NCBI GenBank assembly: GCA_964291405.2
Contig: OZ219926.1
Span: 1,344,001-1,408,000, forward strand
Direction of reading: 5' to 3'
DNA from: Thermodesulfobacteriota bacterium
Lineage (GTDB): Bacteria > Desulfobacterota > Binatia > Bin18
Length of the DNA stretch: 64,000 bases
In this document: positions 1 to 64,000 of the stretch, piece after piece
How positions within the stretch are numbered: position 1 is the first letter of the stretch
How the letters are laid out: each line of letters begins with the position of its first letter
Program-made: the position numbers and the translations under genes
Notes under the pieces: generated by a model
Database searches by the model: none
Told to the model about the DNA's origin: nothing
Seen by the model: the letters and a program-made list of their open reading frames with translations, nothing else

Positions 1-96
1 ACGGAAACGGTCCCTTTGTGTCATTTGGCCCGTTGTGCACGGCTTCCCGTTGGGACCGACGTGATCGGTCCCCTACTCTTTCATTCACCACGCGAT

Positions 97-1239
97 TTAT
101 CTCAGCCCCCGGAAGCAGGTGCGCACCTCGCGTAGATACGACTCGGGTTGTTCGAACGCGGCAAAATGGCCGCCCTTGTCGAGTTCGTTGAAGTACACCA
201 CGTTCGCGAAGCGCTTCTCGGCCAAGCGTCTGGAGGTGTGAAAGATTTCCTTGGGGAAGATGGAGCATCCGACGGGGACGTTGACCGGATCCTGCCGGGC
301 GAATGCCTCGTTGAAGCTCTCCCAATACAGTCGTGCAGAAGATGTGGCGGTCGCCGGCAACCAATACAGCATCACGTTGTCGAGCAGCTCATCCCGCGTA
401 ACAACGTTCTCCGGATGGCCATCGCAGTCCATCCACGACCAGAACTTCTCGATAATCCAGGCCGCTTGTCCGGCGGGGGAATCGGTCAGACCATACCCGA
501 CCGTTTGCGGCCGGGTGCTTTGCTGCTTGGAATAGCCGGAGTCCCAGTCGTTGTAATACTTCATTTTTTCGAGCGCCGATTTTTCCTGTTCCGTCAAATC
601 GTCCATCGTCGGATCGGGCATCGCCAGCACGAGGTTCATGTGAATGCCGAGGCAATTGTCTGGATCCTGCACGCCGATGTACATCGTCACCACCGCGCCC
701 CAATCGCCGCCCTGGGCAGCGTAGCGCGTATAGCCGAGCCGCTGCATCAACTGCGACCAGGCGCGTGCAATGCGTTGCACCTTCCATCCGGTGCGTGACG
801 GCTTATCGGAGAATCCGTAGCCCGGCAGCGACGGGGCAACCACGTGAAATGCGTCGGCAGCATCGCCCCCGAACGCGGTCGGATTTGTCAGCGGCTCGAT
901 GACTTTATGGAACTCGACGATCGATCCCGGCCAGCCGTGCGAAATCACCAGCGGCATCGCATCAGGATGCGGCGAGCGAGCGTGAATGAAATGAATCCCC
1001 AGTCCGTCGATCGTGGTCCGGAACTGCGGAAAGCGATTGAGCTGCTCCTCGCGCGCCCGCCAGTCGTATTGTTCGAGCCAGTATTGGCACAGCTCCTGCG
1101 TGTAACTGAGCGGGATACCCTGGGTCCAGTCGTCCACACATTCCGGCTCGGGCCAACGGGTGTTGCGCAGCCGCTGGTTGAGGTCGTCGAGCTGCGCGTC
1201 AGTTGCCGCAATGCGAAAAGGTTCGATATGATCACTCAT
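97..1239 (-). CDS. Epoxide hydrolase (EHN domain + alpha/beta hydrolase)
   Basis: N-terminal 'IEPFRIA..LDDLNQRLRNTRWP', HGWPGS, nucleophile GGDWG, C-terminal GGHFAAFEQP. Confidence 0.93.
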   Translation of the reverse strand: MSDHIEPFRIAATDAQLDDLNQRLRNTRWPEPECVDDWTQGIPLSYTQELCQYWLEQYDWRAREEQLNRFPQFRTTIDGLGIHFIHARSPHPDAMPLVISHGWPGSIVEFHKVIEPLTNPTAFGGDAADAFHVVAPSLPGYGFSDKPSRTGWKVQRIARAWSQLMQRLGYTRYAAQGGDWGAVVTMYIGVQDPDNCLGIHMNLVLAMPDPTMDDLTEQEKSALEKMKYYNDWDSGYSKQQSTRPQTVGYGLTDSPAGQAAWIIEKFWSWMDCDGHPENVVTRDELLDNVMLYWLPATATSSARLYWESFNEAFARQDPVNVPVGCSIFPKEIFHTSRRLAEKRFANVVYFNELDKGGHFAAFEQPESYLREVRTCFRGLR

Positions 1240-1288
1240 GAATTGCCATCCTTCCGATCATGGGTTTACAGCCAGCAGTCATCATAGG

Positions 1289-1357
1289 ATGCCTTTACGT
1301 ACCACAGACTCAGATCAGAATCATCGGTTTCCACCCGCAACCATTAGCGACCAGTGA
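1289..1357 (+). mobile_element. IS6-family transposase 5' remnant
   Basis: Translates MPLRTTDSDQNHRFPPATISDQ*, like the IS6 N-terminus (Y-x-x-HRFPPEIISxA); shares AATCATCGGTTTCCACCCG and CGTACCACA with the remnant at 24243-24369 (opposite strand). Confidence 0.7.
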
Positions 1358-1547
1358 CAACAAGGCTTGACAAAATCAATGAAACGAGAAGATATGGCAC
1401 CAGCTTTTTTTGAGATACCGGGGCATTTTCCTATCGGGATAGACTGCCGGTGAGGTGGCCGCACACTCACTCGTTTCCCATTAGGGCACTGGCTTCTCCT
1501 TCATTGGCATTTTCCTGGAAGACGCTCGGAAAGGGGAGGGAAATCAT

Positions 1548-2072
1548 ATGAGTGACACGATCGACGATCTGGTGGCGCGTCTGACACGCCTGGAAGACCT
1601 CGAAGCCATTCGGCATACGTGGCGGGACTATTGCATGCGACTGGATTCTGCGGATTGGAGTGCGCTCGGTGATGTGTTCACCGAGGACGCCGTCCTCGAG
1701 ATGGATGGACTGGACCATCTGATCGAGGGACTAGATGGTCAGTATTGCGGCCGACAGACGATCATCAACGACTTCTATCGGCAGACCGGGTCTGTGCTTC
1801 CGCACGGCGCCAAGCCACTGTTCGTCACCGGTCATCTCAGCACAAACATGCAGATCGAGCTCCAGGGCGACGAGGCCACCACGCTCGCGTACTTTTTCGA
1901 GATCGTCGCGAACGATCGGGTGTTGATCGGGACGTATCAACATCGACTCCGTCGCGAAGCGGATCGCTGGCGGTTTCGCTTCTTGCGCATCGCGATTCGG
2001 TATCGGGCTCGGCTGGAAGCCACGGACGTAGGCGGCCAATCGCTGAACGACATCCTCGCACGTCCGGTCTAG
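1548..2072 (+). CDS. SnoaL-like/NTF2-family protein
   Basis: 'RLTRLEDLEAIR..YC..LD..DW..L..VFTEDA', 'GTYQHRLRREADRWRF'; RBS GGAGG. Confidence 0.85.
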   Translation: MSDTIDDLVARLTRLEDLEAIRHTWRDYCMRLDSADWSALGDVFTEDAVLEMDGLDHLIEGLDGQYCGRQTIINDFYRQTGSVLPHGAKPLFVTGHLSTNMQIELQGDEATTLAYFFEIVANDRVLIGTYQHRLRREADRWRFRFLRIAIRYRARLEATDVGGQSLNDILARPV

Positions 2073-2156
2073 CTTATCGCTGGTCGTCCTCCTGAACTCT
2101 TGCGTCCGCTGGACAGGGTGTGAAAGAACCACGGAGAGAAAAACAAGGAGGAAGAG

Positions 2157-3230
2157 ATGGCAGACCCACAGTTTGACCAGGCAAGAGCCGACGCCTTTTC
2201 CCAAAAGATGCTCGGCATCTTAAATGACGCGAGTGTGGCCCAGATGATAGTCATCGGCCACCAAGTCGGCCTGTTTGACACACTGGCCGGCTTAGCCCCC
2301 TCGACGAGTGAGCAGATTGCGGCGGCGAGTGACTTAAACGAACGCTACGTACGCGAGTGGCTCGGAGCCATGGTGACCGGCCGGATTGTAGACTATGACC
2401 CTGCCGGGAAAACCTACCGCCTCCCGCCTGAGCATGCCGCCGCCATCACTCGAGCGGCCGGCCCGAAGAACCTCGCGGCGCTGCTGCAAATGGTGCCAAT
2501 GGTGGCGAGAGTCCAGCAGGGCATCGTGGACAGTTTTCGCAATGGCGGCGGCGTGCCGTATTCAGCGTTCAGCGACTTCCATCAGCTGATGGCCGAGGTG
2601 AGTGGAGCCGTCCACGATGTGTCTCTCGTGAACACGACCCTGCCCCTCGTCTCCCAGCTGGTCGAGCGTTTACGCACGGGCATTGACGTCCTCGACGTCG
2701 GGTGTGGAAGTGGCCATGCGGTCAATCTCATGGCGCAAGCGTTTCCGCAGAGCCGCTTTACAGGCTATGACTTCTCGGAAGAAGGCGTCGCTGCGGGACG
2801 GGCGGAGGCGCAGGAGTGGGGGCTCACCAATACCCAGCTGGCCGTCAAGGATGCGGCCGAGCTCGACGAGGTCAGCCGCTACGACTTTATCACCGCCTTT
2901 GATTCTATCCACGACCAGGCGCATCCCCGCGCCGTGCTCAAGGGCATTGCCCAGGCCTTGCGGCCCGACGGCACGTTTTTGATGGTGGATGTGAACAGCT
3001 CGAGCAATTTGGAGGAGAACCTCGACCATATCCTGGGGCCGATGCTGTATAGCATCTCATGTATGCATTGAATGTCGGTCTCATTGGCCCTCCGGGGTGA
3101 GGGTCTCGGCGCGATGTGGGGCAGACACAAGGCTCAGGAGCTGTTGAGCGAAGCCGGCTTTACTCAGGTCACCATCAAGAATGTGGAACAGGATATGATG
3201 AATAACTACTACATCTGCACGAAGGGCTAG
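2157..3230 (+). CDS. Rv2258c-like winged-helix + class I SAM methyltransferase, putative selenoprotein (TGA 3069-3071 = residue 305, C-M-H-U)
   Basis: '[10 protein letters not shown]' N-terminal domain, [12 protein letters not shown] motif, FDSIHD; frame stays open past TGA as [17 protein letters not shown]...AGF...NNYYICTKG* (TAG 3228-3230), the normal family C-terminus. Confidence 0.85.
3074..3110 (+). promoter_or_regulatory. Putative bacterial SECIS hairpin
   Basis: Upper stem GGCCCTC(3086-3092)/GAGGGTC(3099-3105), loop CGGGGT with G at position 2, 21 nt after TGA; possible lower stem GTCGG/TCGGC. Confidence 0.6.
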
Positions 3231-3289
3231 CGAAGACGGCGGCATGTGGAGGGGTTAGAGGTTGTAGGGACAAAGATAGGCCGTTGTCC

Positions 3290-4468
3290 TTATGTGGGAG
3301 ATATCTGAGTATCCTCCAGGCTTTCCATTTCCTCCTCCCATGTCATACGCTTCCTCAAGGAGTTCAAGACCGGTTCGGAAGGCAGGGCTTCAGGGAAAAG
3401 GACCCCTCGCTGCGTAATGGTCCCATCGGCTAAGAGCATGATGGCAGCGACCGCTGGTCCGGTGATAATCAGGTTTCGATCGGCTGAAGCCCCACGAAAC
3501 GTACAGCGGGTACGGACACCGTGCTTCTCTCCCTCGACATAGACAACGACCCCAAATCCAGTCCCCTTGGCAGCATCGAGCGCTGTAATCCGCTGAAATA
3601 GTGGGCTCTCGACAAAGTACCGCGAGGTCAAAAACTCCACCATAAAATCAAAGGGGACAATAGGACTCTCGCCAACTTGCAAGGGTTCTGTGGTGCATAA
3701 ACGCGCGTCTCGCAGAAAGGTCAGGAGTGAGTTAAACTCCTCCACCCAATACCCACCCTTACACACGACTGCCTGCGGCTCCTTGAGCAGGGCACGAGAG
3801 GCGTGGAGCATCAAGGGCTCCCCATGTCCTACTACCCGTACGGTCTGCCGACCGATCGGCGGGGGAAAATCTAAGCTTTCCTCCTCTGTCCAGGCCTGGA
3901 TCTCTTGGATCTGGCCAGCGCGACAGACAGGAACAGAGGCGCTCGCCATACCCATCCGATGGATCCACAGGGCGCGGGCAAAAACGCTGATGCTGGCAAT
4001 CCAATTGAGACCAATCCGATCTACGCGCTCCAGCCTATCTGCCCCAGCTCGGGCCCAGAGGTTCGTCAGTCCTGGGGAACCTCCGATTCCCAGGACGAGC
4101 GTACAGCCACGCCGCTCAGCTTCTCCACTATACTGAGCCGCCAGATCACTGACGTTGAGATCATCGTTGATATCGACATAGTGGACTCCCGCCTCTACCG
4201 CAGCGCGCATACCGGGCAGACCCGTATCGGAATACGGGCCGGCAAAGTTGCCGATGAGATCCGTGTTGCGCGCGGCCGCCAAGAGGGCCGTATGATCACG
4301 AATATCCAGACCGAGACCTGCGCTCGCCCCAACCTCTTGAGCAACCCGCTTGGCCCGCTCCCCGTCCAAATCTGAGACGACAAGTTCAGTAATACTGTTT
4401 TCCTGGGCCAAAAGCTTGGCAATCCGAGAGCCTTGGGTGCCCGCGCCTCCGAGTAGCAGCACACGCAT
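3290..4468 (-). CDS. Saccharopine dehydrogenase-like oxidoreductase
   Basis: GGAGTQG Rossmann motif, 'NFAGPY', 'GVHYVDIND', 'GIGGSPGLTN', HGEP. Confidence 0.85.
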   Translation of the reverse strand: MRVLLLGGAGTQGSRIAKLLAQENSITELVVSDLDGERAKRVAQEVGASAGLGLDIRDHTALLAAARNTDLIGNFAGPYSDTGLPGMRAAVEAGVHYVDINDDLNVSDLAAQYSGEAERRGCTLVLGIGGSPGLTNLWARAGADRLERVDRIGLNWIASISVFARALWIHRMGMASASVPVCRAGQIQEIQAWTEEESLDFPPPIGRQTVRVVGHGEPLMLHASRALLKEPQAVVCKGGYWVEEFNSLLTFLRDARLCTTEPLQVGESPIVPFDFMVEFLTSRYFVESPLFQRITALDAAKGTGFGVVVYVEGEKHGVRTRCTFRGASADRNLIITGPAVAAIMLLADGTITQRGVLFPEALPSEPVLNSLRKRMTWEEEMESLEDTQISPT

Positions 4469-4500
4469 CAGTCCCCTCCCCTTGTGGCGAGCGCTCGTAT

Positions 4501-5142
4501 TTAGGCAGTCGCCCGCAGGCGGTCCGGCACTTCGAGCTCAGCGATCACTTCATCGCTCGTGAGCACCCGGCAGAAGGCCAGACGCAGAATTTCGAGGCTT
4601 GCCTCATGGGCCTGTTGCGAATAGGTGGCGTTGGCGTCGCTGACAAAAAACACCTTATAGTCCAGCATCGCAGCGTCCCGTGCGGTGGACTCACAACAGA
4701 TATTGGTAGCAACCCCGGTGATAATCAGACTTTCCCTTTTGAGACCTCGCAGGAGGCCCTCAAGGTTAGACGAGCCAGGAATGAGCGCGCTCCAGCGACA
4801 CTTTTGGACCTGATGATCTTCAGGCTGGACGTCAAGCTCGGCGTAGAGCTCGACCCCCGTCGTCCCTTCGATCATGGGCGGCAGAAAATCCCACATCAGG
4901 CCGGCATCGCTGCCGTCTTTCCGTTCAACATGCCGGATCCAAATGACAGGGACTCCCGCCTGCCGGCACGTGTGAGCCAGCCGGTTGATGGTTGGGACGA
5001 TCTCACGAGCGGCCGGGACCTCGCTGTGCGCTCCAGGTAGCAGGACGTCGTTCTCCATATCGATAACGAGAAGCGCGACGTTTGCCGGATCAATGTGCCA
5101 ATCGGTTTTCCTGTGCGGATCAAACGCTGTCGTGTGTGCCAT
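4501..5142 (-). CDS. Isochorismatase-family cysteine hydrolase
   Basis: 'ALLVIDMEND', 'K.RWSA', 'GVATNICCESTARDA'. Confidence 0.9.
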   Translation of the reverse strand: MAHTTAFDPHRKTDWHIDPANVALLVIDMENDVLLPGAHSEVPAAREIVPTINRLAHTCRQAGVPVIWIRHVERKDGSDAGLMWDFLPPMIEGTTGVELYAELDVQPEDHQVQKCRWSALIPGSSNLEGLLRGLKRESLIITGVATNICCESTARDAAMLDYKVFFVSDANATYSQQAHEASLEILRLAFCRVLTSDEVIAELEVPDRLRATA

Positions 5143-5370
5143 GGGACATCCTCCTTTTCGTCAGCGAATTGTCAGATAATTCGTGCAGGGAGTATAGGCT
5201 CTTTGGCTTCTGCAAGTCAAAGAGACATTGAAAAGCCAACCATACAGTCGAGCTAAGAAGATGACGAAGCCCTGCCCAAGGTCATGGGGACGAGGTTGCT
5301 CTGCCTATCCCCGAAGCCGCTCCGGTAATCAGGGCTACTTTATCTTCGAGTCGCATGGGTCCACTCTCCC

Positions 5371-6882
5371 CTATTTGGACAGCAAACTGGCCGCCACCCC
5401 ATTCACTTGCACGGCGGGGGTTCCTGCGGCGAGCACAGCGGCGGCCTCTTTCTCGACCAGCGTGCCATTGAAAAAATCCGGGTTGGCGTCGGCCCAGAAA
5501 TGGACCGGATTCGCCAGTACGAAGTCACGAAAATTGTCTGCATCCATCAAGCCATCTTCAACCAGTTCGTAGGCTTCGGGTAAGACCCCAGCCATGTCCG
5601 TCACGTCGAAATGGCCAATGTCCGAACCGAATAAGGCGTTCAACTGCGAGCCGAGCGGAAGATTCTTCCGATTAAAAGCCACGGCGTTCATTTTATCATC
5701 CGCCTCGCAGCCGAAATAAAAATTCTTGGCAAACAGCTCGTGAAAGTCCTGCTTCTTATCGATCTGGCACGCTGCGTAATCATCCAGATTCTCGATGCCA
5801 CCCGTCTCGGGACCATACGGCTGCGTGACCGTGTCCAGGGGCGATTCACTCTCTGTTAACGCGTCGACGATTTCTTGACTTCCGTACGATTCAGCCAACT
5901 GCCGCAGCAAATCCACATCGAGATTGTCTGGCCTGACTTCCTCCAAGGCGTCCACATTACGCTTCTCCCAGTGCTCGATCAGATCAACGTACAGCTGACA
6001 CGCCCAGCCGACGCCGCCTTCCAGAAAACCAAACTTCAGGGTCGGAAACCGACGAGTCACACCGCCCAAAAAGAGCGCTTTACACACCGCTTCACCGGCA
6101 GCGGCAAAATGGCCAATGTGGTTGTAGCAAAAGTTCGAGGGCGAGACGCGCAAGCCGTAGCCTTTGCTACCGGAATGGAAGGTCGGCGAGAAGCCTAACT
6201 CGACACACTTCGCCCACACGGGGTCATAATCATGTTCGCTGTCGAGTCCGAGGACATCGTACCAGGCGGCAACGCCTGCGGCTGTGGGATGTTCTTCGGC
6301 AATAGCGGGTATCTGACGTCGCATCATGCTGCCCAGCATGACGACCTTTAAGCCTAGTTGATGTTTCACATGTTCGAGTTCTGTAATGGCTTCTTCCGGC
6401 GTGTGCATCGGAATTACAGCCACCGGCGTCAGGCGATCCGAGAAGTTGCGAAAATAATCGGCACTAAATGTATTGAAGGCCCGGCAGGTCACCCGTCGCG
6501 TCTCGTCATCGGCAATCGTGGGGAGTGACAGACCTATAGTCGGATACATGACCGAAAAATCGAAACCGAGTTCATCCATGCGTTCATACAGCAACTGCGG
6601 CATAAACGCCGTAGCACGGTCGCGCGTATTCCTGGTTGGGAATCCCCAGAACCCCTGCTGCCCAATCCGTCGCTTACGCCGCTCAGCCACCGACATCGAG
6701 AGTTGCCGGTCGACCAGCGCGGGGCGTAATGAGAACCCCTCCGCGGCCATGTCCCCACCAATCTTTCGCAGCCGTTCCTCGACCAACGGCCCAAACTCCA
6801 GCCAGTGTCCGTCGGCGTCAATGATCGGGTGGTTCAGCTGCTTCCGCAGTACTGTGTTCCTGGTAGTTCCGTTACGACTCAT
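5371..6882 (-). CDS. Amidohydrolase_2 family protein
   Basis: 'IIDADGHWLE', 'YDPVWAKCVELG..PTFH', 'FLEGGVGW', 'FGSDIGHFD'. Confidence 0.9.
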   Translation of the reverse strand: MSRNGTTRNTVLRKQLNHPIIDADGHWLEFGPLVEERLRKIGGDMAAEGFSLRPALVDRQLSMSVAERRKRRIGQQGFWGFPTRNTRDRATAFMPQLLYERMDELGFDFSVMYPTIGLSLPTIADDETRRVTCRAFNTFSADYFRNFSDRLTPVAVIPMHTPEEAITELEHVKHQLGLKVVMLGSMMRRQIPAIAEEHPTAAGVAAWYDVLGLDSEHDYDPVWAKCVELGFSPTFHSGSKGYGLRVSPSNFCYNHIGHFAAAGEAVCKALFLGGVTRRFPTLKFGFLEGGVGWACQLYVDLIEHWEKRNVDALEEVRPDNLDVDLLRQLAESYGSQEIVDALTESESPLDTVTQPYGPETGGIENLDDYAACQIDKKQDFHELFAKNFYFGCEADDKMNAVAFNRKNLPLGSQLNALFGSDIGHFDVTDMAGVLPEAYELVEDGLMDADNFRDFVLANPVHFWADANPDFFNGTLVEKEAAAVLAAGTPAVQVNGVAASLLSK

Positions 6883-6999
6883 GATCGCCCTCCTTGCGCC
6901 GATTTTCGTATGTTCCTCTTCGCCGTTATCACTTGAGACACTTCACGGATATTCCGCGGAGAAGTCAAGCGGGACAGCGGGTGCTGTCTGACTGAACTT

Positions 7000-7195
7000 C
7001 TACCGAAAGGCGTTGCGGTGTGCCGCCGCCGGGTGGGTAGCCGGAAGCCTATCGTCACCAAAGATTTTTCGGCGCAGGGTACCGGGAGTGTACACCTCTT
7101 TGGCAAGCCCCCGCTTCCGCAGCTCGGGCATGACGTGCTCGATGAACTCCGTGTAGCTACCGGGGATGGTGGCGTTGATGACATTGATACCGTTT
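7000..7195 (-). pseudogene. 3' fragment of NtaA/DmoA-type FMN monooxygenase
   Basis: 'GINV..PGSYTEFIEHVMPELRKRGL..YTPGTLRRKIFG..RLPATHPAA*'; 5' part replaced by the higB promoter. Confidence 0.75.
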
Positions 7196-7207
7196 CTCCC
7201 CTTTCTT

Positions 7208-7236
7208 TTGACACCCGATACGTAACGGGTTACACT
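7208..7236 (+). promoter_or_regulatory. sigma70 promoter with operator palindrome for higBA
   Basis: TTGACA-17 bp-TACACT ending 5 nt before ATG (near-leaderless); palindrome GTAAC-GG-GTTAC at 7222-7233. Confidence 0.75.
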
Positions 7237-7241
7237 GCGCC

Positions 7242-7520
7242 ATGATTCGCAGCTTTCGCCACAAGGGATTACGGCAGCTTTACCGGACGGGCAAGACTGC
7301 CGGGCTGAATCCCCAATGGTTGAAACGTTTGCGGGCCATCCTGGCGCGATTGGACGCCAGTACACGGCCCCAGGATATGGACCATCCGGGGTTACGGCTC
7401 CACCCGCTCAAGGGGGAGTGGGCCGGATTTTGGGCGGTCGAGGTATCGGGGAACTGGCGGGTGGTGTTTCGCTTTGAAGATGACGCCCCCAGCGACGTCG
7501 ATTTGATCGATTATCACTAG
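7242..7520 (+). CDS. higB: HigB toxin (RelE/ParE superfamily)
   Basis: 'MIRSFRHKGL...LHPLKG...W...VSGNWRVVFRF...VDLIDYH'. Confidence 0.92.
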   Translation: MIRSFRHKGLRQLYRTGKTAGLNPQWLKRLRAILARLDASTRPQDMDHPGLRLHPLKGEWAGFWAVEVSGNWRVVFRFEDDAPSDVDLIDYH

Positions 7521-7532
7521 GAGCAAAAGACC

Positions 7533-7826
7533 ATGGTAATGCATAATCCTCCCCATCCTGGCGAAACGATCCGGGAACTGTGCTTGGAACCTTTGGGCCT
7601 GACGGTGACGGCGGCGGCGGAAGGTCTGAGGGTCTCGCGGAAAGCCTTGTCTGAACTGCTGAACGGCCATAGCAGTATTTCTCCGAGTATGGCCGTTCGC
7701 TTAGAAAAGGCTTTTGGTGGGAGTGCGGAAAGCTGGCTGCGGCAGCAAATGCAGTATGATCTATGGCAGGTGCAAAAGCAGGCCGGGAAGATCAAGGTCA
7801 AACGCTTTGAGTTGCCCCCGGCCTAG
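7533..7826 (+). CDS. higA: HigA antitoxin (HTH)
   Basis: 'MHNPPHPGE...[23 protein letters not shown]...ISP.MA.RL.KAFG.S.ESWL..Q'. Confidence 0.92.
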
Positions 7827-8055
7827 ACCCTGCGGTTGCGTCTCGGTATGGAGATAAGCGCTCCGTTGAAACACGACCTTCCAAAGCTGCGAGGATGGTA
7901 GGTGTATAGGGAAAATCCTTGGCCAATGGAAGGTTGCGTACTTCTCAAGGATTGTTGTAGATCAAATGGGAGACGCTCTAATTTTAGAGGCTTTCTTAAC
8001 AGGAAGGACTGTAAAGCAGCGATAGGAAGCCATCCCTCCAGATTCCCAGCAACGT

Positions 8056-9749
8056 TTAGACTCGTTTACGCTGATATTTTCGACCTAACGCCTCCTCATC
8101 GCGCAGATATTTGGCCATCCGTTCATGGCTGAATCCATACGGTCCGCTACCGAATAAACCGACTTCTTCAATCGCCAGCCGCTCTAATTCAGCATTACTA
8201 GATAAATCGCCTAAGCCTTGCTCAGTCGGCAGCTCGGCAGCCCGCCAAGCGTCAAATCCGCCCTGCAATACTGCGACGCGGGTATAGCCCATGGCTTTTA
8301 AGGTGGGGACGGATAAGGGCGAGAGATTCCCCTTGCGGCACATCAGCACCACCAGGGTCGTTTTGTCCGGTACTTCATGTTCAATCTGGAGGTCGAGCTT
8401 GCCCCGCGAGAGCCAGCGTGCGCCCGGCACATGAGCAGTGGCGAAATCGCCCAGACTCCGCACATCGAGCAGTGCAGGCTGCTCACCAGCATCAGCTGAG
8501 TCTGCAAGGCTTGCGGCGTGAGGAGTTCGGCCTGCGCACGAGCTTCAGCCAAGCCGGGGATCGGCAGAGCCTGGGGCTCTACCCCGGCCGGCAGTCCCTG
8601 CAGCAGCCGCGCCATCCATACGGGCTGGCCAAAATCAATCTCTTGGGGGTCGCCAGTCTCAAGCTCAAAACCGGCGGCTTTCCAGGCGGTCGTGCCGCCG
8701 TCCAGGACACTCACGTTTGGATAGCCAGCTCCCTTGAGTACAGACGCGGCGATAATCGCCCGGGCGCGGCCGGCACACATGGTGATAATCGGTGCGTTCT
8801 TCACGCCGATCAAACTCTCGACCAGGAGGGCAATCTGAGTCGCGGGACAAAAATGGGCGCCGGGAATATGGCCGGCCTGATACTCGTCGAGCAAACGCAC
8901 ATCGAGCAGGTAGAGCAACTCACCCTTTTCCTGCCGAGCGTGCACGTCCTGAGGGGTGATACTGGAAACGTTGTCTTCTGTGGCAAGGTGCTCGGCAAAC
9001 TGTTTGCACGTTGAGATACCAGTCTCAGAAAGTCGGGGCACGGGGACGCCGTCGCCTTTCTCAAGTTCCCCGGTGTAGCCGGCAATGCGCCAGGCCCCGG
9101 TGCCACCCTTCAGCGCGTAGACGTCGGTAAAACCCATCCGCCGTAAAATATGAGCTCCCAGCAAGCTGCGTGTGCGGCCGGCACAGTTGGTGACAATCGT
9201 CCGGCCTTTGTCTGGTACAACCTCGGGCGCGATCAGGGCTAACTGCCCGCCTGGAGCGCAATACGCGCCTGGCAAATGCGCAGCCTTGAATTCCGGCTCA
9301 GTGCGAGTATCAAAGATATACAGCTGTTCGCCTTGCTTCAGGCGCGCATGGAGTTCTTCGGCCATCATCTCGGGGATGTCCTCCTCGACCTGGAGACGCT
9401 CGCCATAGACTTTGCCCCGTAAACTCCAGCCATGCATTGTCTCATAGCCAGCCGCTGTCCAGGCGGTGAGACCGCTGTCCAGGACCGACACATTGGTATA
9501 GCCCAGGGTTTCCAGGCTGAGGGCCGCCCGAGTCGAACGTTGGCCGGTATCGCAGTACAGAACTGTAGGGATATCGGTCTTGGGGACTAACACCGAAATA
9601 TACTTTTCTAATGATCCGCGCGGGATGCAGTTGGTGCCAGGAATCTGGCCCAGGGAAAATTCTCCCCAGTCCCGGACATCAATGACCGCATACAGCACCT
9701 GGCTGTCTAGAAGCGCTTTGAGATCTTGGGCACTCATACTGCCTGCCAT
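8056..9749 (-). CDS. Multi-domain rhodanese-like sulfurtransferase, frameshifted (1-bp deletion near 8494)
   Basis: Four rhodanese repeats (DVR..EF..GQIPG; DTRTEPEF...HLPGA with CAGRTRS; DVR..EY..GHIPGA; DVRS..DF...HVPGA); restoring one base gives QLDAGEQPALLDVRSLGDF and joins ORFs 8343-9806 and 8056-8463. Confidence 0.8.
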
Positions 9750-9887
9750 GAGAGTTCCTCCTTGTGACGCGTACGGAAAAGTCCGCAGGTGCTTGACCGC
9801 GCCCATATGACGTTGGACAATCGAAGCCTAGGCTCGAGAGATGGTCAATACCCATAAGATGAGCTGACTGCTGCAAGGGAGGGAGAT

Positions 9888-10493
9888 ATGGCTGAAAAAT
9901 GGAAAATTGAGGGTGATTATTTTGAATCGTGTAATTGTGACACGATCTGTGCCTGTTTGATCCAGAACCCGCCCCCTCGTGGGCGGTGTGACGCGGCCCT
10001 GGCGTTTCATGTGAATCAGGGGAGCTATGGCCAGACGAGCCTCGGCGATCTGAACGCCGTGCTCGTGGTGTCCTTTCCCGGTCCGGGCAAGATGGGGGAC
10101 GGCAACTGGACTGCGGCCCTGTACGTGGACGACAAGGCCTCCACAGACCAGCAAGAGGGGCTGAGTGCGATTTTCTCCGGTCAGGCGGGTGGGCCCATGC
10201 AGCTGGTCTCGGGTCTGATCAGTAATTTTCTGGGGATCAAGACCGCTCCCATTGCGTTTACGATAGACGCCAACAATCGGCGGCTGACGATTCCGGACGT
10301 GCTGGAGATCGACATTGAGGCACTGACCGGTCGGGACGGCAGTGAGCCGCTATGGGTCACCAACGCCAATCACCCGGTTTCGCCCAGGCTGTCGCTGGCC
10401 AAATCCAACGCGTATCGCTACACCGACCACAACCTGGCCTGGGACGTCGATAATACCAACGGCCACTTTGCGCCGTTTAGCTGGCAGAATTAG
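9888..10493 (+). CDS. DUF1326 family protein
   Basis: 'W.IEGDYFESCNC..ICAC...P..G.C', 'IFSGQAGGP'; usual partner of DUF2182. Confidence 0.85.
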   Translation: MAEKWKIEGDYFESCNCDTICACLIQNPPPRGRCDAALAFHVNQGSYGQTSLGDLNAVLVVSFPGPGKMGDGNWTAALYVDDKASTDQQEGLSAIFSGQAGGPMQLVSGLISNFLGIKTAPIAFTIDANNRRLTIPDVLEIDIEALTGRDGSEPLWVTNANHPVSPRLSLAKSNAYRYTDHNLAWDVDNTNGHFAPFSWQN

Positions 10494-10599
10494 CCCGTTT
10501 TAACGTGGCTGGACCGTGCGTTCAGCCCCCGACCCCTATCGACCTGGTTGCCCTTTCCCCGTTGGAAAAGGACTGAGGTGAGGGAAGAGACTGCCAGCC

Positions 10600-11367
10600 A
10601 TGACCTTACGAGATAAGATCATCATCGTCACCGCTCTCGTGCTGCTGTCCGTTCTGGCCTGGATTGCCACCGTGCACCAGGCCGGAGGGATGGGGCTTGG
10701 CCTGATGACCATGAGTATGACTATGGGCCTGCCATTCTCGGTCTCTAATGCAGTCCTGTACATTGCCCTCTGGGGTGTCATGATGGTGGCCATGATGTTC
10801 CCGTCTGTCGCGCCAACGGCCGTGCTGTTCGCCACCGTAACGCGCCAAAAACGAGAGCAGGCTGCCCCCTTTGCTCCGGCGTGGCTCTTTACCGCTGGGT
10901 ATGCCGTGCTGTGGACCCTGACTGGCGGGGTGGCCTATGCTGGGGACATCGCCATCCAGTCCCTGCCCGACACTTTTCTTGGCCTGCGAACGTATGGCTC
11001 TGCTATCGGTGGGCTGACCCTGATCATCGCCGGCCTGTATCAGCTCAGCCCGCTCAAATACGTCTGCCTGTCGAAATGTCGCTCCCCACTCGGCTTCCTG
11101 CTCAATAGTTGGCGAGACGGGTACTGGGGGGCGTTTCGGATGGGCTTGCACCACGGCGCCTACTGCCTGGGGTGTTGCTGGAGTCTGATGGCCGTGCTGT
11201 TCGTTGTCGGCACCATGAACCTGGTGTGGATGGGTGTTTTGACCCTGATTATTTTTATGGAGAAGATTCTTCCCTACGGGGTGGCACTGGGAAAAGGCAC
11301 GGGCATTGGCCTGATCGGCCTGGGACTGGTCCTGGTTGTCGCCCCCAGTACGCTGGCCGTGGGCTAA
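10600..11367 (+). CDS. DUF2182 predicted metal-binding integral membrane protein
   Basis: 'W..MMVAMMFPS', 'GLYQLSPLK..CL..CRSP', 'YCLGCCW.LM..LF..G.MN..WM...EK'. Confidence 0.88.
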   Translation: MTLRDKIIIVTALVLLSVLAWIATVHQAGGMGLGLMTMSMTMGLPFSVSNAVLYIALWGVMMVAMMFPSVAPTAVLFATVTRQKREQAAPFAPAWLFTAGYAVLWTLTGGVAYAGDIAIQSLPDTFLGLRTYGSAIGGLTLIIAGLYQLSPLKYVCLSKCRSPLGFLLNSWRDGYWGAFRMGLHHGAYCLGCCWSLMAVLFVVGTMNLVWMGVLTLIIFMEKILPYGVALGKGTGIGLIGLGLVLVVAPSTLAVG

Positions 11368-11420
11368 GCCGGCGACGCAAGAGCACTATTCGTTGTTTTT
11401 TTAAGACATAGGAAACACGA

Positions 11421-12980
11421 ATGCCAACACCAGGTTGGGACGATTATATCGCCCAACTCCGGCACCGAAAGACTGAAGCACGGAGCCAGGGCGGTCCCGA
11501 GGCCATCGCTCGGGCGCATAGGCGGGGGAAGCTGACCGCCCGTGAACGGCTGACCTTACTCCTAGACGAGGACAGCTTCCACGAAATTGGACTGCTGGCC
11601 GAAGGCAGCGTAGACACGCCTGGGAAACCCGCCCAGCACCTCCCAGCCGACGGAGTGGTAACGGGCTGGGGCACGATACACGGCCGCCATGTGTGTGTGG
11701 TGGCCGACGACGGTACCTTGGTGGGAGGAGCGGCCAGCCTGAAGAATATTGCCAAACGCTTTCGCCTGCGCCGCTTGGCCCTGGAACAGGGCTATCCTTT
11801 CATTGGCCTCTATGAAGGCTCTGCCATCCGCTTCCAGGACTCGATGCAGGCCCGCCAGATGACCCAAGTGCCGGCCTTTCGAGAAGTCACCGATTGTGTA
11901 GGGAGGATTCCTCAGGTCGCCGCCATGCTGGGTGCCTGTTTTGGCCGGCCGCCCATTGATGGGCTGTACGCCGATTTTACGCTGATGGTCAAAGGTTCCG
12001 GCTTTGTCGGCTGGTCCGGACCGACCCTGGTCCGGGGCGGGCTTGGCGAGGCGGTCGATATCGACCGCCTCGCCGGCCCTGATATGCACGCCCGGACAAC
12101 CGGGTTTGTTGATCGGGTCTCAGCCAATGAGCAGGAGTGTATTGCCGCTATCCGGACCTTTCTCACCTTTATGCCTCAAAACTGCTGGGAGCTGCCGCCG
12201 CGCGAGCCCTCCACCGATGACCCCAACCGTCTGTGCCCCGAACTGCTCGATATCGTCCCTACTCGTCTCCGCAAGCCGTACGACGTCGCCCGGGTGATCG
12301 CCGCTCTTGTTGACCACGGTCAGACCTTTGTTTACAAGCCAGACTTCGGCCAAAGCGTCATGACCTGCCTCGCCCGTCTTGACGGGCTCGTGGTGGGGAT
12401 TGTGGCCAGTCAGCCGGACTACCAGGCCGGAGCCCTGGACTGGGCGTCAGCGGCCAAGGTCCGCCGTTTTATTGCAGTCTGTGACTCGTTTCACATTCCG
12501 CTCGTTTTTCTGCAGGACCAACCAGGCTTTCTCATTGGCCAACAGGCCGAGACCAGCAATATGCTCTACTGGGGCGGTACGCTGATCGATGCGGTGGAGC
12601 GGGCAGGCACTCCCAAGATCACTCTTATTCTGCGCAAGGCGCATGGCGCGGCGATGTGGGCCATGGGTGGACGCGGGAGCCCGTATTCGCCCGATCTACA
12701 AATTGCCTGGCCGCTCGCGATCATGACCGGCACCGGTCCGACCTCGGCCGTCTATACGGTCCACAGCCGGGAGCTGCAAGAAGCGCGCGACCCAGACCAG
12801 TTACAGGCTGAACTGGAGGCCAAGTACAGTCGCCAGGGATCGGTCTACGAAGCCGCGGCCGCATTTGGGGTTGATGATATTATTGAACCGCCCGAGACCC
12901 GTCGGTACCTGATTCAGGCCCTGGCCTTTCTGTGTGGCAAACAGACCCGACAGCTCGGACCCAAAGTCCGCTGTCCCTAG
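11421..12980 (+). CDS. Acyl-CoA carboxylase carboxyltransferase (beta) subunit-like
   Basis: 'GKLTARERL..LLD..SF.E', 'PADGVVTG.G.I.GR', 'CDSFHIPLVFLQDQPGF..G', 'RKAHG'. Confidence 0.88.
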   Translation: MPTPGWDDYIAQLRHRKTEARSQGGPEAIARAHRRGKLTARERLTLLLDEDSFHEIGLLAEGSVDTPGKPAQHLPADGVVTGWGTIHGRHVCVVADDGTLVGGAASLKNIAKRFRLRRLALEQGYPFIGLYEGSAIRFQDSMQARQMTQVPAFREVTDCVGRIPQVAAMLGACFGRPPIDGLYADFTLMVKGSGFVGWSGPTLVRGGLGEAVDIDRLAGPDMHARTTGFVDRVSANEQECIAAIRTFLTFMPQNCWELPPREPSTDDPNRLCPELLDIVPTRLRKPYDVARVIAALVDHGQTFVYKPDFGQSVMTCLARLDGLVVGIVASQPDYQAGALDWASAAKVRRFIAVCDSFHIPLVFLQDQPGFLIGQQAETSNMLYWGGTLIDAVERAGTPKITLILRKAHGAAMWAMGGRGSPYSPDLQIAWPLAIMTGTGPTSAVYTVHSRELQEARDPDQLQAELEAKYSRQGSVYEAAAAFGVDDIIEPPETRRYLIQALAFLCGKQTRQLGPKVRCP

Positions 12981-13506
12981 GCGATAAATTCTCGGAGAAA
13001 ACGGATGCTACGCTATAGAGGCTATCGAGTCGAGCACCTGGATATCATCTTCACCGAAATCTTTCACCCTTCGTATAGGTCGAACCGTCTTCCTTTATGT
13101 ATCGACGAAGGCCGCCGTGCTCCGAGTAGTGGTTCACCTATTCCGGCGTTGGGGTCATCTCGGGCTGGAAGTGTGAGGCCAACGAGCCACTGTCCATCTC
13201 AATGAAGACATGGTACTCGCTTGGGACCCGATTCCCCGGGACCGAGCGGACCGATGTCCTCAACGCAGGTGCCTGTGACAGTGCAGATGTCGGCTTTGTC
13301 GCCATCTGGAACTGGGGGAATCTGGGGGGGGATGGGACCTACACGGCCATTGTCTACGATAACGCGGTGGAGTTTGCCCGCAGCACGTTTACGGCCACAA
13401 CGCTGGAGAGGCATTTGTGGAGGGGGCGAGCGGCAAGTGCACTATTGCGGATTTTCCGGCCTCTGGGGAGAGTGCGCGGTTTGCGTGGAATGAGAACTCG
13501 TGCTGG

Positions 13507-14109
13507 TTCTTGGCTCATCCGCGCCCTCCAGGGCACCAATGAGCTCGGTCCATGGACGACCTGGCTCCGATGCAGCATTATGACGCAGCGGTTATCCCAG
13601 ATCACCAGGTCACGGGACGTGTATCTGCCACCGCCGCCCGACCGGTCCAGAGCAGCTCGGCGATCCCGGCCAACCCCAGACCGGCGTGGCGGCTGACCAT
13701 GGCGGCCCGACCACCCGGCAGCTTTCCGTCAGTCGTATTGCCGAACGCAGCAGTCCCTGGGGATCGGCCCAATGATTTCGGGCAGGACTCCGTGCCATGG
13801 TCAACCGTGTACGGGCCTTCTCCCACAATGTGGCTGGCATGCCGACTTCTTTGGCTCGGGCTCGACAAAGAGTGAGTGCTTTCTGCGGATACCGTCTCTT
13901 CGATGAGCGTTGAAACTCCAGGCGAGTTATGAGCAGATATTTCAGGCACCTCATTCCACTGGCGGAGCGCCATCCGAAGCGGCCCGTTGTTTTTCGGATG
14001 TGGTTGAAGCCCCCAGCAATCCCGGCTCAGACTTTCAGGTTCGGCGGACGGGGGCGACGCGTTCAGGCGTCGCGTCATTAAATCGGCAGATTTACCGTGG
14101 CTGTACGCA
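13507..14109 (-). other. Interrupted/scrambled partial duplicate of adjacent tauD 3' half
   Basis: Exact colinear blocks 13507-13519=14346-14358, 13587-13613=14388-14414, 13817-13846=14502-14531, 14074-14109=14618-14653, separated by unrelated inserts. Confidence 0.8.
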
Positions 14110-14283
14110 GTGGAGTGTGGGGAGTCCCATGCGGAGGCCACACTGCCGACAACCGCGTGCGGGTTGTGCATGCGCGCCGGAGGAGCGCCGTGGCTGACCA
14201 GATCGGTAGCGGTGGCGGCGGTGATTGAAGGCGAGCGCATAGCCGGTCGTCGGCAAGCCTCGCGCCAGGGCACCGATAGCAGC

Positions 14284-15141
14284 TTATCGCGACGAACTCC
14301 TGACGTTATCGGCTCCATTGTCCGGGTCATCGCAAGCCACCCGAATTCTTGGCTCATCAGGGGGCCATGGTCGACCGCGATGCAGTAAGCGGTTATCCCA
14401 GATCACCAGGTCACCGACGTGCCACCGGTGTGTAAAAATACGCGGCGGCTGACACGCGCTTTCCGTCAGCTCACGCAGCAGTGAACGACTGCGTTCAACA
14501 TCTTCTCCCACAATGTGGCTGGCATGCCGACCGACAAAGAGTGACTTTCTGCCCGTCTCTTCATGGATGCGGACGATCGGATGCGCGACCGGCGGCAGGG
14601 CTGCGCGTTCGGCGTCGGTCATTAAATCGGCAGATTTACCGTGGCTGTACGCAAAGTCATGCACAACCAGCTTGTCTGCGAGCCAGTCTTTACGCGCGGT
14701 GTCGAGCGCGTCGTACGCCGCCCGCATATCGGCGAACTGGGTTTCTCCTCCCGACGAGGGCAAAGTATGGGCTCGGAGAGCTGAAGCCTTTGAGGTAATA
14801 CGTTTGTATGAGCTGTCGGAGTGCCACTGCCGGTTGCCCCGATTTAACGCATCATAGGGGCCTCCTGCGGAGTCGAGGATGCCGTCCGGACGGACATTCG
14901 CAACTCGGAATATCTCAGGCTTTGTGCCCTCGATTGCCGTTGTGAGCAGACGTTCCAAATGGCCAAAGCGACGACTGAAGGTGATGTGAGCCTCATCATC
15001 GAGATGTTGTTCGGGAAAGGCGAGCACGCCGTATTCGTGCCACGCTTCAATGATCCGCTTGCCGGTTCGATCATCGAGATGATGCAGATTCACACCGTAG
15101 ATACTGGCCCCAAGTGTTGCCTCGCTGGGAACGATCTCCAT
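14284..15141 (-). CDS. TauD/TfdA Fe(II)/2-oxoglutarate dioxygenase (3' end possibly damaged)
   Basis: 'WHSDSSY' (HxD), 'GGETQFADMRAAYDAL', 'HPIVR.H.ETGRKSL', 'HRW..GDLVIWDNR..HR'. Confidence 0.85.
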   Translation of the reverse strand: MEIVPSEATLGASIYGVNLHHLDDRTGKRIIEAWHEYGVLAFPEQHLDDEAHITFSRRFGHLERLLTTAIEGTKPEIFRVANVRPDGILDSAGGPYDALNRGNRQWHSDSSYKRITSKASALRAHTLPSSGGETQFADMRAAYDALDTARKDWLADKLVVHDFAYSHGKSADLMTDAERAALPPVAHPIVRIHEETGRKSLFVGRHASHIVGEDVERSRSLLRELTESACQPPRIFTHRWHVGDLVIWDNRLLHRGRPWPPDEPRIRVACDDPDNGADNVRSSSR

Positions 15142-15236
15142 GAGGCATACTCCTTTCGTTCGTCTCTATGCCAGCCCAATCCCACCTGCAAAACAGGCTG
15201 TCCGCGATCATTCGTCGTGCGTCGAAGCTGCGTCGG

Positions 15237-16250
15237 CTAGTGTATGTGCGGCACGATGTGCGATGTAAAAAGATCGAGCGATCTTTGGCTTTCCTCCGGA
15301 CTCAATGAGCCCCATGCGAACGAACCGACGAAATAATTGATCCCACTCTCCGAGACCAATTGTTGAATTTGATCGCGGACTTTGTCGACCGATCCGATCA
15401 GTATCGTTTCTCCCGCGAGGCAGAGGTCCCACGCAAAAAAATTGTCGTAGGCGTGATCATTGTGCTGATGCCAGAGCTGCATGATTGAGTTGTACCAATC
15501 ATCGTACGCCGGCTTCGCCACCGCAAAGGCTTGTTCGTCGGTTTCCGCCACATAGATTTGGCGCATTGCGCCCAGTTTCAGCGTGTCGGCGCCGCCATTG
15601 CCGCTGTCAGCGGCGACTTCTCGATATCGAGCCATGAGATTCGTGATGAGCGACGGTGGGCCGAGGGTCATGAAGTGCATTCCCTCACGCGCGGCAAATT
15701 CGACCCCGGATTCACTGAACGATGGATACCAGAGCGGCGGATACGGGTCCTGAAACGGTTTGAGAGTCATTGGTACATCTCGAAATTCGAAATGTTTTCC
15801 GGCGTAATTCAGTACATCGTTGCACATCCCTTTACGGAATATCTCGAGGACTTCGGTGAAGATTTCCCGGGTCTCTTCCGGATCGACACTGTAGGTAGCG
15901 ATTTCGTACGGTGACACGCCACGGCTGATGCCAAGTTCCATGCGCCCGTTTGAAAGGTGGTCCAGCATGCAGACTTCCTCTATGAGGCGCAGTGGATGAT
16001 ACATCGGTAACAAATACGCCATGGGGCTGAAGCGGATATGCTTGGTCCTCTGCGCGAGCGCCGCGAAGAATACCGATGGAGAGGGCGCCATACCGAGCGG
16101 AGTCGAATGGTGTTCCGCCAGATGATAGCCGTAAAAATTGGCCTTGTCCGCCGATTCGATCAGTTTGAGACGCGACTCGTACAGATCGCCGACCGAATTC
16201 GAGCCGCGATCAACCCAGTCGAACATCCCGAATTCGATTTTTGCTGACAT
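15237..16250 (-). CDS. Luciferase-like (LLM) flavin-dependent oxidoreductase
   Basis: 'YHLAEHHSTPLGMAPSP', 'HPLRLIEE..MLDHLSNGR.ELG..RG'. Confidence 0.9.
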   Translation of the reverse strand: MSAKIEFGMFDWVDRGSNSVGDLYESRLKLIESADKANFYGYHLAEHHSTPLGMAPSPSVFFAALAQRTKHIRFSPMAYLLPMYHPLRLIEEVCMLDHLSNGRMELGISRGVSPYEIATYSVDPEETREIFTEVLEIFRKGMCNDVLNYAGKHFEFRDVPMTLKPFQDPYPPLWYPSFSESGVEFAAREGMHFMTLGPPSLITNLMARYREVAADSGNGGADTLKLGAMRQIYVAETDEQAFAVAKPAYDDWYNSIMQLWHQHNDHAYDNFFAWDLCLAGETILIGSVDKVRDQIQQLVSESGINYFVGSFAWGSLSPEESQRSLDLFTSHIVPHIH

Positions 16251-16414
16251 TACGGATTCTCCTCTTCCATGCTCACGCTCGCCGTACTTTTCCGAATCTT
16301 ATGATAAGAGGAAAACGGCGAGGGTTTTAGGGCTCGTACAGCTCATAATAATGCTGTTGAGGCATTCCTACCAGGAATCCACTTTTTGCTTAAGATGGTC
16401 CTCAACTCTCCTGA

Positions 16415-16906
16415 TTACAAGAGAATGGACTTGTTCTTATGGCCTGACCACTTCGGCAGATCATCGTGCATGTCCATGACCCGCATCCCATAGAAAATAT
16501 GACACGTGGGTGTGAAGCTCGGTGGCACCTGGGGCGGGCGCCCGAAATCAAATAGGGAGGGAAACGCCAGCCACATCTTGCGGCCCTCATCCGCGATCAG
16601 CGTTCCACACACGGCACAGCTGACTTTGCAGGGGAGAATGCGCTCATACTGCTGCCGCTCGCTATTGTAGAAGCGGAGTTGAGCGATGCCGTGCGTGATG
16701 CGCACGTGGCGTTTGTGAAAAATAGCAGCCCACTGCATAGGCGCGCCGTGCAGCGTCTGGCAGACTACGCAGTGACAGATTTTCGCGTCAACCGGATCTG
16801 CGCTCACTTCGTATTGGACGGCCTGACAGTGGCATCCGGCGCGATATTTTGCCGTAAAGGTCGTGTCCTCAATCGACGCAAATGCGTCTCCAAATTCTTT
16901 TTGCAT
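16415..16906 (-). CDS. GFA/CENP-V family Zn protein
   Basis: CHC..V.Y, CHC..CQ, C..CGT, 'PTCHIFY'. Confidence 0.88.
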   Translation of the reverse strand: MQKEFGDAFASIEDTTFTAKYRAGCHCQAVQYEVSADPVDAKICHCVVCQTLHGAPMQWAAIFHKRHVRITHGIAQLRFYNSERQQYERILPCKVSCAVCGTLIADEGRKMWLAFPSLFDFGRPPQVPPSFTPTCHIFYGMRVMDMHDDLPKWSGHKNKSILL

Positions 16907-16918
16907 AAGGACGCTGCC

Positions 16919-17929
16919 CTACTCCTCCGTACGAGAGAGGCTCAAGCTGGCCTCGGCCAGGCACACGAGCGAGCCCAGTTGATTGGTCCCACGTACGGTA
17001 CAGCCGACCCGACAGTGATCTCCCATGGTCTGTGCCGCCGTCACTTCGCCCTGCAGGGTCACTACATGCCCGGCCCGAAACGGCTCGATCGCACGCATGA
17101 GCAAGCGGCCACCGGAGTAAAACGCGGATAGCGGAAACGACAGAGTGAGCATCTGCTCCACGTAGGACATGGTGGCAGGCCCGGCGTTGACGGCCCCGCC
17201 AAAAATGTTCTGGCGCGCAAACTCCTCATCTGTATGGATATTGCTCGTCATGAGCCGGCCCGCCAACTGGATATCGTTATAGCCCAGAATCGTGTCCTGG
17301 CTCTCCGTGACCTGAAGCGCCGGCAGCGTTGTGCCCACCGTAGCCTGCTCGGTCGTCAGGACCCGACGCGCCTCGGCCACAGGCTGCCCGGGCTTGACTG
17401 TCGTTTCCCACGCCTCGGCCCCTCCTGAGGCCGGTACGGTCTTCTGTCCCTGGACATAGGCGAAGATACAGGTGTAATCGTAGTCGGCGACCATGACCCC
17501 GCGTTGGTTCACCGCTTCCACGCGAAAGGTCACAAACCTGCTGCCGCGTCGTTCATACTTGTCCAGGACCCGACGGGTGGCGGTGATGCAATCGCCGATC
17601 GCGACCGGCACGTGCCACCGAATATCGCACTTGGCAAACGGCGTCTGGCGGCGCGCGGTCTTGGAGTCTTCGAGCGCCACAAAACCGTTGTTCTCCGCCA
17701 GGTCGTAGCGCAGCAGCGGCGCGTAGGCCAACACCATGCTGGGCATGGCCAGGACTGCGGCCGGGTGTGTCGCATCGTTGGTCTGATCCAGTTCCGACCC
17801 ACGGACGTGTTGGGTGGCCTGGGCGTACTCGCGCAGCGTATCCATGGTGATGGTGACCGTAGTCTCGGTTCCGGTCTGACCAATGGCCACCGCGTCATAG
17901 TCCCATAGTTTCTCGGGCTCGTTTGGCAT
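16919..17929 (-). CDS. Double hotdog (tandem MaoC-like) dehydratase
   Basis: 'DKYERRGSRFVTF..EAVNQRG' and 'NIHTDEEFARQ..FGG.V..G...F..P.RAG..VT..GEV'. Confidence 0.75.
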   Translation of the reverse strand: MPNEPEKLWDYDAVAIGQTGTETTVTITMDTLREYAQATQHVRGSELDQTNDATHPAAVLAMPSMVLAYAPLLRYDLAENNGFVALEDSKTARRQTPFAKCDIRWHVPVAIGDCITATRRVLDKYERRGSRFVTFRVEAVNQRGVMVADYDYTCIFAYVQGQKTVPASGGAEAWETTVKPGQPVAEARRVLTTEQATVGTTLPALQVTESQDTILGYNDIQLAGRLMTSNIHTDEEFARQNIFGGAVNAGPATMSYVEQMLTLSFPLSAFYSGGRLLMRAIEPFRAGHVVTLQGEVTAAQTMGDHCRVGCTVRGTNQLGSLVCLAEASLSLSRTEE

Positions 17930-18113
17930 GCATCCCTCCCTGCTCGTCCGTCCGGTGCTCCAGCCTACTCGAGACTGCTCCGGGGTGCAATTTGCGGTAG
18001 CTTGCCAAGAGACGACTCTGTAAGGGTATAAAGAGGAAAGCCCCTTGGGGAGAATCAGTGGAGGGGTCCGCAGGCTGGCCCTGGTACGACCGGCAGAGGA
18101 AAGGAGCAGAGCA

Positions 18114-18485
18114 ATGAGTGCAATTGGAGAGAAGATTTCAGACTACACCGGGAAGGTCACGACGGTGACGCTGACGGAGGCAGGCTCCGTTATGAATGCA
18201 GAGGGAGAAGCCGGACCGTTCGGCACGTACCTGTATACGGCAACGTTCGGTCCGGCGGTGGGTCCGACGGGAGAAACGGGCCCACTGACGGGCCGGGTCC
18301 AGGATTTTCGCCCGGATGGCAGCGTGGTGCCCCAAGTCGTCACGGGAGTGTGGCGTAAGAGCGGGCACCGCCAGTGGGAAGTGAAGGCGATCAACATGGC
18401 CGCAGACGGGAAGTGCCTTTTCTTCGTCGAAGTGTGGGATTTGGCGACGCAGTCGATCTCGGGCACGATCTACGCCTTGGACTAA
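18114..18485 (+). CDS. Hypothetical beta-rich protein
   Basis: RBS AAGGAG, clean ORF, downstream hairpin CATCGCCTC/GAGGCGATG. Confidence 0.65.
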   Translation: MSAIGEKISDYTGKVTTVTLTEAGSVMNAEGEAGPFGTYLYTATFGPAVGPTGETGPLTGRVQDFRPDGSVVPQVVTGVWRKSGHRQWEVKAINMAADGKCLFFVEVWDLATQSISGTIYALD

Positions 18486-18641
18486 GCTTCATCGCCTCCG
18501 AGATTCAAGCTCCAGAGGCGATGATGGCCGTTGACATGCCATTTTCAGCGGGGTATCTCACGTCCACCATATGTCCGCCGCCGGGTTATTCCCCGGTTGC
18601 ATATCACAATAGCAAGCCGTCCAAGCCAATAGAGCACTGGT

Positions 18642-19826
18642 ATGAGTCAAGAAGGAAAACCATTTCTGTTGCAGATGTCCGCGGATCACATGCTGGCCCA
18701 GGCGCGCGAGATGACCGGTATCGACATCATCGACGAGGCGGCCGTAGAACCGTTCCGGCTCTTACACACCGCATATAATACCGATGCCTGTCTGCATGAA
18801 CAGGGCGCGATCGCCATTGAAAAAAAATTATTGCGCCTGCTCTGTAATCGGTTACGGATGCAACGGGACTTTGCCCGGTATCCGGAAATTGCCGAGATCG
18901 AGATTCAAAATCCGGCCTTTGTCTATGGCCAGCTGCGAAGCGGCACCACAAAGATACAGAAGCTCCTGGCAGCCTCCGGTGATTTTCACTATCTCCCCTT
19001 CTGGTGGACGTATAATCCGTCGCTGATCACCGGGTCCATGACGGAGTCACCGCAACCCCGGATTGATGAAGCGGACGCATTTATCCGCTGGTTCGATAGC
19101 ATGTCTCCAGATGCCAAGTTGGGGCACCGTTTTCAAACCTTTGAACCGGAGGAGGAAAGTCTCTTACTCGAACACAGCCTGGTCAGCGGCGTATTCATCG
19201 CGTTCAATACGATGAGCAGTTATATGCAGTGGTTTGCCACCCAGAACCCGACCATGACCGTCGAATACCTGCGCGATATGCTGAAATACCTGCAATGGCA
19301 ATCGGGTGAAAACAAACCCTGGGTCCTAAAAAGTCCGCTGTGGTGCGGCCTGGAACCGTTTATTATTGATGTCTTTCCGGATGCCCGCCTGCTCATGACC
19401 CATCGCACTCCGCACAAGACCATCCCCAGCCTGTTCCGCTTACTGGACACCTTTCACGCCCCGTTTTCCGACAAGCCCCCGGAGTATGAAACGCTCAGAA
19501 TGGGGCTCGCGATGGGCATGGAGCAGCATCTCAAGGTCCGGCAAAGCCGGCCAGACATCAAGATTCTGGACATTCCCTATAATGAAGTCACCGGCCCCAG
19601 TGAGGACGCGGTCACAAAGATCTATAACTTCTGTGGCATGCCCTTGCGTGAGGAGGCCCTACAAAACATACGCAACTGGGAGGCGGCGAATCCCATCCAC
19701 AAATTAGGCGCGTTCACCTATGATCAGGCGGACTATCAGCTGACACAAGACCTGATTAACCGGGACTTCGGCTCTTATTTGGAGTTCCTCAACAGCACGT
19801 TTCCTACAATCTCGAACGCTCAATAA
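18642..19826 (+). CDS. Sulfotransferase family protein
   Basis: PAPS motif 'G..RSGTT', 'LKYLQWQ..WVLKSP', 'FPDAR...THR'. Confidence 0.88.
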   Translation: MSQEGKPFLLQMSADHMLAQAREMTGIDIIDEAAVEPFRLLHTAYNTDACLHEQGAIAIEKKLLRLLCNRLRMQRDFARYPEIAEIEIQNPAFVYGQLRSGTTKIQKLLAASGDFHYLPFWWTYNPSLITGSMTESPQPRIDEADAFIRWFDSMSPDAKLGHRFQTFEPEEESLLLEHSLVSGVFIAFNTMSSYMQWFATQNPTMTVEYLRDMLKYLQWQSGENKPWVLKSPLWCGLEPFIIDVFPDARLLMTHRTPHKTIPSLFRLLDTFHAPFSDKPPEYETLRMGLAMGMEQHLKVRQSRPDIKILDIPYNEVTGPSEDAVTKIYNFCGMPLREEALQNIRNWEAANPIHKLGAFTYDQADYQLTQDLINRDFGSYLEFLNSTFPTISNAQ

Positions 19827-19917
19827 GCAATGAAGGCCGTGGGACCGGGTGATACGGGCTCTTGCAAAGACAAACCCGGTGTGACACCATCGGCTATCTT
19901 TAACTGGAGGGCATGTT

Positions 19918-21183
19918 ATGGGGCTTAATACCATCGAGAACAACGCTGTAGGGGTTAATTCGTCGGCCTATGTGCCTTCTCTCCAGCTCACCGCCGGGCA
20001 GCCGGCACCCATCGCGGCGAACGGCGGTTTGTCCTACATGTCGTTCGATCAGGACGGGGATGCGGGAACCGCGGCGGCGATGGAGGCGGCGATCCGCCAG
20101 GTTGCCGAGGGCGAAGGGCAAGCGGTCATCGACATGATCGAGAACGCCCCTCCCGGCCCGATCGAGACCAGGTGGGGTCTTGGGTTTCGGAGCTACGACG
20201 AGTGCCTGGACTATATTCGGGCGAACAACATCCAGGCTCCCGAAGGCGGCGTCGCACTGCCGTTGCGCTACACGGTCTACGAGCAGCCGTCCTACTCGGT
20301 CGTCTCGTCCAACGCCATCTGGCGGGACCCGGCGCGCGCGGATGTGGCCAAAATGTTTCGCCAGGAAGAGCAGGAGATCGGGCGGAGAGGTCTCTATTTC
20401 CCGCAAATCCTGCGCGACGCGCGCCGGATGGCAGAGTACTACCCCGGTCTCTCGCCCACGAGCCCCGAGTGTATGGACAAGCTCGGCGTCTCGCTCGCCC
20501 ACTGCGAATCGAAATGCCAGAATTTCTACGACGCCGCCGAGGTGGAGCGCGTCTTCTACCCGGAGATCGAGAAACTCCTGCTCGATTTCTTCCCCGGTGC
20601 AACGGATGCACTCGTGTATAACCACGACGTGTTTGACAAGGACTACACGGGCCCCGTCAAGGAAGATCAGGACAACAAGGACCCGGGGGTCAACACCTTC
20701 TACGCCAACATCGTGCATAACGACCTGAACGACAACAGCGGCCGCGTGCGGTGCCGCGAACTGCTGACGAAGAACCTGCGCAACTTTGGGCGCCGGCAGC
20801 ACTACACCGAGGCGGAGGCCGACGCAAAGATGTCGCGGCGGTTCATGTCGATCAACCTGGCCAAGCCGATGGAGACCGTGGGCCAGAACCCCTTTGTCCT
20901 GTGTGCCTGGCCGTCGTTTGCTGACCAGCCGTATATCACCAACTACCGCATCTACGACGACCGCGTGGGCGAGACCACCCGCTTCACCTACCGTCCCAAC
21001 CATGAGTGGTACTGGCTTCCGCAGCAGACGTCGACCGAAGTGTCGATGCTCAAGTGTTACGACTCGGTGACCGACGGCTCGGTGTCGCGGTGGTCGTTCC
21101 ACTCGGCCTGCATCGACCCGACCGCGCCCAAGGACGCCCCGTGCCGCAAGAACGTGGTCGTCCGCTCCTATATCTTCTTCTAG
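19918..21183 (+). CDS. CmcJ/NvfI (AsaB-like) oxidoreductase with N-terminal extension
   Basis: 'FYPEIEKLL', 'VHND', 'INL.KP...V...P..LC', 'H.WYW', 'LKCYDS..HSA..DP..P.DAP.R.NV.VR'. Confidence 0.75.
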   Translation: MGLNTIENNAVGVNSSAYVPSLQLTAGQPAPIAANGGLSYMSFDQDGDAGTAAAMEAAIRQVAEGEGQAVIDMIENAPPGPIETRWGLGFRSYDECLDYIRANNIQAPEGGVALPLRYTVYEQPSYSVVSSNAIWRDPARADVAKMFRQEEQEIGRRGLYFPQILRDARRMAEYYPGLSPTSPECMDKLGVSLAHCESKCQNFYDAAEVERVFYPEIEKLLLDFFPGATDALVYNHDVFDKDYTGPVKEDQDNKDPGVNTFYANIVHNDLNDNSGRVRCRELLTKNLRNFGRRQHYTEAEADAKMSRRFMSINLAKPMETVGQNPFVLCAWPSFADQPYITNYRIYDDRVGETTRFTYRPNHEWYWLPQQTSTEVSMLKCYDSVTDGSVSRWSFHSACIDPTAPKDAPCRKNVVVRSYIFF

Positions 21184-21346
21184 GGAGACAACCCGACGTA
21201 GCGCTCTCCTCGCTGCGTCGGGGAGATCAGGGACGTAGCAATCTTTTACCCGGTGGGTGAGTGCCGGTTGCCAACGCGCCGCCCCCACTCGCCCGCGCTG
21301 ACAGATTTTCCGGTTCGAGGTATTCACCGCATCTTAGAGGGACAAA

Positions 21347-22525
21347 TTGACGACATACGAACCTTTCACGGTCGACATTCCGGAAACGGCTCTCGTAGAT
21401 CTTCGCGAACGTCTGCAACGGACTCGACTGGCACCGGAGTTCGCGAACGATGATTGGCGCTTCGGCACGAATGGGGCCTATTTGCAGGAACTGCTGGACT
21501 ATTGGGCGACAGATTTCGACTGGCGCGCACAAGAAGCCGCGATCAACCAGTTTTCGAACTACAAAACGACGATTGACGGTGTTCCTATCCACTTCATCTA
21601 TGAAAAAGGCAAGGGTCCGAACCCGACGCCGCTGATATTAAGCCATGGCTGGCCTTGGACGTTCTGGGATTGGCACAAAGTTATCGGTCCGCTCACTGAT
21701 CCCGCGGCCTACGGTGGCGATCCAGCAGATTCATTTGATGTCATCGTGCCGTCCCTGCCAGGCTTTGGTTTTTCGACACCACTTACGACGACCGGGTTCA
21801 ATTTCTGGCGCTCTGCTGATCTGTGGGTCTCACTCATGCGCGAGGTGCTGGGTTACGACAAATTTGCCGCCGGCGGAGGAGATTGGGGTTCGCTCACAAC
21901 CGCCCAACTGGGACACAAATACGCCGAGCACATGATCGGCGTGTACCTACTTTTGATGGCGCCGCTCACGCTCTTCAACGTGCCGCTCAGCACATTACCC
22001 GAAGAATCGGAGTTTTCCGCAGATGAAGCCGGTTGGTACGAACGAAACCAAGATTTTTTCACGGATGGAAGTGGCTATTCGGCCATTCAATCGACGAGAC
22101 CCCAGACTATTGCCTACGCAATGAACGACTCGCCCACCGGGTTATGCGCCTGGCTCCTGGAGAAACGCCGCAGTTGGAGCGATTGCGGCGGCAATGTCGA
22201 GAGCCGCTTCAGCAAAGATGACCTGCTGACGGGGATCAGTATCTACTGGTTCACCCAGTCGTATGGAACCTCGGCACGCTACTACTATGAGTGTACACAC
22301 AACCAGTGGCAGCCAGCGCATGATCGGACCCCGGTGGTCGAGGCCCCGGCCGGAGTTGGCGTGTTTTCAGAAGAGGCGTTCTTCATGCCACGGAGCTGGG
22401 CCGAGCGTTATTACAACCTTCAACATTGGACGATGATGAAACCTGGCGGGCACTTTGCGCCGATGGAAGAGCCACAGGCGCTTACTGAGGACATACGGAC
22501 GTTCTTTCGCTCATTGCGGGGATAG
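21347..22525 (+). CDS. Epoxide hydrolase
   Basis: HGWPWT, 'VPSLPGFG', GGDWG, 'GGHFAPMEEP'; TTG start after GAGGG. Confidence 0.92.
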   Translation: MTTYEPFTVDIPETALVDLRERLQRTRLAPEFANDDWRFGTNGAYLQELLDYWATDFDWRAQEAAINQFSNYKTTIDGVPIHFIYEKGKGPNPTPLILSHGWPWTFWDWHKVIGPLTDPAAYGGDPADSFDVIVPSLPGFGFSTPLTTTGFNFWRSADLWVSLMREVLGYDKFAAGGGDWGSLTTAQLGHKYAEHMIGVYLLLMAPLTLFNVPLSTLPEESEFSADEAGWYERNQDFFTDGSGYSAIQSTRPQTIAYAMNDSPTGLCAWLLEKRRSWSDCGGNVESRFSKDDLLTGISIYWFTQSYGTSARYYYECTHNQWQPAHDRTPVVEAPAGVGVFSEEAFFMPRSWAERYYNLQHWTMMKPGGHFAPMEEPQALTEDIRTFFRSLRG

Positions 22526-22712
22526 TGTCCGCCCAGAAACCGCGCTCAATAACGACGCCGAACGTAGTGCGCGCAACGCTTCAGCACGGAAAATTCATAC
22601 TCAAGCCCAACAGACCTACAAAACCAGTGAACGGGATCCCATCGGAACGAAATTGAGCGAAAGATCCAGAACAACCTGCTCAAGAGCGTCAGTGAGGAGG
22701 CGCGCTGCTCCG

Positions 22713-23159
22713 TCAGGCTAGGATGGCCTGAAATTCCTCCTCTGTTGGCTGGGTCTCAAACTTCGGAATCGCGGGGTTCATCGCATCCCACGGTTGGGCA
22801 CTGGCCGTCCAAATGTCGGCGGTAGGCCGAACCCAACTGGGATCGTCCAAGCTACCGACGCGGAGGGACATCATGGCGGGATACGCCGACGGGAGGGCGA
22901 CCAGCGGAGAGCTACACGTCGGACAGAAGCCATGGCGGACCGAGGTTCCGCGCTCCCCAACCGTCTCATAGTATTGAGGGCTCCCTTGGGTGAACTGCAC
23001 CTTGGCGGCAGGAACACCAACGACGGTACTGTGTGCGCTGCCCGTGATACGTTGGCAGTCACGACAGTGACAATTGAGAGACATCATAGGCTCAGCCGAA
23101 CAGGCATACCGAACCGCGCCACACGCGCACCCACCCGTAAAGGGAGTTGAAACCGGCAT
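22713..23159 (-). CDS. GFA family protein
   Basis: 'GGCACGAVRY', 'CHCRDCQR.TGS', 'FCPTC.S', 'GSLDDP'. Confidence 0.9.
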   Translation of the reverse strand: MPVSTPFTGGCACGAVRYACSAEPMMSLNCHCRDCQRITGSAHSTVVGVPAAKVQFTQGSPQYYETVGERGTSVRHGFCPTCSSPLVALPSAYPAMMSLRVGSLDDPSWVRPTADIWTASAQPWDAMNPAIPKFETQPTEEEFQAILA

Positions 23160-23312
23160 AATAGAACCCTCCTTTTGCCTACGGCCTTAGCAGGGTGGCG
23201 GGTGTGTCACAAGTCGAAAGGCGAAGGCGTTATTGGAAGCGCTGGCAGAAGCTGATTCTTGTCCTGACTTGTGGTAGATGAGGGTGAGAATACATTTTTG
23301 AGGGGCGCAAGG

Positions 23313-24251
23313 ATGACAACAGCACAGATCAATTATGCCATCCCGAACGCGGATGGCAGCCAGCGCTACGCGTATGACAACAGTTTTCAACCACTGCCGG
23401 CCGGGGTGACGCGGCGCAAGAATGGGGAATCGCAGACGTGTACCGTTGAGGTGCACGACGGCCGGACGTTGTCACCGCCCCCATCGTTAATGAGAAACGG
23501 CTATTGCCTGGCCCGGGATTTCGACACCGCACTCGATTTACAGAGCGAGGGCTTGGACTCCGAGAAGATCGTGCATACGTATTACCCCGAAATTCGCCAC
23601 CTCGTCACTGAAGCGCTTGGCGGTGCCGACGCGGTGAAACGCGCGATTGTTTTCGACCACACGATTCGCTCAAGGGTCCGAAGAGCCACAGGAGAAAAAG
23701 AGACCAACGGCGAGAACGTCGGCGGCTATGCGAGTGCGGCGCATAACGACAACACGAGTGCTTCGGCGAAAAATCGGGTGCGCTTATTGTCTCAAGCGAA
23801 AGCGGCAGGCGGGAGTTTGACCTTGCCCACACCGCCGGTAACGGAGCGCGAGGCGGAAGAAATCGTGTCCGGACGGTTTGGGATATTTAATGTCTGGCGG
23901 CATTTCCGCAAGGACTACCCAGTCTTGGATTACCCACTCGCGATACTCGATGCCCAATCTACCCGTCCGGAGGACTTCCTCGCCAGTCTCTATATTTATC
24001 CCGACCGAGTAGGGGAAGTGGTCAGTGTTGTCAGAAATCCCGAGCATCGTTGGATCTACTATAGCGAAATGCGTCATCACGAGGCTTTGATTTTTAAAGT
24101 GTTCGACTCTTCATCCGAACTCGGGGTGTGCACCGCCGAACAATGCCCGCCCAATACCGCGCATACCTCTTTTCGCCTCGCCGACTCGGATGCTTCCACA
24201 CCCGCGCGCGAATCGATTGAGTGCCGGGTTTTGGTGGAGTTTATGGCATAA
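23313..24251 (+). CDS. CmcJ/NvfI (AsaB-like) oxidoreductase
   Basis: 'YYPEI', 'FDHTIR', 'AHND', 'NVWR', 'PLAILDA', 'HRWIYYS.M...EAL.FK.FDS', 'RESIE.R'. Confidence 0.82.
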   Translation: MTTAQINYAIPNADGSQRYAYDNSFQPLPAGVTRRKNGESQTCTVEVHDGRTLSPPPSLMRNGYCLARDFDTALDLQSEGLDSEKIVHTYYPEIRHLVTEALGGADAVKRAIVFDHTIRSRVRRATGEKETNGENVGGYASAAHNDNTSASAKNRVRLLSQAKAAGGSLTLPTPPVTEREAEEIVSGRFGIFNVWRHFRKDYPVLDYPLAILDAQSTRPEDFLASLYIYPDRVGEVVSVVRNPEHRWIYYSEMRHHEALIFKVFDSSSELGVCTAEQCPPNTAHTSFRLADSDASTPARESIECRVLVEFMA

Positions 24252-24369
24252 CTGATGATTTCGGGTGGAAACCGATGATTCCTGTAGCGACGTGTGGTAC
24301 GAGTGAGGATATCGTGATGAGTGCACACCACAGTGACTCCTCACAGGGGAGTCACAATTTAACAATACT
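24243..24369 (-). mobile_element. IS6-family left-end remnant (degenerate IR + transposase 5' codons)
   Basis: Minus strand AGTATTGTTAAATT (IR-like, 24356-24369), hairpin GTGACTCC/GGAGTCAC, then TRTTRRYRNHRFPPEIISYA. Confidence 0.75.
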
Positions 24370-24423
24370 GTACGGTAAGGTAGCACGAGGGACCGCGCTC
24401 ACGCGCGGAAAGGAGGGTCTCAA

Positions 24424-25599
24424 ATGACATTGACCGCAACTGAACTCTATACCGGCAACTACGGTATCATGGACACGGACGGGCATATCATTGAACCGGC
24501 TGATCTGTGGACCGGCGACCTGATGGAAGCCAAGTATAAGGATCGGGGCCTCCGCTTCGGTCGGACTGCTGAGGGGCCGCATCTCCAGCTAGACGGGCAA
24601 TTCCTCCGAGGCAATGACCTCAAGAGTGTACAAGCGATCATGGGTATGGGTCGGACACTCACGGAGATGGAGGGATTAAAGATGGAATGGCCGGGGGACG
24701 CTGATCCAGCTGGCTACAACCCCACGGCGCGACTGGCCCGAGCGGACGCTGAGGGACTCAAATACACCGCTATCTTCACGTCCCTCGGGCTCCTGTGGAA
24801 CACCCACATCACGGATATTGAGTTGGCCCATGCAATGTGTAGGGCCTACAATCGGTGGGTGATTGACTTCTGCTCCGGGAGCAATGGCCGGCTTGTGCCG
24901 ATAGCGCATTGCTTTCTTGGGGACCCCAAGGTCGCCGCGGAAGATCTCACAGCAGCGGTGAAGGCAGGCGCCAAGGGTGCGATGATCGTGACCTTTAATA
25001 TCCGGAGATTACCCTTGGGGGATACGGAATGGGACCCCTTTTATGCCGCAGCGCAGGATCTGGATGTGCCTATTTGCATCCACGTGTCTGGCGAGCTCCG
25101 GGAGTATCGGCCGTTTACCAGAATCCAGCCTAAAATCCTGCATGACGGTGGACAATTTCTGATGTCCGTCCTGGGTGGCAGAGTGGCAATGGAAATCGCT
25201 CTCGTAGATATGTTTCAGTACGGGCTGTTCGAGCGCTTCCCGCGACTGCGCGTCGGCTTCTTTGAAGGAGGCGCGGGTTGGGTCCCCTCCTTGCTCGATA
25301 AGATGGAAGCGGTCTTCGATACCCAGGTCGGTGAGCGCAGCATCAAGCGAACCGCTCGACCGAAGGAGACGTTCGCTCAGCAATGCTTTGTGAGTGGCGA
25401 TCCAGACGAAACGGGGTGGGCAAAAACAATCGAAGACTTCGACTCCCATCAATTCGGCTGGGCGTCGGATTTTCCGCATCCGGACCACCCCGGAAACTAT
25501 ATGGAACATCTTGCTCACCTCGCCGGGAGCCTCCACACACCGGAAGCACGCAACGGCCTGTTAGGAGATGCTTCGGTCCGGTTTTTCGGGCTGGCTTGA
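24424..25599 (+). CDS. Amidohydrolase_2 family protein
   Basis: 'DTDGHIIEP', 'RAYNRW..DFC', 'FERFP.LR..FEGGAGW', 'WASDFPHPD'. Confidence 0.9.
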   Translation: MTLTATELYTGNYGIMDTDGHIIEPADLWTGDLMEAKYKDRGLRFGRTAEGPHLQLDGQFLRGNDLKSVQAIMGMGRTLTEMEGLKMEWPGDADPAGYNPTARLARADAEGLKYTAIFTSLGLLWNTHITDIELAHAMCRAYNRWVIDFCSGSNGRLVPIAHCFLGDPKVAAEDLTAAVKAGAKGAMIVTFNIRRLPLGDTEWDPFYAAAQDLDVPICIHVSGELREYRPFTRIQPKILHDGGQFLMSVLGGRVAMEIALVDMFQYGLFERFPRLRVGFFEGGAGWVPSLLDKMEAVFDTQVGERSIKRTARPKETFAQQCFVSGDPDETGWAKTIEDFDSHQFGWASDFPHPDHPGNYMEHLAHLAGSLHTPEARNGLLGDASVRFFGLA

Positions 25600-25700
25600 G
25601 GACGTCTACAGCACGCATTCGCCGGCAAGCCGCTGCACTTGCCGGTTTTTGTCAAAAGAATGTCCTGTCCTTGGGCACTGTCATACAGCTGAGGAACTCC

Positions 25701-26513
25701 ATGGCCAAACCTCGTTTCCCGACGGACGGTCCACTCCGCCTGTACTACCACCACACCAGCAGCGCCTCGATGCGCGTGACGCTGTATTTACGGTGTCGTG
25801 GCGTGCTGTCTTCGCAAGTCACCCTGGTGAGTACGGGTTTCGGCACCGATGACCGCGGTATCCCCGTTTACAGCATGCCGAAAAACGATCCCGAAACGGA
25901 GCGGCTGGGTACGGCGGATCTGAAGGCATTCAACCCGGAGGGGCGCGTCCCCGTACTGTTGCTGCCGGACGGAAGAACGATGACGCAATCGGGTCCGATC
26001 ATCGAGCTGATCGAAGACTGGTTCGATCATGACGGCCCGCCGCTGTTGCCTGCTGACCCCTGGCTGCGGGCGCAGGTTCGCCGCATCATGTGGATCATTG
26101 CTGCCGATACCCAGCCGTATCAGAATATCCCGTTTATTATCCAGGCAATCGGCGAATGGGGTATGACCAAAGCACCTCCGACGGAGCATCCGCTCCGGCT
26201 GCACTTCATCCGCCGTGAATTCGGGGCCATCGAACACATCATGTCGCAGTGTGCAGGGAAATTCTCTGTCGGCGACTCGATCACCTACGCCGACTGCTTC
26301 ATCGTCCCTCAGATACGAAACGCGCTGCTGGCAGGCATTGACCTGCCTCATGAGTTCCCAACGCTGAACCGCGTGTGGGAAAACATGCTGGCCGTGCCCG
26401 AAGTCCACGCGGTTCTGGACCAGGCTGGCGGTGTAGTTCAACCGCTATTTTTCGATAAGGAAAAATTCGAAGTCTACGCTGACAACGCCAAACCCGAGGC
26501 GGGGTTGTCGTGA
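25701..26513 (+). CDS. Glutathione S-transferase, zeta/maleylacetoacetate isomerase-like
   Basis: 'SSASMRV', 'NPEGRVPVL', 'TQS..IIE', 'LLPADP..RAQVR...I.ADTQP.QN', 'GD.IT.AD...VPQ'. Confidence 0.8.
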   Translation: MAKPRFPTDGPLRLYYHHTSSASMRVTLYLRCRGVLSSQVTLVSTGFGTDDRGIPVYSMPKNDPETERLGTADLKAFNPEGRVPVLLLPDGRTMTQSGPIIELIEDWFDHDGPPLLPADPWLRAQVRRIMWIIAADTQPYQNIPFIIQAIGEWGMTKAPPTEHPLRLHFIRREFGAIEHIMSQCAGKFSVGDSITYADCFIVPQIRNALLAGIDLPHEFPTLNRVWENMLAVPEVHAVLDQAGGVVQPLFFDKEKFEVYADNAKPEAGLS

Positions 26514-26534
26514 TGAATCGTCACAGATCCTCAA

Positions 26535-27736
26535 CTACGCTTCGCTAACGACACGGCTCGCGGCTTCGACGGCCCCTTCGCCATGGGGGATGTTCAGCGC
26601 TTTCAGACCTGCGTCGATCACCGCGAGCATGCCCAAGGTCATGTGCGCATTCACGTGACCCATGTGGGCGACGCGGAAGAAACCATGGTAGGCAGGGTCG
26701 GAAGGTTCCGCCATGCCCAGTCCGATGCCCAGGGTCACCCCGGACTTTTTTTCGGTCCAGCGTCTCAGCTCGGTGGCATGAGGGGCATCCATGGAAGCCG
26801 CAGTGACCGAGTGGGAACGGTCTTTTGGGTCGTTGATGTTAAGACGAATGGAACTGCCCATTCCCCAAGCATCGAACGCGGCCCAGACCGCTCGGCTGAG
26901 TTTCGCATGCCTGTCCCAAGCTGCCTCGAGTCCTTCCTCTTCCAGCAGCATAGTCAAAGCTTCACGCAGTCCAAAAAGATGGTGCGTCGGGGCGGTACCG
27001 AAAAAGTAGTGATAAAACACTTCCGGGTGGATTCGCGGACGGATATCCCAGTAAGGGGTAACCAGGTCCGCTTTCTTCCGAGCTTCGAGCACCCGTTGGT
27101 TGAAAAACATGAAACCCAGTCCCGGCGGAGTCATCAGGCCTTTCTGGCTGCCCGCCACCATCAGGTCTACGCCCCAGCTATCCATTTCAAAGGGTTCACA
27201 GGCCAAGCTGGCCATGGAGTCGACCATGTACAAGGCCGGGTGCCCGGAGGAACGGATGCACTCGCCCAGGGCGGCGAGATCATTTCTCACCGAACTGGCC
27301 GTGTCCGTTTGCACGACCAGAATCGCTTTGTAGCGACGGTTCGAATCGGCTTTCAGCTTGGCTTCTACCTGATCCAGGTCCACCGGAGCCGATTTGCCGA
27401 AATCCACCAGGTCGACCTCCACCCCGAGCCGTTCAGCCATGCTGGCCCAGAATACGACGAAGCGTCCCGTAGCCAGGGCGAGCACCCTGTCCCCGCGCGA
27501 GAGGATGTTGGTCAGGGCGGCCTCCCAGGTGCCGTGCCCGTTGGCGATGTAGATGGCGACTTCCCCGGAACTCCTGGCCACCCGGTTCAAATCTGGAATC
27601 ATGCCTTCCACCATTTCGTGGAGGGCGCGCCCTCATAGATATTCGGCGCGGCCTGGTGCATTGCCTGCAGGACGCGGTCCGGAATCACCGAAGGACCCGG
27701 AATAGCAAGATAGTGACGACCATGGCTTAATGACAT
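26535..27736 (-). CDS. Class V aminotransferase (serine/alanine-glyoxylate type), frameshifted near 27628
   Basis: N-terminus MSLSHGRHYLAIPGPSVIPDRV lies in another frame; a 2-bp excess in GGCGCGCCC joins it to ORF 26535-27614 carrying 'GSQKGLMTPPG' (PLP lysine). Confidence 0.82.
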
Positions 27737-27765
27737 CGAATTCCTTGCCTCTCTTTTTCTCTTTG

Positions 27766-28058
27766 TTACGCGGCTTCAAACTCTACTCTTTGGACATGTG
27801 AGAGATCTGTCGTTTTTCTGGTTTGCCACAAGCCATAGTTGTCCTGCATAGCCAGCCAGCTCTCCGGGGAACGACCCAAAGCCTTCGACAACCGCAATGC
27901 CATTTCCGGGCTGATAGCGCTCCGCCTATTAATGAGGCGAGTCAGCGTTGAAGGGACAACTCCTAAACTCGCCGCCAGTTACCGCATGCTTATGTCGAAC
28001 GGTTCAAGGTAGGTGGACCGAATAAACTCTCCGGGATGTGGGGGTTATACATAGTCAT
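27766..28058 (-). pseudogene. higA: HigA antitoxin pseudogene
   Basis: MTMYNP[fs]HPGEFIRSTYLEPFDISMR*LAASLGV...ISPEMALRLSKALGRSPESWLAMQ: one frameshift and an internal stop. Confidence 0.8.
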
Positions 28059-28170
28059 GAGTCATAATCCTCATAGTCTAATATGTGTATGTTTCCATCC
28101 TTAAACTCAAACGTAGGCCGCCAGTTACCGCTTGCCCATATTGACCAGCGACCCTTCAACTTTCCAGCCT
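28055..28170 (-). pseudogene. higB: HigB toxin 3' fragment
   Basis: 'LKGRWSIWASGNWRPTFEFKDGNIHILDYEDY'; N-terminal half absent. Confidence 0.75.
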
Positions 28171-28326
28171 CCCCGAGATCGCTTCGGGCAGAGAGTATCA
28201 GCAAAGCTGAGAAAGGGAAATTTTCTAAACCTGAAGAAACATGCAACGTCTCTCATTTTCTTGGGCTTATTGAATTAACGGCACCAACGCACGTGGGATA
28301 GTCCTTGACCCCCAATGCATGCTGTT

Positions 28327-28599
28327 TTAGAAGCCATCTGGTTCAAAAATTGAAGTTGCCTGAGTGGGGAAGATGCGCAGGTCGGACCAGCTCGCACGCA
28401 ACTGTTTACTGCAGTCCTTGCCCGAAAACGGCTCAGTCGCGTAAAGGACATGGACCTCGACTCCCGCTGGCATCTCCCTCAGGAGGCGCAGCAGGGCTTC
28501 CCCGCCGCTGCCTTGACCCACCAGCAAGTGGTATAGACCACTGGGATCAGGCTTAAGAGTCGTGTAGACCGGCTTACTCTTGATGCCTGTGACTAACAT
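28327..28599 (-). pseudogene. 5' fragment resembling dimethylamine monooxygenase subunit DmmA
   Basis: 'MLVTGIKSKPVY..L..D..G..HLLV.QG.GG.AL'; RBS AGGAG; truncated after about 80 codons. Confidence 0.5.
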
Positions 28600-28717
28600 T
28601 GATCACGAGTCTCCTCTCTACCCAAGTGTTCTGCTCAGCCGCCACGCTTCGGAGCCGTAGTGTACTCAAGCAAATCCAACACTTTTCACTACCCGCAGCA
28701 AGAGCCAGCTGGCTGGT

Positions 28718-28914
28718 TCGGTGCACGGTCCCATCAACAATCTCTTTCGTGTTGAGCGCCATCTACTGAAAGCCGCGCATTATCGACTGCTCCTTGCTCG
28801 GGCCTTTACGACGTAGCGAGAGATGACGTATGTCCAGCATGCAGCCTAACGGAAACACACAGTGACCTCCGCATATGATGCTCTTCGCCTTTTTCTTAAT
28901 AACTTGACAAAACC
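28718..28914 (+). mobile_element. IS6-family right-end remnant with terminal IR
   Basis: SVHGPINNLFRVERHLLKAAHYRLLLARAFTT*REMT (IS6 C-terminus) then AACTTGACAAAACC (28901-28914); second IR-like TACCTGACAATACC at 28978-28991. Confidence 0.8.
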
Positions 28915-29026
28915 CTGCGAAGTTAGCACGATGATTCCGGTGGGACCGGTGACGTCTGGTCTGTCCCTTGCCTTTCATACCTGACAATACCGTTTTAGAG
29001 TCTTTCAATCACAGGAGCTTGAAGCC

Positions 29027-29383
29027 ATGGCTAATCCATTATTTTCCAAGATAGGTAACAAAACGGTTACACCCATCGAAACTGACCTCGACGGCTGGAA
29101 GAAGGTCGAAGGTCACCCGACTATGAAGACTTGGATCGAATACACCTCGGATGACAAATCGATGATCAGTGGCTGGTGGGAAGCTACACCCGGCACCTAC
29201 CATGCAAGCTACGAATCCTGGGAATTCGTCCACCTGATTGAAGGCCAGATCACGATCACGCCAGATGGAGGTTCTCCGCAGCAGGTCGGCCCCGGAGATG
29301 CGTTCGTGGTTGAAAAGGGCTTCAAGGGAACCTGGAAAATCCAGCAAAAGGCACTCAAGCATTTTGCTATTAAACTGCAATAG
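29027..29383 (+). CDS. Cupin (DUF861/EutQ-like)
   Basis: 'G.WEATPG.Y...Y..WEF..LIEG...IT..GG....V.PGD.F....GF.GTW'. Confidence 0.88.
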   Translation: MANPLFSKIGNKTVTPIETDLDGWKKVEGHPTMKTWIEYTSDDKSMISGWWEATPGTYHASYESWEFVHLIEGQITITPDGGSPQQVGPGDAFVVEKGFKGTWKIQQKALKHFAIKLQ

Positions 29384-29614
29384 TGGGCCTTCAGCTCGGG
29401 AAGCTGGCATACGGTTTCGAGGATATGCGGAGCACAGTATATTTGAGGCGTCATGCCGAGTTCCGGATCATGCCGAGTTTTGACCTCTCATCCCTCTGCG
29501 ACTCAATCAGGTTGGTGGGTTCCCATTCTCTCTACTCGGGGAACGATATCTACCTGCCAGAAAGTGGGCCATTTGCTGGCAGAGCGAGGGTGGAAGGCGG
29601 GAGGCCGGACGTGT

Positions 29615-29730
29615 GGGAAAGTAGAGCCAGACTCGACTATCCACCCAAGCCATATGGAAAGATCATAAAGTGGGATATCCCCGCAGCATTTGCGGAAGAA
29701 GTCCCATTAGTCGAGTCTGACCCCATATAT
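29615..29730. repeat. REP/MITE-like element bounded by inverted CAGACTCGACT/AGTCGAGTCTG
   Basis: Pieces recur at 46988-47015, 47857-47879 and 51230-51268. Confidence 0.7.
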
Positions 29731-29752
29731 CGAGCGTGGTTATCGCACGCGA

Positions 29753-30055
29753 TCAAAGCTGCGGCGCTACCTCAGAAAGAAAGCGCGCGATCTGCCCCCT
29801 CTGGTCGTATGAAGGGAAACGGATGATCATCGTTTGCACGTCGGCCGCGTCGAACGCGCGCAGCCGCTCTACACACTCCGTGGGTGCACCGTAGCCGGTC
29901 CAGACGTTCACTTTCCATTCCGGCCAATCCGAACTGTAGTGCTCATCGAGGAAACGCTTACTTTCCGTGTATGCGGCTACACGGTCGTCGTTGATGTTGA
30001 GGTTGAAGTACAGTGCATTTTCCATCCGTGCGGGCTCTCTGCCATGGTTAACGGT
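29753..30055 (-). pseudogene. 3' fragment of LLM-class oxidoreductase
   Basis: 'GR.P...ENALYFNLNI...G.PTECVERLRAF.AA....IIRF....QR.Q..RF..EVAP.L*'. Confidence 0.7.
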
Positions 30056-30240
30056 GGCGGTAAGAATCTCCTGCTAAGCCATGCTGAACTGTTTCGGCGT
30101 CGCACCTACTGTCATCCACCCAGGCAGAGAAGTACCCATAAAAGTTCTAGCCTAAATCAGGTTCCGTACAATCATTACTTCTTATAGCACCTCACCATAT
30201 CAAATAAGGCTTGGCTTCCACTCTGAGTTAGGAGCAACAC

Positions 30241-31278
30241 ATGAAAACATCCATCATGATCGGCGGAGCGACGTATACCGATATGCAGGGCATGGTTGAG
30301 TTTGTCCAACACGCTGAGCGTGTTGGCGTCGATCATGTCTGGTCGGCCGAGGGGTGGAGCCAGGATGCGGCAACATCCCTTGCCTATCTCGCTGGCCAGA
30401 CTGAGCGCATCATCCTCGGCACCGGTATTATGCAGATCAGCGCCCGTGCGCCGTCTATGATGGCTATGACAGCCCTGTCCTTACACGATCTCTCCGGAGG
30501 ACGCTTCATCCTGGGCTTGGGAACAAGCGGCCCTCAAGTTGTAGAAGGGTTGCAGGGCGTCCCATTTCACGCGCCGCTTACCCGACTGAAAGAGACAGTC
30601 GATATTATCCGCATGGCTTTTCGAGGTGAGAAGCTACGCTATGAAGGCAAGCTCCATACCCTGCCGCGACCGGGTGGTGAGGGCAAGGCGCTCCGGCTTG
30701 ACCATAAGCCCGTGGACATCCCCATCTTTCTGGCAACCCTGGCACCCAAGGCGCTTGAATATACAGGCGCAGCGTCAGATGGTTGGCTAGGTACCTCATT
30801 TTCGCCTGAGTGTCCCGAAGCCCATCTGGCTTATATTCGCAAAGGGGCAGAAGCAGCAGGACGAAAACTCAGCGACATTTCCCTGCATGCTGGGTGCGTG
30901 GTTGCGCTTGGCGACAATGTCGAGGAGCTCATCAACATGCGCAAGCCGTCTGTCGCCTTTAGTATGGGCGCTATGGGCTCGGCCACAACGAATTTTTACA
31001 ACGCGGCCTTCCAACGCGCAGGGTTCGAAGACGATGCCAAAGCCATTCAACAACTATGGAGTAAGGGAAAACGCAAAGAAGCCGCAGAGCGCGTTCCGGA
31101 CGCTATGGTGACGCAGTTCGGGGCTGTCGGGACCCCAGACATGATTCGTAAACGCTTTCAAAAATACAAAGACGTGGGAATTGACGGACTCACACTACGC
31201 ATTGAAGCCGCAGATCATGCGAAACGCATGGCAGATCTCGAACAAGTTATGGATGTGGTTGGCTCGATTGAAAAGTGA
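30241..31278 (+). CDS. LLM-class, probably F420-dependent, oxidoreductase
   Basis: 'W.AE.WSQDA', 'LGTGIMQISARAP...AMTA..L..LSGGRF.LGLG.SGPQVVEG..G'. Confidence 0.9.
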   Translation: MKTSIMIGGATYTDMQGMVEFVQHAERVGVDHVWSAEGWSQDAATSLAYLAGQTERIILGTGIMQISARAPSMMAMTALSLHDLSGGRFILGLGTSGPQVVEGLQGVPFHAPLTRLKETVDIIRMAFRGEKLRYEGKLHTLPRPGGEGKALRLDHKPVDIPIFLATLAPKALEYTGAASDGWLGTSFSPECPEAHLAYIRKGAEAAGRKLSDISLHAGCVVALGDNVEELINMRKPSVAFSMGAMGSATTNFYNAAFQRAGFEDDAKAIQQLWSKGKRKEAAERVPDAMVTQFGAVGTPDMIRKRFQKYKDVGIDGLTLRIEAADHAKRMADLEQVMDVVGSIEK

Positions 31279-31360
31279 ACTGATAACGCCTTTTCCTGAG
31301 ATGGGACCTTTTATTATCGCGGAAGACACGCAATTACCATATCTGTTCAAAGGAGCAAAG

Positions 31361-32521
31361 ATGCACGACAACGACCAAGCCATGCGCGAGTTTGCCAAGA
31401 CCTTAGCGCTGCCAGAATTTGAAGAAGCCGCTTTCACGAAACCACCACCGCTGCGAGAGGCGCACGTGGCGATCGTGACCAGCGCTGCGCTCCACCGAAT
31501 CGGCAGCCCCAAGTGGAAGGTTGAGGATTTCCACTTTGAGACCTTGCCGAATGACGCCCGCGATCTGAAGCTCGGCCACCTGAGCCCGAACTTTGATCGG
31601 GCTGGCTTTGCCGCTGACATGAACGTCGTCTATCCGGTCGACCGCCTGCAGGAACTCTCCGATCAGGGGGTGATCGGCAGCGTCGCTAATTACCACTACG
31701 CCTTCGCCGGCAACCAACCCGAAGGGCTATCCGCGCTGCGTTTGGATACTGGTCCGGCCTGCGCTCACAAGATGCGTGAGGATGGAGTGGATGTTGTCCT
31801 GCTCACTCCGGTTTGACCGCTGTGTCCGCGTACCGTGTGTACGCTGGCCCACGTCTTCGAGGCGGCTGGTCTGTCAACGGTCGTGATCTCACCGATGCGT
31901 GATGTTGCAGAACGCATGCGTCCACCACGCGTACTGTATGCAGAATTTCCATTAGGGCTGCCTCTCGGCAAGCCCCGCGACGCGGCCTATCAGCACCGGG
32001 TGCTCGAAGCGGCCTTTGCCCTGCTGGAACGGCCGAGTGGACCGGTTCTCGTAGACTTCCCGGAGACGATCCAAAGCAGGGGTGGGGAGCCCTTAGAGTG
32101 TCCGCTTCCGCCTCGTTACGATCCGAACCTGCACCCAGCCATTGACGAAGCACAAGCGTTACGCGCTGCTTACGACCGCGCTGTAGCGAAAACTGGGCGG
32201 ACCAGTGTCGGCCGGGTGATCAATGCGGATCAGATTCCTGCCGCACTCGAGAAGTTCGTACGTATCGCCGAAGGGGAAGCCTGGGATCAGGTTGGGCTCG
32301 AAGGGACGACTATGCAGGTCGTGCACGATATCCGGGCCTACTACGAAGAGTTGGCCTGCGAACTGGTAGTCGACGAGCCCATTCCGGCGTGGAGCGCTGA
32401 GCGTTGGTTCTACGATAAAACCGAGGCCGGTAAGGTGTTGCTGACGGCACGCCGTACGCTGAAGGAGAGTGGGGCGAACCGTCCGATCTGGTTTTTCATG
32501 GCCCCGGGCTCACGCCAGTAA
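31361..32521 (+). CDS. GrdB/PrdB (glycine/betaine/sarcosine/D-proline reductase selenoprotein B)-like protein, Sec152 in UxxC, with extra C-terminal domain
   Basis: 'VAIVTSAALH', 'DMNVVYPVDRL.EL...G.IG', 'DGVDVVLLTPV-U-PLCPRTV...A...EAAG..TV', 'PPR.L...FP.G.PLG'; in-frame TGA at 31814-31816. Confidence 0.88.
31826..31847 (+). promoter_or_regulatory. Putative bacterial SECIS hairpin
   Basis: Stem GCGTAC/GTACGC extended by CC/GG across a bulged T, loop CGTGT with G at position 2, 17 nt after TGA. Confidence 0.7.
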
Positions 32522-32575
32522 AGCCGTCCGTAGTGGACATCGGGTAAAGATTTTTTACAGCGAAAGGAGCGGTGT

Positions 32576-33418
32576 ATGAAGCTGAGTATTAACGTGCGGA
32601 ATTGGGGTCCTCATTCGACCGCTGACATCATGCTCGAATGTGCCCATGCGGCCGATGAGTCCGGACTTGATACGCTCTGGATTAACGAGCATATTGCGAT
32701 CCCACCGAATCTCGAAATGCCAGGCGGCTTCCCTGATTTCTCAGAAGGACGGGTTCTCGATCCGTTTGCGACTCTCGCATTCCTCGCCTCGGCGACAAAA
32801 CGGATCGGCTTAGGTACGGCCGTCATCCTCCTCCCCTACCGCCCCCCGCTTCCAACGGCAAAACTCGTCGCAACGGTCCATGAACTGTCGGGCGAACGTT
32901 TGCGTTTGGGTGTGGGCGTGGGCTGGATGAAAGAGGAATTTCAGGCCCTCGGGGTCGACTACAGTCGGCGCGGGGCAATGACGAACGAAACCTTAGCCTT
33001 TATCCGCCAGTGTTTTGATGGGGACGATATAACTGAAGCGAATGGGCAACCCTTTTTATTTCGGCCCCGTCCCGCCTGCCCCCCAATTTATGTTGGGGGT
33101 GCACCACCGCATAGCCTTGAACGCACGGTAAAATACGGTCACGGCTGGATTCCAGCCGGTGTCGAGGCGGAAGTCCTCAAGCCCGATATTGAAAAGCTGC
33201 AACAGCTGGCAAAGGAAGCCGGCCGCTCGGCGCTTGAAGTGGTTGCCATGAAAACCTTGCCCATCGATGACCCACCAAAGGCGATCGACTACGCGAAAGG
33301 CTTTGCGGAGGTAGGCGTGACCCATCTTGTCCATACCCAAGGGTACGAGAGTGCGGCTGAATATCGACAGAATATCGCTGTTCTCGAAGAAAGAATTCGA
33401 CCAGCTTTAGCCGACTAA
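32576..33418 (+). CDS. LLM-class F420-dependent oxidoreductase (Rv2161c-like)
   Basis: 'LW..EHIAIP', 'DPF.TLAFLA..T.RI.LGT.V..LPYR', 'LGVGVGW..EEF.ALGV.Y..RG'. Confidence 0.88.
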   Translation: MKLSINVRNWGPHSTADIMLECAHAADESGLDTLWINEHIAIPPNLEMPGGFPDFSEGRVLDPFATLAFLASATKRIGLGTAVILLPYRPPLPTAKLVATVHELSGERLRLGVGVGWMKEEFQALGVDYSRRGAMTNETLAFIRQCFDGDDITEANGQPFLFRPRPACPPIYVGGAPPHSLERTVKYGHGWIPAGVEAEVLKPDIEKLQQLAKEAGRSALEVVAMKTLPIDDPPKAIDYAKGFAEVGVTHLVHTQGYESAAEYRQNIAVLEERIRPALAD

Positions 33419-33635
33419 GGAAAAGGTTCTGGGAGAGCCGGGCACGACGGGGGCAGTCTTCTTCGAGACCGGATGCGGCAATCGCGCAGAGGGTATCGAG
33501 GTCAGACATCAGTGCGCTCTGACGATGGATCTCGCTGGTTGCGCGGGGATCTCTGAGACGGCGAGCGCCGTTCAGGGTGGACCCTGAGGAGTATTCCACG
33601 TCGCCTCCCGAATACCTCAAACCCTCAGGATGATC

Positions 33636-34031
33636 TTAGTCCATAGCGATGGCTGATATTTCAAACATAGCCCCCGGAGCATAGAGCCCGGTCACTCCAT
33701 GCAGCGCACTACCCGTAGGGGTAGAATCGCCAAAGGCTTTAGCGAGCACATCTAAATTCGCATAAGTTTGTGGCACATCAGTAGTGTATATGAAGTAATG
33801 AACAACGTTAGATAGATTCATGTCAGCTTCTTTCAGAACACGTTCCACATGGTCTATTGCCATGGCCATCTGTGCGCGCATATCACCGACGTGGCAAGGT
33901 TCTCCTGTCTCTTCGTCCATCGCAACTTGGCCAGTAACAAACACAATTCGGGTATAGTCCTCTATGATCTCTCCCTGAGGAACTCCAAGGTTTTTGAAAA
34001 AGGGGGATATAGTGATAGGGGTTCTCTTCAT
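33636..34031 (-). CDS. RidA/YjgF family protein (AT-richer than neighbours)
   Basis: 'VFVTGQVA', 'DMRAQ...A...V..VL..A...L.NVV', 'GVTGL..PG...EI.AIA'. Confidence 0.85.
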   Translation of the reverse strand: MKRTPITISPFFKNLGVPQGEIIEDYTRIVFVTGQVAMDEETGEPCHVGDMRAQMAMAIDHVERVLKEADMNLSNVVHYFIYTTDVPQTYANLDVLAKAFGDSTPTGSALHGVTGLYAPGAMFEISAIAMD

Positions 34032-34357
34032 TATTCTTACTCCTTTCCACCTCAATGATAGGCGGTATCTGTTTTCAGAATCGAAGCACTGAGAACTGGA
34101 GATAAATATCATAAGGGCATGGCGTCTGCGAGCAGCGACTAAACATCACCCAGTGCTCGTCCTGGGCGTCCACCTCTCCCCTGTCTGTTGTCACCTGTGT
34201 AGGCAGTGAGACTTTCCCATGGGAATACATGCCCTCACAGCGGCGTCAAAAATGAGCCGTGCTTAGTTTGCAACCAGGACGGCTTCCTATCGGAGAGTCG
34301 ATAAGATATATCTAGGCAACCTGAAAACCGACGTAGGATCATAGAGGATGGAACACC

Positions 34358-36019
34358 ATGACGAACACGACTCAACAGCCACACGGAAACGGATCGCTTG
34401 AATACTGTGACGCCGTCATCATCGGAGCGGGCGTTGGCGGCATGTACGCCTTACACCACCTGCGCGAAATGGGCCTGTCAGTGCGCGTGTACGACGGCGC
34501 CGGCGGTATCGGCGGAACCTGGTGGTGGAACCGCTACCCCGGTGCACGGGTCGATGGTCCGGGCAGTCCTTTCTACTGCTACACCTTCTCGGAAGAGCTG
34601 GTGCGGGAGTGGGACTGGGCCGAGACCCAGCCAAGCCAAGAGCAGGTACTGGACTACCTTGAGCACGTGGCCGACCGGCTCGACCTGCGCCGCGACATCC
34701 AACTTGAGACCTGGATACGCGACGCCCGTTATGACGAAGCGGTCCAGCGCTGGACAGTTGAGACCAGCGGTGGCGAGCGTGTCTCGGCTCAGTTTTTGAT
34801 CTGCGCAGTCGGCACCCTCTCGGCGGCCCACAAACCCGACTTCCCTGGACTCGACGATTTTACCGGTGAGTGCTACCACACCGGCCGCTGGCCGCAGGAA
34901 CCTGTTTCTTTTGAGGGCAAACGCGTTGGCGTGATCGGGACTGGCTCCTCGGGGGTACAGGCGGTTCCTGTAATCGCTCGCGAGGCCGCACACCTGACGG
35001 TGTTCCAGCGCACACCGCAATACAGCATCCCGGCACGTAACCGTCCCCTCGAGCCTGAGTTAATGCAGTACGCCCGCGAAAACTGGGACGAAGTCCGGGC
35101 GAAAATGAACGCCCATCCCGTAGGCATGCCGTTCGAGACCACCTCGCGCTTGGGTATCGAGGACACCCCCGAACAACGCCAAGCGCTCTACGAGGATCTG
35201 TGGCAGAAGGGCAGCTTCAACCTCCTTTTCGGCAGCTATGCCGACCTCCTGACCAATAAGGAGACCAACCGCACGCTGGCCGATTTTATACGCGGTAAGA
35301 TTCGCGAGTGCGTGAAGGACCCCGAGATTGCCGAGAAGCTGATGCCAGACTACTATCTGGGCACCAAGCGCCAGATCCTCGATAATGGCTACTACGAAAC
35401 CTTCAATCGCGATAACGTCACTTTAGTAGACTTACGCGAAGACCCAATTCAGACGGTCACTGCAACAGGTGTACGGACTGAGACCGGCGACCATCCGCTC
35501 GATATGATCGTGATGGCAACGGGCTTCGACGCCATCAGCGGCACTCTGCTGCGCCTCAACCCCAAGGGGCGTGGCGGCGTCGGCCTCAAGGAGAAGTGGA
35601 GCAGTCGCTTCGATAACTACCTTGGTATGGCGATTGCCGACTTCCCCAATCTGTTTATGATCCATGGCCCAGGCTCACCCTCAGTGCTCTATAACATGCC
35701 GCTCGGTGCCGAGCGCGAGACGGAGTGGATCGGCAACTGCGTGCAATATCTACGCGAACGTGGTCTGGGTGCCATCGAGGCGACGCCGGACGCTGAGAAA
35801 GACTGGGACAAAGAGGTCAACGAACTCGCCAACGAGACGCTCTACCCCCTCACTGACTCCTGGTACACAGGCGCCAATATCCCAGGCAAGCCCCGTCAGT
35901 TCTGCGTCCACCTGGGTGGTCCGCTGTACTTTCAGCGCATCTCTGAGGCTGCCGCCAAGGGCTACGAGGGGTTCGTGTTTGAGGAGGAGAACAACGTAGA
36001 CGTCTCCGCCGCGTCCTGA
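34358..36019 (+). CDS. Type I Baeyer-Villiger monooxygenase (cyclohexanone/phenylacetone monooxygenase-like)
   Basis: GAGVGG, GGTWWWNRYPGARVD, BVMO fingerprint FTGECYHTGRWP, GTGSSG, ATGFD, SWYTGANIPGKPR. Confidence 0.95.
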   Translation: MTNTTQQPHGNGSLEYCDAVIIGAGVGGMYALHHLREMGLSVRVYDGAGGIGGTWWWNRYPGARVDGPGSPFYCYTFSEELVREWDWAETQPSQEQVLDYLEHVADRLDLRRDIQLETWIRDARYDEAVQRWTVETSGGERVSAQFLICAVGTLSAAHKPDFPGLDDFTGECYHTGRWPQEPVSFEGKRVGVIGTGSSGVQAVPVIAREAAHLTVFQRTPQYSIPARNRPLEPELMQYARENWDEVRAKMNAHPVGMPFETTSRLGIEDTPEQRQALYEDLWQKGSFNLLFGSYADLLTNKETNRTLADFIRGKIRECVKDPEIAEKLMPDYYLGTKRQILDNGYYETFNRDNVTLVDLREDPIQTVTATGVRTETGDHPLDMIVMATGFDAISGTLLRLNPKGRGGVGLKEKWSSRFDNYLGMAIADFPNLFMIHGPGSPSVLYNMPLGAERETEWIGNCVQYLRERGLGAIEATPDAEKDWDKEVNELANETLYPLTDSWYTGANIPGKPRQFCVHLGGPLYFQRISEAAAKGYEGFVFEEENNVDVSAAS

Positions 36020-36122
36020 GCGCCTCAGAACGTCGACCCGGGCGCTACCCTATACCGATCCGCTTTTGTGGAAGGGCGTCTTGGATTCAGCCGGTTAGGG
36101 GTACAGGGGCCCGCGCCCTTTT

Positions 36123-36776
36123 CTAAACCTCAAAGCGTGCCTGCATCCGCTCCCACCACTTGCCCAAAGACGGGGCAGAATCAAACAGCGGTTCGTCGCT
36201 GACCCGGGTGATCCAGGTGAAGGTGCCGAAAAGACAGAAATCAGCATAGGTTAAAATCTCAAACAAATATTCGTGCCCTAAAGCGACGGCCTCAAGGTCG
36301 GCGAGGACAGATTTGAAGCGTGGACGAAATTCGTCGCGCTTGGCGGCAATATCTTCGAGCGTTGCGCCCAGCCGCGCCTCGAAGTTTTCGCGGAAATAGG
36401 CGCGATCGACCGGCTCGATCTTTTCAAAGACGTCGTACACCACGACCGGAAAGAACGCTGGATGCAGCGTGGTGTCGACATATATATTAAAAAACCGGCA
36501 GGCCTTTTTCATGCCAAGGACAGGAAAGAGCTTGGGCTCTGGGTGCTGCTCTTCCAAATACTCTGCGATTTTCCACGAATCGGAAACAACCGTGCTGTTA
36601 TCTTTGATGACCGGCACACGCTCCTGGTTGGAGAAAGTCAGCTTGTCTTTATCACAAAACCGAATTGGTACAGTGGTATAATCCAGGTTCTTATAGCGCA
36701 GCGCGGCTTTGGTACGGGCACAGAATGGACTGCAGCGCAGGTCATTTGCTCCAGTGAGATCATAGACTTCGATCAT
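36123..36776 (-). CDS. Glutathione S-transferase (beta-etherase LigE-like N-terminus)
   Basis: 'YDL.G......SPFC.R...AL..K', 'VPVI.D....V.DSW.IA.YLE'. Confidence 0.82.
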   Translation of the reverse strand: MIEVYDLTGANDLRCSPFCARTKAALRYKNLDYTTVPIRFCDKDKLTFSNQERVPVIKDNSTVVSDSWKIAEYLEEQHPEPKLFPVLGMKKACRFFNIYVDTTLHPAFFPVVVYDVFEKIEPVDRAYFRENFEARLGATLEDIAAKRDEFRPRFKSVLADLEAVALGHEYLFEILTYADFCLFGTFTWITRVSDEPLFDSAPSLGKWWERMQARFEV

Positions 36777-36844
36777 TGGGTTTCCCCTCTCTCATATCTC
36801 TAGCGCTTTTCGTCATCGCCAAAAAAAGAGAAGAAGTCAAGGAG

Positions 36845-36876
36845 ACGGGTGGTGGTACAGGTGTACCACCACCCGT
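36845..36876. repeat. Perfect 15-bp inverted repeat (2-nt loop)
   Basis: ACGGGTGGTGGTACA-GG-TGTACCACCACCCGT. Confidence 0.85.
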
Positions 36877-37065
36877 TCGCATTTGCCTCTGTAAATTTGT
36901 ACTATGCAATCGTAATCTGGTCGCAGACAGCTTCCTTGGGGGACGGTGTCAGACGGCAAGGAGTTGCAGCGGGTACGGGTTGTGTGCGGCGGCCTCATTG
37001 TCGTTCGAAGGTACGGGGCCGCTCATGCGATTGCATGAATTGAATGATCCGGAGGGTAGAGACTG

Positions 37066-37449
37066 ATGAACAGGAAACATGATGCGGGAGTTGCGAAGCA
37101 CATCGGTACGTACAGCGATGCGGTAGAGATTGATTCCGCACAACGCATTCTCTATGTGTCCGGTACCCCCGGTATTGATGCGGACAGTGGCCACTTGCCG
37201 GACGACTTCGCCGAGCAGGCGGATCTCGCCTGGCGCAACGTCGTGAACATTCTCAAGCGGGCGGATATGGGTGTTGAAGATATCGTCAAACTGACCCAGC
37301 ATCTTATTCGGCGGGAAGACTTGAAAATCTATCGAGAAATACGATCACGGTATTTGGGGACGTGCGCTCCAGCCTCAATGCTCACCCTGCTCCCCGGTCT
37401 CGTTTGGCCGAATATGCTGATCGAGCTGGAGGTCGTGGCCGCGAAATGA
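37066..37449 (+). CDS. RidA/YjgF family protein
   Basis: 'YSDAVE...LYVSGTPG', 'QA..AW.N...IL..A.M...DIVK', 'PAS.L....L..P..LIE.EVVAA'. Confidence 0.88.
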   Translation: MNRKHDAGVAKHIGTYSDAVEIDSAQRILYVSGTPGIDADSGHLPDDFAEQADLAWRNVVNILKRADMGVEDIVKLTQHLIRREDLKIYREIRSRYLGTCAPASMLTLLPGLVWPNMLIELEVVAAK

Positions 37450-37458
37450 AGCCAGGAA

Positions 37459-37640
37459 GGCACTGTCAAGTTTTCGGAGGGAAAGCACGAAATTCACTTA
37501 CTGTGATATAGAGTTAGAGTCCTTTTTACGCAGACATCCGATCCGTTGTCGCCGCACGCCAGGTCATAAAGACCCGTTCTCGAAACAGCCGCTAGTGGGC
37601 TACCTCCAAGAGATAGCGTCCAGTCCGAAAGAGACTGAGG
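37459..37640 (-). mobile_element. IS6-family right-end remnant with terminal IR
   Basis: Minus strand LSLFRTGRYLLEVAH*RLFRERVFMTWR...*, then AACTTGACAGTGCC (plus strand GGCACTGTCAAGTT at 37459-37472). Confidence 0.8.
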
Positions 37641-37840
37641 CATTCCATGATTACTGCACCTCGAAGCGACCCATCACAAGGGTCCAACAACTTTCCTCCA
37701 TGGAAGTTTATGTCGTGTATCCTCGCAAACCCTCTATGTGCATAATAACTAAACGCTCATATGATAATCTCCTTGCGACGGGGCCGCCCTCCCCTGACTG
37801 AAATCGACCGGCTGATCGAATTTGGGAACAGGCCGCAACG

Positions 37841-39137
37841 CTAGAGAAACCGACTCCGGAGTCGAGCGAGCGGTTGGAGGACAAATCGAGATGCGCCTTC
37901 CATAACACGCTTACTCCGGACTGGCTTGAGATCACGCAGAGGAAAGGCGCATTCTTCCGGATTGTCTGCGACAAACATGTTGGCGACCTGGCGGCCCATC
38001 TGGGTGCCTAACACAATGCCATTGCCGCAGTAGGAATTCGCCGCATACAGGCCAGGGGCAAGAGAGTAGAGGTGGGGGAGAATGTCGGTATTCATCGCAA
38101 TCTGGCCAAAATGGACGTAGCGCCACGCGGGAAGGGCCACCGTGGGAAAAATGCGCTTGAATTTGTTGGTAAATTGCGCGGCCACTTTTTCGGGCTCGAA
38201 AGAGGGAAGGGCAAGCGCGGCGGTACTGGTTCCAAGTCGCCCTTCCGTATCCACTCGTAGGCTGAAAATGTTTGAATAGTCAACGTCGATAAAGCCGCCA
38301 TCCTTCGGCAGCAGTGCGGCACCCTTATCAGGCAGTGGATCAGTCGCAACAAAAGCTAAGGTCCAACGAATAAAGCTGTTCTGCAGGCCCGGCCATAAAC
38401 CTTGCTCATACGCATTTGTCGCCAACAAAACTCGACTGGCCAAAACTGAGCCCTTGGGGGTGAGCAGCTTCCAACGATCTCGCTGCTGCTGAAGCGATTG
38501 CACCGGGCTATTGCTATAGACGTGGACGCCACAGCTCTGAGCAGCGCGGGCCAGTCCCCGCACGTACGATAACGGGTTGATCAAGCCGCTATTCACCACA
38601 CGCATACCGTGCCTATAGCGATCGGTCGGTATCACTTCAGCCAGCTGCGCCGCGTCAAGGATTTCAATCGGATGATCGTATGCCGCCCATTCTTCGGCCT
38701 CAGTTTCGAGCGTATCGCGCATGCGGTCAGTCAGAGACGCGTAGACATGGCCCGTTGTTCGATAATCACACGCAATCTGATACCGCTGGGTTAGTTCATA
38801 AATGTAGCGGCCCTTCAGGGGCAAGGCGATTGAGCCGTTGTCCGCGCTCCTCACCGCCATTTGACGATCTGCGACGGCGGTGTATGGAACCACCAGTTTG
38901 GACACACCCAGCTGCACTGCGTCCTGACGCTCCCCAGCCGGGCTGGCCTGCGTCTAATAGTGCGACGCTCTTACCCGCAGCGGCCAGATGGAGAGCTGCG
39001 GAGCAGCCCGTGTATCCAGCCCCGACAACGGCAACCTCGACATCGCCGTCTCCATCAAGCTGCCGGGCATCTGGTGCGGGTATCGCTGTTTCCAGCCAAA
39101 CGCTTTTGTCTCGATTGTCCCACGCTGAGATATCCAT
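37841..39137 (-). CDS. FAD-dependent oxidoreductase (DAO/PuuB-like), frameshifted near 38810
   Basis: 'VAVVGAGYTG.SAALHLA', 'GWGASGR' in ORF 38796-39137; 'INPLSY.RGLA', 'LATNAY', 'YCGNGI..GT' in ORF 37841-38917. Confidence 0.8.
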
Positions 39138-39394
39138 AGGTGCACTCCAAAAAAGCTATAGCGATACTCACTTCATCCGCCACACACGGTGTGCCTCACT
39201 ACGATGTAACTTTGACTCCCGTCCGGCCAATAGAAGGGTATTGCACGGCATACCGTCCGCTGCCGTTCTTCGCTTGCTGTCGTCCCTGTTCTTCACGTTC
39301 GCTAAAGCAGTGTCAAGCTCAGGAACAACACTCCCCTAGCAATGGGACATCTTCCGCAGTATTTTCCATTCATTCAAATTGATCAGAGGATCTT

Positions 39395-40582
39395 ATGCGA
39401 ACGAGTCAAGATAGCATTCTTACCACCCACGTTGGCAGCTTGCCGCGCAGCGAACCGCTGATGCGTATGCTGCTCGATAAAGAGCAGGGCAATGCGCTGG
39501 ATGAGGCGAGCTTTGAGTCTCAAGTCAGGGACGATCTGGCTTTCATCCTGCAAAAACAGCGTGAAGTGGGCATTGATATCCCAAACGATGGCGAACTGCC
39601 GCGTCTGGGTTTCTCGTTTTATGTTAAAGACCGCATGACCGGTTTTGGCGGCCATGCCCAGCGGGGCACGGTGACCGATTTTGCTAAGTTTCCAGGCTAT
39701 GTCGCGCTCAAGACGGGCCGCCCGGCTGGTGAAGAGATCAAACAGAGTGCCACCATGTACGACATGCCCGAATGTCAAAGTGCCGTGCTGTATGATGCTG
39801 AGAAACGCGTTGCCCACCAGGAACTACGACTGTTCAGCGAGGTATTAAACAATGATAATGCAACGGCCGAGACGTTTGTCACCGCCGCCACACCCGGTAT
39901 TGTCTCGACCACGCTGTTGCGGAATGCAGACAATCCCGATTACGCCACTGACCGTGATTATGTGCTCGCCCTGGCCGAAGAACTCCGCCACGAATACGAG
40001 CTGATTGTTGAACAGGGCCACATTCTGCAGCTGGATGCTCCGGACCTGGCGATAGAGCGTCAAATCATGTTTCTCAATCAGCCGCTGGACGCGTTTCTCA
40101 AGCGGGTTGAGCTGCACATCGAGGCCATCAATGCTGCCTTGGTGAATATCCCGCGTGACCGGGTGCGTATGCATGTGTGCTGGGGCAACTGGGACGGGCC
40201 GCATATCGACGATATGGACTTGGAGCCGCTTTTGCCGCTTCTCTATCAAGCCAAAGTTGGCGGACTGAGTATTCCGTTTGCCAATCCCCGCCATCAGCAT
40301 GAAGTGAAGCTCTTCAAACGCTATCCCCTACCGTCAGACATGGTCCTGATTCCCGGTCTCATTGACGTGACGACGAACTACCTCGAACACCCCGAAGTGG
40401 TCGCCGACCGAATTGAGACGATCACGAATATTGTTGGGGATCCAAAGCGAATCATCGCTGGCACAGATTGTGGCTTCAGCACCTTTGCCGGTTATGTTAT
40501 GGTTGCGCACGATGTGGTGTGGGAGAAACTGCGGATGTTGTCAGAAGGCGCCAAGCTTGCCACCGCGCGACTGTTTTCATAG
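39395..40582 (+). CDS. Cobalamin-independent methionine synthase II-like (single-barrel MetE family)
   Basis: 'TTHVGSLPR', 'NDGE', 'LQLDAPDL', Zn ligands 'HVCWGN' and 'GTDCGF'. Confidence 0.9.
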   Translation: MRTSQDSILTTHVGSLPRSEPLMRMLLDKEQGNALDEASFESQVRDDLAFILQKQREVGIDIPNDGELPRLGFSFYVKDRMTGFGGHAQRGTVTDFAKFPGYVALKTGRPAGEEIKQSATMYDMPECQSAVLYDAEKRVAHQELRLFSEVLNNDNATAETFVTAATPGIVSTTLLRNADNPDYATDRDYVLALAEELRHEYELIVEQGHILQLDAPDLAIERQIMFLNQPLDAFLKRVELHIEAINAALVNIPRDRVRMHVCWGNWDGPHIDDMDLEPLLPLLYQAKVGGLSIPFANPRHQHEVKLFKRYPLPSDMVLIPGLIDVTTNYLEHPEVVADRIETITNIVGDPKRIIAGTDCGFSTFAGYVMVAHDVVWEKLRMLSEGAKLATARLFS

Positions 40583-40625
40583 CCTTTCCAGTCTTCTCTA
40601 CGTAATACAATAAGGAGGAGGACCT

Positions 40626-41207
40626 ATGGAGCCCAGAAATCCAAGCCGTGAAGAGTTAGCGCAGCGGGTCGCTCGCTTTGACCAACTGCAACCCATGTCT
40701 ACGGCCAAAGAGCTTGCCGACATACCCCAGGAGGCGATGGACATCATTTTTGCCCGCACGCTCATGCCGGTGATCCTGGAAAAGACAAAAAATCCGTTCG
40801 GCGATACGGCCGCGATTTATGGCGCAGCAGGTACCACGATGAACGTCTCGGTCTGCCCGCCAGACCAGGGGCCGTGTCTGCACTCCCATAACCACACCTA
40901 TGAAACCTTCATGGTACTGGACGGTGCGTTTGAGTTCAGCGTGGGTGATGACGGCCAAGAAAAAATCATCCTGAACAAATGGGACGTCTTTTCCTGTCCG
41001 CCAGGCATGTACCGGGGCTTCAAGAATGTGGCCGACACTGACAGTGTCTTGCTGACGGTCATTACTGGGGCGGTGCATGAACGCGACGACGTATCGGTCC
41101 CACCCCAAGTGACCGAACAAGTCCGTGACGGCTATGGCGAAGAGGTGCTCAACGCGTTTAAGAAAATCGCCACGTTCAACGAGCGCGATGAAGGCGAACA
41201 GGCATAA
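40626..41207 (+). CDS. Cupin domain protein
   Basis: 'GP.LH.H..T.ETF.VL.G.F...L..WD..S.PPG.YRGF.N'. Confidence 0.85.
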   Translation: MEPRNPSREELAQRVARFDQLQPMSTAKELADIPQEAMDIIFARTLMPVILEKTKNPFGDTAAIYGAAGTTMNVSVCPPDQGPCLHSHNHTYETFMVLDGAFEFSVGDDGQEKIILNKWDVFSCPPGMYRGFKNVADTDSVLLTVITGAVHERDDVSVPPQVTEQVRDGYGEEVLNAFKKIATFNERDEGEQA

Positions 41208-41240
41208 GCGCAAGCCGTATTAGGAAGAGAAGCAACGAGA

Positions 41241-41425
41241 CTTAGAGCAAATTACGATTCCGTGTAGCCCTTCGACTTCAGGCGCGTTGCGCCTGCCGCT
41301 CAGGACTAACGGTCTGCCGTTCGTGCTGAGCGTAGCGGAGCGAAGTCGAAGCAGGGATGCCGGAGCGCGTCCGACATGACGAGCACGTAACGGCAGGGCT
41401 ACAGCCTATAGTAAAACGCTCTAAG
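41241..41425. mobile_element. MITE-like element with 31-bp imperfect TIRs and internal palindromes
   Basis: Left CTTAGAGCAAATTACGATTCCGTGTAGCCCT vs reverse complement of right CTTAGAGCGTTTTACTATAGGCTGTAGCCCT; inner CTTCGACTTC...GAAGTCGAAG. Confidence 0.75.
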
Positions 41426-41524
41426 CGAGTAGGGTTACAACTGCCCTGCTCATACCCGCGACATAGGCCGCCCTGCTTTCGGCACTCAGTACCAAGCCGG
41501 TCGATACACAGCTCAGAACAAACG

Positions 41525-42055
41525 CCACATCCCGCGCAGCATGACCGGGAAGCCTCCCTCCCGATCGAGAACTACGAAGCGCTGAAACGGGAGGGGTTCT
41601 ATGAGCTGACCATCCCCACGAACTTTGGAGGTGGGGGCGCGGGTTTGCTGGACTGGGTGCTGGCCGTCGAGGAGCTGGCCCAAGGGTGTCCGAGTACGGC
41701 CCTCAGCTTCACCATGCATGCCGCCGGGGTGCGGATTCTCATCGACACGCCCACGACTCCGCCGGCCGCCAAACAGCGCATCGCCCAGCTGGTTGCCAAG
41801 GAACACAAGCTGTTTGCCTCCGCTTTTACGGAACCAGGCTCTTCTAGTCTCCTGATCGGCCTGCCCTTTGTCCCGAGCGTCCAAGCCCGGCGAGTCGACG
41901 GTGGGTACATGTTGCAAGGCCGCAAGGCGTTTACCTCGATGGGGGAAGCCAGTGATTATCTGATGCTCATGGTCCATCCGCAGAAATCATCCAATCCCCT
42001 GGAGATGCTGATGCTCCTGGGGCCGTATCCTGCGCCCGGCCTGCGGGTGGAGCAT
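41525..42055 (+). pseudogene. Internal fragment of acyl-CoA dehydrogenase-family gene
   Basis: 'HDREASLP.ENY..L...G......IP..FGG.G', 'LAQGCPSTAL...MH', 'GGY.L.G.K.F.S'; both ends truncated. Confidence 0.78.
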
Positions 42056-42435
42056 TTAATGCAGCCATTGACGCTTTGATACATGCCCCAGAGAAAGTAT
42101 CGGATTGCTTCGCTGAAGATGTCCTCTGGATTAACTATGTGCCGCAGCATCTGCCTTATGGTGGTGAGTACAGGGGACTTGATGAACTGGCTAAGCTTTT
42201 CGCTCAATATATGGCAGCGCTCGAAATTGGAAAGCTTGAGTTCGATGAATATTTTGTCACTGCAGACAGTGTTTTAATTGTGACGGGGAACGAATGCGAG
42301 AGTCGGGTGAAATCAACCGGAAAGCATTACACTATGCCGTTTGTTTGGGTTGTCCGTTTTAATGAACATGGAAAAATCAACTATGTACGCGAATATAATG
42401 ACACGTACCCGATGGCAGAAGCATTCAAAGCCTAA
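42055..42435 (+). pseudogene. SnoaL/NTF2-family gene lacking its 5' end (AT-richer)
   Basis: 'FAEDV.W....P..LPYGG.Y.G', 'G.E...VKSTGK.Y...F......G.I...REY.DT'; no RBS, fused to ACAD fragment. Confidence 0.68.
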
Positions 42436-42544
42436 ACAGATCAACCAGCAACGTCCCATGTTAGCTCTGTCCAATTATCTGGCTCGAGTGCGAAATTCAC
42501 GCAGGCTGGATACCTGAACCGCGCAAACTCTGAGGAGGAAACCA

Positions 42545-43087
42545 ATGGGTAAACGAGTACGCCGGGTCCTTACCGGCCACAATGCCGACAACAAGTCCTA
42601 CATCATGGAGGACGGTCCCGCGCCGAACCACATGGAGATGGGCTCGATGGCCGGTCTCCTGGTCACCGATATCTGGGAAACAACCACCATGCCGGCGGAC
42701 AATAGCGGCAGTGCCGATAACGCCGACCGCCCCATTCGCCTCGAGCCGCCGCCGAACGGTACCATCTGCCGCGTGGTTGAATTTCCACCGGACTCGACGT
42801 GGAAGAACGATGCCTCCGGTCTCGAAGGATTCGATTCCATCGGCGCCGGGCACGCGGTCAGTAGTGACAGCGACGATCCAATGATGCACGTCACGACCAC
42901 CACGGACTACGCCATCGTCCTCGAGGGCGAAGTGTGGGCCGTGATGGACGAAGGCAAGACCTGCCTCAAGGCCGGCGATATCCTGGTCCAGCGCGGCACG
43001 ATGCATTCGTGGTCGGTGCGAACGGATCAGACCGCGCGTGTCGCTTTCGTCCTGGTGGATGCTGCACCACTGCCCCATCAGAAATAG
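42545..43087 (+). CDS. Cupin domain protein
   Basis: 'VRRV.TGH...KS....DG', 'MH.T.T.DY.IVLEGE', 'L.AGD..VQRGT.H.W'. Confidence 0.88.
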   Translation: MGKRVRRVLTGHNADNKSYIMEDGPAPNHMEMGSMAGLLVTDIWETTTMPADNSGSADNADRPIRLEPPPNGTICRVVEFPPDSTWKNDASGLEGFDSIGAGHAVSSDSDDPMMHVTTTTDYAIVLEGEVWAVMDEGKTCLKAGDILVQRGTMHSWSVRTDQTARVAFVLVDAAPLPHQK

Positions 43088-43240
43088 GCTGCGTGCAATT
43101 CTCCCAGAGCATCAAGATCGCGCGACCGTGTGACGGTACCGTTTGACGAGCAACCGGACAGAAAGTGTACTCAAGAAGAGTGGCGACCAGAGCGTTCTGC
43201 CAGACGACTCTTCCTTTCCCCCCAAAGTCGCCTATGAACC

Positions 43241-44074
43241 TCAGCCGCCGACTGGCCCAAGTGGAACGGGACCGGTTGGGGGATACGAGCCGTCTGTGTC
43301 GTGCACTTCCTGACCGGTCAGCGGTGGGTCGAATACGCTAATGCCGTGAAAATCGCTCAACGCTTTGACGTGATGGCGGTCTTTCGGCCCGACCACATAC
43401 AGGCCGCCGGGACCGATAATATGCACGGCTCCGGTGGCGGAATCGGTCACCTCAAGCGTGCCGTCTAGCACCACGTTTGCTTCCCAGTGGTGTTTGTACC
43501 ACAAGTCTGCTTCCCCGCCCGCTTGCAGGCGGACCGCCGAAAAGGAGAACCCGAGCTGGTCGGCGGCGGTCAAATAGCGGGCCGTGATGGCGACGCCGCC
43601 CGCGATCACCCGCTCCAAGCCCGCATTACGAACATCGGCGAGAGTTCTGACGAACATGCGATCCTGACCTTGAGGAGCATCACCCGTTGGGGGATAGGAC
43701 CCGTCTGCATCGTGGGTCTCATTGCCTTCGAGCGGCGGGGAGAAGACACTGATGACACGCAGGTCTGATGGTTCCTCACAGATGATGCGATGTCGGTCCT
43801 GAGGACCAACGCAATAGAGCACGTCGGGTTCGAGGGGCCAGCGTTCTTCCGTGGCCCGGTTCTCCAGGGTGGCGTTTCCCGAATACACGTAGTTGGCCTC
43901 CCAGTGGTGTTTGTACCAGACATCCAGTGATCCGACCTGCTGTGTCCGGGCTTCAGACACGCTAAACCCGAGTCTATCGGCTTTGGTGAGCAGACGGACG
44001 GCCGTCGCTTTGCCGTGGGCAATCGAGATAACCCGATCATCGGCTTCCAGTTGGTTCATCGTACGAATCAGCAT
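43241..44074 (-). CDS. Tandem ectoine synthase (EctC)-like double cupin
   Basis: Two repeats of 'R.L...D.LGFS', 'WYKHHWEAN', 'LY.VGP.DRH', 'SVF.PPL.G.E.HD.DGSYP'. Confidence 0.8.
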   Translation of the reverse strand: MLIRTMNQLEADDRVISIAHGKATAVRLLTKADRLGFSVSEARTQQVGSLDVWYKHHWEANYVYSGNATLENRATEERWPLEPDVLYCVGPQDRHRIICEEPSDLRVISVFSPPLEGNETHDADGSYPPTGDAPQGQDRMFVRTLADVRNAGLERVIAGGVAITARYLTAADQLGFSFSAVRLQAGGEADLWYKHHWEANVVLDGTLEVTDSATGAVHIIGPGGLYVVGPKDRHHVKALSDFHGISVFDPPLTGQEVHDTDGSYPPTGPVPLGPVGG

Positions 44075-44109
44075 AGTGGTCCCCCTTTGATGGACTCGGT
44101 ACGAACTGG

Positions 44110-44190
44110 TAGCAGGTTAGGGAAGTCGGGATAGTCGATTTCCGTGATTTTTGTAATCGTTGTGTCGCCGACTTTCCATTTGAGATTCGT
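44110..44190 (-). pseudogene. 5' stub of probable metallo-beta-lactamase-fold gene
   Basis: RBS GGAGG then (ACG)NLKWKVGDTTITKITEIDY; start codon mutated, truncated. Confidence 0.4.
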
Positions 44191-44254
44191 ATCGACCTCC
44201 TTTTTTCACGGCATTCGCGTATTCGACCCACCGCTGACCTTGTTGGGAAATACC

Positions 44255-44902
44255 CTACGAGGGGTTTTGCTTTCCCCAGCGATCAAAATGCGTCAGCTCT
44301 TCTGCTGGCCGGCGCGTAATGGGTCCGAACTTCCCTTGAGGGAAACCAATGGGAATGAGCGCAACCGCCCCATAGTTCTCAGGGATACCAAAGTGGTCAT
44401 GCAGCTCTTCTTCAAAGAACATCTGGGCCGTGGTCAGGGTGGCACCCAGACCCAATCCGCGACACGCCAGGAGAATATTCTGCACGCAAGGATACACGGA
44501 GCCGTAAGATGGAGGTGCTTTGCCCACCCGCTGATCCGGGGGTACGGCTGCCGGCCAATCTCTTAATCCGGAGCAGAGGAGCAAGACCGGCACTTCGTGC
44601 ATATGTTCGGACAGATACTGAGCCGCACGACCCATCCGGGCCTGCGAAGAAGGGTCCCCCGGCGCCGGCTGCATTGTGCCAAAGCGGGAGGCTACAGCCC
44701 GGTGGTAGCGCTCTTGTATGAATTTCTTGCCCTCTGGATCCTGCACGACCAAAAACGCCCAAGGCTGAGTGTTTTGCCCGCTGGGAGCTTTTGTGCCCGC
44801 CTCCAACACTTTGCGAATCAGCTCTAAAGGAACCGGGTCCGGCTTGAGCCGTCGCATCGCCCGCATCGTGTTCATCGTCTCAAAAAGGTCTATCTCCGGC
44901 AT
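44255..44902 (-). CDS. Nitroreductase family protein
   Basis: 'T.RAMRRLKPDPVP', 'APSG.N.QPW.F', 'QN.LLA.R..GLG..LTT', 'IPIGFP'. Confidence 0.9.
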   Translation of the reverse strand: MPEIDLFETMNTMRAMRRLKPDPVPLELIRKVLEAGTKAPSGQNTQPWAFLVVQDPEGKKFIQERYHRAVASRFGTMQPAPGDPSSQARMGRAAQYLSEHMHEVPVLLLCSGLRDWPAAVPPDQRVGKAPPSYGSVYPCVQNILLACRGLGLGATLTTAQMFFEEELHDHFGIPENYGAVALIPIGFPQGKFGPITRRPAEELTHFDRWGKQNPS

Positions 44903-44919
44903 GGGTACTCCTCCTTCTG

Positions 44920-45194
44920 TCCTTTTTGCGTTCTGCCAAACCATCGTCATCACCGGCATGGCAACTAACTACTGTTGCATGACGACATCCATCGACACTT
45001 TTAATCGTGATTACGACGTGATCTTCGTCGACGATCTCAATTGCACGATAGCTTCGAGCGACGGGACAGACGCCGCGACGATGCACCGCATCACGGTTGA
45101 GACGCTGAAGGACGGCTTCATCTCCGAGTTGGTTACCGCCGACGATCTCCTAGCGCGGCTCGACGCCGACACCGAAACACGCGCTGCCGTCTGA
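44920..45194 (+). pseudogene. 3' fragment of isochorismatase-family gene
   Basis: 'TIVITGMATNYCC.TT..D.F.RDY.V..V.D'. Confidence 0.72.
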
Positions 45195-45242
45195 TCGGTA
45201 TTGGACTCGTCCCGGACCTGCTGGTGGCGCAAATCGGCTGCA

Positions 45243-45518
45243 CTACACCCCTAACCAATACAGTCCAATAAGGATGACACAGATCGAGACGGCCCACACT
45301 TCAAACGCTATTCGTAGTGGCAATGGCGCCGTTCTGAGTTCCATGAAATCAAGAAAGACGAAACGGATTTTGACAAAGGTGATAATCAAAATGGCGGCGG
45401 TCGCGTAGTGAGATTTCTCCCCAAAACCGAATCCATGCCCAAACTGCCACGACAATCCTGTCGCCACTATCAAGCCGACCCAAATACCGGTCACTCTGGA
45501 TTGAAGCGAAACTGCCAT
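45243..45518 (-). CDS. Cytochrome c oxidase subunit IV-like small membrane protein
   Basis: 'W..L..AT..SW', 'K.R.V...FMELR.AP'. Confidence 0.8.
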   Translation of the reverse strand: MAVSLQSRVTGIWVGLIVATGLSWQFGHGFGFGEKSHYATAAILIITFVKIRFVFLDFMELRTAPLPLRIAFEVWAVSICVILIGLYWLGV

Positions 45519-45521
45519 GCA

Positions 45522-46109
45522 TCACCGCATCAGATACAGCAGCGCGAAAAGCGCGATCCACAAGATGTCCACGAGGTGCCAAAAACACGCCCCGCTTTCG
45601 AGCACGCCCACGCCTTGAGCATCAAATTCCGCATCGCGCACGGACTGCCAGAGGAAAACCAGCACGCCAATCCCAATCACCATGTGCAGCAGATGAATAC
45701 CCGTCATCAGGTAGTAGTACATAAAGAAATTATTCGTCTCTATGGTCAAACCGGCGGCAAACTTTTCGCCCCATTCAAAATATTTGATGACGACGAAACC
45801 AATACCGCAAAGGGTTGCCACCACGAAACAGCCGCGGGCCCGCGAAAGCTGGCCTGCCCGAGCGCCGTGAACGGCGAGTGCGACCAGCCAAGAACTCGTC
45901 AACAGCAGCACGGTGTTGAGGAGCCCGAGGGTTTGGTTCAGCAGTTGCTGCTGTTCGACGAATAACGCGACTTCTTGCGATCGATCGTAGACAAATACCG
46001 AGAACAACAGAGAAAAGACCAGGATGTCGCCGATGATGAACATCCACACGCCGGTTTCGCCAGGCAGGTGCGGCTTGACCGAGTCCGGCAGCGCGGAAGT
46101 TGAAGACAT
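45522..46109 (-). CDS. Cytochrome c oxidase subunit III/NorE-like protein
   Basis: 'HLPGE.G.W.FI.GD', 'NT..LLTSS', 'F..YY..TG.H..H', 'FWH.VD..W..LF.L.Y'. Confidence 0.85.
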   Translation of the reverse strand: MSSTSALPDSVKPHLPGETGVWMFIIGDILVFSLLFSVFVYDRSQEVALFVEQQQLLNQTLGLLNTVLLLTSSWLVALAVHGARAGQLSRARGCFVVATLCGIGFVVIKYFEWGEKFAAGLTIETNNFFMYYYLMTGIHLLHMVIGIGVLVFLWQSVRDAEFDAQGVGVLESGACFWHLVDILWIALFALLYLMR

Positions 46110-46124
46110 TGATGAGTCGTCTTT

Positions 46125-46832
46125 CTAGGCGGCCACCGCCGGTTCAGATTGCGCCTGCTGTTTTATCGTGCCCATAAGGATGAAAGGCATCGCGACATAC
46201 CAGGTAAAAAAGACCAGAAAGGGGACCCACCAGACAAACAAGCCATCCCAGGCGAAAGGCCCCGTCTTGAAAAAGGTCAAAAGCCCGCCAGGAACAAACA
46301 GCACCGCCACCCAGAGATTGTAGTACCCGACCCAACGCGGAAATATCGGCTCCGCCTGCTTATCACTCAAGATACACAGGCCGAGGGCAATGTTCTGGAT
46401 GATGAACGGCGCGAAGGTCATTAACAGCGTGATCCAACCAATATCGTTCAGCATCCGGGTCAGCTCAGGATCGTGATCAGGCCGGAATGCCGCTCCCGTC
46501 CAAAACACGGCTGAAAACACAAACACCAGCGTGGTGACACAGCCAGCGCCAAGTTGCGTGTACGTAAATACGGGGACGAGATCGCCTTCGATACGTTTCA
46601 TCTGCATGGACAGCGCTGCAGCGAACGAACAAATAAACCCGGCACTGCTCATAATCAGCAAAATCCCGAAGCGCATGGGCAGGGTGTTTTCGCGATAGAT
46701 CGTCGCAACTTCTTCGGCGCTGAGGTTCGGCGAAATCGGCGGAATGAAATTCGCGAACAAAAACCCGGCCAGACAAATCACGGCGAACCCTATCGCGGAC
46801 CAGGCACAAATCATTTGGTTTCGAATATTCAT
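46125..46832 (-). CDS. Conserved hypothetical integral membrane protein
   Basis: 'PP.SP......V...Y', 'AAFRP.........ND..W', 'FPRW..Y.N', 'F..GPFAW.G...W'; RBS GGGGGAG. Confidence 0.75.
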   Translation of the reverse strand: MNIRNQMICAWSAIGFAVICLAGFLFANFIPPISPNLSAEEVATIYRENTLPMRFGILLIMSSAGFICSFAAALSMQMKRIEGDLVPVFTYTQLGAGCVTTLVFVFSAVFWTGAAFRPDHDPELTRMLNDIGWITLLMTFAPFIIQNIALGLCILSDKQAEPIFPRWVGYYNLWVAVLFVPGGLLTFFKTGPFAWDGLFVWWVPFLVFFTWYVAMPFILMGTIKQQAQSEPAVAA

Positions 46833-46987
46833 CTCTCCCCCTTTTGAATCTGAGTTGACATTCGAGTTTTGGGCCATCTCGCGCTCATGCCGAAGCAGAC
46901 AGGATAAGCCTAAACCTGCCCATCGCTTGCCGTCAAGCGCTGCCATAAATTAGGTTTTCGTTGACGAGAAATAGCGGCAAAATCAAC

Positions 46988-47053
46988 CTATCCAACCAAG
47001 CCATATGGAAAGATCGGAAAGCGGTATCTCTCCGCGATGGACGATCCGGGCCT
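46988..47053. repeat. Internal piece of the 29615-29730 element plus 18-bp motif repeated at 47838
   Basis: CTATCCAACCAAGCCATATGGAAAGATC (1 mismatch to 29637-29664); GATGGACGATCCGGGCCT vs GATGGACGATCCGAGCCT. Confidence 0.7.
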
Positions 47054-47103
47054 GAAGTTCACTGGCGAGTTTTTTGTGGCGCCGGGAGCCGAAGCTGAAG
47101 GAT

Positions 47104-47168
47104 AATGGTGACGCACCTATTGTTTTAGATTGTCGCAGGGATACTGCAATAAATACGTGCGCCCCATT
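47104..47168. repeat. Degenerate REP-like inverted pair
   Basis: AATGGTGACGCACCTATT ... AATACGTGCGCCCCATT. Confidence 0.5.
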
Positions 47169-47326
47169 TACCCCGCTAACGCAAGCTATCGCTAGACAAT
47201 AAACCTGACACTTTTTTCGATCGGCCGGCGCAAGCAGCGGGAAGTTAGGGTGGCACGCTGCCGGCTTCGGGTCTATAGTGAATCGACCTAAATATAAAAT
47301 TCACCCACCTACCGGGGAGGAGCATC

Positions 47327-47809
47327 ATGGCCCAGCCCGCATATGAGGTAATCGACACGATTGGAAATCTGAGCCCTGCAGAAAACAAGGCCCGTTATCG
47401 CAAGCTTTACATCGAAGAACTGTGGAACGCCGGCAATACGGATATTGTCGATGAAATCATTCATGACGAGGTGGCCTACCATCAGCCGAGCTTCGAGGGG
47501 GACACCCGCAAGGCGGATCTGCCGGGCATTATCCAGGCATTTCACAAGGCCTTTCCGGCAGGCAATTTCACCTTCACGATCGAAGAGCTCGTGGCGGAGG
47601 ACGACTGGGTGTGCGCCTGGCTTTCGTTCGTGGGTAATCAGAAAGATGAGTTTTGCGGAGTGCCTTCGACCGGCAAAACCCTGAAATTCACCGTTCTCGG
47701 CTTTTACCGATTCAAGGAAGGCAAGGTTATCGAATGCCGCAAGCACAACGTCGGCGACAATATCGACTTCGTCACCGCGATGGGAATTAGGGGGCAGCTC
47801 GGCAGCTAA
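47327..47809 (+). CDS. SnoaL-like ester cyclase family protein
   Basis: 'ENKA..R....E.WN.G', 'AFP...FTIE..VAE.D.V', 'G...GVP.TGK......YRF..GK..E'. Confidence 0.88.
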   Translation: MAQPAYEVIDTIGNLSPAENKARYRKLYIEELWNAGNTDIVDEIIHDEVAYHQPSFEGDTRKADLPGIIQAFHKAFPAGNFTFTIEELVAEDDWVCAWLSFVGNQKDEFCGVPSTGKTLKFTVLGFYRFKEGKVIECRKHNVGDNIDFVTAMGIRGQLGS

Positions 47810-47837
47810 TACTGTCGCGCGGCGATCGCCTGCGCGT

Positions 47838-47879
47838 GATGGACGATCCGAGCCTAGGGAAATAGGGTCAGACTCGACT
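47838..47879. repeat. Left end of the CAGACTCGACT element
   Basis: GGGAAATAGGGTCAGACTCGACT vs GGGAAAGTAGAGCCAGACTCGACT at 29615. Confidence 0.65.
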
Positions 47880-47939
47880 TATCTCTCTACAGTTCCTTAA
47901 CTATCATTACCCGACTCTGCCCCAACGCAGATATTCAAC

Positions 47940-48602
47940 TTACGACCTTTCGGTTTTGCCTGCCCGTACGGCCGCTTGCCGTCTCAGAGAAGGCGGGCCT
48001 GTCGATAATCGCGCTTCATCCGTGGGCACGAATGCGCCGCCGACTTTATCCAGCAGAGTCTGGGCGTTCATTTCGATGCCTTCGCCGCCCGCGGCTTTCA
48101 TCGTAGGAAAGTGTTCGAGCAAATTCTCCGCAGCGCCCCGGTAAACGTGCGATGGGTCGCCAGGCCAGGGCGGTAATGCCGCAATTTGTTCTGCATTGAG
48201 GTCCTTCAGGAAATGCCGGGCCTGCGGCTCCATCCGGACAACGTTCGTCAGGCCTTCGAATTCTTTGTACGCGGCCACCTGTGACACGAGAATCCTTTTC
48301 TCGTAGAACGGATGGTCGCCGAACAGCACCGTCCAGCACGCCTTGCAATAGAAACGGGTGGTATCAGCCGACTCATAATTCATGAATGCGCCCAGTTTCT
48401 CTTCGCCCGTCCTGATACGAAAGTCGTTCGGCAGCCAGCAGCAGTCCGCACAGAGGTTGTGTGGATATTCCGGACCGCCGCGCTTCGTCGCATACCACAG
48501 GGCCGAGATACAATCATGGCAACAACATTCGTGTCGGAAAAGCTCTTTGTTTGCGGGGAAGTCGATACGAACGGAACCGCATTTGCACTGAATAGTCGCC
48601 AT
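47940..48602 (-). CDS. GFA-like Zn-binding protein
   Basis: 'C.CGSV', 'CCC.DC', 'RFYC..C.T'. Confidence 0.7.
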   Translation of the reverse strand: MATIQCKCGSVRIDFPANKELFRHECCCHDCISALWYATKRGGPEYPHNLCADCCWLPNDFRIRTGEEKLGAFMNYESADTTRFYCKACWTVLFGDHPFYEKRILVSQVAAYKEFEGLTNVVRMEPQARHFLKDLNAEQIAALPPWPGDPSHVYRGAAENLLEHFPTMKAAGGEGIEMNAQTLLDKVGGAFVPTDEARLSTGPPSLRRQAAVRAGKTERS

Positions 48603-48642
48603 GGTTTTTCTCGTGGGTGAGCCTCTGGATCCAGTCACGAGT

Positions 48643-48840
48643 TTAGACTTGGTGCTTAGCGATCAACTCGCGAATCACGGGGACCAAAGTCGTAGGGACT
48701 TCCATAACCGTCTGATCTGGCTCTTCATAGGCTGCCTCATCTTCTGCGACTGCCTCATCTTCAGATTGCTCCTCATAATGCGCAAGTACGCTTTTCACGC
48801 GGTCTTCATCCCAGCCGGGCGGAAATTTGTTGTGGCTCAT
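48643..48840 (-). CDS. Small acidic conserved protein, probable orphan antitoxin
   Basis: 'KFPPGWDE.RV..VLAHYE.Q.EDEAVAEDEAA...LVP.IRELIA'; start overlaps a basic C-terminal stub (RRRLRRKGKR*) of a deleted upstream gene. Confidence 0.6.
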   Translation of the reverse strand: MSHNKFPPGWDEDRVKSVLAHYEEQSEDEAVAEDEAAYEEPDQTVMEVPTTLVPVIRELIAKHQV

Positions 48841-48994
48841 CGCTTCCCCTTCCGGCGTAATCTCCGCCGAAAAAAGCTGTTGAGATTCTTTTACCATGAT
48901 CCGCTCATACAAAGCTAACGATGAGGATGACCGAACAGGAAGTTGATGTATTCGAGCGAAGCGAACCGCACGGACAAGGCCCGCTTCGGCCTGC

Positions 48995-49290
48995 TTACCC
49001 ACAGACGTTTTGATTGAGATGATCGCGGAGTGTGTCGCCGGTGTATTCGCGCCGGTGCCGCCCGCGCTTCTGCAAGATGGGGACGACTTCGTCGACAAAT
49101 TCTTTGAAGTTGTTCGGCATGACTGTCGGTGTGAGGTTAAAGCCGTCACCACCGGTTTCATCGAGTATGGCTTCCATCTGGTCAGCAACTTGTTCAGGCG
49201 TCCCGACAAGCTGCGGGCAGCCAATCGTTGCCCCGTAGATTTTCCCGACTTCGCGCATGGTCAGTTTGTCTTTGCCCAAGTCGCCGGCCT
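48995..49290 (-). pseudogene. 3' fragment of NtaA/DmoA-type FMN monooxygenase
   Basis: 'VGTPEQVADQME......GDGFN..P......F..FVDEVVP.LQ.RG..R.EY.G.TLR.HL'. Confidence 0.8.
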
Positions 49291-49292
49291 TA

Positions 49293-49516
49293 TACGCGGT
49301 TGTTGGTCTGACGAAAACGGCTGCGCTGGAATACGCCAAGGCCGGCATTCGGGTCAATGCCGTGTGTCCCGGGGCGATTGACACGCCCATGATCGCGCGC
49401 AGCGCGCAAGCCATCCCCGGTTTTGATGAACTCGCCGTCGCCATGGAACCTGTTGGCCGTTTTGGCCAGTCGTCGGAAATCGGGGAAGCCGTCGCGTGGC
49501 TGTGTTCCGATGCGGC
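49293..49516 (+). pseudogene. Internal 3' fragment of an SDR gene
   Basis: 'AVVGLTKTAALEYA..GIRVNAVCPG.IDTPM...P.GR.G...EI..AV.WLCSD.A'. Confidence 0.8.
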
Positions 49517-49683
49517 ATTGCCGACCCAGGAGTTATTCTTTCCGCAACTGCTCGCCAGTCCCGATGTGATCGCCCTCGTCGCTGAGGAAGGGGAGACGCC
49601 CCGTGGGAGAGCGGGTAGCAGGAGAGGGTTGCGCTGTGTTAAAGACAGAACGTGTTAAAGACGGAACATAAGGAGGGGACATA

Positions 49684-50829
49684 ATGGCGATCTATCCGGT
49701 GATATCGTCAGATGACCATGTGTTTGAGCCAGCGGATTTGTGGACGAGTCGGCTCGATAAGCCATTCCGCGATCGCGCACCCCACGTGATTCATCGCGAC
49801 GAGGATGACACCGACTGGTGGGTATGCGACGGCCTCGTGGGCCTCAGCGGCGGGTCAGGTGGTTCACTGTTGGGCAAGCGCTTTGATGAATCGCCCGACA
49901 AGCTGAGTTTTGCCGATAAGATCGAGAATGTCCGGCCCGGGGCGTATCTGCCCGAAGAACGCCTCAAAGATATGGATGCCGACGGCATCGACCTGGCGCT
50001 GGTGTATCCCACGCAAGGGCTGCTGCTGTACAGCGTGCCAGATAGCACCCTCCTCACCGCCTTATGCAAAGCCTACAACGACTGGCTCGTTGAGTTTTGT
50101 GGCGGGTCGGCGGGCCGGATCAAAGGGATCGCGATGTTGGATATCGACGACATTGGGTCGGCGATCCGGGAGATCGAGCGGTGCGCGAAACTGGGTCTCG
50201 TCGGGGCGATGATTTCGGTGTATCCGGCCGAGGAGAACTCATACGATCGACCTGAATACGAGCCGTTCTGGTCGGCGGCGGAAGATTTACGTATGCCGCT
50301 CAGCCTCCATATTGTGACCAACCGGCCGGCCGCGCAGACCGGCCAAGGCGATGGGGCACTCCGGTCACTGGACGGGCCGATTGATTTCGCGGCCCTGGCG
50401 AATGCGGATCACTGGGTGCGGATGTCCTTAGCCCGAATGATTCTGAGTGGGGTCTTTGAACGCCATCCGCGGCTACAAGTCGGCTCGATTGAACAAGAAG
50501 TCTCGTGGGCGCCGCACTTCATCGAACGCCTCGACTACACCTATACGCAGCGCCCCCAAAGTGGCGGGTATCGGTTTGGGGAAGCGATGCTCCCCAGCGA
50601 TTACTTCCGTCGCAACGTCTTCATCAGCTTTCAAGAAGATGCGGTGGGCTTGCGGGAGCGGCAGTTCATTGGGGTGGACAATCTCCTGTGGGGGTCGGAC
50701 TATCCGCATGCCGAGTCGACGTTTCCGCGCTCGCAACAGATCCTGACGGAGATCTTGGCCGACTGCACGGAGGAGGAGAAGGCGAAGATCGTGGGTGGGA
50801 ACACGGCTCGCATTTACAACCTCGGCTAA
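49684..50829 (+). CDS. Amidohydrolase_2 family protein
   Basis: 'ISSDDHV.EP.DLW', 'D.D.DG....VYPT', 'GVFERHP.L....E', 'WGSDYPH.ESTFP'. Confidence 0.92.
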   Translation: MAIYPVISSDDHVFEPADLWTSRLDKPFRDRAPHVIHRDEDDTDWWVCDGLVGLSGGSGGSLLGKRFDESPDKLSFADKIENVRPGAYLPEERLKDMDADGIDLALVYPTQGLLLYSVPDSTLLTALCKAYNDWLVEFCGGSAGRIKGIAMLDIDDIGSAIREIERCAKLGLVGAMISVYPAEENSYDRPEYEPFWSAAEDLRMPLSLHIVTNRPAAQTGQGDGALRSLDGPIDFAALANADHWVRMSLARMILSGVFERHPRLQVGSIEQEVSWAPHFIERLDYTYTQRPQSGGYRFGEAMLPSDYFRRNVFISFQEDAVGLRERQFIGVDNLLWGSDYPHAESTFPRSQQILTEILADCTEEEKAKIVGGNTARIYNLG

Positions 50830-51229
50830 GGGATGATTAACAAAGACCAAGTAAGAGAGCAGGTGGAAGGAATTGTCTTATTTTTCTAAATTCCACAGTC
50901 TTTGTGGAAATAAGTCGGCTCTTTTCATCCACGGTAAGGAAGGAAAGAGACGGTCGTTTTCTTCCGCACCTTTGGAAAATCATAGGATCGTTGGATTTTA
51001 CCCCGTTGCTGATACTGCTGCCCAATTCAAAGAACACCTCATAGACTGTCGTCAAGGCAAGGTTTTACAAGCCTTCTCATGGCAGTTGAAGAATTCGGCA
51101 GCAGTATCCGTTGCTACGGCATGCCCCTCCTTGCCGCTGTGGAGCACGAAGCCAAGGCCCGAGGCGTGGTGAATGCGCACGAACGGGTACGCATCGTTCC
51201 AACTCTTCACGCCGCATTTTTTCCGGCTC

Positions 51230-51268
51230 TGCGGAAGGAGTCCCATGCGTCGAGTCTGACCCCATATA
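51230..51268. repeat. Right end of the CAGACTCGACT element
   Basis: TGCGGAAGGAGTCCCATGCGTCGAGTCTGACCCCATATA vs TGCGGAAGAAGTCCCATTAGTCGAGTCTGACCCCATATA at 29691-29729. Confidence 0.75.
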
Positions 51269-51286
51269 CCGCGAGTCACGCAAGAC

Positions 51287-52144
51287 TCAGTCCTCCTTTT
51301 TGGACATGAAAGCCGCAAAGACACCTTCGTAGTCCGGATGCCAGCGCGAGAGCGCCGGGCGGTTCTCGGTCATGTCACCCGCCGCCCACTCAATGCGCCG
51401 GTGGTCGATCTCGGGCGTTACATCATTGTCTGGACACAGCACGTAAAAGTCGCCACGGTCCATCGCTGCAAGCAAGTAGTCCGCCACCTGCTCGGGCATC
51501 CAAGCACCGGGGGGCTTTTCCTGCGCGAATCGCTTTGTCAATCCTGTGTACGTAAAACCCGGAATCAGGAGGTGCGCTGTGACTCGGCAGCCGTCGATAA
51601 GGCGGAGTTGATGGGCAAGGCTCTCAGTCAAGCTCTTGATACCGGCCTTGGATACATTGTACGCCGCGTCGCCGGGTGGATTGGTGATGCCCTGCTTCGA
51701 TCCCGTATTGACGATCGCGCAAGGGGTGCCCTGGTCAATCATTCCCTGGGTGAAGACCTGGAGCCCGTGAATCACGCCCCAGAGGTTCACGCTGAGCGCT
51801 CTCCGCCAGCCCTCGTAGTGCTCCCAGGGGGTGCCGCCACCGCGCGCGCCGGCATTGTTCATCAGCACGGCAACCTCGCCGAACTGATAGAGTACGGTGT
51901 CTCGAAGAGCCTGCACGGATTCAAGGCGAGCTACATCGACTGGGGCTGCCAGGATCGCGTCCGTACCTCGCGCGCTCTGCTTCGCGAGGATGTCGGTCGC
52001 GGAGCTGAGCTTCTCCTCGTCCTGGTCCGCGATACACACGTTCAAGCCCAGCGCTACAAGGCGCTCAGCCGTGGCAAAACCAATGCCACTGGCGCCGCCG
52101 GTGATCACCGCCGTACGGTTTGGAGTTAAAGCAGAATGTGTCAT
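51287..52144 (-). CDS. Short-chain dehydrogenase/reductase
   Basis: TGGASGIG, NNAG, 'NTGSKQGIT.PPG..AYNVSK'. Confidence 0.92.
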   Translation of the reverse strand: MTHSALTPNRTAVITGGASGIGFATAERLVALGLNVCIADQDEEKLSSATDILAKQSARGTDAILAAPVDVARLESVQALRDTVLYQFGEVAVLMNNAGARGGGTPWEHYEGWRRALSVNLWGVIHGLQVFTQGMIDQGTPCAIVNTGSKQGITNPPGDAAYNVSKAGIKSLTESLAHQLRLIDGCRVTAHLLIPGFTYTGLTKRFAQEKPPGAWMPEQVADYLLAAMDRGDFYVLCPDNDVTPEIDHRRIEWAAGDMTENRPALSRWHPDYEGVFAAFMSKKED

Positions 52145-52183
52145 TCGGGGGATCCTCCTTGGGTTCGGCGAAACACCTTCCTC

Positions 52184-52218
52184 GCCACCCAACGCCGTGT
52201 TAACTCGCGTTAGGTGGC
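52184..52218. repeat. Hairpin with attC-like R''/R' boxes
   Basis: GCCACCCAACGC...GCGTTAGGTGGC contains RYYYAAC and GTTRRRY but no L boxes; only 35 bp. Confidence 0.35.
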
Positions 52219-52234
52219 ATTGTGCGAGGAGCGC

Positions 52235-52567
52235 CTACTCAGTAGGAAGTACGAAACCCATATCCCGCTTCCCACTAGCATCATAGATCTCTGCCGAGTA
52301 GCTCGTAATGTCGCCACGTATATTCGACTCGCTCAATGCTGCCACAAGACTATCCATGTAGGGATACGTGAAATGCTTGTCTAGATACTCTTGGCTATCC
52401 CAGACTTCGAATATTGTGGCACGGTTTGGGGCCGTAACATCGATTACCCAATCATAAATTTGAGCGTCTGGTTCTTTTCTTGAGTTTTCAATCGCGGTTG
52501 TAACGGTTTCTTTGATGCAATCAAATCCTCCCGGCACGTACTCGAACACGACTGCAACGATTGACAT
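52235..52567 (-). CDS. Antibiotic biosynthesis monooxygenase (ABM)-like protein
   Basis: 'SR.EP....YD........IFEVW.S...L..HF..P'; RBS GGAGG. Confidence 0.8.
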   Translation of the reverse strand: MSIVAVVFEYVPGGFDCIKETVTTAIENSRKEPDAQIYDWVIDVTAPNRATIFEVWDSQEYLDKHFTYPYMDSLVAALSESNIRGDITSYSAEIYDASGKRDMGFVLPTE

Positions 52568-52714
52568 GCAGTTCCTCCAGGTAAGGCCGGGCAGGGCCAG
52601 TTTGTAGGGTGATGGAGGAACCGGGGTTAGGGAAGTCGCGGCTGTTCCATGAATTTGTCGAGGCGTGTTGCCATACACCCTCAGGCGCGTTATGAACCCA
52701 GCGTAGAAATCGCA

Positions 52715-53380
52715 GTGGTACGACCTAAAAAAACAGCAAACTCACCTGACTACCGGGCCATCATCTGCGCCGTCGGCCAAGCCTTGTTCGCTGAGCGCGG
52801 TTTTGCCGGCACGACTATCCGCGAGATTGCCAAACAGGCGGGTGTCAATTCAGGCCTGCTGTACCACTATTACTCCAACAAAGAAACGCTGTATCTGTCG
52901 CTGCTGGAAACGGCCGTCAGCGAAATCGTCGTGCAAGTCGAAAACATTGCCACCGGTCCGGGCACCCCGGAGGAAAAAATCCACCAGATTGTCCAGGCGT
53001 GGCTCGCATACTACCAGGCCCATCCACAGAGTTTTCTCCTCATCCAGCGAGCAGTCAATGAACACAGTCCTGCAGCGCAAGCCCTAGCCCAACATTGGTT
53101 TTCGCGTTGCTTCACCGCCATTGACGCCATCACCACCGAAGGCGTCCAACACGGGCTTTTCAGACCGCTGCCGCCCGCCCTCTTGTCATTTGCCATTGAG
53201 GGGCTCCTAGAGCATGCCGTGCACATCCATAAGCTCATAGGGGGCATTAGCCCGGATCTGTCTGGTGCCTCCCTACTGGACGAACTGGCAAATCTGGTCC
53301 TCACCCTATTGCGGGCCGATACCCCCAAGCGAAGCGTTCCTGTTCGCCGTGGCAAGAAGCGCCTACCGAGGCCTCGCTGA
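52715..53380 (+). CDS. TetR/AcrR transcriptional regulator (start uncertain)
   Basis: 'LFAERGF.GTTIREIA..AGV..GLLYHYY..KE.LY'. Confidence 0.9.
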   Translation: MVRPKKTANSPDYRAIICAVGQALFAERGFAGTTIREIAKQAGVNSGLLYHYYSNKETLYLSLLETAVSEIVVQVENIATGPGTPEEKIHQIVQAWLAYYQAHPQSFLLIQRAVNEHSPAAQALAQHWFSRCFTAIDAITTEGVQHGLFRPLPPALLSFAIEGLLEHAVHIHKLIGGISPDLSGASLLDELANLVLTLLRADTPKRSVPVRRGKKRLPRPR

Positions 53381-53448
53381 GCTGCTCTTTCAGATCGTCC
53401 AGCCCCTCCTCGCCTTACGCCGATAGCGGGAGGCTACCAAAACGAGTC

Positions 53449-53500
53449 TTGACTTAACTAATCGATTGATGTATTATATCAGAAATTCATCGATCGATTA
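53449..53500 (+). promoter_or_regulatory. sigma70 promoter with inverted operator pair
   Basis: TTGACT-17 bp-TATTAT; TAATCGATTGATG (53459-53471) / CATCGATCGATTA (53488-53500). Confidence 0.65.
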
Positions 53501-53533
53501 ATTACAAACCCCGGGAAGGAAAAGGAGAACAGG

Positions 53534-53914
53534 GTGAACGAACAAGAGGTAGATAAAGTTATGGAGCTCGAGCGCGAAGCGTATCGGCTGTACCAGGCCG
53601 GAGATGTCGACGGGATGATAGACAAGATACTGACGGAGAACGCCCGAATATGTCCCCCCGGCTCCGAATCTATTGTCGGGAGAGAAAACCAACGGGTGCT
53701 ATTCAAGGAACTCGCCCAGATGGACGGCTTCGAGCTGTTCTGGGAACCCCTTGAGGCACAGGTGAGCGCGTCTCACGACATGGCATACGTGTATGGAGCG
53801 GTCAGATGGAAAATGCCGGGGAGCGCTGAAGAGGTGGGGAAGTATGTCTCTGTCTGGATGAAGGAGAACGGGGAATGGCGGAACGCCGTAGAAATCCGCA
53901 ATGCCAACGGCTAG
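53534..53914 (+). CDS. DUF4440/SnoaL-like NTF2 protein
   Basis: 'VS.S.DMAY..G........GKY..VW.K..GEW'; GTG start after AAGGAG. Confidence 0.82.
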   Translation: MNEQEVDKVMELEREAYRLYQAGDVDGMIDKILTENARICPPGSESIVGRENQRVLFKELAQMDGFELFWEPLEAQVSASHDMAYVYGAVRWKMPGSAEEVGKYVSVWMKENGEWRNAVEIRNANG

Positions 53915-53945
53915 AGGGACGACCGTCAGAGGAGGACCTCCGTGT

Positions 53946-54959
53946 ATGCCGAAACTGAAAGAAATTGGTATTGGCGTCGAGAACGTGAATGCCCGAGATT
54001 ACGTCGCCCAGGCCCAGGCCGCAGAGCGCTTGGGGTTCCACAGTTTCTGGGTGCCGGAGGACTGCGTTTTTCCGGGCGCCTTTAGCTCGGGCGCCGCTAT
54101 CGCAGCGGCGACCAGCCAGATTAAAATCGGCACCGGCGTCATCAACCCCTACACTCGTCACCCCGTCCTCATTGCCATGGAACTGGCCGCGCTGGACCAG
54201 CTCTCCGGCGGGCGGGCCATCCTTGGCCTGGGCGCAAGTATCCGGCTGTGGATTGAGGAGCAGATGGGCATCGACTATGCCAAGTCTCTGTCGGCCCTCA
54301 GAGACGCGGTGACCATCATCCGCCGGCTGCTGGCCGGTGGTGAGGTTGACTATCAGGGCCAGGTGTTTCGGGCGAGTGCCGGCATGCGATTGAATTTGGA
54401 GCCCGAGCGAACGGCAGTGCCGATTTACCTGGCCACGATGGCGCCCAAGGCGGTGGAGCTGACGGGCGAAATAGCGGACGGCTGGGTTCCGTTTGGCGCC
54501 GAGCCGGCGGCCGTGAGACGGGGCCTGGAGCACCTTCGCCGGGGCGCCGTGCGGGCGGGCCGCAGCCTGGCCGACTTCGACTACGGCGCCTTTCTGCTCA
54601 CGGCCGTGGCCGAGGATGACCGGGCGGCGCGGGAGGCCGTCAAGCCGGTGCTGGCGACGACCTTGGCGTGGATGGCGAACCAGCCCCAGCAGCCGATGTT
54701 CACCGATTACGGCCTGACCCCGGAGGACGCCGAGGTGATGCGGCAGAGCTACGCCCGCGGCGAACTCCGCCCGGACTTTGTGAGTGACGCCATGGTCGAT
54801 GAGCTGGTGCTGGCGGGCAGTCCGCAGCGCTGTCGGGAGCGGCTGGCCGCGCGGATCGAGGCGGGCCTGACGAGCGCGGTCTTTTTCATGGCGGGCGATC
54901 CGGAGTTTACCAGGAACCTGGAAGCGTTGTACCGGACGGTGATTCGCGACTTTATCTGA
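53946..54959 (+). CDS. LLM-class (Mer-like) oxidoreductase
   Basis: 'AE.LGF..FW..ED', 'IGTGV.NPYTRHP..IA.E.A.LD.LSGGR..LGLG', 'GE.ADG'. Confidence 0.9.
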   Translation: MPKLKEIGIGVENVNARDYVAQAQAAERLGFHSFWVPEDCVFPGAFSSGAAIAAATSQIKIGTGVINPYTRHPVLIAMELAALDQLSGGRAILGLGASIRLWIEEQMGIDYAKSLSALRDAVTIIRRLLAGGEVDYQGQVFRASAGMRLNLEPERTAVPIYLATMAPKAVELTGEIADGWVPFGAEPAAVRRGLEHLRRGAVRAGRSLADFDYGAFLLTAVAEDDRAAREAVKPVLATTLAWMANQPQQPMFTDYGLTPEDAEVMRQSYARGELRPDFVSDAMVDELVLAGSPQRCRERLAARIEAGLTSAVFFMAGDPEFTRNLEALYRTVIRDFI

Positions 54960-55071
54960 GCCCGGCGCAGCGCGGCAACGAGAAAATCTCACGGACAGCA
55001 CATGCGCTGGGGAGAGGCACGAACAACCGACCCGGGCCTTTGCGCGACGGTTTGGCCCACGAGAGGAGGTC

Positions 55072-55872
55072 ATGATGGATGCGGATATAGTACGGCAAAA
55101 AGCCGAAACCTTTGCCGCGCTGCACAGAGCGGGCGATCCCCTCATCCTGTTCAACTGTTGGGATGTTGCGACCGCGAAGCTGGCCGCGCGGGCGTTCCCG
55201 GCCGTGGCAACGAGCAGCGGCGCGGTGGCGATGGCCCAGGGATTCGAGGACGGCGAACGGATACCGCTCGATCTGGTCTTGTCGCTGATGGCGCGGATCG
55301 CCGGCGCGGTGGACTGTCCGGTCTCGGTCGATCTGGAGGCGGGCTACTCGGACGATCCCTTGGAGGTGGCGGAAACGGTCGAAAGGCTGATCGCGAGCGG
55401 CATTGTCGGCATTAACCTGGAGGACGGTCTGTCGCAGGGCAAGCGCGCGCTGGTGGCGCCAGACGCCCATGCGAGGAAGATCGAGGCCGTGCGCGGGGCG
55501 GCGGAGCGGACGGGCGTGCCGTTTTTCATCAACGCCCGGATCGACTCGTTTTTGCTCAAGATCGGCGACGCGCAAACCTGCTTTGACGAGACGCTAAACC
55601 GGGCCGCGGCCTACGCGTCGGCGGGCGCGAGCGGCATATTCGTCCCTTTTCTTTTTGACACAGACCTGATCGCCGACCTGGCTGCGCGCATAGCGCTGCC
55701 GCTCAACATCCTGGTGATGCCCACGGCGCCGCCGGTGGCCGCCCTGGCCGAGGCGGGCGTTGCGCGTATCAGCTGCGGCGCTTGGCCGATTGAGGCGTTA
55801 GCGCAGGCGTTTGGTGCGGCAGCGGTCGCTTTCGCGGACACAAAGGACTACGCGTCTGTCCTGGCCTCCTGA
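55072..55872 (+). CDS. Isocitrate lyase/PEP mutase family protein
   Basis: 'N.WD..TA', 'ATSS..VA...G..DGE', 'PVSVD.E.GY', 'G.NLEDG', 'NAR.D'. Confidence 0.9.
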   Translation: MMDADIVRQKAETFAALHRAGDPLILFNCWDVATAKLAARAFPAVATSSGAVAMAQGFEDGERIPLDLVLSLMARIAGAVDCPVSVDLEAGYSDDPLEVAETVERLIASGIVGINLEDGLSQGKRALVAPDAHARKIEAVRGAAERTGVPFFINARIDSFLLKIGDAQTCFDETLNRAAAYASAGASGIFVPFLFDTDLIADLAARIALPLNILVMPTAPPVAALAEAGVARISCGAWPIEALAQAFGAAAVAFADTKDYASVLAS

Positions 55873-55932
55873 AACGATGTATAAAACAGTTAGTGATATC
55901 ATTAGCATTCGAAGGAGCAGGAGGAGAACAGG

Positions 55933-56853
55933 ATGAACGAACAAGACACCAGTGCCCAGCGGTTCTCGGTCTCGATGCTTGGCCTTGGCTATATGGGCAG
56001 TGCCCTGGCGCGGGCGTTTCTCGCGCAGCAGCATGCGGTCACGGTGTGGAACCGCACGGCGAGCAAAGCCGAGCCCCTGGCCGAGGCAGGAGCCCAAGTG
56101 GCCGCATCGGTGGCCGAGGCCATCACCGCAAGCGACGTGACCGTCGTATGTGTCAGCGACTACCACGGGAGTGATGCCTTGCTGCGTACGGCAGAAATAG
56201 TCGGTCGACTCAAAGGGAAGACATTGGTCCAACTCACGACCGGTACCCCCGAGGAAGCACGGAGCGGCGCGGCCTGGGCAGCGGAGCATGGCGTCGCGTA
56301 TTTGGACGGGGCGATCATGGCGTCTCCGCTCGAGGTGGGCACGCCGGACGGCACCCTCCTGTATGCGGGACCGCAAGCCGCCTTTGACCGCTACAAACCT
56401 TTGTTGCTCAGCCTGGGTGGCAATTCGGTCTTTGTGGGAGAGAGTCCGGGCCATGCGGCTGCGCTTGAGGGCAGCCTGCTCTCCTTCCTGTACGCCAGCT
56501 GGATCGGCTTTCTGCACGGGGCGGCTCTGTGTGAATCCGAGGGGATGTCCATCGAGAGTTACCTCTCGGCGACCCTGCAAATGCTCACGGGTCTGCTGAC
56601 TCCCCTTGTGACAAGCGCCGCCGAGCTGGCCGGTCAGCGGAGCTACGCCAGTGCAGTCTCCTCGCTGAACGCGAATACAATCGCCCTGGAGCATATCGTC
56701 CAGTTTTGCGATGAGAACGGCGTGGACCGCGCCCTCCCAGCCTGTCTGGCGGGCGCCCTACAGCGGGCGGCCGCGGCGGGTCATGGGGAAAAAGACTTGG
56801 CCGCGGTGTTCGAGATTTTTCGGAAGAAGGACAGCGGGGGTGAGACGGATTAG
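55933..56853 (+). CDS. NAD(P)-dependent oxidoreductase, imine reductase/beta-HAD-like
   Basis: GLGYMG, VWNRT..KA, 'LVQLTTG.P..AR', 'YLDGAIM..P..VG'. Confidence 0.85.
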   Translation: MNEQDTSAQRFSVSMLGLGYMGSALARAFLAQQHAVTVWNRTASKAEPLAEAGAQVAASVAEAITASDVTVVCVSDYHGSDALLRTAEIVGRLKGKTLVQLTTGTPEEARSGAAWAAEHGVAYLDGAIMASPLEVGTPDGTLLYAGPQAAFDRYKPLLLSLGGNSVFVGESPGHAAALEGSLLSFLYASWIGFLHGAALCESEGMSIESYLSATLQMLTGLLTPLVTSAAELAGQRSYASAVSSLNANTIALEHIVQFCDENGVDRALPACLAGALQRAAAAGHGEKDLAAVFEIFRKKDSGGETD

Positions 56854-56965
56854 CCCTTCAGGAGACGAGACCGGCTGCGTACCGCGCAGCGGTTTCGTGC
56901 AAGGGCCGCTCTTGGGAAACAAACTCCCCCGACAGCCAGAGAATTTCAACAACCATGAAAGGAGA

Positions 56966-58357
56966 ATGGGTATGCGTAGGGCGCTCACACAAGCTGGAAC
57001 GGCTGGCCGAAAGAGAAGCACGGCGGTGTTCGTGCTCCTCTCGGCCTGTCTGTGGGCTGGTTCGGACTTAGTGGCTGATGAGCGTCCACACACCATCAGC
57101 AAAGACACCGTGCTCCAGTGGGTCAACCAGTACCAGGATGCCACGCCGGAGTTTCAGCCGGGCCAGACCCTCACCTTCGAGGACCTTGAAAAAGTGCGCC
57201 CCTTTCTGCCACCTGGGTTCTTCGACGAAGTCGCGTTTCCGGGTGTAACAATTGAGATTGCGTCGACCGGAGACTATGCCCCGCATCCCGTGTATCGTGC
57301 CGCCACTGAACGGTTTGCTGGTCAGACGCGCTTGACTGCAGACGGGGCGCTGGAAGGCTATGTGGCGGGTCAACCGTTCCTCAACGACAGCCTCGACCTC
57401 AAAGACCCGACAGCTGGCCTGAAGGTGGCCTGGAATTTGAACTTCCGCTGGCAGCACTATGGGCAGCGGGCGGAAAAATACTATATGGCGTTAATACGAC
57501 CCGGTGCAGGCCAAGCAGGGTCGAATACGGTCCCAGAGGGCTTCATCGGAGGCGGTGGGGAGCTCGACCGTCTCATGGTCGTACGTTTCCAGCGGGTCTA
57601 TTTTTCTCACTTGGCTATGCTCCCGGACAACAACTATACGCTACCGGCCCATGGCGCAGCAGAGGTTGAATACAAGGAGTACGATGAGTTTATCGAGCCG
57701 TATGATGTGCGGGGGCAGCGGTTCGTGGTCCAACGTGCCCGTGACCCCCACCTGACAGACCAAGCGTGGGCCTACGTCCCTGCGATGCGCAAGGTGCGGC
57801 GCCTCTCCACCGAAGAACGTGCCGACTCCTTTCTGGGGACCGAGATAACGTATGATGATTTCCTGGGGTACTCCGGGCGCATTGTGGAGCAGGACTGGAC
57901 GTTTCACGGTTGGAAAGATGTGCTCCACATCATGAATTCTCGTCATCCCCATGCTCATTTCTCCGGGCCGCGCGGCTGGGTGCCTAACGACCGGTGGGAG
58001 GTGCGCCGGTGTATCGTCCTGGAGCAGACCCCGAAAGATCCGAACCATCCCTACAGCAGCAAGCTCCTGTTTCTCGATGCGCAAACCTACCGCGCCACCA
58101 CGGTCCTCGCGTTTGACCGGGAGGGGAAATTGTGGAGAGTCTGGAACTATCAGAATTCCTGGTCCGAAGATGCCAAGGAGAAGCCAGAGGGCAACCACGG
58201 CACGTTCGTGGCACGCTTTCTGGGCCTGACGGGTATTGATGTCCAAAATCAACGGGCGACGCTCGTCACCATGGGGGAGATGGACTATCCCCAAGTGACG
58301 GTAGAAGAGGTGGAAGAGTTATATAACTTGAACCGGCTCACCGAAGGGAGACGCTAA
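56966..58357 (+). CDS. DUF1329 family exported protein (outer-membrane lipoprotein-sorting-like fold)
   Basis: Signal-like N-terminus, 'Y.AG.PF', 'D.AW.Y.P..R.VRR', 'F.G.....DD..G', 'HPYS...L..D', 'D..G.LW'. Confidence 0.8.
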   Translation: MGMRRALTQAGTAGRKRSTAVFVLLSACLWAGSDLVADERPHTISKDTVLQWVNQYQDATPEFQPGQTLTFEDLEKVRPFLPPGFFDEVAFPGVTIEIASTGDYAPHPVYRAATERFAGQTRLTADGALEGYVAGQPFLNDSLDLKDPTAGLKVAWNLNFRWQHYGQRAEKYYMALIRPGAGQAGSNTVPEGFIGGGGELDRLMVVRFQRVYFSHLAMLPDNNYTLPAHGAAEVEYKEYDEFIEPYDVRGQRFVVQRARDPHLTDQAWAYVPAMRKVRRLSTEERADSFLGTEITYDDFLGYSGRIVEQDWTFHGWKDVLHIMNSRHPHAHFSGPRGWVPNDRWEVRRCIVLEQTPKDPNHPYSSKLLFLDAQTYRATTVLAFDREGKLWRVWNYQNSWSEDAKEKPEGNHGTFVARFLGLTGIDVQNQRATLVTMGEMDYPQVTVEEVEELYNLNRLTEGRR

Positions 58358-58620
58358 CCCCGGAGAGGAGATGGGCATGGCAGGACCACAGGCGGAGAGC
58401 ATCGATTTCCAGGGCCGGATGGAGACGATTTACGGGTTTGGCAAACCATTTGCCGACACGCGTAAACCGATGGTGATCCTCGACCCCAAGACGCCGCCGT
58501 GCCAAGTGGTTTCCTGGGAGTCAAGAAGAGCGATGTATGGTAAGCCGTTGTCGGTTTTGACCGGCCGACCAGGATCAGGACCTTAAACCGCCGTTCGACC
58601 TTTTTCTAACCAGCCAGGTG

Positions 58621-58761
58621 TTAGGCAGCGTTCCAATGGCCGCCCGAACAGTGACACCGTCCGACCATCACGATGGCGGCGGCACACGCGGCGATGAGCG
58701 CATCGGCAAACGCCATCCCGGCGGCTCCTGCACCGACGATAAGATAGTCCGGCTCGATCAC
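58621..58761 (-). pseudogene. 5' fragment of FAD/NAD(P)-binding protein
   Basis: IEPDYLIVGAGAAGMAFADALIA....IVMVGR....GGHWNAA*. Confidence 0.65.
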
Positions 58762-58891
58762 GCTCGTGATCCCACATCTGCTAGAAGCTATCTCATCAAT
58801 GTCTGACGGGTGCTCTCTAGGCCGCCGATCCTAGGCAAAAGTGGCGCGGCTCTCCTATTTATGCGATGAATGCTCGACACCATCTTGACCG

Positions 58892-59251
58892 TTATCCTAG
58901 CGATACGTTCAGCAGCCTGGCATAAATCTTGTGCGGCTCTGGTGCGGTGGCCCCAAGTAGATCAATGCTGATGTTCGTAGAATCAAAGTACTCGTACCAC
59001 TCGGCTTCTACGACAACTTTCTCAAATTCGTGCACTTGTTCGGCGCTGCTCAGCCCAAAAACTCCGACGAACCCCTTTTCGGGAGCTTTCGGGAGAGTTT
59101 GATCAATCTTACTCCAGCCCAAAACGATCGCGCCGCCGGCACGCCCAGCGTTTATATAGGCGTCCAGCGATTTCAGATACGCGAGTTTGTCACCTTCACT
59201 CAAAGCGTGCCAACGGGCGTTGGGGTGCCATACGATGGCTAATATATGCAT
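58892..59251 (-). CDS. Hypothetical dimeric alpha/beta-barrel protein (DUF6616-like)
   Basis: RBS GGAGGAG; 'W.P...W.AL......Y', 'WYEYF...N'. Confidence 0.6.
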   Translation of the reverse strand: MHILAIVWHPNARWHALSEGDKLAYLKSLDAYINAGRAGGAIVLGWSKIDQTLPKAPEKGFVGVFGLSSAEQVHEFEKVVVEAEWYEYFDSTNISIDLLGATAPEPHKIYARLLNVSLG

Positions 59252-59300
59252 GGGTTCTCCTCCGGGCCTCTCGCCATATTTGTCTGTCGCTAAGGCCGGG

Positions 59301-59741
59301 CTACAGCCATTCCTCCTCTGTATGCAGGCGGGTCAGGTGAATCTTTTTCATCTTCCACCGGCCATCTTCCTTCACATAGTCTTCGTGATAATGCCCCCAG
59401 CCCTTAAAGTTGCAGGTCGGCAGGCGCACATCGTCAAACATCGACCAGACACCGCGTGCGGTTGTTGGGCTGGTCAGTTCGATTTCCGGCATGTAGCCCT
59501 GATGGATCGATTTTGCGCCGGTCATCAGCGTACGGATGCCGTCAACCAGCGCGTCGCGGCCCTCGATCTTGATGTCGCGCGGCAGATCCTCGCTGGCGCG
59601 CGGTGCGCCCTCGTATAGCGCCGAAATATCGACGGCGAAACATTCGCTCAAAAGATCCCACTGCTGCGTGTCCATCAATCGGAAATAGCGCGCTTTAAGC
59701 TGGCGGATCGCTTCCAAATCGTCGTGTTGGTCGATGGTCAT
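59301..59741 (-). CDS. SnoaL_4/NTF2 (BaiE/LinA-like) protein
   Basis: 'DLEAI.QLKARYFR..DT..W', 'H.G.MPEI.......A.G.W.M.D', 'G.GHY.E.Y....G.W'. Confidence 0.88.
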   Translation of the reverse strand: MTIDQHDDLEAIRQLKARYFRLMDTQQWDLLSECFAVDISALYEGAPRASEDLPRDIKIEGRDALVDGIRTLMTGAKSIHQGYMPEIELTSPTTARGVWSMFDDVRLPTCNFKGWGHYHEDYVKEDGRWKMKKIHLTRLHTEEEWL

Positions 59742-60027
59742 GTGTTGCTCCCTTGGGCTGTGCGTTGTTTGATCAGCCGTCACGGAATACCCGGACGGGC
59801 TCCTCACATCGAAACTTCCATGCAGGCTTGCCGCGTAAAAGATCGGCCCAGGGTAGCGCGTTTGGGCAACAAAAACGAGGAGCAGCTGCGCCGGGCCATG
59901 GTACAGGTGCACCCCTTATTTTCTCTGTCCCGGAACTCTACCACCGCCCCCAGTGGGACCGGGGAGATGCTGCGCGAGAAGCCTAGTGGCGTGGGGCAGC
60001 GAAGAACATCTGATTGCCGAAAATTGT

Positions 60028-60378
60028 CTATTCGGCTGCGGGCACAAGCGCACAACAGTACAACCGATATTGGAGGGGATAGGAATGCCGGAAGCCGTCG
60101 TCGGAGGAGAGGCCCACCCCGTTGACATAGGAGCCCGCCGGACAGGTTTGAGCCCCCTCGTGGCGGGCGCGCAGCCAGGGCAACCAGGCGCAGTCAGGAC
60201 TTGCCCCCGGCGCGCTAACGGCCCCGGCCTGTTCGCGGGCGGCGTTGGGCGCTTCTAAGCGCAGATACGCATAGGAGCCAAGACCACTGAGGCCGAGTAG
60301 CAGGAGGAGCGCGGCCCACCACCTCCACCGCCCGCTTTTCTGCCTTTCCGACTCGCCTTCCAAATAGATGTCCGTCAT
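60028..60378 (-). CDS. Small membrane-anchored Cys-rich hypothetical protein
   Basis: One TM segment (WWAALLLLLGLSGLG), C-terminal 'CPAGSYVNGVG...LYCC'. Confidence 0.5.
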   Translation of the reverse strand: MTDIYLEGESERQKSGRWRWWAALLLLLGLSGLGSYAYLRLEAPNAAREQAGAVSAPGASPDCAWLPWLRARHEGAQTCPAGSYVNGVGLSSDDGFRHSYPLQYRLYCCALVPAAE

Positions 60379-60817
60379 GACTGCCCTCCCAAGAGGAGAT
60401 GGGGCCTGCACCCCTCCTCGGAGGGAATGGCTTCTCGTCTCTCCTTGATTTCATGCCATAGCCGGAAACCCTGCACAATGGTGGTTTCCGGGGGTGGTCC
60501 CCCTGTCCCACCCCCAAAGACCTGTACCCATCAAGGCTTCCTGAGTACATGGCCAGTCGCCACACGTTCCTCCAGGGCATGTTGGAGCGATGCTTCGCTC
60601 TGGCCCAGCATCGCTCCATCTCGCAGTATGCGTTGACAGCTCTGGGGCTTCTCAGTAGACTGCGTCGTCACTCCACTAAAACACTCTTTTGATCGGCGTT
60701 GAGGGAGAATAGTAGGCTGTTGACAATGACGGAAAAAGTGCTGGCACGCGCCGCAGGACGTGCCTGGCCGTCATTTTTATCCCGCGCACTCTGAGCGGTT
60801 TTTCGTGAGGAATCATT

Positions 60818-62500
60818 ATGGCTGACACACAACTCAATCGTACCAGCGCCCACATCACCCAGCCCAAGTCGCAAGGGGCGTCTCAAGCTATGCTGTACGC
60901 CACGGGGCTGACCGAAGCCGATATGCAGCGCGCCCAAGTCGGTATCGCCAGCGTGTGGTTCGACGGCAATCCGTGCAACATGCACCTGGGCGACATCGCC
61001 ACGAAGGTCAAAGAGGGCGTGGTTGCCGCCGACATGGTCGGGATGCGTTTCAACACGGTTGGGGTGTCCGACGGCATTTCTATGGGCACGAGCGGCATGA
61101 GTTTCTCGCTGCAATCGCGCGACCTCATCGCCGACTCCATCGAAACCGTTATGGGTGCGCAATGGTATGACGGCCTCATCACCATCCCCGGCTGCGACAA
61201 AAATATGCCCGGCGTCATCATGGCGATGGGACGTGTGAATCGCCCGGCCTTGATGATCTACGGCGGCACCATCCGCCCCGGTCACAGCGGCGGTAAGACG
61301 CTCGATATCGTGTCGGCGTTCCAGTGCTATGGCCAGTATATTGCCAAAACCATCACCGACGCCGAGCGCCAGGATGTCGTCCGCCATGCCTGCCCCGGCG
61401 CCGGGGCGTGTGGCGGCATGTACACCGCCAACACCATGGCCTCAGCCATTGAAGCGCTGGGCATGAGCCTGCCGTTCAGCTCCTCGACGCCGGCCACCGA
61501 CTCCGGCAAGCTCGACGAGAGCCTCCGGGCTGGGCAGGCGATGCGCGCCTTGCTGGAGCAGGATATCAAACCGCGCGATATCATGACCCGTCAAGCGTTC
61601 GAAAACGCCATGGTCATGGTCATGGCGCTCGGCGGCTCGACCAACGCCGTGCTGCATCTGATCGCTATGGCTCGCGCTGTTGACGTGGTCCTCACCATCG
61701 ACGACTTCCAGGCGGTGAGTGACCGCGTGCCGTATGTGGCCGACCTCAAGCCCAGCGGCAAGTACGTGATGGAAGATCTGCATAATATCGGCGGCACTCC
61801 GGCAGTGATGCAGTACCTCCTGGACAAAGGGCTGCTGCATGGTGACTGCCTCACGGTGACGGGTAAGACCCTGGCCGAAAACCTGCGGGATCTTCCTGGC
61901 CTCCCGGAAGAACAGGACATTATTCAGCCGATTGAGCGTCCGATTAAAGAGACGGGGCATATTTGTATTCTCAAGGGCAATCTCGCGCCAGGCGGGGCGG
62001 TGGGCAAAATCACCGGCAAAGAAGGTTTGGTTTTCACCGGACCGGCCAAGGTCTTCGACTCGGAAGAGGACATGCTGCACGCGCTCGAACGCCAGGAGAT
62101 CAAACACGGCGATGTCGTGGTCATTCGCTACGAGGGTCCGAAAGGCGGACCGGGTATGCCGGAAATGTTGACCCCCACGTCAGCCCTGGTGGGTGCCGGT
62201 CTGGGTGGTGGCGTCGCGCTCTTGACCGATGGACGTTTTTCCGGAGGCTCGCACGGTTTCCTCATCGGTCATATTGTCCCCGAAGCGCAGGAAGGCGGCC
62301 CGATCGGCCTGATTAAGGACGGCGATATCATCACCATTGATGCGGAGCAAAACATCCTCGACGTTGCCGTCAGCGACGAGGAGATGGCACGCCGTCAGGC
62401 ACAGTGGACCATGCCGCCGTACAAGGCGACGCGCGGGACGCTGTACAAGTATATCAAGAGCGTGAAAAACGCCTCCGAAGGCTGCGTGACGGACGAATAA
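60818..62500 (+). CDS. ilvD: Dihydroxy-acid dehydratase
   Basis: 'GNPCNMH', '[11 protein letters not shown]', 'GCDKNMPG', '[16 protein letters not shown]', '[15 protein letters not shown]', 'TDGRFSGG'. Confidence 0.96.
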
Positions 62501-62589
62501 ATTCTCTGCGCCTCTCCGGCTAACGGCTTGTCGCCTCACCAGGGCGTCTGCTTGTTGAGCCGGCTTCTTGGCGGGCTTCCACCAGCCTT

Positions 62590-62672
62590 GTAGGTCGGCT
62601 TACGCCTACGGCTAAGCCGACATGGCGGGGGCGGGGAGGAGTGTCGGATTACGCTTCGCTAATCCGACCTAC
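62590..62672. repeat. GTAG-type REP doublet (REPIN-like)
   Basis: GTAGGTCGGCTTACGCCTACGGCTAAGCCGACA and inverted TGTCGGATTACGCTTCGCTAATCCGACCTAC. Confidence 0.85.
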
Positions 62673-62738
62673 TGACTCATCGGTGAGAGCCACGGCTCCG
62701 TCTTCCAAATACTCAGCATCCAGATCGAAACGCCGCTT

Positions 62739-62780
62739 ATAGGCCACACGACCTGTGCGATAGGCCACACGACCTGTGCT
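62739..62780 (+). repeat. 21-bp tandem duplication
   Basis: ATAGGCCACACGACCTGTGC(G/T) x2. Confidence 0.85.
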
Positions 62781-63035
62781 GTGTCACAACTCGCGTACGG
62801 AGTGCCGCTTCATCACGGGTCAGAGCCTGCTCTCGGAGCCGTTGTACTCCCGTGCGTATCGTTGGACAAGCAGCGCCGCCTCCGTAAGCGTGGAATTGAG
62901 GCCACAGCCTTGCACTCGTCACGTTTGACAACTAAAGAAAACAGTGAGGGTCATACCACGGAATGAGGAGATCTTGGCTCTGAACTCACGTAGCGTGAGG
63001 GTAGATGCAGAGCGTTCTGAGGAGGATTTACGCGC

Positions 63036-63866
63036 ATGAGTTATATCGACGTCGTCGAGAAAATCGACGTGCCAAGACCGCACAAGCATTATACCGAGCC
63101 CCATTTTGAAGAGGTGCTTGGCCTTCCGATCGCGTATCGCCGCGAGGGGGCGGGCGAAGCGACGGTTTTGTTTCACGGGGCCGGCTTCACACGCATGTGG
63201 CTTCCATTCTATGCCATGCTTGCAGAAAAACTGGACTTCGTTGCCCCCGAGTGCCCCGGTTTTGGAGAAACGCCACTGCCGCAGTGGGTGCGTGGTTTCG
63301 ATGATCTCGCCATCCTCTATGACCAGTTGTTCGAGCAGCTTGGACTCTCCCACATCCACCTCATTGGCTTTTCGATGGGGGGCTGGGCAGCCGCCGAGTT
63401 CGCTTCGTTTTATCCACGCCGGCTCAAATCGCTCTCGCTCATCACCCCGGTTGGACTGCGTCTTGAAGACGATCCCGGAGTCGACATTTTTCAGCTCTCC
63501 CCACCCGAAGTCATGGACCGTCTATTCAAGGACAAGGACGTGATGCAGGAATGGTTACCGGACGGGGAGGATTTCGATGAAGGCATTCATATGTATAGTG
63601 AATTCTCTGCCGCGGCGCGCCTCATGTGGGCACCGCGTTACAACCTCAAGCTCGAACACCGCCTCCAGCGACTGACCTGTCCAACCCAGGTCATTGGGGC
63701 CGAAGAAGACCGCCTTGTCCCGAACGCCATGTCGGATAAATTTGCCGCAGTATTACCGAACTGCCGACTGATCCGCATCGCGGGCACCGGCCACGAACCA
63801 CTTTTGGAACGGCCGCGTGAACTCGCCGCTATTCTGACGGTTTTTATCGAGGAGGCGACACAATGA
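63036..63866 (+). CDS. Alpha/beta hydrolase
   Basis: HGAG, 'PE.PGFG', GFSMGG nucleophile, catalytic D and 'TGH.P..E.P'. Confidence 0.9.
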   Translation: MSYIDVVEKIDVPRPHKHYTEPHFEEVLGLPIAYRREGAGEATVLFHGAGFTRMWLPFYAMLAEKLDFVAPECPGFGETPLPQWVRGFDDLAILYDQLFEQLGLSHIHLIGFSMGGWAAAEFASFYPRRLKSLSLITPVGLRLEDDPGVDIFQLSPPEVMDRLFKDKDVMQEWLPDGEDFDEGIHMYSEFSAAARLMWAPRYNLKLEHRLQRLTCPTQVIGAEEDRLVPNAMSDKFAAVLPNCRLIRIAGTGHEPLLERPRELAAILTVFIEEATQ

Positions 63867-64000
63867 ACAAGCTGCGTTTTTATTTCTTTCACTTGATGCC
63901 CTACCCCCACATTCCGCCGGCGTCTGAAATCCAGTCAACCTGGGTGTCGTTGTCGAATAAGCATTATGACCCCCATCGCGGCCACTCGCTGTACAACGAA
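63863..64000 (+). CDS. LLM-class oxidoreductase, 5' part (runs off window)
   Basis: ATGA overlap with hydrolase; 'FYFFHLMPY.......S.WV...N..YDP..G..LYN'. Confidence 0.75.
   Translation, partial: MNKLRFYFFHLMPYPHIPPASEIQSTWVSLSNKHYDPHRGHSLYNE

Follow-up and report, generated by a model that had tools for sequence, protein, structure and literature searches.

The 64,000-nucleotide stretch of DNA analysed here (the window) comes from a sponge-associated Candidatus Binatia genus. It is probably the core of a hypervariable (“flexible”) island that has persisted for long by vertical inheritance and whose modules are permuted, copied, deleted and sometimes imported at junctions bearing relics of a REPIN-type repeat. 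What is new is this repeat, EL, a genus- and locus-specific hairpin found at the module junctions where the modules recombine; the island itself is of a known flexible type, with its junctions at a REPIN relic instead of an integron. The first-pass annotation, made from the sequence alone, had guessed the host (Binatia, sponge) correctly.

Architecture and gene content of the island

1..64000, no strand: core of the hypervariable island, ~110–140 kb in all (chromosome ~1.33–1.44 Mb); outlier architecture and mosaic, permuted blocks versus seven sister genomes
52649..53380, + strand: TetR-family regulator, the sole dedicated regulator of the window (Pfam)

Relative to the 64-kb windows of the 4.9-Mb host genome (16-kb sliding step), the window stands at the 99th percentile both for strand switches (33 among 71 ORFs) and for median intergenic gap (115 nt), at the 6.6th for median ORF length (218 aa) and at the 2.6th for coding density (0.809); genes were called with a crude ORF scorer, which was applied alike to the window and the rest of the genome. 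The 1.33–1.44 Mb zone supplies the second and third most atypical 32-kb windows of the genome, and the GC and GC3 of the whole window equal the genome mean. This bears out the earlier description of an enzyme-gene island with small modules (1–4 genes by our analysis) and frequent strand switches. Its estimate of about 55 intact genes agrees with the ~56 family-assigned, apparently intact genes recovered with Pfam/NCBIfam, and its report of no transporters and one regulator also held, no transporter family being found in the window by these profiles. The recurring families comprise SnoaL/NTF2 (5), Amidohydro_2 (3), GFA (3, one weak), cupins (3–4) and two members each of epoxide hydrolase, GST, RidA and CmcJ/NvfI, largely as had been listed; the luciferase-like LLM family was overcounted, with four ORFs (one C-truncated) and two fragments rather than five and three. 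The suggested search of the flanks for a tRNA or integrase yielded neither: there is no tRNA within ~116 kb, just three tyrosine recombinases are encoded per genome, all of them distant, and no integron integrase scores above the TIGR02249 cut-off in any of five genomes.

Backbone anchors and module turnover

97..1239, − strand: epoxide hydrolase (EH), backbone anchor (Pfam EHN); in 6/7 sister islands, including the minimal one of G013
18642..21183, + strand: sulfotransferase and CmcJ/NvfI-like oxidoreductase, backbone anchors (Pfam/NCBIfam); colinear in G013
26535..27614, − strand: class-V aminotransferase-like anchor, left edge of the EL array (Pfam); in 7/7 sister islands
49520..51202, + strand: amidohydrolase module; 99.3–99.5% nucleotide identity to G004, G001 and G005, versus 87–98% for other blocks
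53901..58357, + strand: GC-rich block of LLM, PEP-mutase-like, reductive-aminase-like and DUF1329 genes (Pfam, composition)

A backbone of colinear anchor genes appears to be common to the genus. In the 3.8-Mb genome G013 the region is compressed to ~20 kb of such genes, which follow in the same order (EH, 18517–21188, 23299–24242, 26517–27747, 55921–56862 and later ones), and in the more divergent G003 the EH, SnoaL_4 and amidohydrolase genes keep their order on one contig. The class-V aminotransferase-like gene adjoins the EL array in G005, G039, G011, G018, G001 and G006. In G004, 18569–19790 has been deleted, with ~36 nt left at the end of the ORF.

Between the anchors, 1–4-gene modules of stand-alone enzymes would be duplicated, permuted, deleted and now and then imported, and their presence and order indeed vary among congeneric species. 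With a cut-off of at least 85% identity, shared blocks cover 0.72, 0.68, 0.60, 0.48, 0.38, 0.29 and 0.11 of the window in the seven sister genomes; these blocks are 0.3–9 kb long and changed in order. Among three control regions of 20 kb each, one forms a single 20-kb block in 3/5 sister genomes and the other two are gapped and colinear. Block identity to the sister species is 87–98%, versus 88–96% in the control regions. Two of the 71 ORFs occur in all seven sister islands, 32 in four to six, 22 in one to three and 15 in none, and 56 have an orthologue at least 80% identical in at least one of them; these counts cover 20–140 kb around the locus, so that genes missing from an island may still be present elsewhere in that genome, and calls of gain versus loss rest on identity levels and not on a tree.

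The amidohydrolase module occupies different array positions in G004, G001 and G005, and one population variant is without 49296–51158. Among the sister islands, the LLM and PEP-mutase genes of the GC-rich block are common to G015 only, and its reductive-aminase-like gene is one of the G013 anchors. Population variants in metagenome contigs skip 44391–44974, 40921–43014, 37476–45243 and 49295–51159. The proposed comparison of module order and presence across relatives thus revealed high turnover, both among congeneric species and in natural populations. A chimeric assembly, which the first-pass annotation had raised as the case against itself, is ruled against because metagenome contigs from three runs of three studies span the island junctions; identical junctions also recur in independent closed genomes.

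Gene decay in place

7242..7826, + strand: HigB/HigA toxin-antitoxin module, intact, variably present (Pfam; in 2/7 sister islands)
13040..14109, no strand: debris with pieces of a 29-copy 271-aa family and a decayed partial TauD duplicate (blastx, repeat search)
27769..28252, − strand: degraded higBA remnant (partial HTH_3 and HigB profile matches; tblastn)
28327..28599, − strand: DmmA-like fragment, 90 aa (Pfam profile 2–80 of 124; intact at 198 aa in G011)
29753..30025, − strand: LLM C-terminal remnant, 90 aa (G039 orthologue 357 aa with full Bac_luciferase domain)
32576..33418, + strand: LLM without C-terminus, 280 aa (Pfam profile 22–241 of 314; 316 aa in G002)
41357..42079, + strand: acyl-CoA dehydrogenase, N and middle domains only (Pfam), within block 39395–42435
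44769..45191, + strand: isochorismatase fragment (Pfam profile 114–160 of 175; blastx)
48995..49444, − strand: NtaA/DmoA-type LLM, C-terminal fragment (NCBIfam TIGR03860 337–422 of 422; intact at 446–520 aa in sister species)
49239..49655, + strand: SDR C-terminal fragment (Pfam adh_short_C2 148–221; intact 264-aa gene at the same position in G005 and G001)

Cut-off genes had been taken as evidence for trimming on capture. Fragments are real at ~11 sites, and sister species carry the corresponding genes intact at this locus, which argues that the fragments are in-situ deletions. Deletion scars are visible in G004, where 7178–7984 (the HigBA region) is replaced by 23 nt and 13003–14289 (the debris) by 21 nt. 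The LLM truncation at 32576–33418 is also present in G001 and G004, and 49294–49516, in the SDR fragment, is 99% identical to part of a locus 40 kb downstream. The 29-copy family in the debris has no Pfam match. Of three toxin-antitoxin loci claimed, one intact and one degraded higBA were recovered, with no third in the window by profile matches or tblastn.

2157..3230, + strand: methyltransferase with a single in-frame UGA, candidate selenoprotein (TGA=U translation gives one ORF, U305)
31181..32521, + strand: GrdB-like gene with a single in-frame UGA, candidate selenoprotein (U212; GRDB profile match)
37841..39155, − strand: DAO-family oxidoreductase with an apparent frameshift (Pfam matches in two frames)

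Two of the supposed cut-off genes are instead single ORFs with an in-frame UGA, and we rejected 2157–3230 and 31181–32521 as fragments; the GrdB-like two-part arrangement is retained in G011, G018, G001, G015 and G002. The DAO frameshift was likewise rejected as an assembly indel error: contigs of runs X1, X2 and X3 have GG inserted at 38812 and AA at 38856, and those of X1 and X2 only a further C at 38911.

Flexible genomic islands, or plasticity zones, known from both free-living and symbiotic bacteria, hold a fixed position between anchors with content varying among close relatives, and are rich in accessory enzymes, toxin-antitoxin loci, pseudogenes and mobile-element debris. This island shares all these features, including the fixed position between conserved anchors; unlike them, it has its own junction repeat and no tRNA or integrase at its border, and it turns over by many small modules rather than by one large replacement.

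A junction repeat at the points of exchange

29615..29730, + strand: EL, complete ~117-nt hairpin element, REPIN-like, with 14-nt inverted arms GGGTCAGACTCGAC (repeat search, nhmmer)
46968..47035, + strand: EL left half, model positions 4–71 (nhmmer)
47857..47884, + strand: isolated EL arm, REP singlet (repeat search, nhmmer, exact 14-mer)
51204..51269, + strand: EL right half, model positions 63–117 (nhmmer)

EL is present in the window as one complete and three partial copies. As single-stranded DNA the complete copy has a fold z of −4.06, and the arm stem is conserved, with one compensatory change. Within its own genome EL is confined to this island (nhmmer); it occurs in 15/28 genomes of the genus, each time confined to a single locus and with one orientation. 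Among 301 genomes drawn from the class, it was found in 14/49 of its own family (including its own genome; 13 in the genus) and in 0/252 genomes of 19 other families. The earlier conclusion that there is no integron and no attC cassette stands, with neither an integron integrase nor an attC core triplet being detected, but the junction repeat had been overlooked.

EL copies are shown to be points where left and right neighbours get exchanged. The left-half copy has its left but not its right flank in common with EL copies in G001, G005 and G039, and the right-half copy has its right but not its left flank in common with those in G001, G011, G015 and G018. Among the 1128 pairs of 48 EL copies, both flanks are common in 25, only the left in 37 and only the right in 36, counts that overstate events as many copies are orthologous and not independent. 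Gene-order maps have the inter-EL modules permuted among species, with a median inter-EL distance of 2.2 kb (n=38; 14 contain exactly one gene). Relative to EL, genes are found in both orientations (58 vs 82), breakpoints within EL vary instead of falling at one site, and no target-site duplications were seen at EL. For several modules homology stops 40–250 nt from EL and not at it, implying that illegitimate recombination also acts; EL may be only a marker of intergenic hot spots.

In the central part (window ~28–53 kb) EL separates, or once separated, the modules. We infer that EL copies exchange neighbours through general (RecA-type) recombination or gene conversion with one another, and that later illegitimate deletions would erode genes and ELs to leave the many fragments.

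Origin of EL and comparison with known systems

The exact 19-nt EL arm motif occurs at 36 metagenome loci. Of 36 ORFs tested, 12, in 10 loci, are Y1_Tnp proteins of 233–286 aa (stop-to-stop) that directly adjoin the motif, and at L146 the motif lies on both sides of the Y1_Tnp gene. Because the EL arms match the REP motif found beside these RAYT (Y1/HUH) genes of environmental bacteria, EL is, by sequence, a REPIN-type relic with two inverted REP arms. RAYT remnants (46% identity) lie in or adjoin the island of G039 and G017, and G008 is the only genome with a near full-length match (57% identity); the matching RAYT is degenerate or missing in most EL-bearing genomes.

Like REPINs (PMC3116915; PMC3337134), EL combines two inverted REP arms and a spacer into a hairpin, and its half-copies resemble the “REP singlet” described as a REPIN decay product (PMC3116915). 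Known REPINs number from tens to hundreds of copies, dispersed genome-wide over extragenic space (Bertels & Rainey 2011, PMC3116915), whereas EL has at most eight co-oriented copies at one locus, marks gene-module exchange points and has mostly lost its RAYT. Ordinary REPIN biology does not account for the single locus and strict co-orientation.

Sedentary chromosomal integrons and CALINs (PMC4889954) resemble the EL array in their same-strand structured ~120-nt repeats between small gene modules, high repeat similarity within an array, interspersed toxin-antitoxin modules, module order shuffled between relatives and an integrase that is not nearby. Unlike integrons, the EL-bearing genome has no IntI, EL breakpoints are not single-site, genes lie on both strands and modules often hold 2–4 genes; unlike attC, EL has GAC/GTC arms without the conserved AAC/GTT triplet and a 14-bp stem that runs without interruption and shows no R-spacer-L layout. 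The Acinetobacter plasmid dif modules (PMC13141974, PMC6449649) are similarly small accessory modules shuffled at short repeats without a dedicated integrase, but they use 28-bp XerC/D sites on plasmids, and the EL locus is chromosomal. The marine heterotroph SAR202 (PMC6946804) resembles this genome in the very large size of its families of LLM-type monooxygenases and other stand-alone oxidative enzymes; it belongs to another phylum, and its case is one of family diversification and not of a recombining locus.

Native content and alternative explanations

42076..42435, + strand: AT-rich SnoaL_2 gene, probably foreign (GC 0.442, z −4.0)
41243..41423, no strand: 181-nt multi-copy mobile element; six copies including this one, mutually 98.4–100% identical (blastn)

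The first-pass annotation regarded the window as the catabolic counterpart of a resistance island, built up as short DNA pieces from many unrelated donors were captured one after another and trimmed on the way in, with no site-specific system. We hold this to be unlikely. In its favor, the segments it named as AT-rich or GC-rich are true compositional outliers, with 8/60 window genes at |z(GC)|>2 versus 4.8% genome-wide; 15/71 ORFs occur in none of the seven sister islands; toxin-antitoxin loci and remnants of IS6 or Y1 transposases are present in the islands; and a few genes do look imported. For the SnoaL_2 gene, which is probably foreign, 150 class genomes yielded no orthologue (best match 42% identical), and the best matches of the IlvD-like gene outside the genus are Entotheonellaceae copies at 83% identity. 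Against many donors, 52/60 genes have GC within 2 SD of the genome mean, the blocks have diverged from sister species like the control regions, 56/71 ORFs are common with sister islands, fragments were trimmed in place and a junction repeat exists. Close within-genome paralogues are also enriched 3-fold (10/60 window genes vs 41/700; Fisher p=0.004). The family recurrence that had been read as a trait of the island is mostly genome-wide (~165 LLM, ~61 amidohydrolase-2 and ~60 SDR copies; five or more LLM genes occur in 15% of 64-kb windows). The module content mirrors the lineage's own paralogue expansions (LLM, amidohydrolase-2, SDR and others) and gives no impression of foreign enzymes having been selectively trapped.

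It is equally doubtful that EL is the active site of a dedicated enzyme (a RAYT-type HUH transposase in trans, or XerC/D) and the modules true excisable cassettes. The one orientation and locus of all copies in a genome, the cassette-like module size, the same module beside different neighbours across species, the near-identical amidohydrolase module, the compensatory change kept in the arm stem and the motif borne by RAYT genes elsewhere are all in keeping with such a site, as is the finding that half of known CALINs sit in genomes without IntI (PMC4889954). It is opposed by the missing integron integrase, the three distant tyrosine recombinases, the absent or broken RAYT in most EL-bearing genomes, the varying breakpoints, the genes on both strands, the many half-copies and the lack of target-site duplications. 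That the window is an ordinary stretch, its oddities being products of faulty assembly, mis-binning or noisy gene calling, is very improbable and already largely refuted: the indel errors at 38812, 38856 and 38911 and the crude ORF caller are genuine, but the same junctions recur in closed genomes and contigs of three studies, the outlier statistics come from the same caller genome-wide, and the window matches the genome mean in GC and GC3.

Within the flexible island that we favor, the block 39395–42435 is in none of 10 sister islands fetched. The 181-nt element reaches a depth of ~1600 vs ~80 in metagenome contigs, and one of its copies abuts a Y1_Tnp fragment (chromosome 982070–982402).

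Architecture and gene content of the island

The window lies at 1344001-1408000 on the main contig (4.90 Mb) of a three-contig genome of 4.95 Mb, and its GC content equals that of the genome (57.4% vs 57.8%). Sponge metagenome runs contain this stretch, the contigs of one such run (X3) matching it. Using a crude codon-usage scorer trained on the same genome to call ORFs, and Pfam and NCBIfam to annotate them, we obtained about 56 family-assigned, apparently intact genes, nearly all of which encode stand-alone enzymes. The recurrence of divergent families described in the first-pass annotation was confirmed, with five SnoaL/NTF2, three Amidohydro_2, three GFA (one weak) and three to four cupin genes, and two each of epoxide hydrolase, GST, RidA and CmcJ/NvfI. 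So was its finding of no transporters and one regulator: Pfam and NCBIfam recovered no transporter family in the window, and a single TetR is the only regulator. The LLM (Bac_luciferase-domain) family also recurs, as four ORFs and two fragments rather than the proposed five and three. Of the three TA loci proposed, one intact and one degraded HigBA were seen; a third was recovered neither by Pfam searches of 213 stop-to-stop gap ORFs nor by tblastn with the TA proteins of sister species.

When compared with all 64-kb windows of the genome processed by the same caller, the frequent strand switches already remarked on (33 among 71 ORFs) and the median intergenic gap (115 nt) both fall at the 99th percentile, coding density (0.809) at the 2.6th and median gene length at the 6.6th. 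The atypical zone extends over approximately 1.33-1.44 Mb and includes the second and third most atypical 32-kb windows of the chromosome. A second zone with low coding density, short genes and many strand switches lies at 4.24-4.37 Mb and includes the single most atypical 32-kb window. Mean GC3 of the window is ordinary (56th percentile); |z(GC)| exceeds 2 in 8 of its 60 genes of at least 100 aa vs 4.8% genome-wide, and the AT-rich and GC-rich segments singled out earlier are true compositional outliers. Cumulative GC skew, inspected with the replication terminus in mind, stays flat between 1.2 and 3.0 Mb, and an Rfam scan of the window at gathering thresholds gave no matches.

Most of the family recurrence is genome-wide rather than specific to the window. 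The genome encodes about 165 LLM, 61 amidohydrolase-2 and 60 SDR proteins, and five or more LLM genes occur in 15% of its 64-kb windows. Local enrichment is restricted to SnoaL, for which the window ranks in the top 0.2%, epoxide hydrolase (1.3%) and GFA (2.6%). Contigs of the sponge metatranscriptome run X15 match 16 of 30 window bins (e.g., 33672-33940, 47414-47797 and 50345-50826) and give no more than a hint of expression, as they may stem from DNA carry-over; bins that they do not cover are uninformative.

A conserved backbone with exchanged modules

We compared the island, i.e., the hypervariable zone around the window, with 20-140 kb from each of the sister genomes, drawn from a set of 27 other species-level genomes of the genus, many of them closed, and judged the direction of change from identity levels. 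The island is heritable and has a conserved backbone, while its modules turn over both between species and within populations. In the genus members of about 5 Mb, the window DNA is a mosaic at 87-98% identity. Blocks of at least 85% identity cover 0.72 (G004), 0.68, 0.60, 0.48, 0.38, 0.29 and 0.11 (G013) of it in seven sisters. These blocks span 0.3-9 kb; the first approximately 28 kb are colinear, beyond which blocks are permuted, duplicated or missing. Of three 20-kb control regions, one aligns unbroken over its whole length in three of five sisters; gaps interrupt the remaining two, in one case through an insertion-rich stretch, yet both stay colinear, at 88-96% identity.

The 3.8-Mb genome G013 retains only a colinear backbone of about 20 kb, comprising an epoxide hydrolase, a sulfotransferase with a CmcJ-like gene, a second CmcJ-like gene, an aminotransferase, a reductive-aminase-like gene and later anchors. 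In the more divergent G003, the epoxide hydrolase, SnoaL_4 and amidohydrolase follow in order on a single contig; hence, some of what the island contains is old and has disappeared from G013. For 56 of the 71 ORFs, one or more of seven sister islands carry an orthologue of at least 80% identity; the other 15 have none there. The block 39395-42435 is missing from every sister island compared; a paralogous pair at 4.12 Mb is 72-74% identical to its MetE-like and cupin pair. Close paralogues (at least 65% identity) are about threefold enriched, being found for 10 of 60 window genes vs 41 of 700 sampled genes (p=0.004). The amidohydrolase module at 49520-51202, which is 99.3-99.5% identical to its counterparts in three sister species (G004, G001 and G005) and differently placed in their arrays, speaks for a recent exchange among species. 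For the AT-rich SnoaL_2 gene (42076-42435), 150 genomes of the class yielded no orthologue (best match 42%); a few genes are therefore probably foreign.

Chimeric joining, which would have undone the first-pass reading, was not seen: contigs of three runs from three studies bridge the junctions. Contigs of the three runs also reveal co-existing population variants that skip 44391-44974, 40921-43014, 37476-45243 and 49295-51159.

The CmcJ/NvfI-like gene at 19861-21189 has a 92.5% identical second copy at chromosome 1410900-1412236, 47 kb downstream within the extended island, and both copies are also present in sister genomes. The window's IlvD-like protein is 98-99% identical to copies in Candidatus Binatia MAG chromosomes. 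The best matches of the IlvD/Edd-family dehydratase (60818-62500) outside the genus are to Entotheonellaceae MAGs (83% aa identity; other phyla 66-81%), a possible sign that sponge symbionts have exchanged the gene.

Deletion in place produces gene fragments

By means of six-frame Pfam scans of all gaps, within-genome blastx and NCBIfam, we confirmed about 11 gene fragments.

Gene fragments of the window
DmmA-like: 90 aa (intact 198 aa in sister species)
LLM remnant: 90 aa (intact 357 aa in sister species)
LLM remnant, NtaA-type: 149 aa (intact 446-520 aa in sister species)
LLM: C-truncated
Acyl-CoA dehydrogenase: without C-domain
Isochorismatase: piece
SDR: C-terminus (intact 264 aa in sister species)
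higBA: degraded
13.0-14.1 kb: debris
58499-58606: 36-aa piece
Rhodanese: frameshifted tail (intact 583 aa in sister species)

The cut-off genes previously reported at 12 or more junctions are thus largely real, with the exception of two genes with in-frame UGA codons and a frameshift in DAO. Neither the methyltransferase (2157-3230) nor the GrdB-like gene (31181-32521) is cut off: each is one ORF with a single in-frame UGA, in the contexts CMHUMS and TPVUPLC, respectively, and both are candidate selenoproteins. The two-part GrdB arrangement is conserved in five sister species. The DAO frameshift is an assembly error, as the contigs of three runs insert GG and AA and those of two also C. The window lacks bases at 38812 (GG), 38856 (AA), 38911 (C) and 43217 (C/CCC) that are seen in contigs of two to three independent runs; these omissions are indel errors of long reads and give rise to spurious frameshifts. 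This calls for caution, in that the gene fragments of such assemblies are a mixture of true deletions, selenoprotein genes and long-read indel errors.

For the remaining fragments, genes at the same locus are intact in sister species, and in G004 the sulfotransferase is gone except for the last approximately 36 nt of its ORF. Therefore, the fragments originate by deletion in place and not, as had been supposed, by trimming of pieces at capture. Within-genome blastx detects six fragment loci (four partial) in the window, whereas 20 random windows average 2.1 (1.0 partial); by this measure the enrichment is modest, as one random window reaches the same count.

A hairpin repeat at the module borders

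A repeat search of the window recovered a short repeat, from which an nhmmer profile defined an element of about 117 nt with perfect 14-nt inverted arms (...ACTCGAC / GTCGAGT...), here termed EL.

29615-29730, forward strand: complete EL copy
29637-29737: short repeat
46988-47035: short repeat
47857-47882: inverted arm
51230-51276: short repeat

The arms lie about 85 nt apart. As single-stranded DNA, EL folds with a z of -4.06; the arm stem, unbroken over 14 bp, is retained in 15 copies, with one compensatory pair. In the genome carrying the window, EL is confined to the island, with one complete and three partial copies. It occurs in 15 of 28 genus genomes, at 1-8 copies each, and in every EL-bearing genome all copies lie on one strand of a single locus of at most about 23 kb. 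It is missing from small-genome members (G013, G012, G016, G035, G003 and G009) and from some 5-Mb members. Among 301 genomes drawn from the class, 13 of the 25 further members of the genus carry EL and a sister genus contributes a single partial copy, whereas none of the 252 genomes from 19 other families has it.

Gene-order maps place one to four genes between successive ELs (median distance 2.2 kb, n=38; exactly one gene in 14 cases). The order of these modules varies among species, the BVMO module alone having at least four different left neighbours. Among the 1128 pairs formed by 48 EL copies, both flanks are common in 25, only the left in 37 and only the right in 36; hence, EL copies are sites of neighbour exchange, though the counts overstate the number of events because the copies are not independent. 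The switch point within EL is variable, with half-copies ending at model positions 29, 42, 44, 67 and 71 and others starting at 39, 41, 53, 63 and 76, and the right part of EL moves together with the right flank. Homology between modules stops 40-250 nt short of EL in several cases. Genes lie on both strands relative to EL (58 vs 82), and no target-site duplications were seen around 24 near-complete copies.

EL lacks the marks of an integron site

The absence of an integron, noted at first pass, was upheld. In a complete integron the integrase IntI adjoins the array. None of five genomes has an IntI above the 265-bit cut-off of TIGR02249, the best score (71.5 bits) being a level also reached in control genomes; PF00589 identifies three tyrosine recombinases in each genome, and in the genome carrying the window none of them comes closer than 290 kb to the array. 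The attC site is described as R and L boxes with unpaired central spacers, extrahelical bases and a conserved AAC...GTT triplet (PMC4889954). EL has GAC/GTC instead, an unbroken 14-bp stem and no R-spacer-L layout, which sets it apart from attC. The same source defines a CALIN as an integrase-free cluster of two or more attC sites that share a strand and are spaced by under 4 kb (PMC4889954); the EL repeats, counted here as plain repeats rather than as attC sites, lie on one strand at a median spacing of 2.2 kb. We found no paper on Binatota that also treats integrons, and the titles and abstracts of work on Binatia sponge symbionts contain nothing on this locus.

A classical genomic island has a border tRNA or integrase, flanking direct repeats and foreign composition throughout. 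The window and its flanks have no tRNA, the only one within 360 kb being a tRNA-Ala 116 kb downstream; no recombinase lies nearby, and mean GC3 is unexceptional. In an IS26/IS6-type translocatable-unit array, the junction elements are IS6 copies or bear their terminal repeats. IS6 transposase remnants are present in sister islands; their ends (GGYAYYGTCAAC...) are unlike the EL arms, and the genome carrying the window has no IS6 homologue. EL is thus neither a MITE of the sister-island IS6 nor the junction of such an array.

Affinity of EL to REPINs

The exact 19-nt arm motif was found at 36 loci in metagenome contigs, of which five are true ELs; at the others the match is limited to the arm of about 20-25 nt. 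The arm directly adjoins a Y1_Tnp (IS200-like) ORF of 233-286 aa, stop to stop, at 10 of these loci, and 12 of the 36 ORFs tested are Y1_Tnp; at one locus (L146) the Y1_Tnp gene has the motif on both sides. This is the layout of RAYT genes with REP sequences. A REPIN consists of two inverted REPs and a spacer, and REP singlets have been described as REPINs in decay (PMC3116915; PMC3337134). EL has the structure of a REPIN and an association with RAYTs because it combines inverted arms around a spacer and a folding, covarying stem with Y1_Tnp genes beside the same motif; it differs in being held at 1-8 copies in a single locus rather than dispersed through the extragenic space of the genome.

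The RAYT matching EL is largely gone. The genome carrying the window has only a 113-aa fragment, 33% identical, away from the island; G039 and G017 have fragments (46% identity) in or beside the island, a copy in G014 has an in-frame stop, and the fragmentary genome G008 holds the sole near-full match (57%). At four loci outside Binatia (L129, L146, L151 and L161), tandem and inverted arrays of the 19-nt REP motif surround RAYT genes, the metagenome contigs having a GC of 0.40-0.66; the RAYT/REP family is thus widespread.

How the modules may be exchanged

Together, these observations depict a flexible island with junctions of relic REPINs in a lineage rich in paralogues: REPIN-like EL copies lie at the exchange junctions, and integron machinery is absent. 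The island is real and above chance, as first supposed, and is not the integron-like trap of foreign enzymes that had been envisaged. We consider it probable that EL copies today are chiefly passive stretches of homology at which general recombination and gene conversion take place, accompanied by illegitimate deletion. Recombination at direct EL repeats would yield deletions, duplications and re-insertions, and illegitimate deletions would additionally erode genes and ELs, the array in the genome carrying the window being heavily eroded. The accretion of short pieces from many donors, as originally proposed, is unlikely: it could account for the AT-rich SnoaL_2 and the few probably foreign genes, but the fragments come from in-place deletion and not from capture trimming. 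An artefact is extremely improbable given the junctions bridged by contigs from three studies.

An active, enzyme-driven cassette system, run by a RAYT or by Xer, is also doubtful; the Y1_Tnp genes beside the arm motif would suit the former, of which mostly fragments are left, and Xer-dependent dif modules carry 28-bp XerC/XerD binding sites at their borders. More specifically, a RAYT-type HUH transposase might once have driven the EL array as a cassette platform, and in some strains might do so today, with enzyme-gene modules bounded by co-oriented REPIN hairpins being cut out and reinserted as single strands; we regard this as quite improbable. If it were true, sponge symbionts would shuffle and share catabolic enzymes in an integron-like manner without tyrosine-recombinase integrons, and any enzyme-driven EL would be a new kind of cassette system. 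If, as in the passive recombination that we favor, EL is only a substrate, the locus neatly illustrates how relics of mobile elements structure a flexible island.

Sponge-associated Binatia have very large sets of stand-alone oxidative and hydrolytic enzymes, and this locus, at which many closed genomes of a single genus can be compared, provides a concrete system for the origin and upkeep of such repertoires. Here, at a fixed chromosomal place, small enzyme modules are duplicated, swapped across species, rearranged and eroded, and the points of exchange carry a lineage-specific repeat of REPIN type.

Other repeats and multi-copy elements

Pieces of a 271-aa family with 29 paralogous matches in the same genome lie at 13040-13557; it has no Pfam match, no terminal inverted repeats surround one full copy, and it could be an uncharacterised mobile or multi-copy family. 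A 662-nt segment (59894-60555), whose ORFs have no family match, is 97.6% identical to chromosome 4573084-4573745. A 37-nt inverted repeat (43316-43352 / 44203-44239; 97% complementary) encloses most of an ectoine-synthase-like double-cupin gene, its left arm lying within the 3' end of that gene, and could mark an inverted partial duplication or an invertible segment. Finally, a 181-nt element (41243-41423) has six genome copies including this one, mutually 98.4-100% identical, along with many degenerate pieces, and its metagenome contig depth is about 1600 vs about 80 for its neighbours. A Y1_Tnp fragment directly follows the copy at chromosome 981889-982069, which is bracketed by 27-nt inverted copies of the element end; the element is probably a second, currently active family of REPIN or IS200 type.

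Follow-up and report, generated by a model that had tools for sequence, protein, structure and literature searches.

A reading frame that continues past an in-frame TGA

The window analysed here is a stretch of 64,000 nucleotides from a Binatia genome, in which an open reading frame of 304 codons (2157–3071) is closed by a TGA at 3069–3071 and the same frame then runs on, with zero indels, for 52 codons to a TAG at 3228–3230. The question raised by this locus is whether the TGA ends the protein or is recoded as selenocysteine (Sec). The initial annotation had described this TGA and taken the 52-codon extension for the normal C-terminus of the family, and coordinates, frame and the alignment to Rv2258c all agree with that description. 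We conclude from sequence comparison that the gene very probably encodes a single selenoprotein of 357 residues, an Rv2258c-type methyltransferase in which the UGA would be recoded as Sec305. The features of the locus are collected in Table 1.

Table 1. Features of the candidate selenoprotein gene, and the hairpin of a second selenoprotein-type gene in the window
Feature	Position	Strand	Basis
Shine–Dalgarno-like AGGAGG, ATG 5 nt further	2146–2151	+	Read from sequence
Full candidate selenoprotein CDS, 357 residues, Sec at 305, with TAG stop	2157–3230	+	Translation with TGA = U
Rv2258c-like winged helix-turn-helix, residues 25–99	2229–2453	+	Pfam PF21320 HTH_65, E 7.6e-35
Class I SAM-dependent methyltransferase domain, residues 164–336, includes the Sec codon	2646–3164	+	Methyltransf_23, E 2e-20
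Cys302 codon TGT, C of the C-M-H-U motif	3060–3062	+	Cys in 19/19 Sec forms and 34/70 Cys forms
His304 codon, immediately 5′ of Sec	3066–3068	+	His in 92/93 alignable homologous loci
UGA as putative Sec305 codon	3069–3071	+	Aligned to Cys in 93/93 loci; TGA kept in 19 genomes
52 post-UGA codons, usual family C-terminus (helix, β6, β7)	3072–3227	+	Aligns to Rv2258c C-terminus
Putative bacterial SECIS hairpin; arms 3086–3092 and 3099–3105, loop 3093–3098 CGGGGU	3086–3105	+	Fold and conservation
Hairpin after the GrdB/PrdB-like TGA, GCGUAC/CGUGU/GUACGC	31828–31844

Orthologues match all 357 residues at 85–98% identity, each with exactly one TGA. The peptide around Sec305 is [13 protein letters not shown], and the codon right after the TGA is an ATG (Met306), which is ancestral and found in 69 of 70 Cys forms. 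On the strand opposite the downstream frame no overlapping gene stood out by its length or conservation, an Rfam scan of 2900–3400 gave no relevant match, and a scan of the plus strand for promoters and terminators returned nothing above chance. Contigs from three RNA libraries span the TGA and the downstream part and hint at transcription of the read-through region, with the reservation that such contigs may contain DNA and say nothing about translation; among those listed, the X16 contig over 3015–3242 differs at one letter, at 3059.

The TGA occupies an invariant cysteine column in one Binatia clade

The initial annotation had placed the TGA on a cysteine conserved in Rv2258c-type proteins. 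The homologues do read S-x-x-H-C-M-T-V-S-L at this site, and the Sec305 column is Cys in every one of the 93 alignable homologous loci (94 were examined, one of which is cut by a contig end and was dropped from the column count). HCM stands at the column in 14/14 full-length database homologues, and the Cys forms, which are more distant homologues, use TGC (61/73) or TGT (12/73).

The initial annotation had also asked whether other homologues carry the TGA, and it is not confined to this contig. The same TGA occurs in 19 species genomes from three Binatia genera. An orthologue with exactly one TGA is present in 18 of the 55 genomes of the family. In a class-wide sample of 401 genomes, 19 have such an orthologue and 39 others a stop-free homologue; TGA forms thus account for 19 of the 58 Binatia genomes with a homologue. 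Both the position of the TGA codon and the TAG end are identical in 19/19. In a tree of 94 rows, the TGA forms make up a single clade among the Cys forms (SH-aLRT 100), and since they are kin of one clade they do not represent 19 independent events. The pattern points to a single change from Cys to Sec in one Binatia lineage, which has been retained while at least three genera diverged.

Outside this clade, a phylum-level sample of 401 genomes yielded a homologue (E ≤ 1e-90) in just two others, both stop-free, and the paralogues in the host genome itself read V-M-G-C at the motif. A search of metagenome contigs for independent Sec forms, using a 23-letter degenerate pattern for H-U-M-T-V-S-L-A that covers part of the codon choices, returned 16 stretches, none of them homologous (no tblastn hit, unrelated flanks). 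The Rv2258c orthogroup as a whole ranges over Actinomycetota, Cyanobacteria, Chloroflexota, Acidobacteriota and some archaea. Runs labelled as sponge metagenomes contain the Sec lineage of Binatia.

Selection downstream of the TGA

A comparison of dN/dS on the two sides of the TGA, which the initial annotation had proposed, revealed no relaxation: the ratio is 0.04–0.12 on the 3′ side versus 0.07–0.18 on the 5′ side, with dS between genera of 0.8–1.4. Variable columns are distributed over the three codon positions as 8/6/32 in the 52 post-TGA codons and as 64/31/194 in the 304 codons before. Judged by these codon changes, purifying selection is equally strong on either side of the TGA.

These data bear directly on the possibility of a pseudogene, in which a TGY codon mutated to TGA and left the frame beyond it to decay. 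Several observations could be read in this way, namely that public gene calls end at 304 residues (40 of the best 120 protein clusters are exactly 304 aa long, at 80–97% identity), that the SnoaL-like gene upstream is degraded in some relatives, and that in one genome (G032) the match is restricted to residues 98–357. Decay is at odds with a downstream frame that is open with an identical end in 19/19 genomes, with a dN/dS this low while dS reaches 0.8–1.4, and with the third positions providing 32 of the 46 variable downstream columns. The alternative considered by the initial annotation, a nonsense mutation within an island undergoing decay, therefore fails for the methyltransferase gene, where we give it a negligible probability, and the part that stands concerns the SnoaL-like neighbour, which is indeed degraded in some relatives.

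The surroundings of the gene were considered as a clue to the substrate and then dropped. In the window its neighbours are genes for an epoxide hydrolase, a SnoaL_4 protein, a saccharopine-dehydrogenase-like protein and an isochorismatase. Beside the 12 g1 orthologues the SnoaL gene is full-length in seven cases, a remnant in four and absent in one, and the dehydrogenase-like gene accompanies nine of them. A search of the 1.5-kb flanks of the g4 copies found neither gene; the neighbours at the g4 and g264 loci belong to other families (FMN_dh, SCO1/SenC, alpha/beta hydrolase, ABC_tran and AMMECR1). As no gene neighbour conserved between genera was found, the substrate cannot be read from the surroundings of the gene.

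A hairpin specific to the TGA forms

The initial annotation had further claimed that the TGA is followed by a hairpin of the bacterial SECIS type. The predicted structure (GGCCCUC/CGGGGU/GAGGGUC) has seven pairs, one of them G-U, a loop of 6 nt that begins 21 nt past the UGA, and an energy of −10.5 kcal/mol. In the bSECIS model given in Fig. 2 of PMC13188914, the loop measures 3–9 nt with a G within its first two positions, the stem 4–16 bp, the distance from UGA to loop 16–37 nt and the MFE ≤ −7.5 kcal/mol. The loop, stem, spacing and energy found here all lie within the ranges of that figure, in agreement with the claim.

Folding energy itself proved a poor guide and was dropped as evidence, since the z-scores against shuffles (−1.38 for the 20-mer and −0.26 for 71 nt) are unremarkable in G+C-rich DNA; in a 41-nt context an alternative fold competes with the hairpin. 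Its significance rests on the comparison with relatives instead. The full seven-pair hairpin is present in 19/19 TGA forms versus 1/73 Cys forms, in which the median is four pairs. Across the TGA forms the loop is CGGGGU or CGUGGU, and the stem is near-invariant: the sole change is from G-U to G-C, in 4/19, and no double compensatory change exists among the 19. Within the hairpin, 4 of the 12 third codon positions vary, compared with 29 of 40 beyond it. By this comparison the putative hairpin is both conserved in the TGA forms and specific to them. By the route we propose, SelB carrying Sec-tRNA(Sec) would bind the hairpin at 3086–3105 and recode the UGA at 3069–3071.

Selenocysteine machinery and other selenoprotein-type genes

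The host was searched for Sec machinery, a check that the initial annotation had suggested, and all of tRNA-Sec (69 bits, anticodon tca), selA (598 bits), selB (393 bits) and selD (308 bits) were found, each above its curated cut-off and all on the contig that carries the methyltransferase gene (C3). A genome-wide reassignment of UGA was ruled out: TGA terminates 758 of the 2125 long open frames of the genome and is thus an ordinary stop here.

The window holds a second gene of this kind, a GrdB/PrdB-like gene with a TGA at 31814–31816 in a U-P-L-C motif. The initial annotation had pointed to a likeness between its loop and that of the methyltransferase gene, and a CGUGU loop was indeed found; elsewhere in the genome the motif CG[U/G]G[G/U] also lies 3′ of the TGA in selenoprotein-type genes, four in number, of which one is Prx-like, one AhpD-like and two GrdB-like. 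Homologues of the formate dehydrogenase alpha subunit showed no internal stop in 21/21 matches, so that this enzyme supplies no host SECIS for comparison. The Binatia genome would possess an unusual selenoproteome, with Prx-like, AhpD-like, GrdB-like and methyltransferase genes and with formate dehydrogenase homologues that have no TGA.

Two readings without Sec can be weighed against these results. In the first, the gene is split: the TGA is a true stop, translation restarts at the TGA-ATG junction, and peptides of 304 and 52 residues assemble into an enzyme that lacks the invariant cysteine. The ATG lies directly after the TGA, as a restart would need, Met306 is ancestral (69/70 Cys forms), and purifying selection on the downstream frame would be expected here too. 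Such an enzyme would nevertheless forfeit a residue that is Cys in 93/93 homologues, and it would bear a stable hairpin 14 nt past its restart codon in 19/19 TGA forms compared with 1/73 Cys forms. A restart also leaves unexplained the loop motif common to four other selenoprotein-type genes, in a host with complete Sec machinery, and we regard a split gene as very unlikely.

In the second, the UGA is decoded, with help from the hairpin, by a near-cognate tRNA (for Trp, Cys or Arg), which would yield a full-length protein free of selenium. Hairpins 3′ of stop codons can stimulate read-through generally, and comparative data do not distinguish which residue is inserted. What makes this very improbable is that the TGA falls exactly on the invariant Cys column, the classic Cys/Sec signature, that the Sec machinery is complete, and that the hairpin fits the bSECIS model as drawn in PMC13188914 and is similar to the hairpins found with the Prx-, AhpD- and GrdB-like genes of this genome.

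The interpretation of the UGA as a Sec codon, put forward by the initial annotation, is accordingly favoured by the TGA clade, the Cys column, the TGA-specific hairpin, the Sec machinery and the selection downstream. The comparative data show read-through of the UGA under selection, and we infer that selenium is incorporated at residue 305.

Domain architecture

The match to PF21320 scores 119.4 bits, compared with a cut-off of 24.1, and covers profile positions 1–75 of 75. In the methyltransferase domain, the Pfam models Methyltransf_31, _12, _25 and _11 match as well, and SAM motif I (DVGCGSG) is invariant. Using phmmer, we matched residues 11–356 to PDB 5f8c, which is Rv2258c (E 5.1e-122), and the best Foldseek match of the model is 5f8e_B (E 9.5e-39, 54% identity, TM 0.69). 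The model places Sec305 on the helix between β5 and β6, adjoining the near-invariant His304, with moderate confidence there (pLDDT about 69 over residues 291–310). With an HTH_65 domain, a class I domain and a full-length match to Rv2258c, the protein is the winged-helix SAM methyltransferase that the initial annotation had taken it for: by profile and structure comparison its architecture is of the Rv2258c type (winged helix, linker, class I fold), and methyl transfer is its predicted activity. The winged-helix domain of Rv2258c mediates dimerisation.

Possible roles of residue 305

Sec insertion is costly, so a change from Cys to Sec that is maintained points to a residue that does chemistry. 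The protein is very likely a genuine selenoprotein, and Sec in place of an otherwise invariant cysteine in one Binatia lineage marks this residue as functionally central. Sec305, which would replace the family-invariant cysteine, may line the methyl-acceptor pocket as a soft nucleophile or ligand, where it would bind the substrate or activate it in the manner of the equivalent cysteine in arsenite methyltransferase; we judge a substrate-handling role in the acceptor pocket to have about an even chance of being correct.

A broader proposal, which is possible but less likely than not, is that throughout the Rv2258c orthogroup the invariant Cys or Sec captures the substrate of a methyltransferase that works like ArsM. 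A thiophilic substrate (a metalloid, a chalcogen compound, or a thiol or selenol) would then be held, covalently or by coordination, beside the methyl group of SAM, and Sec in Binatia would be an upgrade for higher reactivity. If true, this would supply a chemistry for a large family whose structure has been solved but whose function is not known.

The C-x-x-U motif may instead be a metal, metalloid or redox site, as the initial annotation had suggested. In its redox version the recoding is unchanged, and a selenenyl-sulfide switch between Cys302 and Sec305 would toggle the methyltransferase with no contact between the residue and the substrate. The C-x-x-U spacing on one helix, kept in 19/19 Sec forms, would suit such a switch, as would position 302 being Cys or Thr in 57/70 Cys forms, a pattern that resembles CxxC-derived redox motifs. 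C-x-x-U is also catalogued for several redox selenoproteins in PMC13188914. Cys302 is Cys in just 34/70 Cys forms, and a two-cysteine redox motif is thus no family feature; with Val, Ala, Leu or Met at position 302 in 13/70, a resolving cysteine is no family requirement either. The paralogues of the host genome, which read V-M-G-C, argue in the same direction, and residue 305 aligns with the Cys column of ArsM, the column at which a sister genus has the TGA of its ArsM-like gene. We therefore hold a redox switch to be rather unlikely, and less likely than a role of residue 305 in handling the substrate.

For annotation, the consequence of recoding is that public gene calls ending at 304 residues describe the enzyme without its last 53 residues and its key residue. 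Sec would mark an invariant His-Cys pair on the helix past β5 in a widespread family for which the Rv2258c crystal structure is at hand, and the existence of ArsM-type selenoproteins with Sec on the same aligned column makes this a concrete hypothesis for the family. As a mechanism such recoding is standard, and reports of further selenoprotein families in bacteria continue to appear regularly; an Rv2258c-like selenoprotein would be a solid addition and no surprise of principle.

Comparison with known systems

Over its full length the Binatia protein resembles Rv2258c from Mycobacterium tuberculosis (PDB 5F8C, 5F8E, 5F8F), with HTH_65 followed by a class I methyltransferase domain in both, and the local motif is shared, reading S-x-M-H-C-M-T-V-S-L-A-L in Rv2258c. 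The latter differs in having Cys where the Binatia protein has UGA/Sec, and in requiring no downstream hairpin. We know of no substrate for this SAM-dependent methyltransferase. TnmJ (PDB 8G5S), the second-best solved relative (E 4.9e-48, residues 6–338), has the same two-domain fold but no Cys at the column (SVLYSVPASRA); the cysteine thus marks the Rv2258c subgroup and not the entire fold family.

As to published selenoproteins, the passages on methyltransferases in PMC9312934 and PMC13188914 list ArsM and its fusions, an Ada-type enzyme, MduS and MTase/UXPK-star, and do not name the Rv2258c or HTH_65 family among these entries. PMC1976440 has the Ada-type enzyme as the sole methyltransferase among selenoproteins. 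Methyltransferases are unmentioned in PMC12013277, PMC13326102 and bioRxiv 10.1101/2022.07.06.499078, and the terms 'SAM-dependent' and 'Binat' are absent from the first two. Among the matches listed, no paper treats Rv2258c and selenoproteins jointly.

The catalogue entry of PMC13188914 for MduS, credited there to Haft and Tolstoy 2025, describes a methyltransferase domain-containing selenoprotein with PF13649, CxxU and two Sec. The Binatia protein matches PF13649 too and shares the CxxU motif, but has one TGA in 19/19 orthologues against the two Sec listed, a comparison at the level of the catalogue entry. That entry names no winged-helix family.

Selenoproteins of the ArsM type, fused forms included (NF008823, NF041536, NF041537), are likewise class I SAM methyltransferases with Sec past β5. 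The Cys at the aligned ArsM column binds As(III). Alignment of the Binatia protein to the ArsM profile by hhalign (probability 97.6%) puts residue 305 on the Cys of WIGCVAGA, in an alignment that is gap-rich exactly around this residue, and in the ArsM-like gene of the sister genus the TGA lies on the same column, in WSDUIGGA. ArsM has no winged-helix domain, and its U-x-x-G, the motif under which ArsM selenoproteins appear in the catalogue of PMC13188914, contrasts with H-U-M-S in the Binatia protein. With NF008823 (ArsM) the latter scores 34.4 bits, below the cut-off of 263, and is a separate family. A Cys-type ArsM is encoded elsewhere in the genome (C3:3971421-3972227, 360.5 bits), so that arsenite is not an obvious substrate. 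The position of Sec305 on the Sec column of ArsM suggests, from the alignment, a role for this residue in the methyl-acceptor site.

Reading frame, hairpin and selection after the TGA

The codon, frame, extension and hairpin ascribed to the methyltransferase gene in the initial annotation were all correct on re-reading of the sequence. With the TGA translated as U, the protein is 357 residues long and has Sec at position 305 (surrounding residues [13 protein letters not shown]). The hairpin starts 14 nt past the TGA, with its loop beginning 21 nt past the UGA, and it agrees with a published bacterial SECIS model (PMC13188914, Fig. 2 legend) in all four constraints. All seven pairs are retained in 19/19 TGA orthologues (Sec forms), the sole stem change being G-U to G-C in four sequences. 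The loop reads CGGGGU in g1, the Binatia genus of the genome holding the window (G000), and CGUGGU in the remaining TGA forms. At the equivalent positions of 73 homologues without the TGA (Cys forms), seven pairs form once and six pairs six times, with a median of four; as the hairpin is rarely formed there, the peptide A-L-x-G-E-G alone is not its cause. Third-codon sites vary at 4 of 12 positions within the hairpin span compared to 29 of 40 beyond it, and RNAalifold recovered the same stem, with no double compensatory change found in it.

Features of the methyltransferase gene, its surroundings and related loci. Bare coordinates are window positions; C3 is the 4.9-Mb contig of G000 that holds the window; other G numbers are relatives' genomes
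Feature	Location	Strand	Details
Methyltransferase ORF as closed by TGA	2157-3071	+	304 aa; TGA at 3069-3071
In-frame extension after TGA	to TAG 3228-3230	+	52 codons; read from sequence
AGGAGG	5 nt upstream of ATG 2157	+	read from sequence
Hairpin GGCCCUC/CGGGGU/GAGGGUC	3086-3105	+	7 pairs incl. one G-U; -10.5 kcal/mol
GrdB/PrdB-like gene, U-P-L-C	TGA 31814-31816; hairpin 31828-31844, beginning 14 nt later	+	Pfam GRDB 40 bits; GCGUAC/CGUGU/GUACGC
Second GrdB-like gene, U-P-V-C	C3 near 758883	-	loop CGUGG; loop-motif scan
Prx-like selenoprotein-type gene, T-P-G-U	C3:205171	+	same hairpin loop motif
AhpD-like selenoprotein-type gene, C-F-Y-U	C3:1342629, ~1.4 kb before window start	+	same hairpin loop motif
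tRNA-Sec	C3		69 bits, above cut-off; anticodon tca
selA	C3, adjoins tRNA-Sec		598 bits, above cut-off
selB	C3		393 bits, above cut-off
selD	C3:39564-40481	+	308 bits, above cut-off
SnoaL_4 gene	1548-2072	+	directly upstream of methyltransferase
Three-rhodanese protein, DUF1326, PpoB2 copper-chaperone-like gene	8343-9806; 9888-11367	-; +	~5 kb from methyltransferase
Methyltransferase paralogues	C3:27830-28876; C3:4893975-4895021		37-38% identity
Partial methyltransferase match (L039, genus g4)	G032:C1:4018204-4018983		residues 98-357
ArsM-like gene (L162, sister genus)	G042:C816:8000-11000		one in-frame TGA; Sec in W-S-D-U-I-G-G-A

The initial annotation had kept open a nonsense mutation in a decaying island, in which the TGA truncates the enzyme and the downstream frame is dead. 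Among 18 orthologues, variable columns at codon positions 1/2/3 number 8/6/32 in the 52 downstream codons and 64/31/194 in the 304 upstream, and pairwise dN/dS (Nei–Gojobori) is 0.04–0.12 downstream of the TGA, with no relaxation of selection, and 0.07–0.18 upstream (between-genera dS 0.8–1.4). This codon-position pattern and the low downstream dN/dS are unlike dead sequence and rule out a decaying tail, leaving a pseudogene a negligible prospect.

Cysteine column and spread of the TGA form

The TGA was said to occupy a conserved Cys position, and the wider sampling bears this out. H-C-M stands at the site in 14/14 full-length database homologues of a 20-sequence alignment, in which four truncated sequences end ...SCMH, immediately before it. 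An unbiased tblastn check covered 94 homologous loci without TGA (40–64% identity, many phyla; one cut by a contig end), with Cys at column 305 in 93/93 alignable loci and the preceding His in 92/93. Among 73 Cys forms the codon is TGC 61 times and TGT 12 times. Both own-genome paralogues, nearly identical to each other and lying near opposite contig ends, where they may reflect either a duplication or an overlap in the assembly, retain the Cys (V-M-G-C-M-S-S); TnmJ, unlike these and the Rv2258c-like homologues, has no Cys there.

Whole-genome searches reading through stops found a homologue in 41 of 55 genomes of the family sample (E ≤ 1e-60), with exactly one TGA in 18, and in 58 of 401 genomes of the class sample (E ≤ 1e-90), with exactly one TGA in 19; the phylum sample (401 genomes) held three including G000, the only one with a TGA. 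Of the 18 from the family sample, 12 belong to g1 (G000 included) and six to g4, at 85–100% identity across all 357 residues, and the class sample contributes one further TGA genus, from a neighbouring family; its other 39 homologues, one of them in a genome flagged as unpublished, are stop-free at ≤62% identity. The form is thus not unique to this contig: TGA position and terminal TAG are identical in 19/19 genomes. These form one clade (SH-aLRT 100; tree of 94 rows) on which one state change suffices, indicating that the Sec form arose once, when Cys was replaced by Sec in one lineage of Binatia. At L039 the open frame is 329 aa, with TGA, hairpin and tail intact, and the 5′ part of the gene may be rearranged.

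Public annotation systematically truncates the enzyme in this clade, which the Sec reading corrects: 40 of the 120 best protein clusters are exactly 304 aa (80–97% identity), and the remaining 80 comprise 79 of 356–373 aa (62–72% identity) and one of 378 aa (P0039, 88% identity). P0039 leaves the family sequence just before the Sec site and continues in another frame-like sequence, probably through a frameshift or assembly error in its 3991-base contig.

Host selenocysteine machinery and recoding

The machinery needed in the host is complete on C3, with tRNA-Sec, selA, selB and selD all present. The selD match sits in a 759-aa open frame compared to a 311-position family model, which suggests a fusion to another domain. 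TGA terminates 758 of 2125 open frames of at least 350 codons in G000, and therefore there is no general UGA reassignment. None of the 21 matches to formate dehydrogenase alpha in C3 has an internal stop; G000 thus keeps Sec machinery without a Sec form of what we take to be the most common bacterial selenoprotein.

Open frames of the G000 genome were scanned for a TGA with a hairpin after it whose loop is CG[U/G]G[G/U]. Five of the 14 hits fall at recognisable Cys/Sec sites, namely the methyltransferase, the Prx-like and AhpD-like genes, which are likely further selenoprotein genes, and two GrdB-like genes (U-P-x-C); the other nine look like chance, their translations being arginine-rich or otherwise odd. 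The GrdB/PrdB-like selenoprotein-type gene of the initial annotation was recovered with its TGA and hairpin.

Selection on the tail is also expected for a split gene, with a true stop at the TGA and a restart at the ATG immediately after, and does not by itself dispose of this model. A split gene would, however, lose an invariant residue and leave unexplained a TGA-specific hairpin with the host SECIS loop motif, and we consider it very unlikely. Read-through by a near-cognate tRNA, indistinguishable from Sec by sequence alone, is if anything slightly less probable, being opposed by the Cys column, by the presence of Sec machinery and by the SECIS-like element. The methyltransferase is very probably a genuine selenoprotein whose UGA is recoded as Sec. 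Contigs of three RNA libraries span the TGA and downstream part (X15, 3013–3298; X16, 3015–3242; X20, 2092–3256 at ~93% identity), a hint of transcription only, which DNA carry-over could also produce and which does not address translation. Several sequencing runs with the gene are labelled sponge metagenome.

Fold and possible role of residue 305

The protein carries the Rv2258c-like winged-helix domain PF21320 (residues 25–99, E 7.6e-35), and class I SAM methyltransferase models of Pfam jointly cover residues 164–336, TGA included. No NCBIfam model reached its cut-off: the arsenite methyltransferase (ArsM) model scored 34.4 bits versus 263, and those covering methyltransferase selenoprotein 'exceptions' 27–31 versus 460–575. 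The nearest solved structure is Rv2258c (5F8C/5F8E/5F8F; E 5.1e-122, residues 11–356), followed by TnmJ (E 4.9e-48). The AlphaFold model (mean pLDDT 75.2, pTM 0.70) best matched 5f8e_B in Foldseek (E 9.5e-39, TM 0.69), and behind Rv2258c came methyltransferases for natural products and other small molecules (CurJ, DsyB, MfnG, RedM, DnrK). It places residue 305 in helix 294–311, between β5 (268–279) and the last two strands (335–343, 346–356), with local pLDDT ~69. The Sec site singles out a functional residue of a widespread family with a solved structure.

Profile alignment (hhalign) of 15 full-length family members with 11 ArsM proteins of the same bacterial family (probability 97.6%, 155 columns) places C305 on the Cys of ArsM W-I-G-C-V-A-G-A, although the alignment is gap-rich exactly there. 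This is presumably the cysteine after β5 that binds As(III). In L162 the TGA falls on the same ArsM column, and two class I methyltransferase families in one bacterial family appear to carry Sec at the same structural place. Other ArsM-like genes with one in-frame TGA in sister genera (G043:C167, G042:C723, G028:C182) did not pass the motif filter. Because of the ArsM alignment and the L162 TGA, we favour, as about an even chance, a methyl-acceptor pocket role for Sec305 and His304 together, in which Sec305 would be a soft ligand or nucleophile. A Cys302–Sec305 redox switch is possible but doubtful, since no more than 34 of 70 Cys forms have Cys at position 302, with Thr there in 23 and other residues in 13. 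G000 also encodes a Cys-type ArsM, so arsenite is not an obvious substrate.

No conserved gene neighbour was found across the three genera with the TGA form, and context is thus silent on function. The SnoaL_4 gene, with counterparts in L024, L025, L027 and L029 among the loci compared, is full-length at 7 of 12 g1 orthologues and a remnant of 30–112 aa at four others, so the flank is variable. The rhodanese/DUF1326/PpoB2 group is a sulfur and metal handling cluster, related to the methyltransferase by proximity only.

Comparison with known selenoproteins

The recoding mechanism is the standard bacterial one, and the means of discovery is likewise not new. Known methyltransferase selenoproteins in the catalogue passages compared are ArsM (motif UxxG in PMC13188914), Ada-type DNA methyltransferase, MduS, methyltransferase/UXPK-star and two ArsM fusions (PMC9312934, PMC13188914), and the methyltransferase passages of both name neither an Rv2258c-like nor an HTH_65 family. 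As far as checked, the Rv2258c-like selenoprotein is therefore uncatalogued among these catalogues. The sole entry that might overlap is MduS (PF13649, CxxU motif; PMC13188914), which by its description is set apart by two Sec residues compared to one in the Rv2258c-like methyltransferase.
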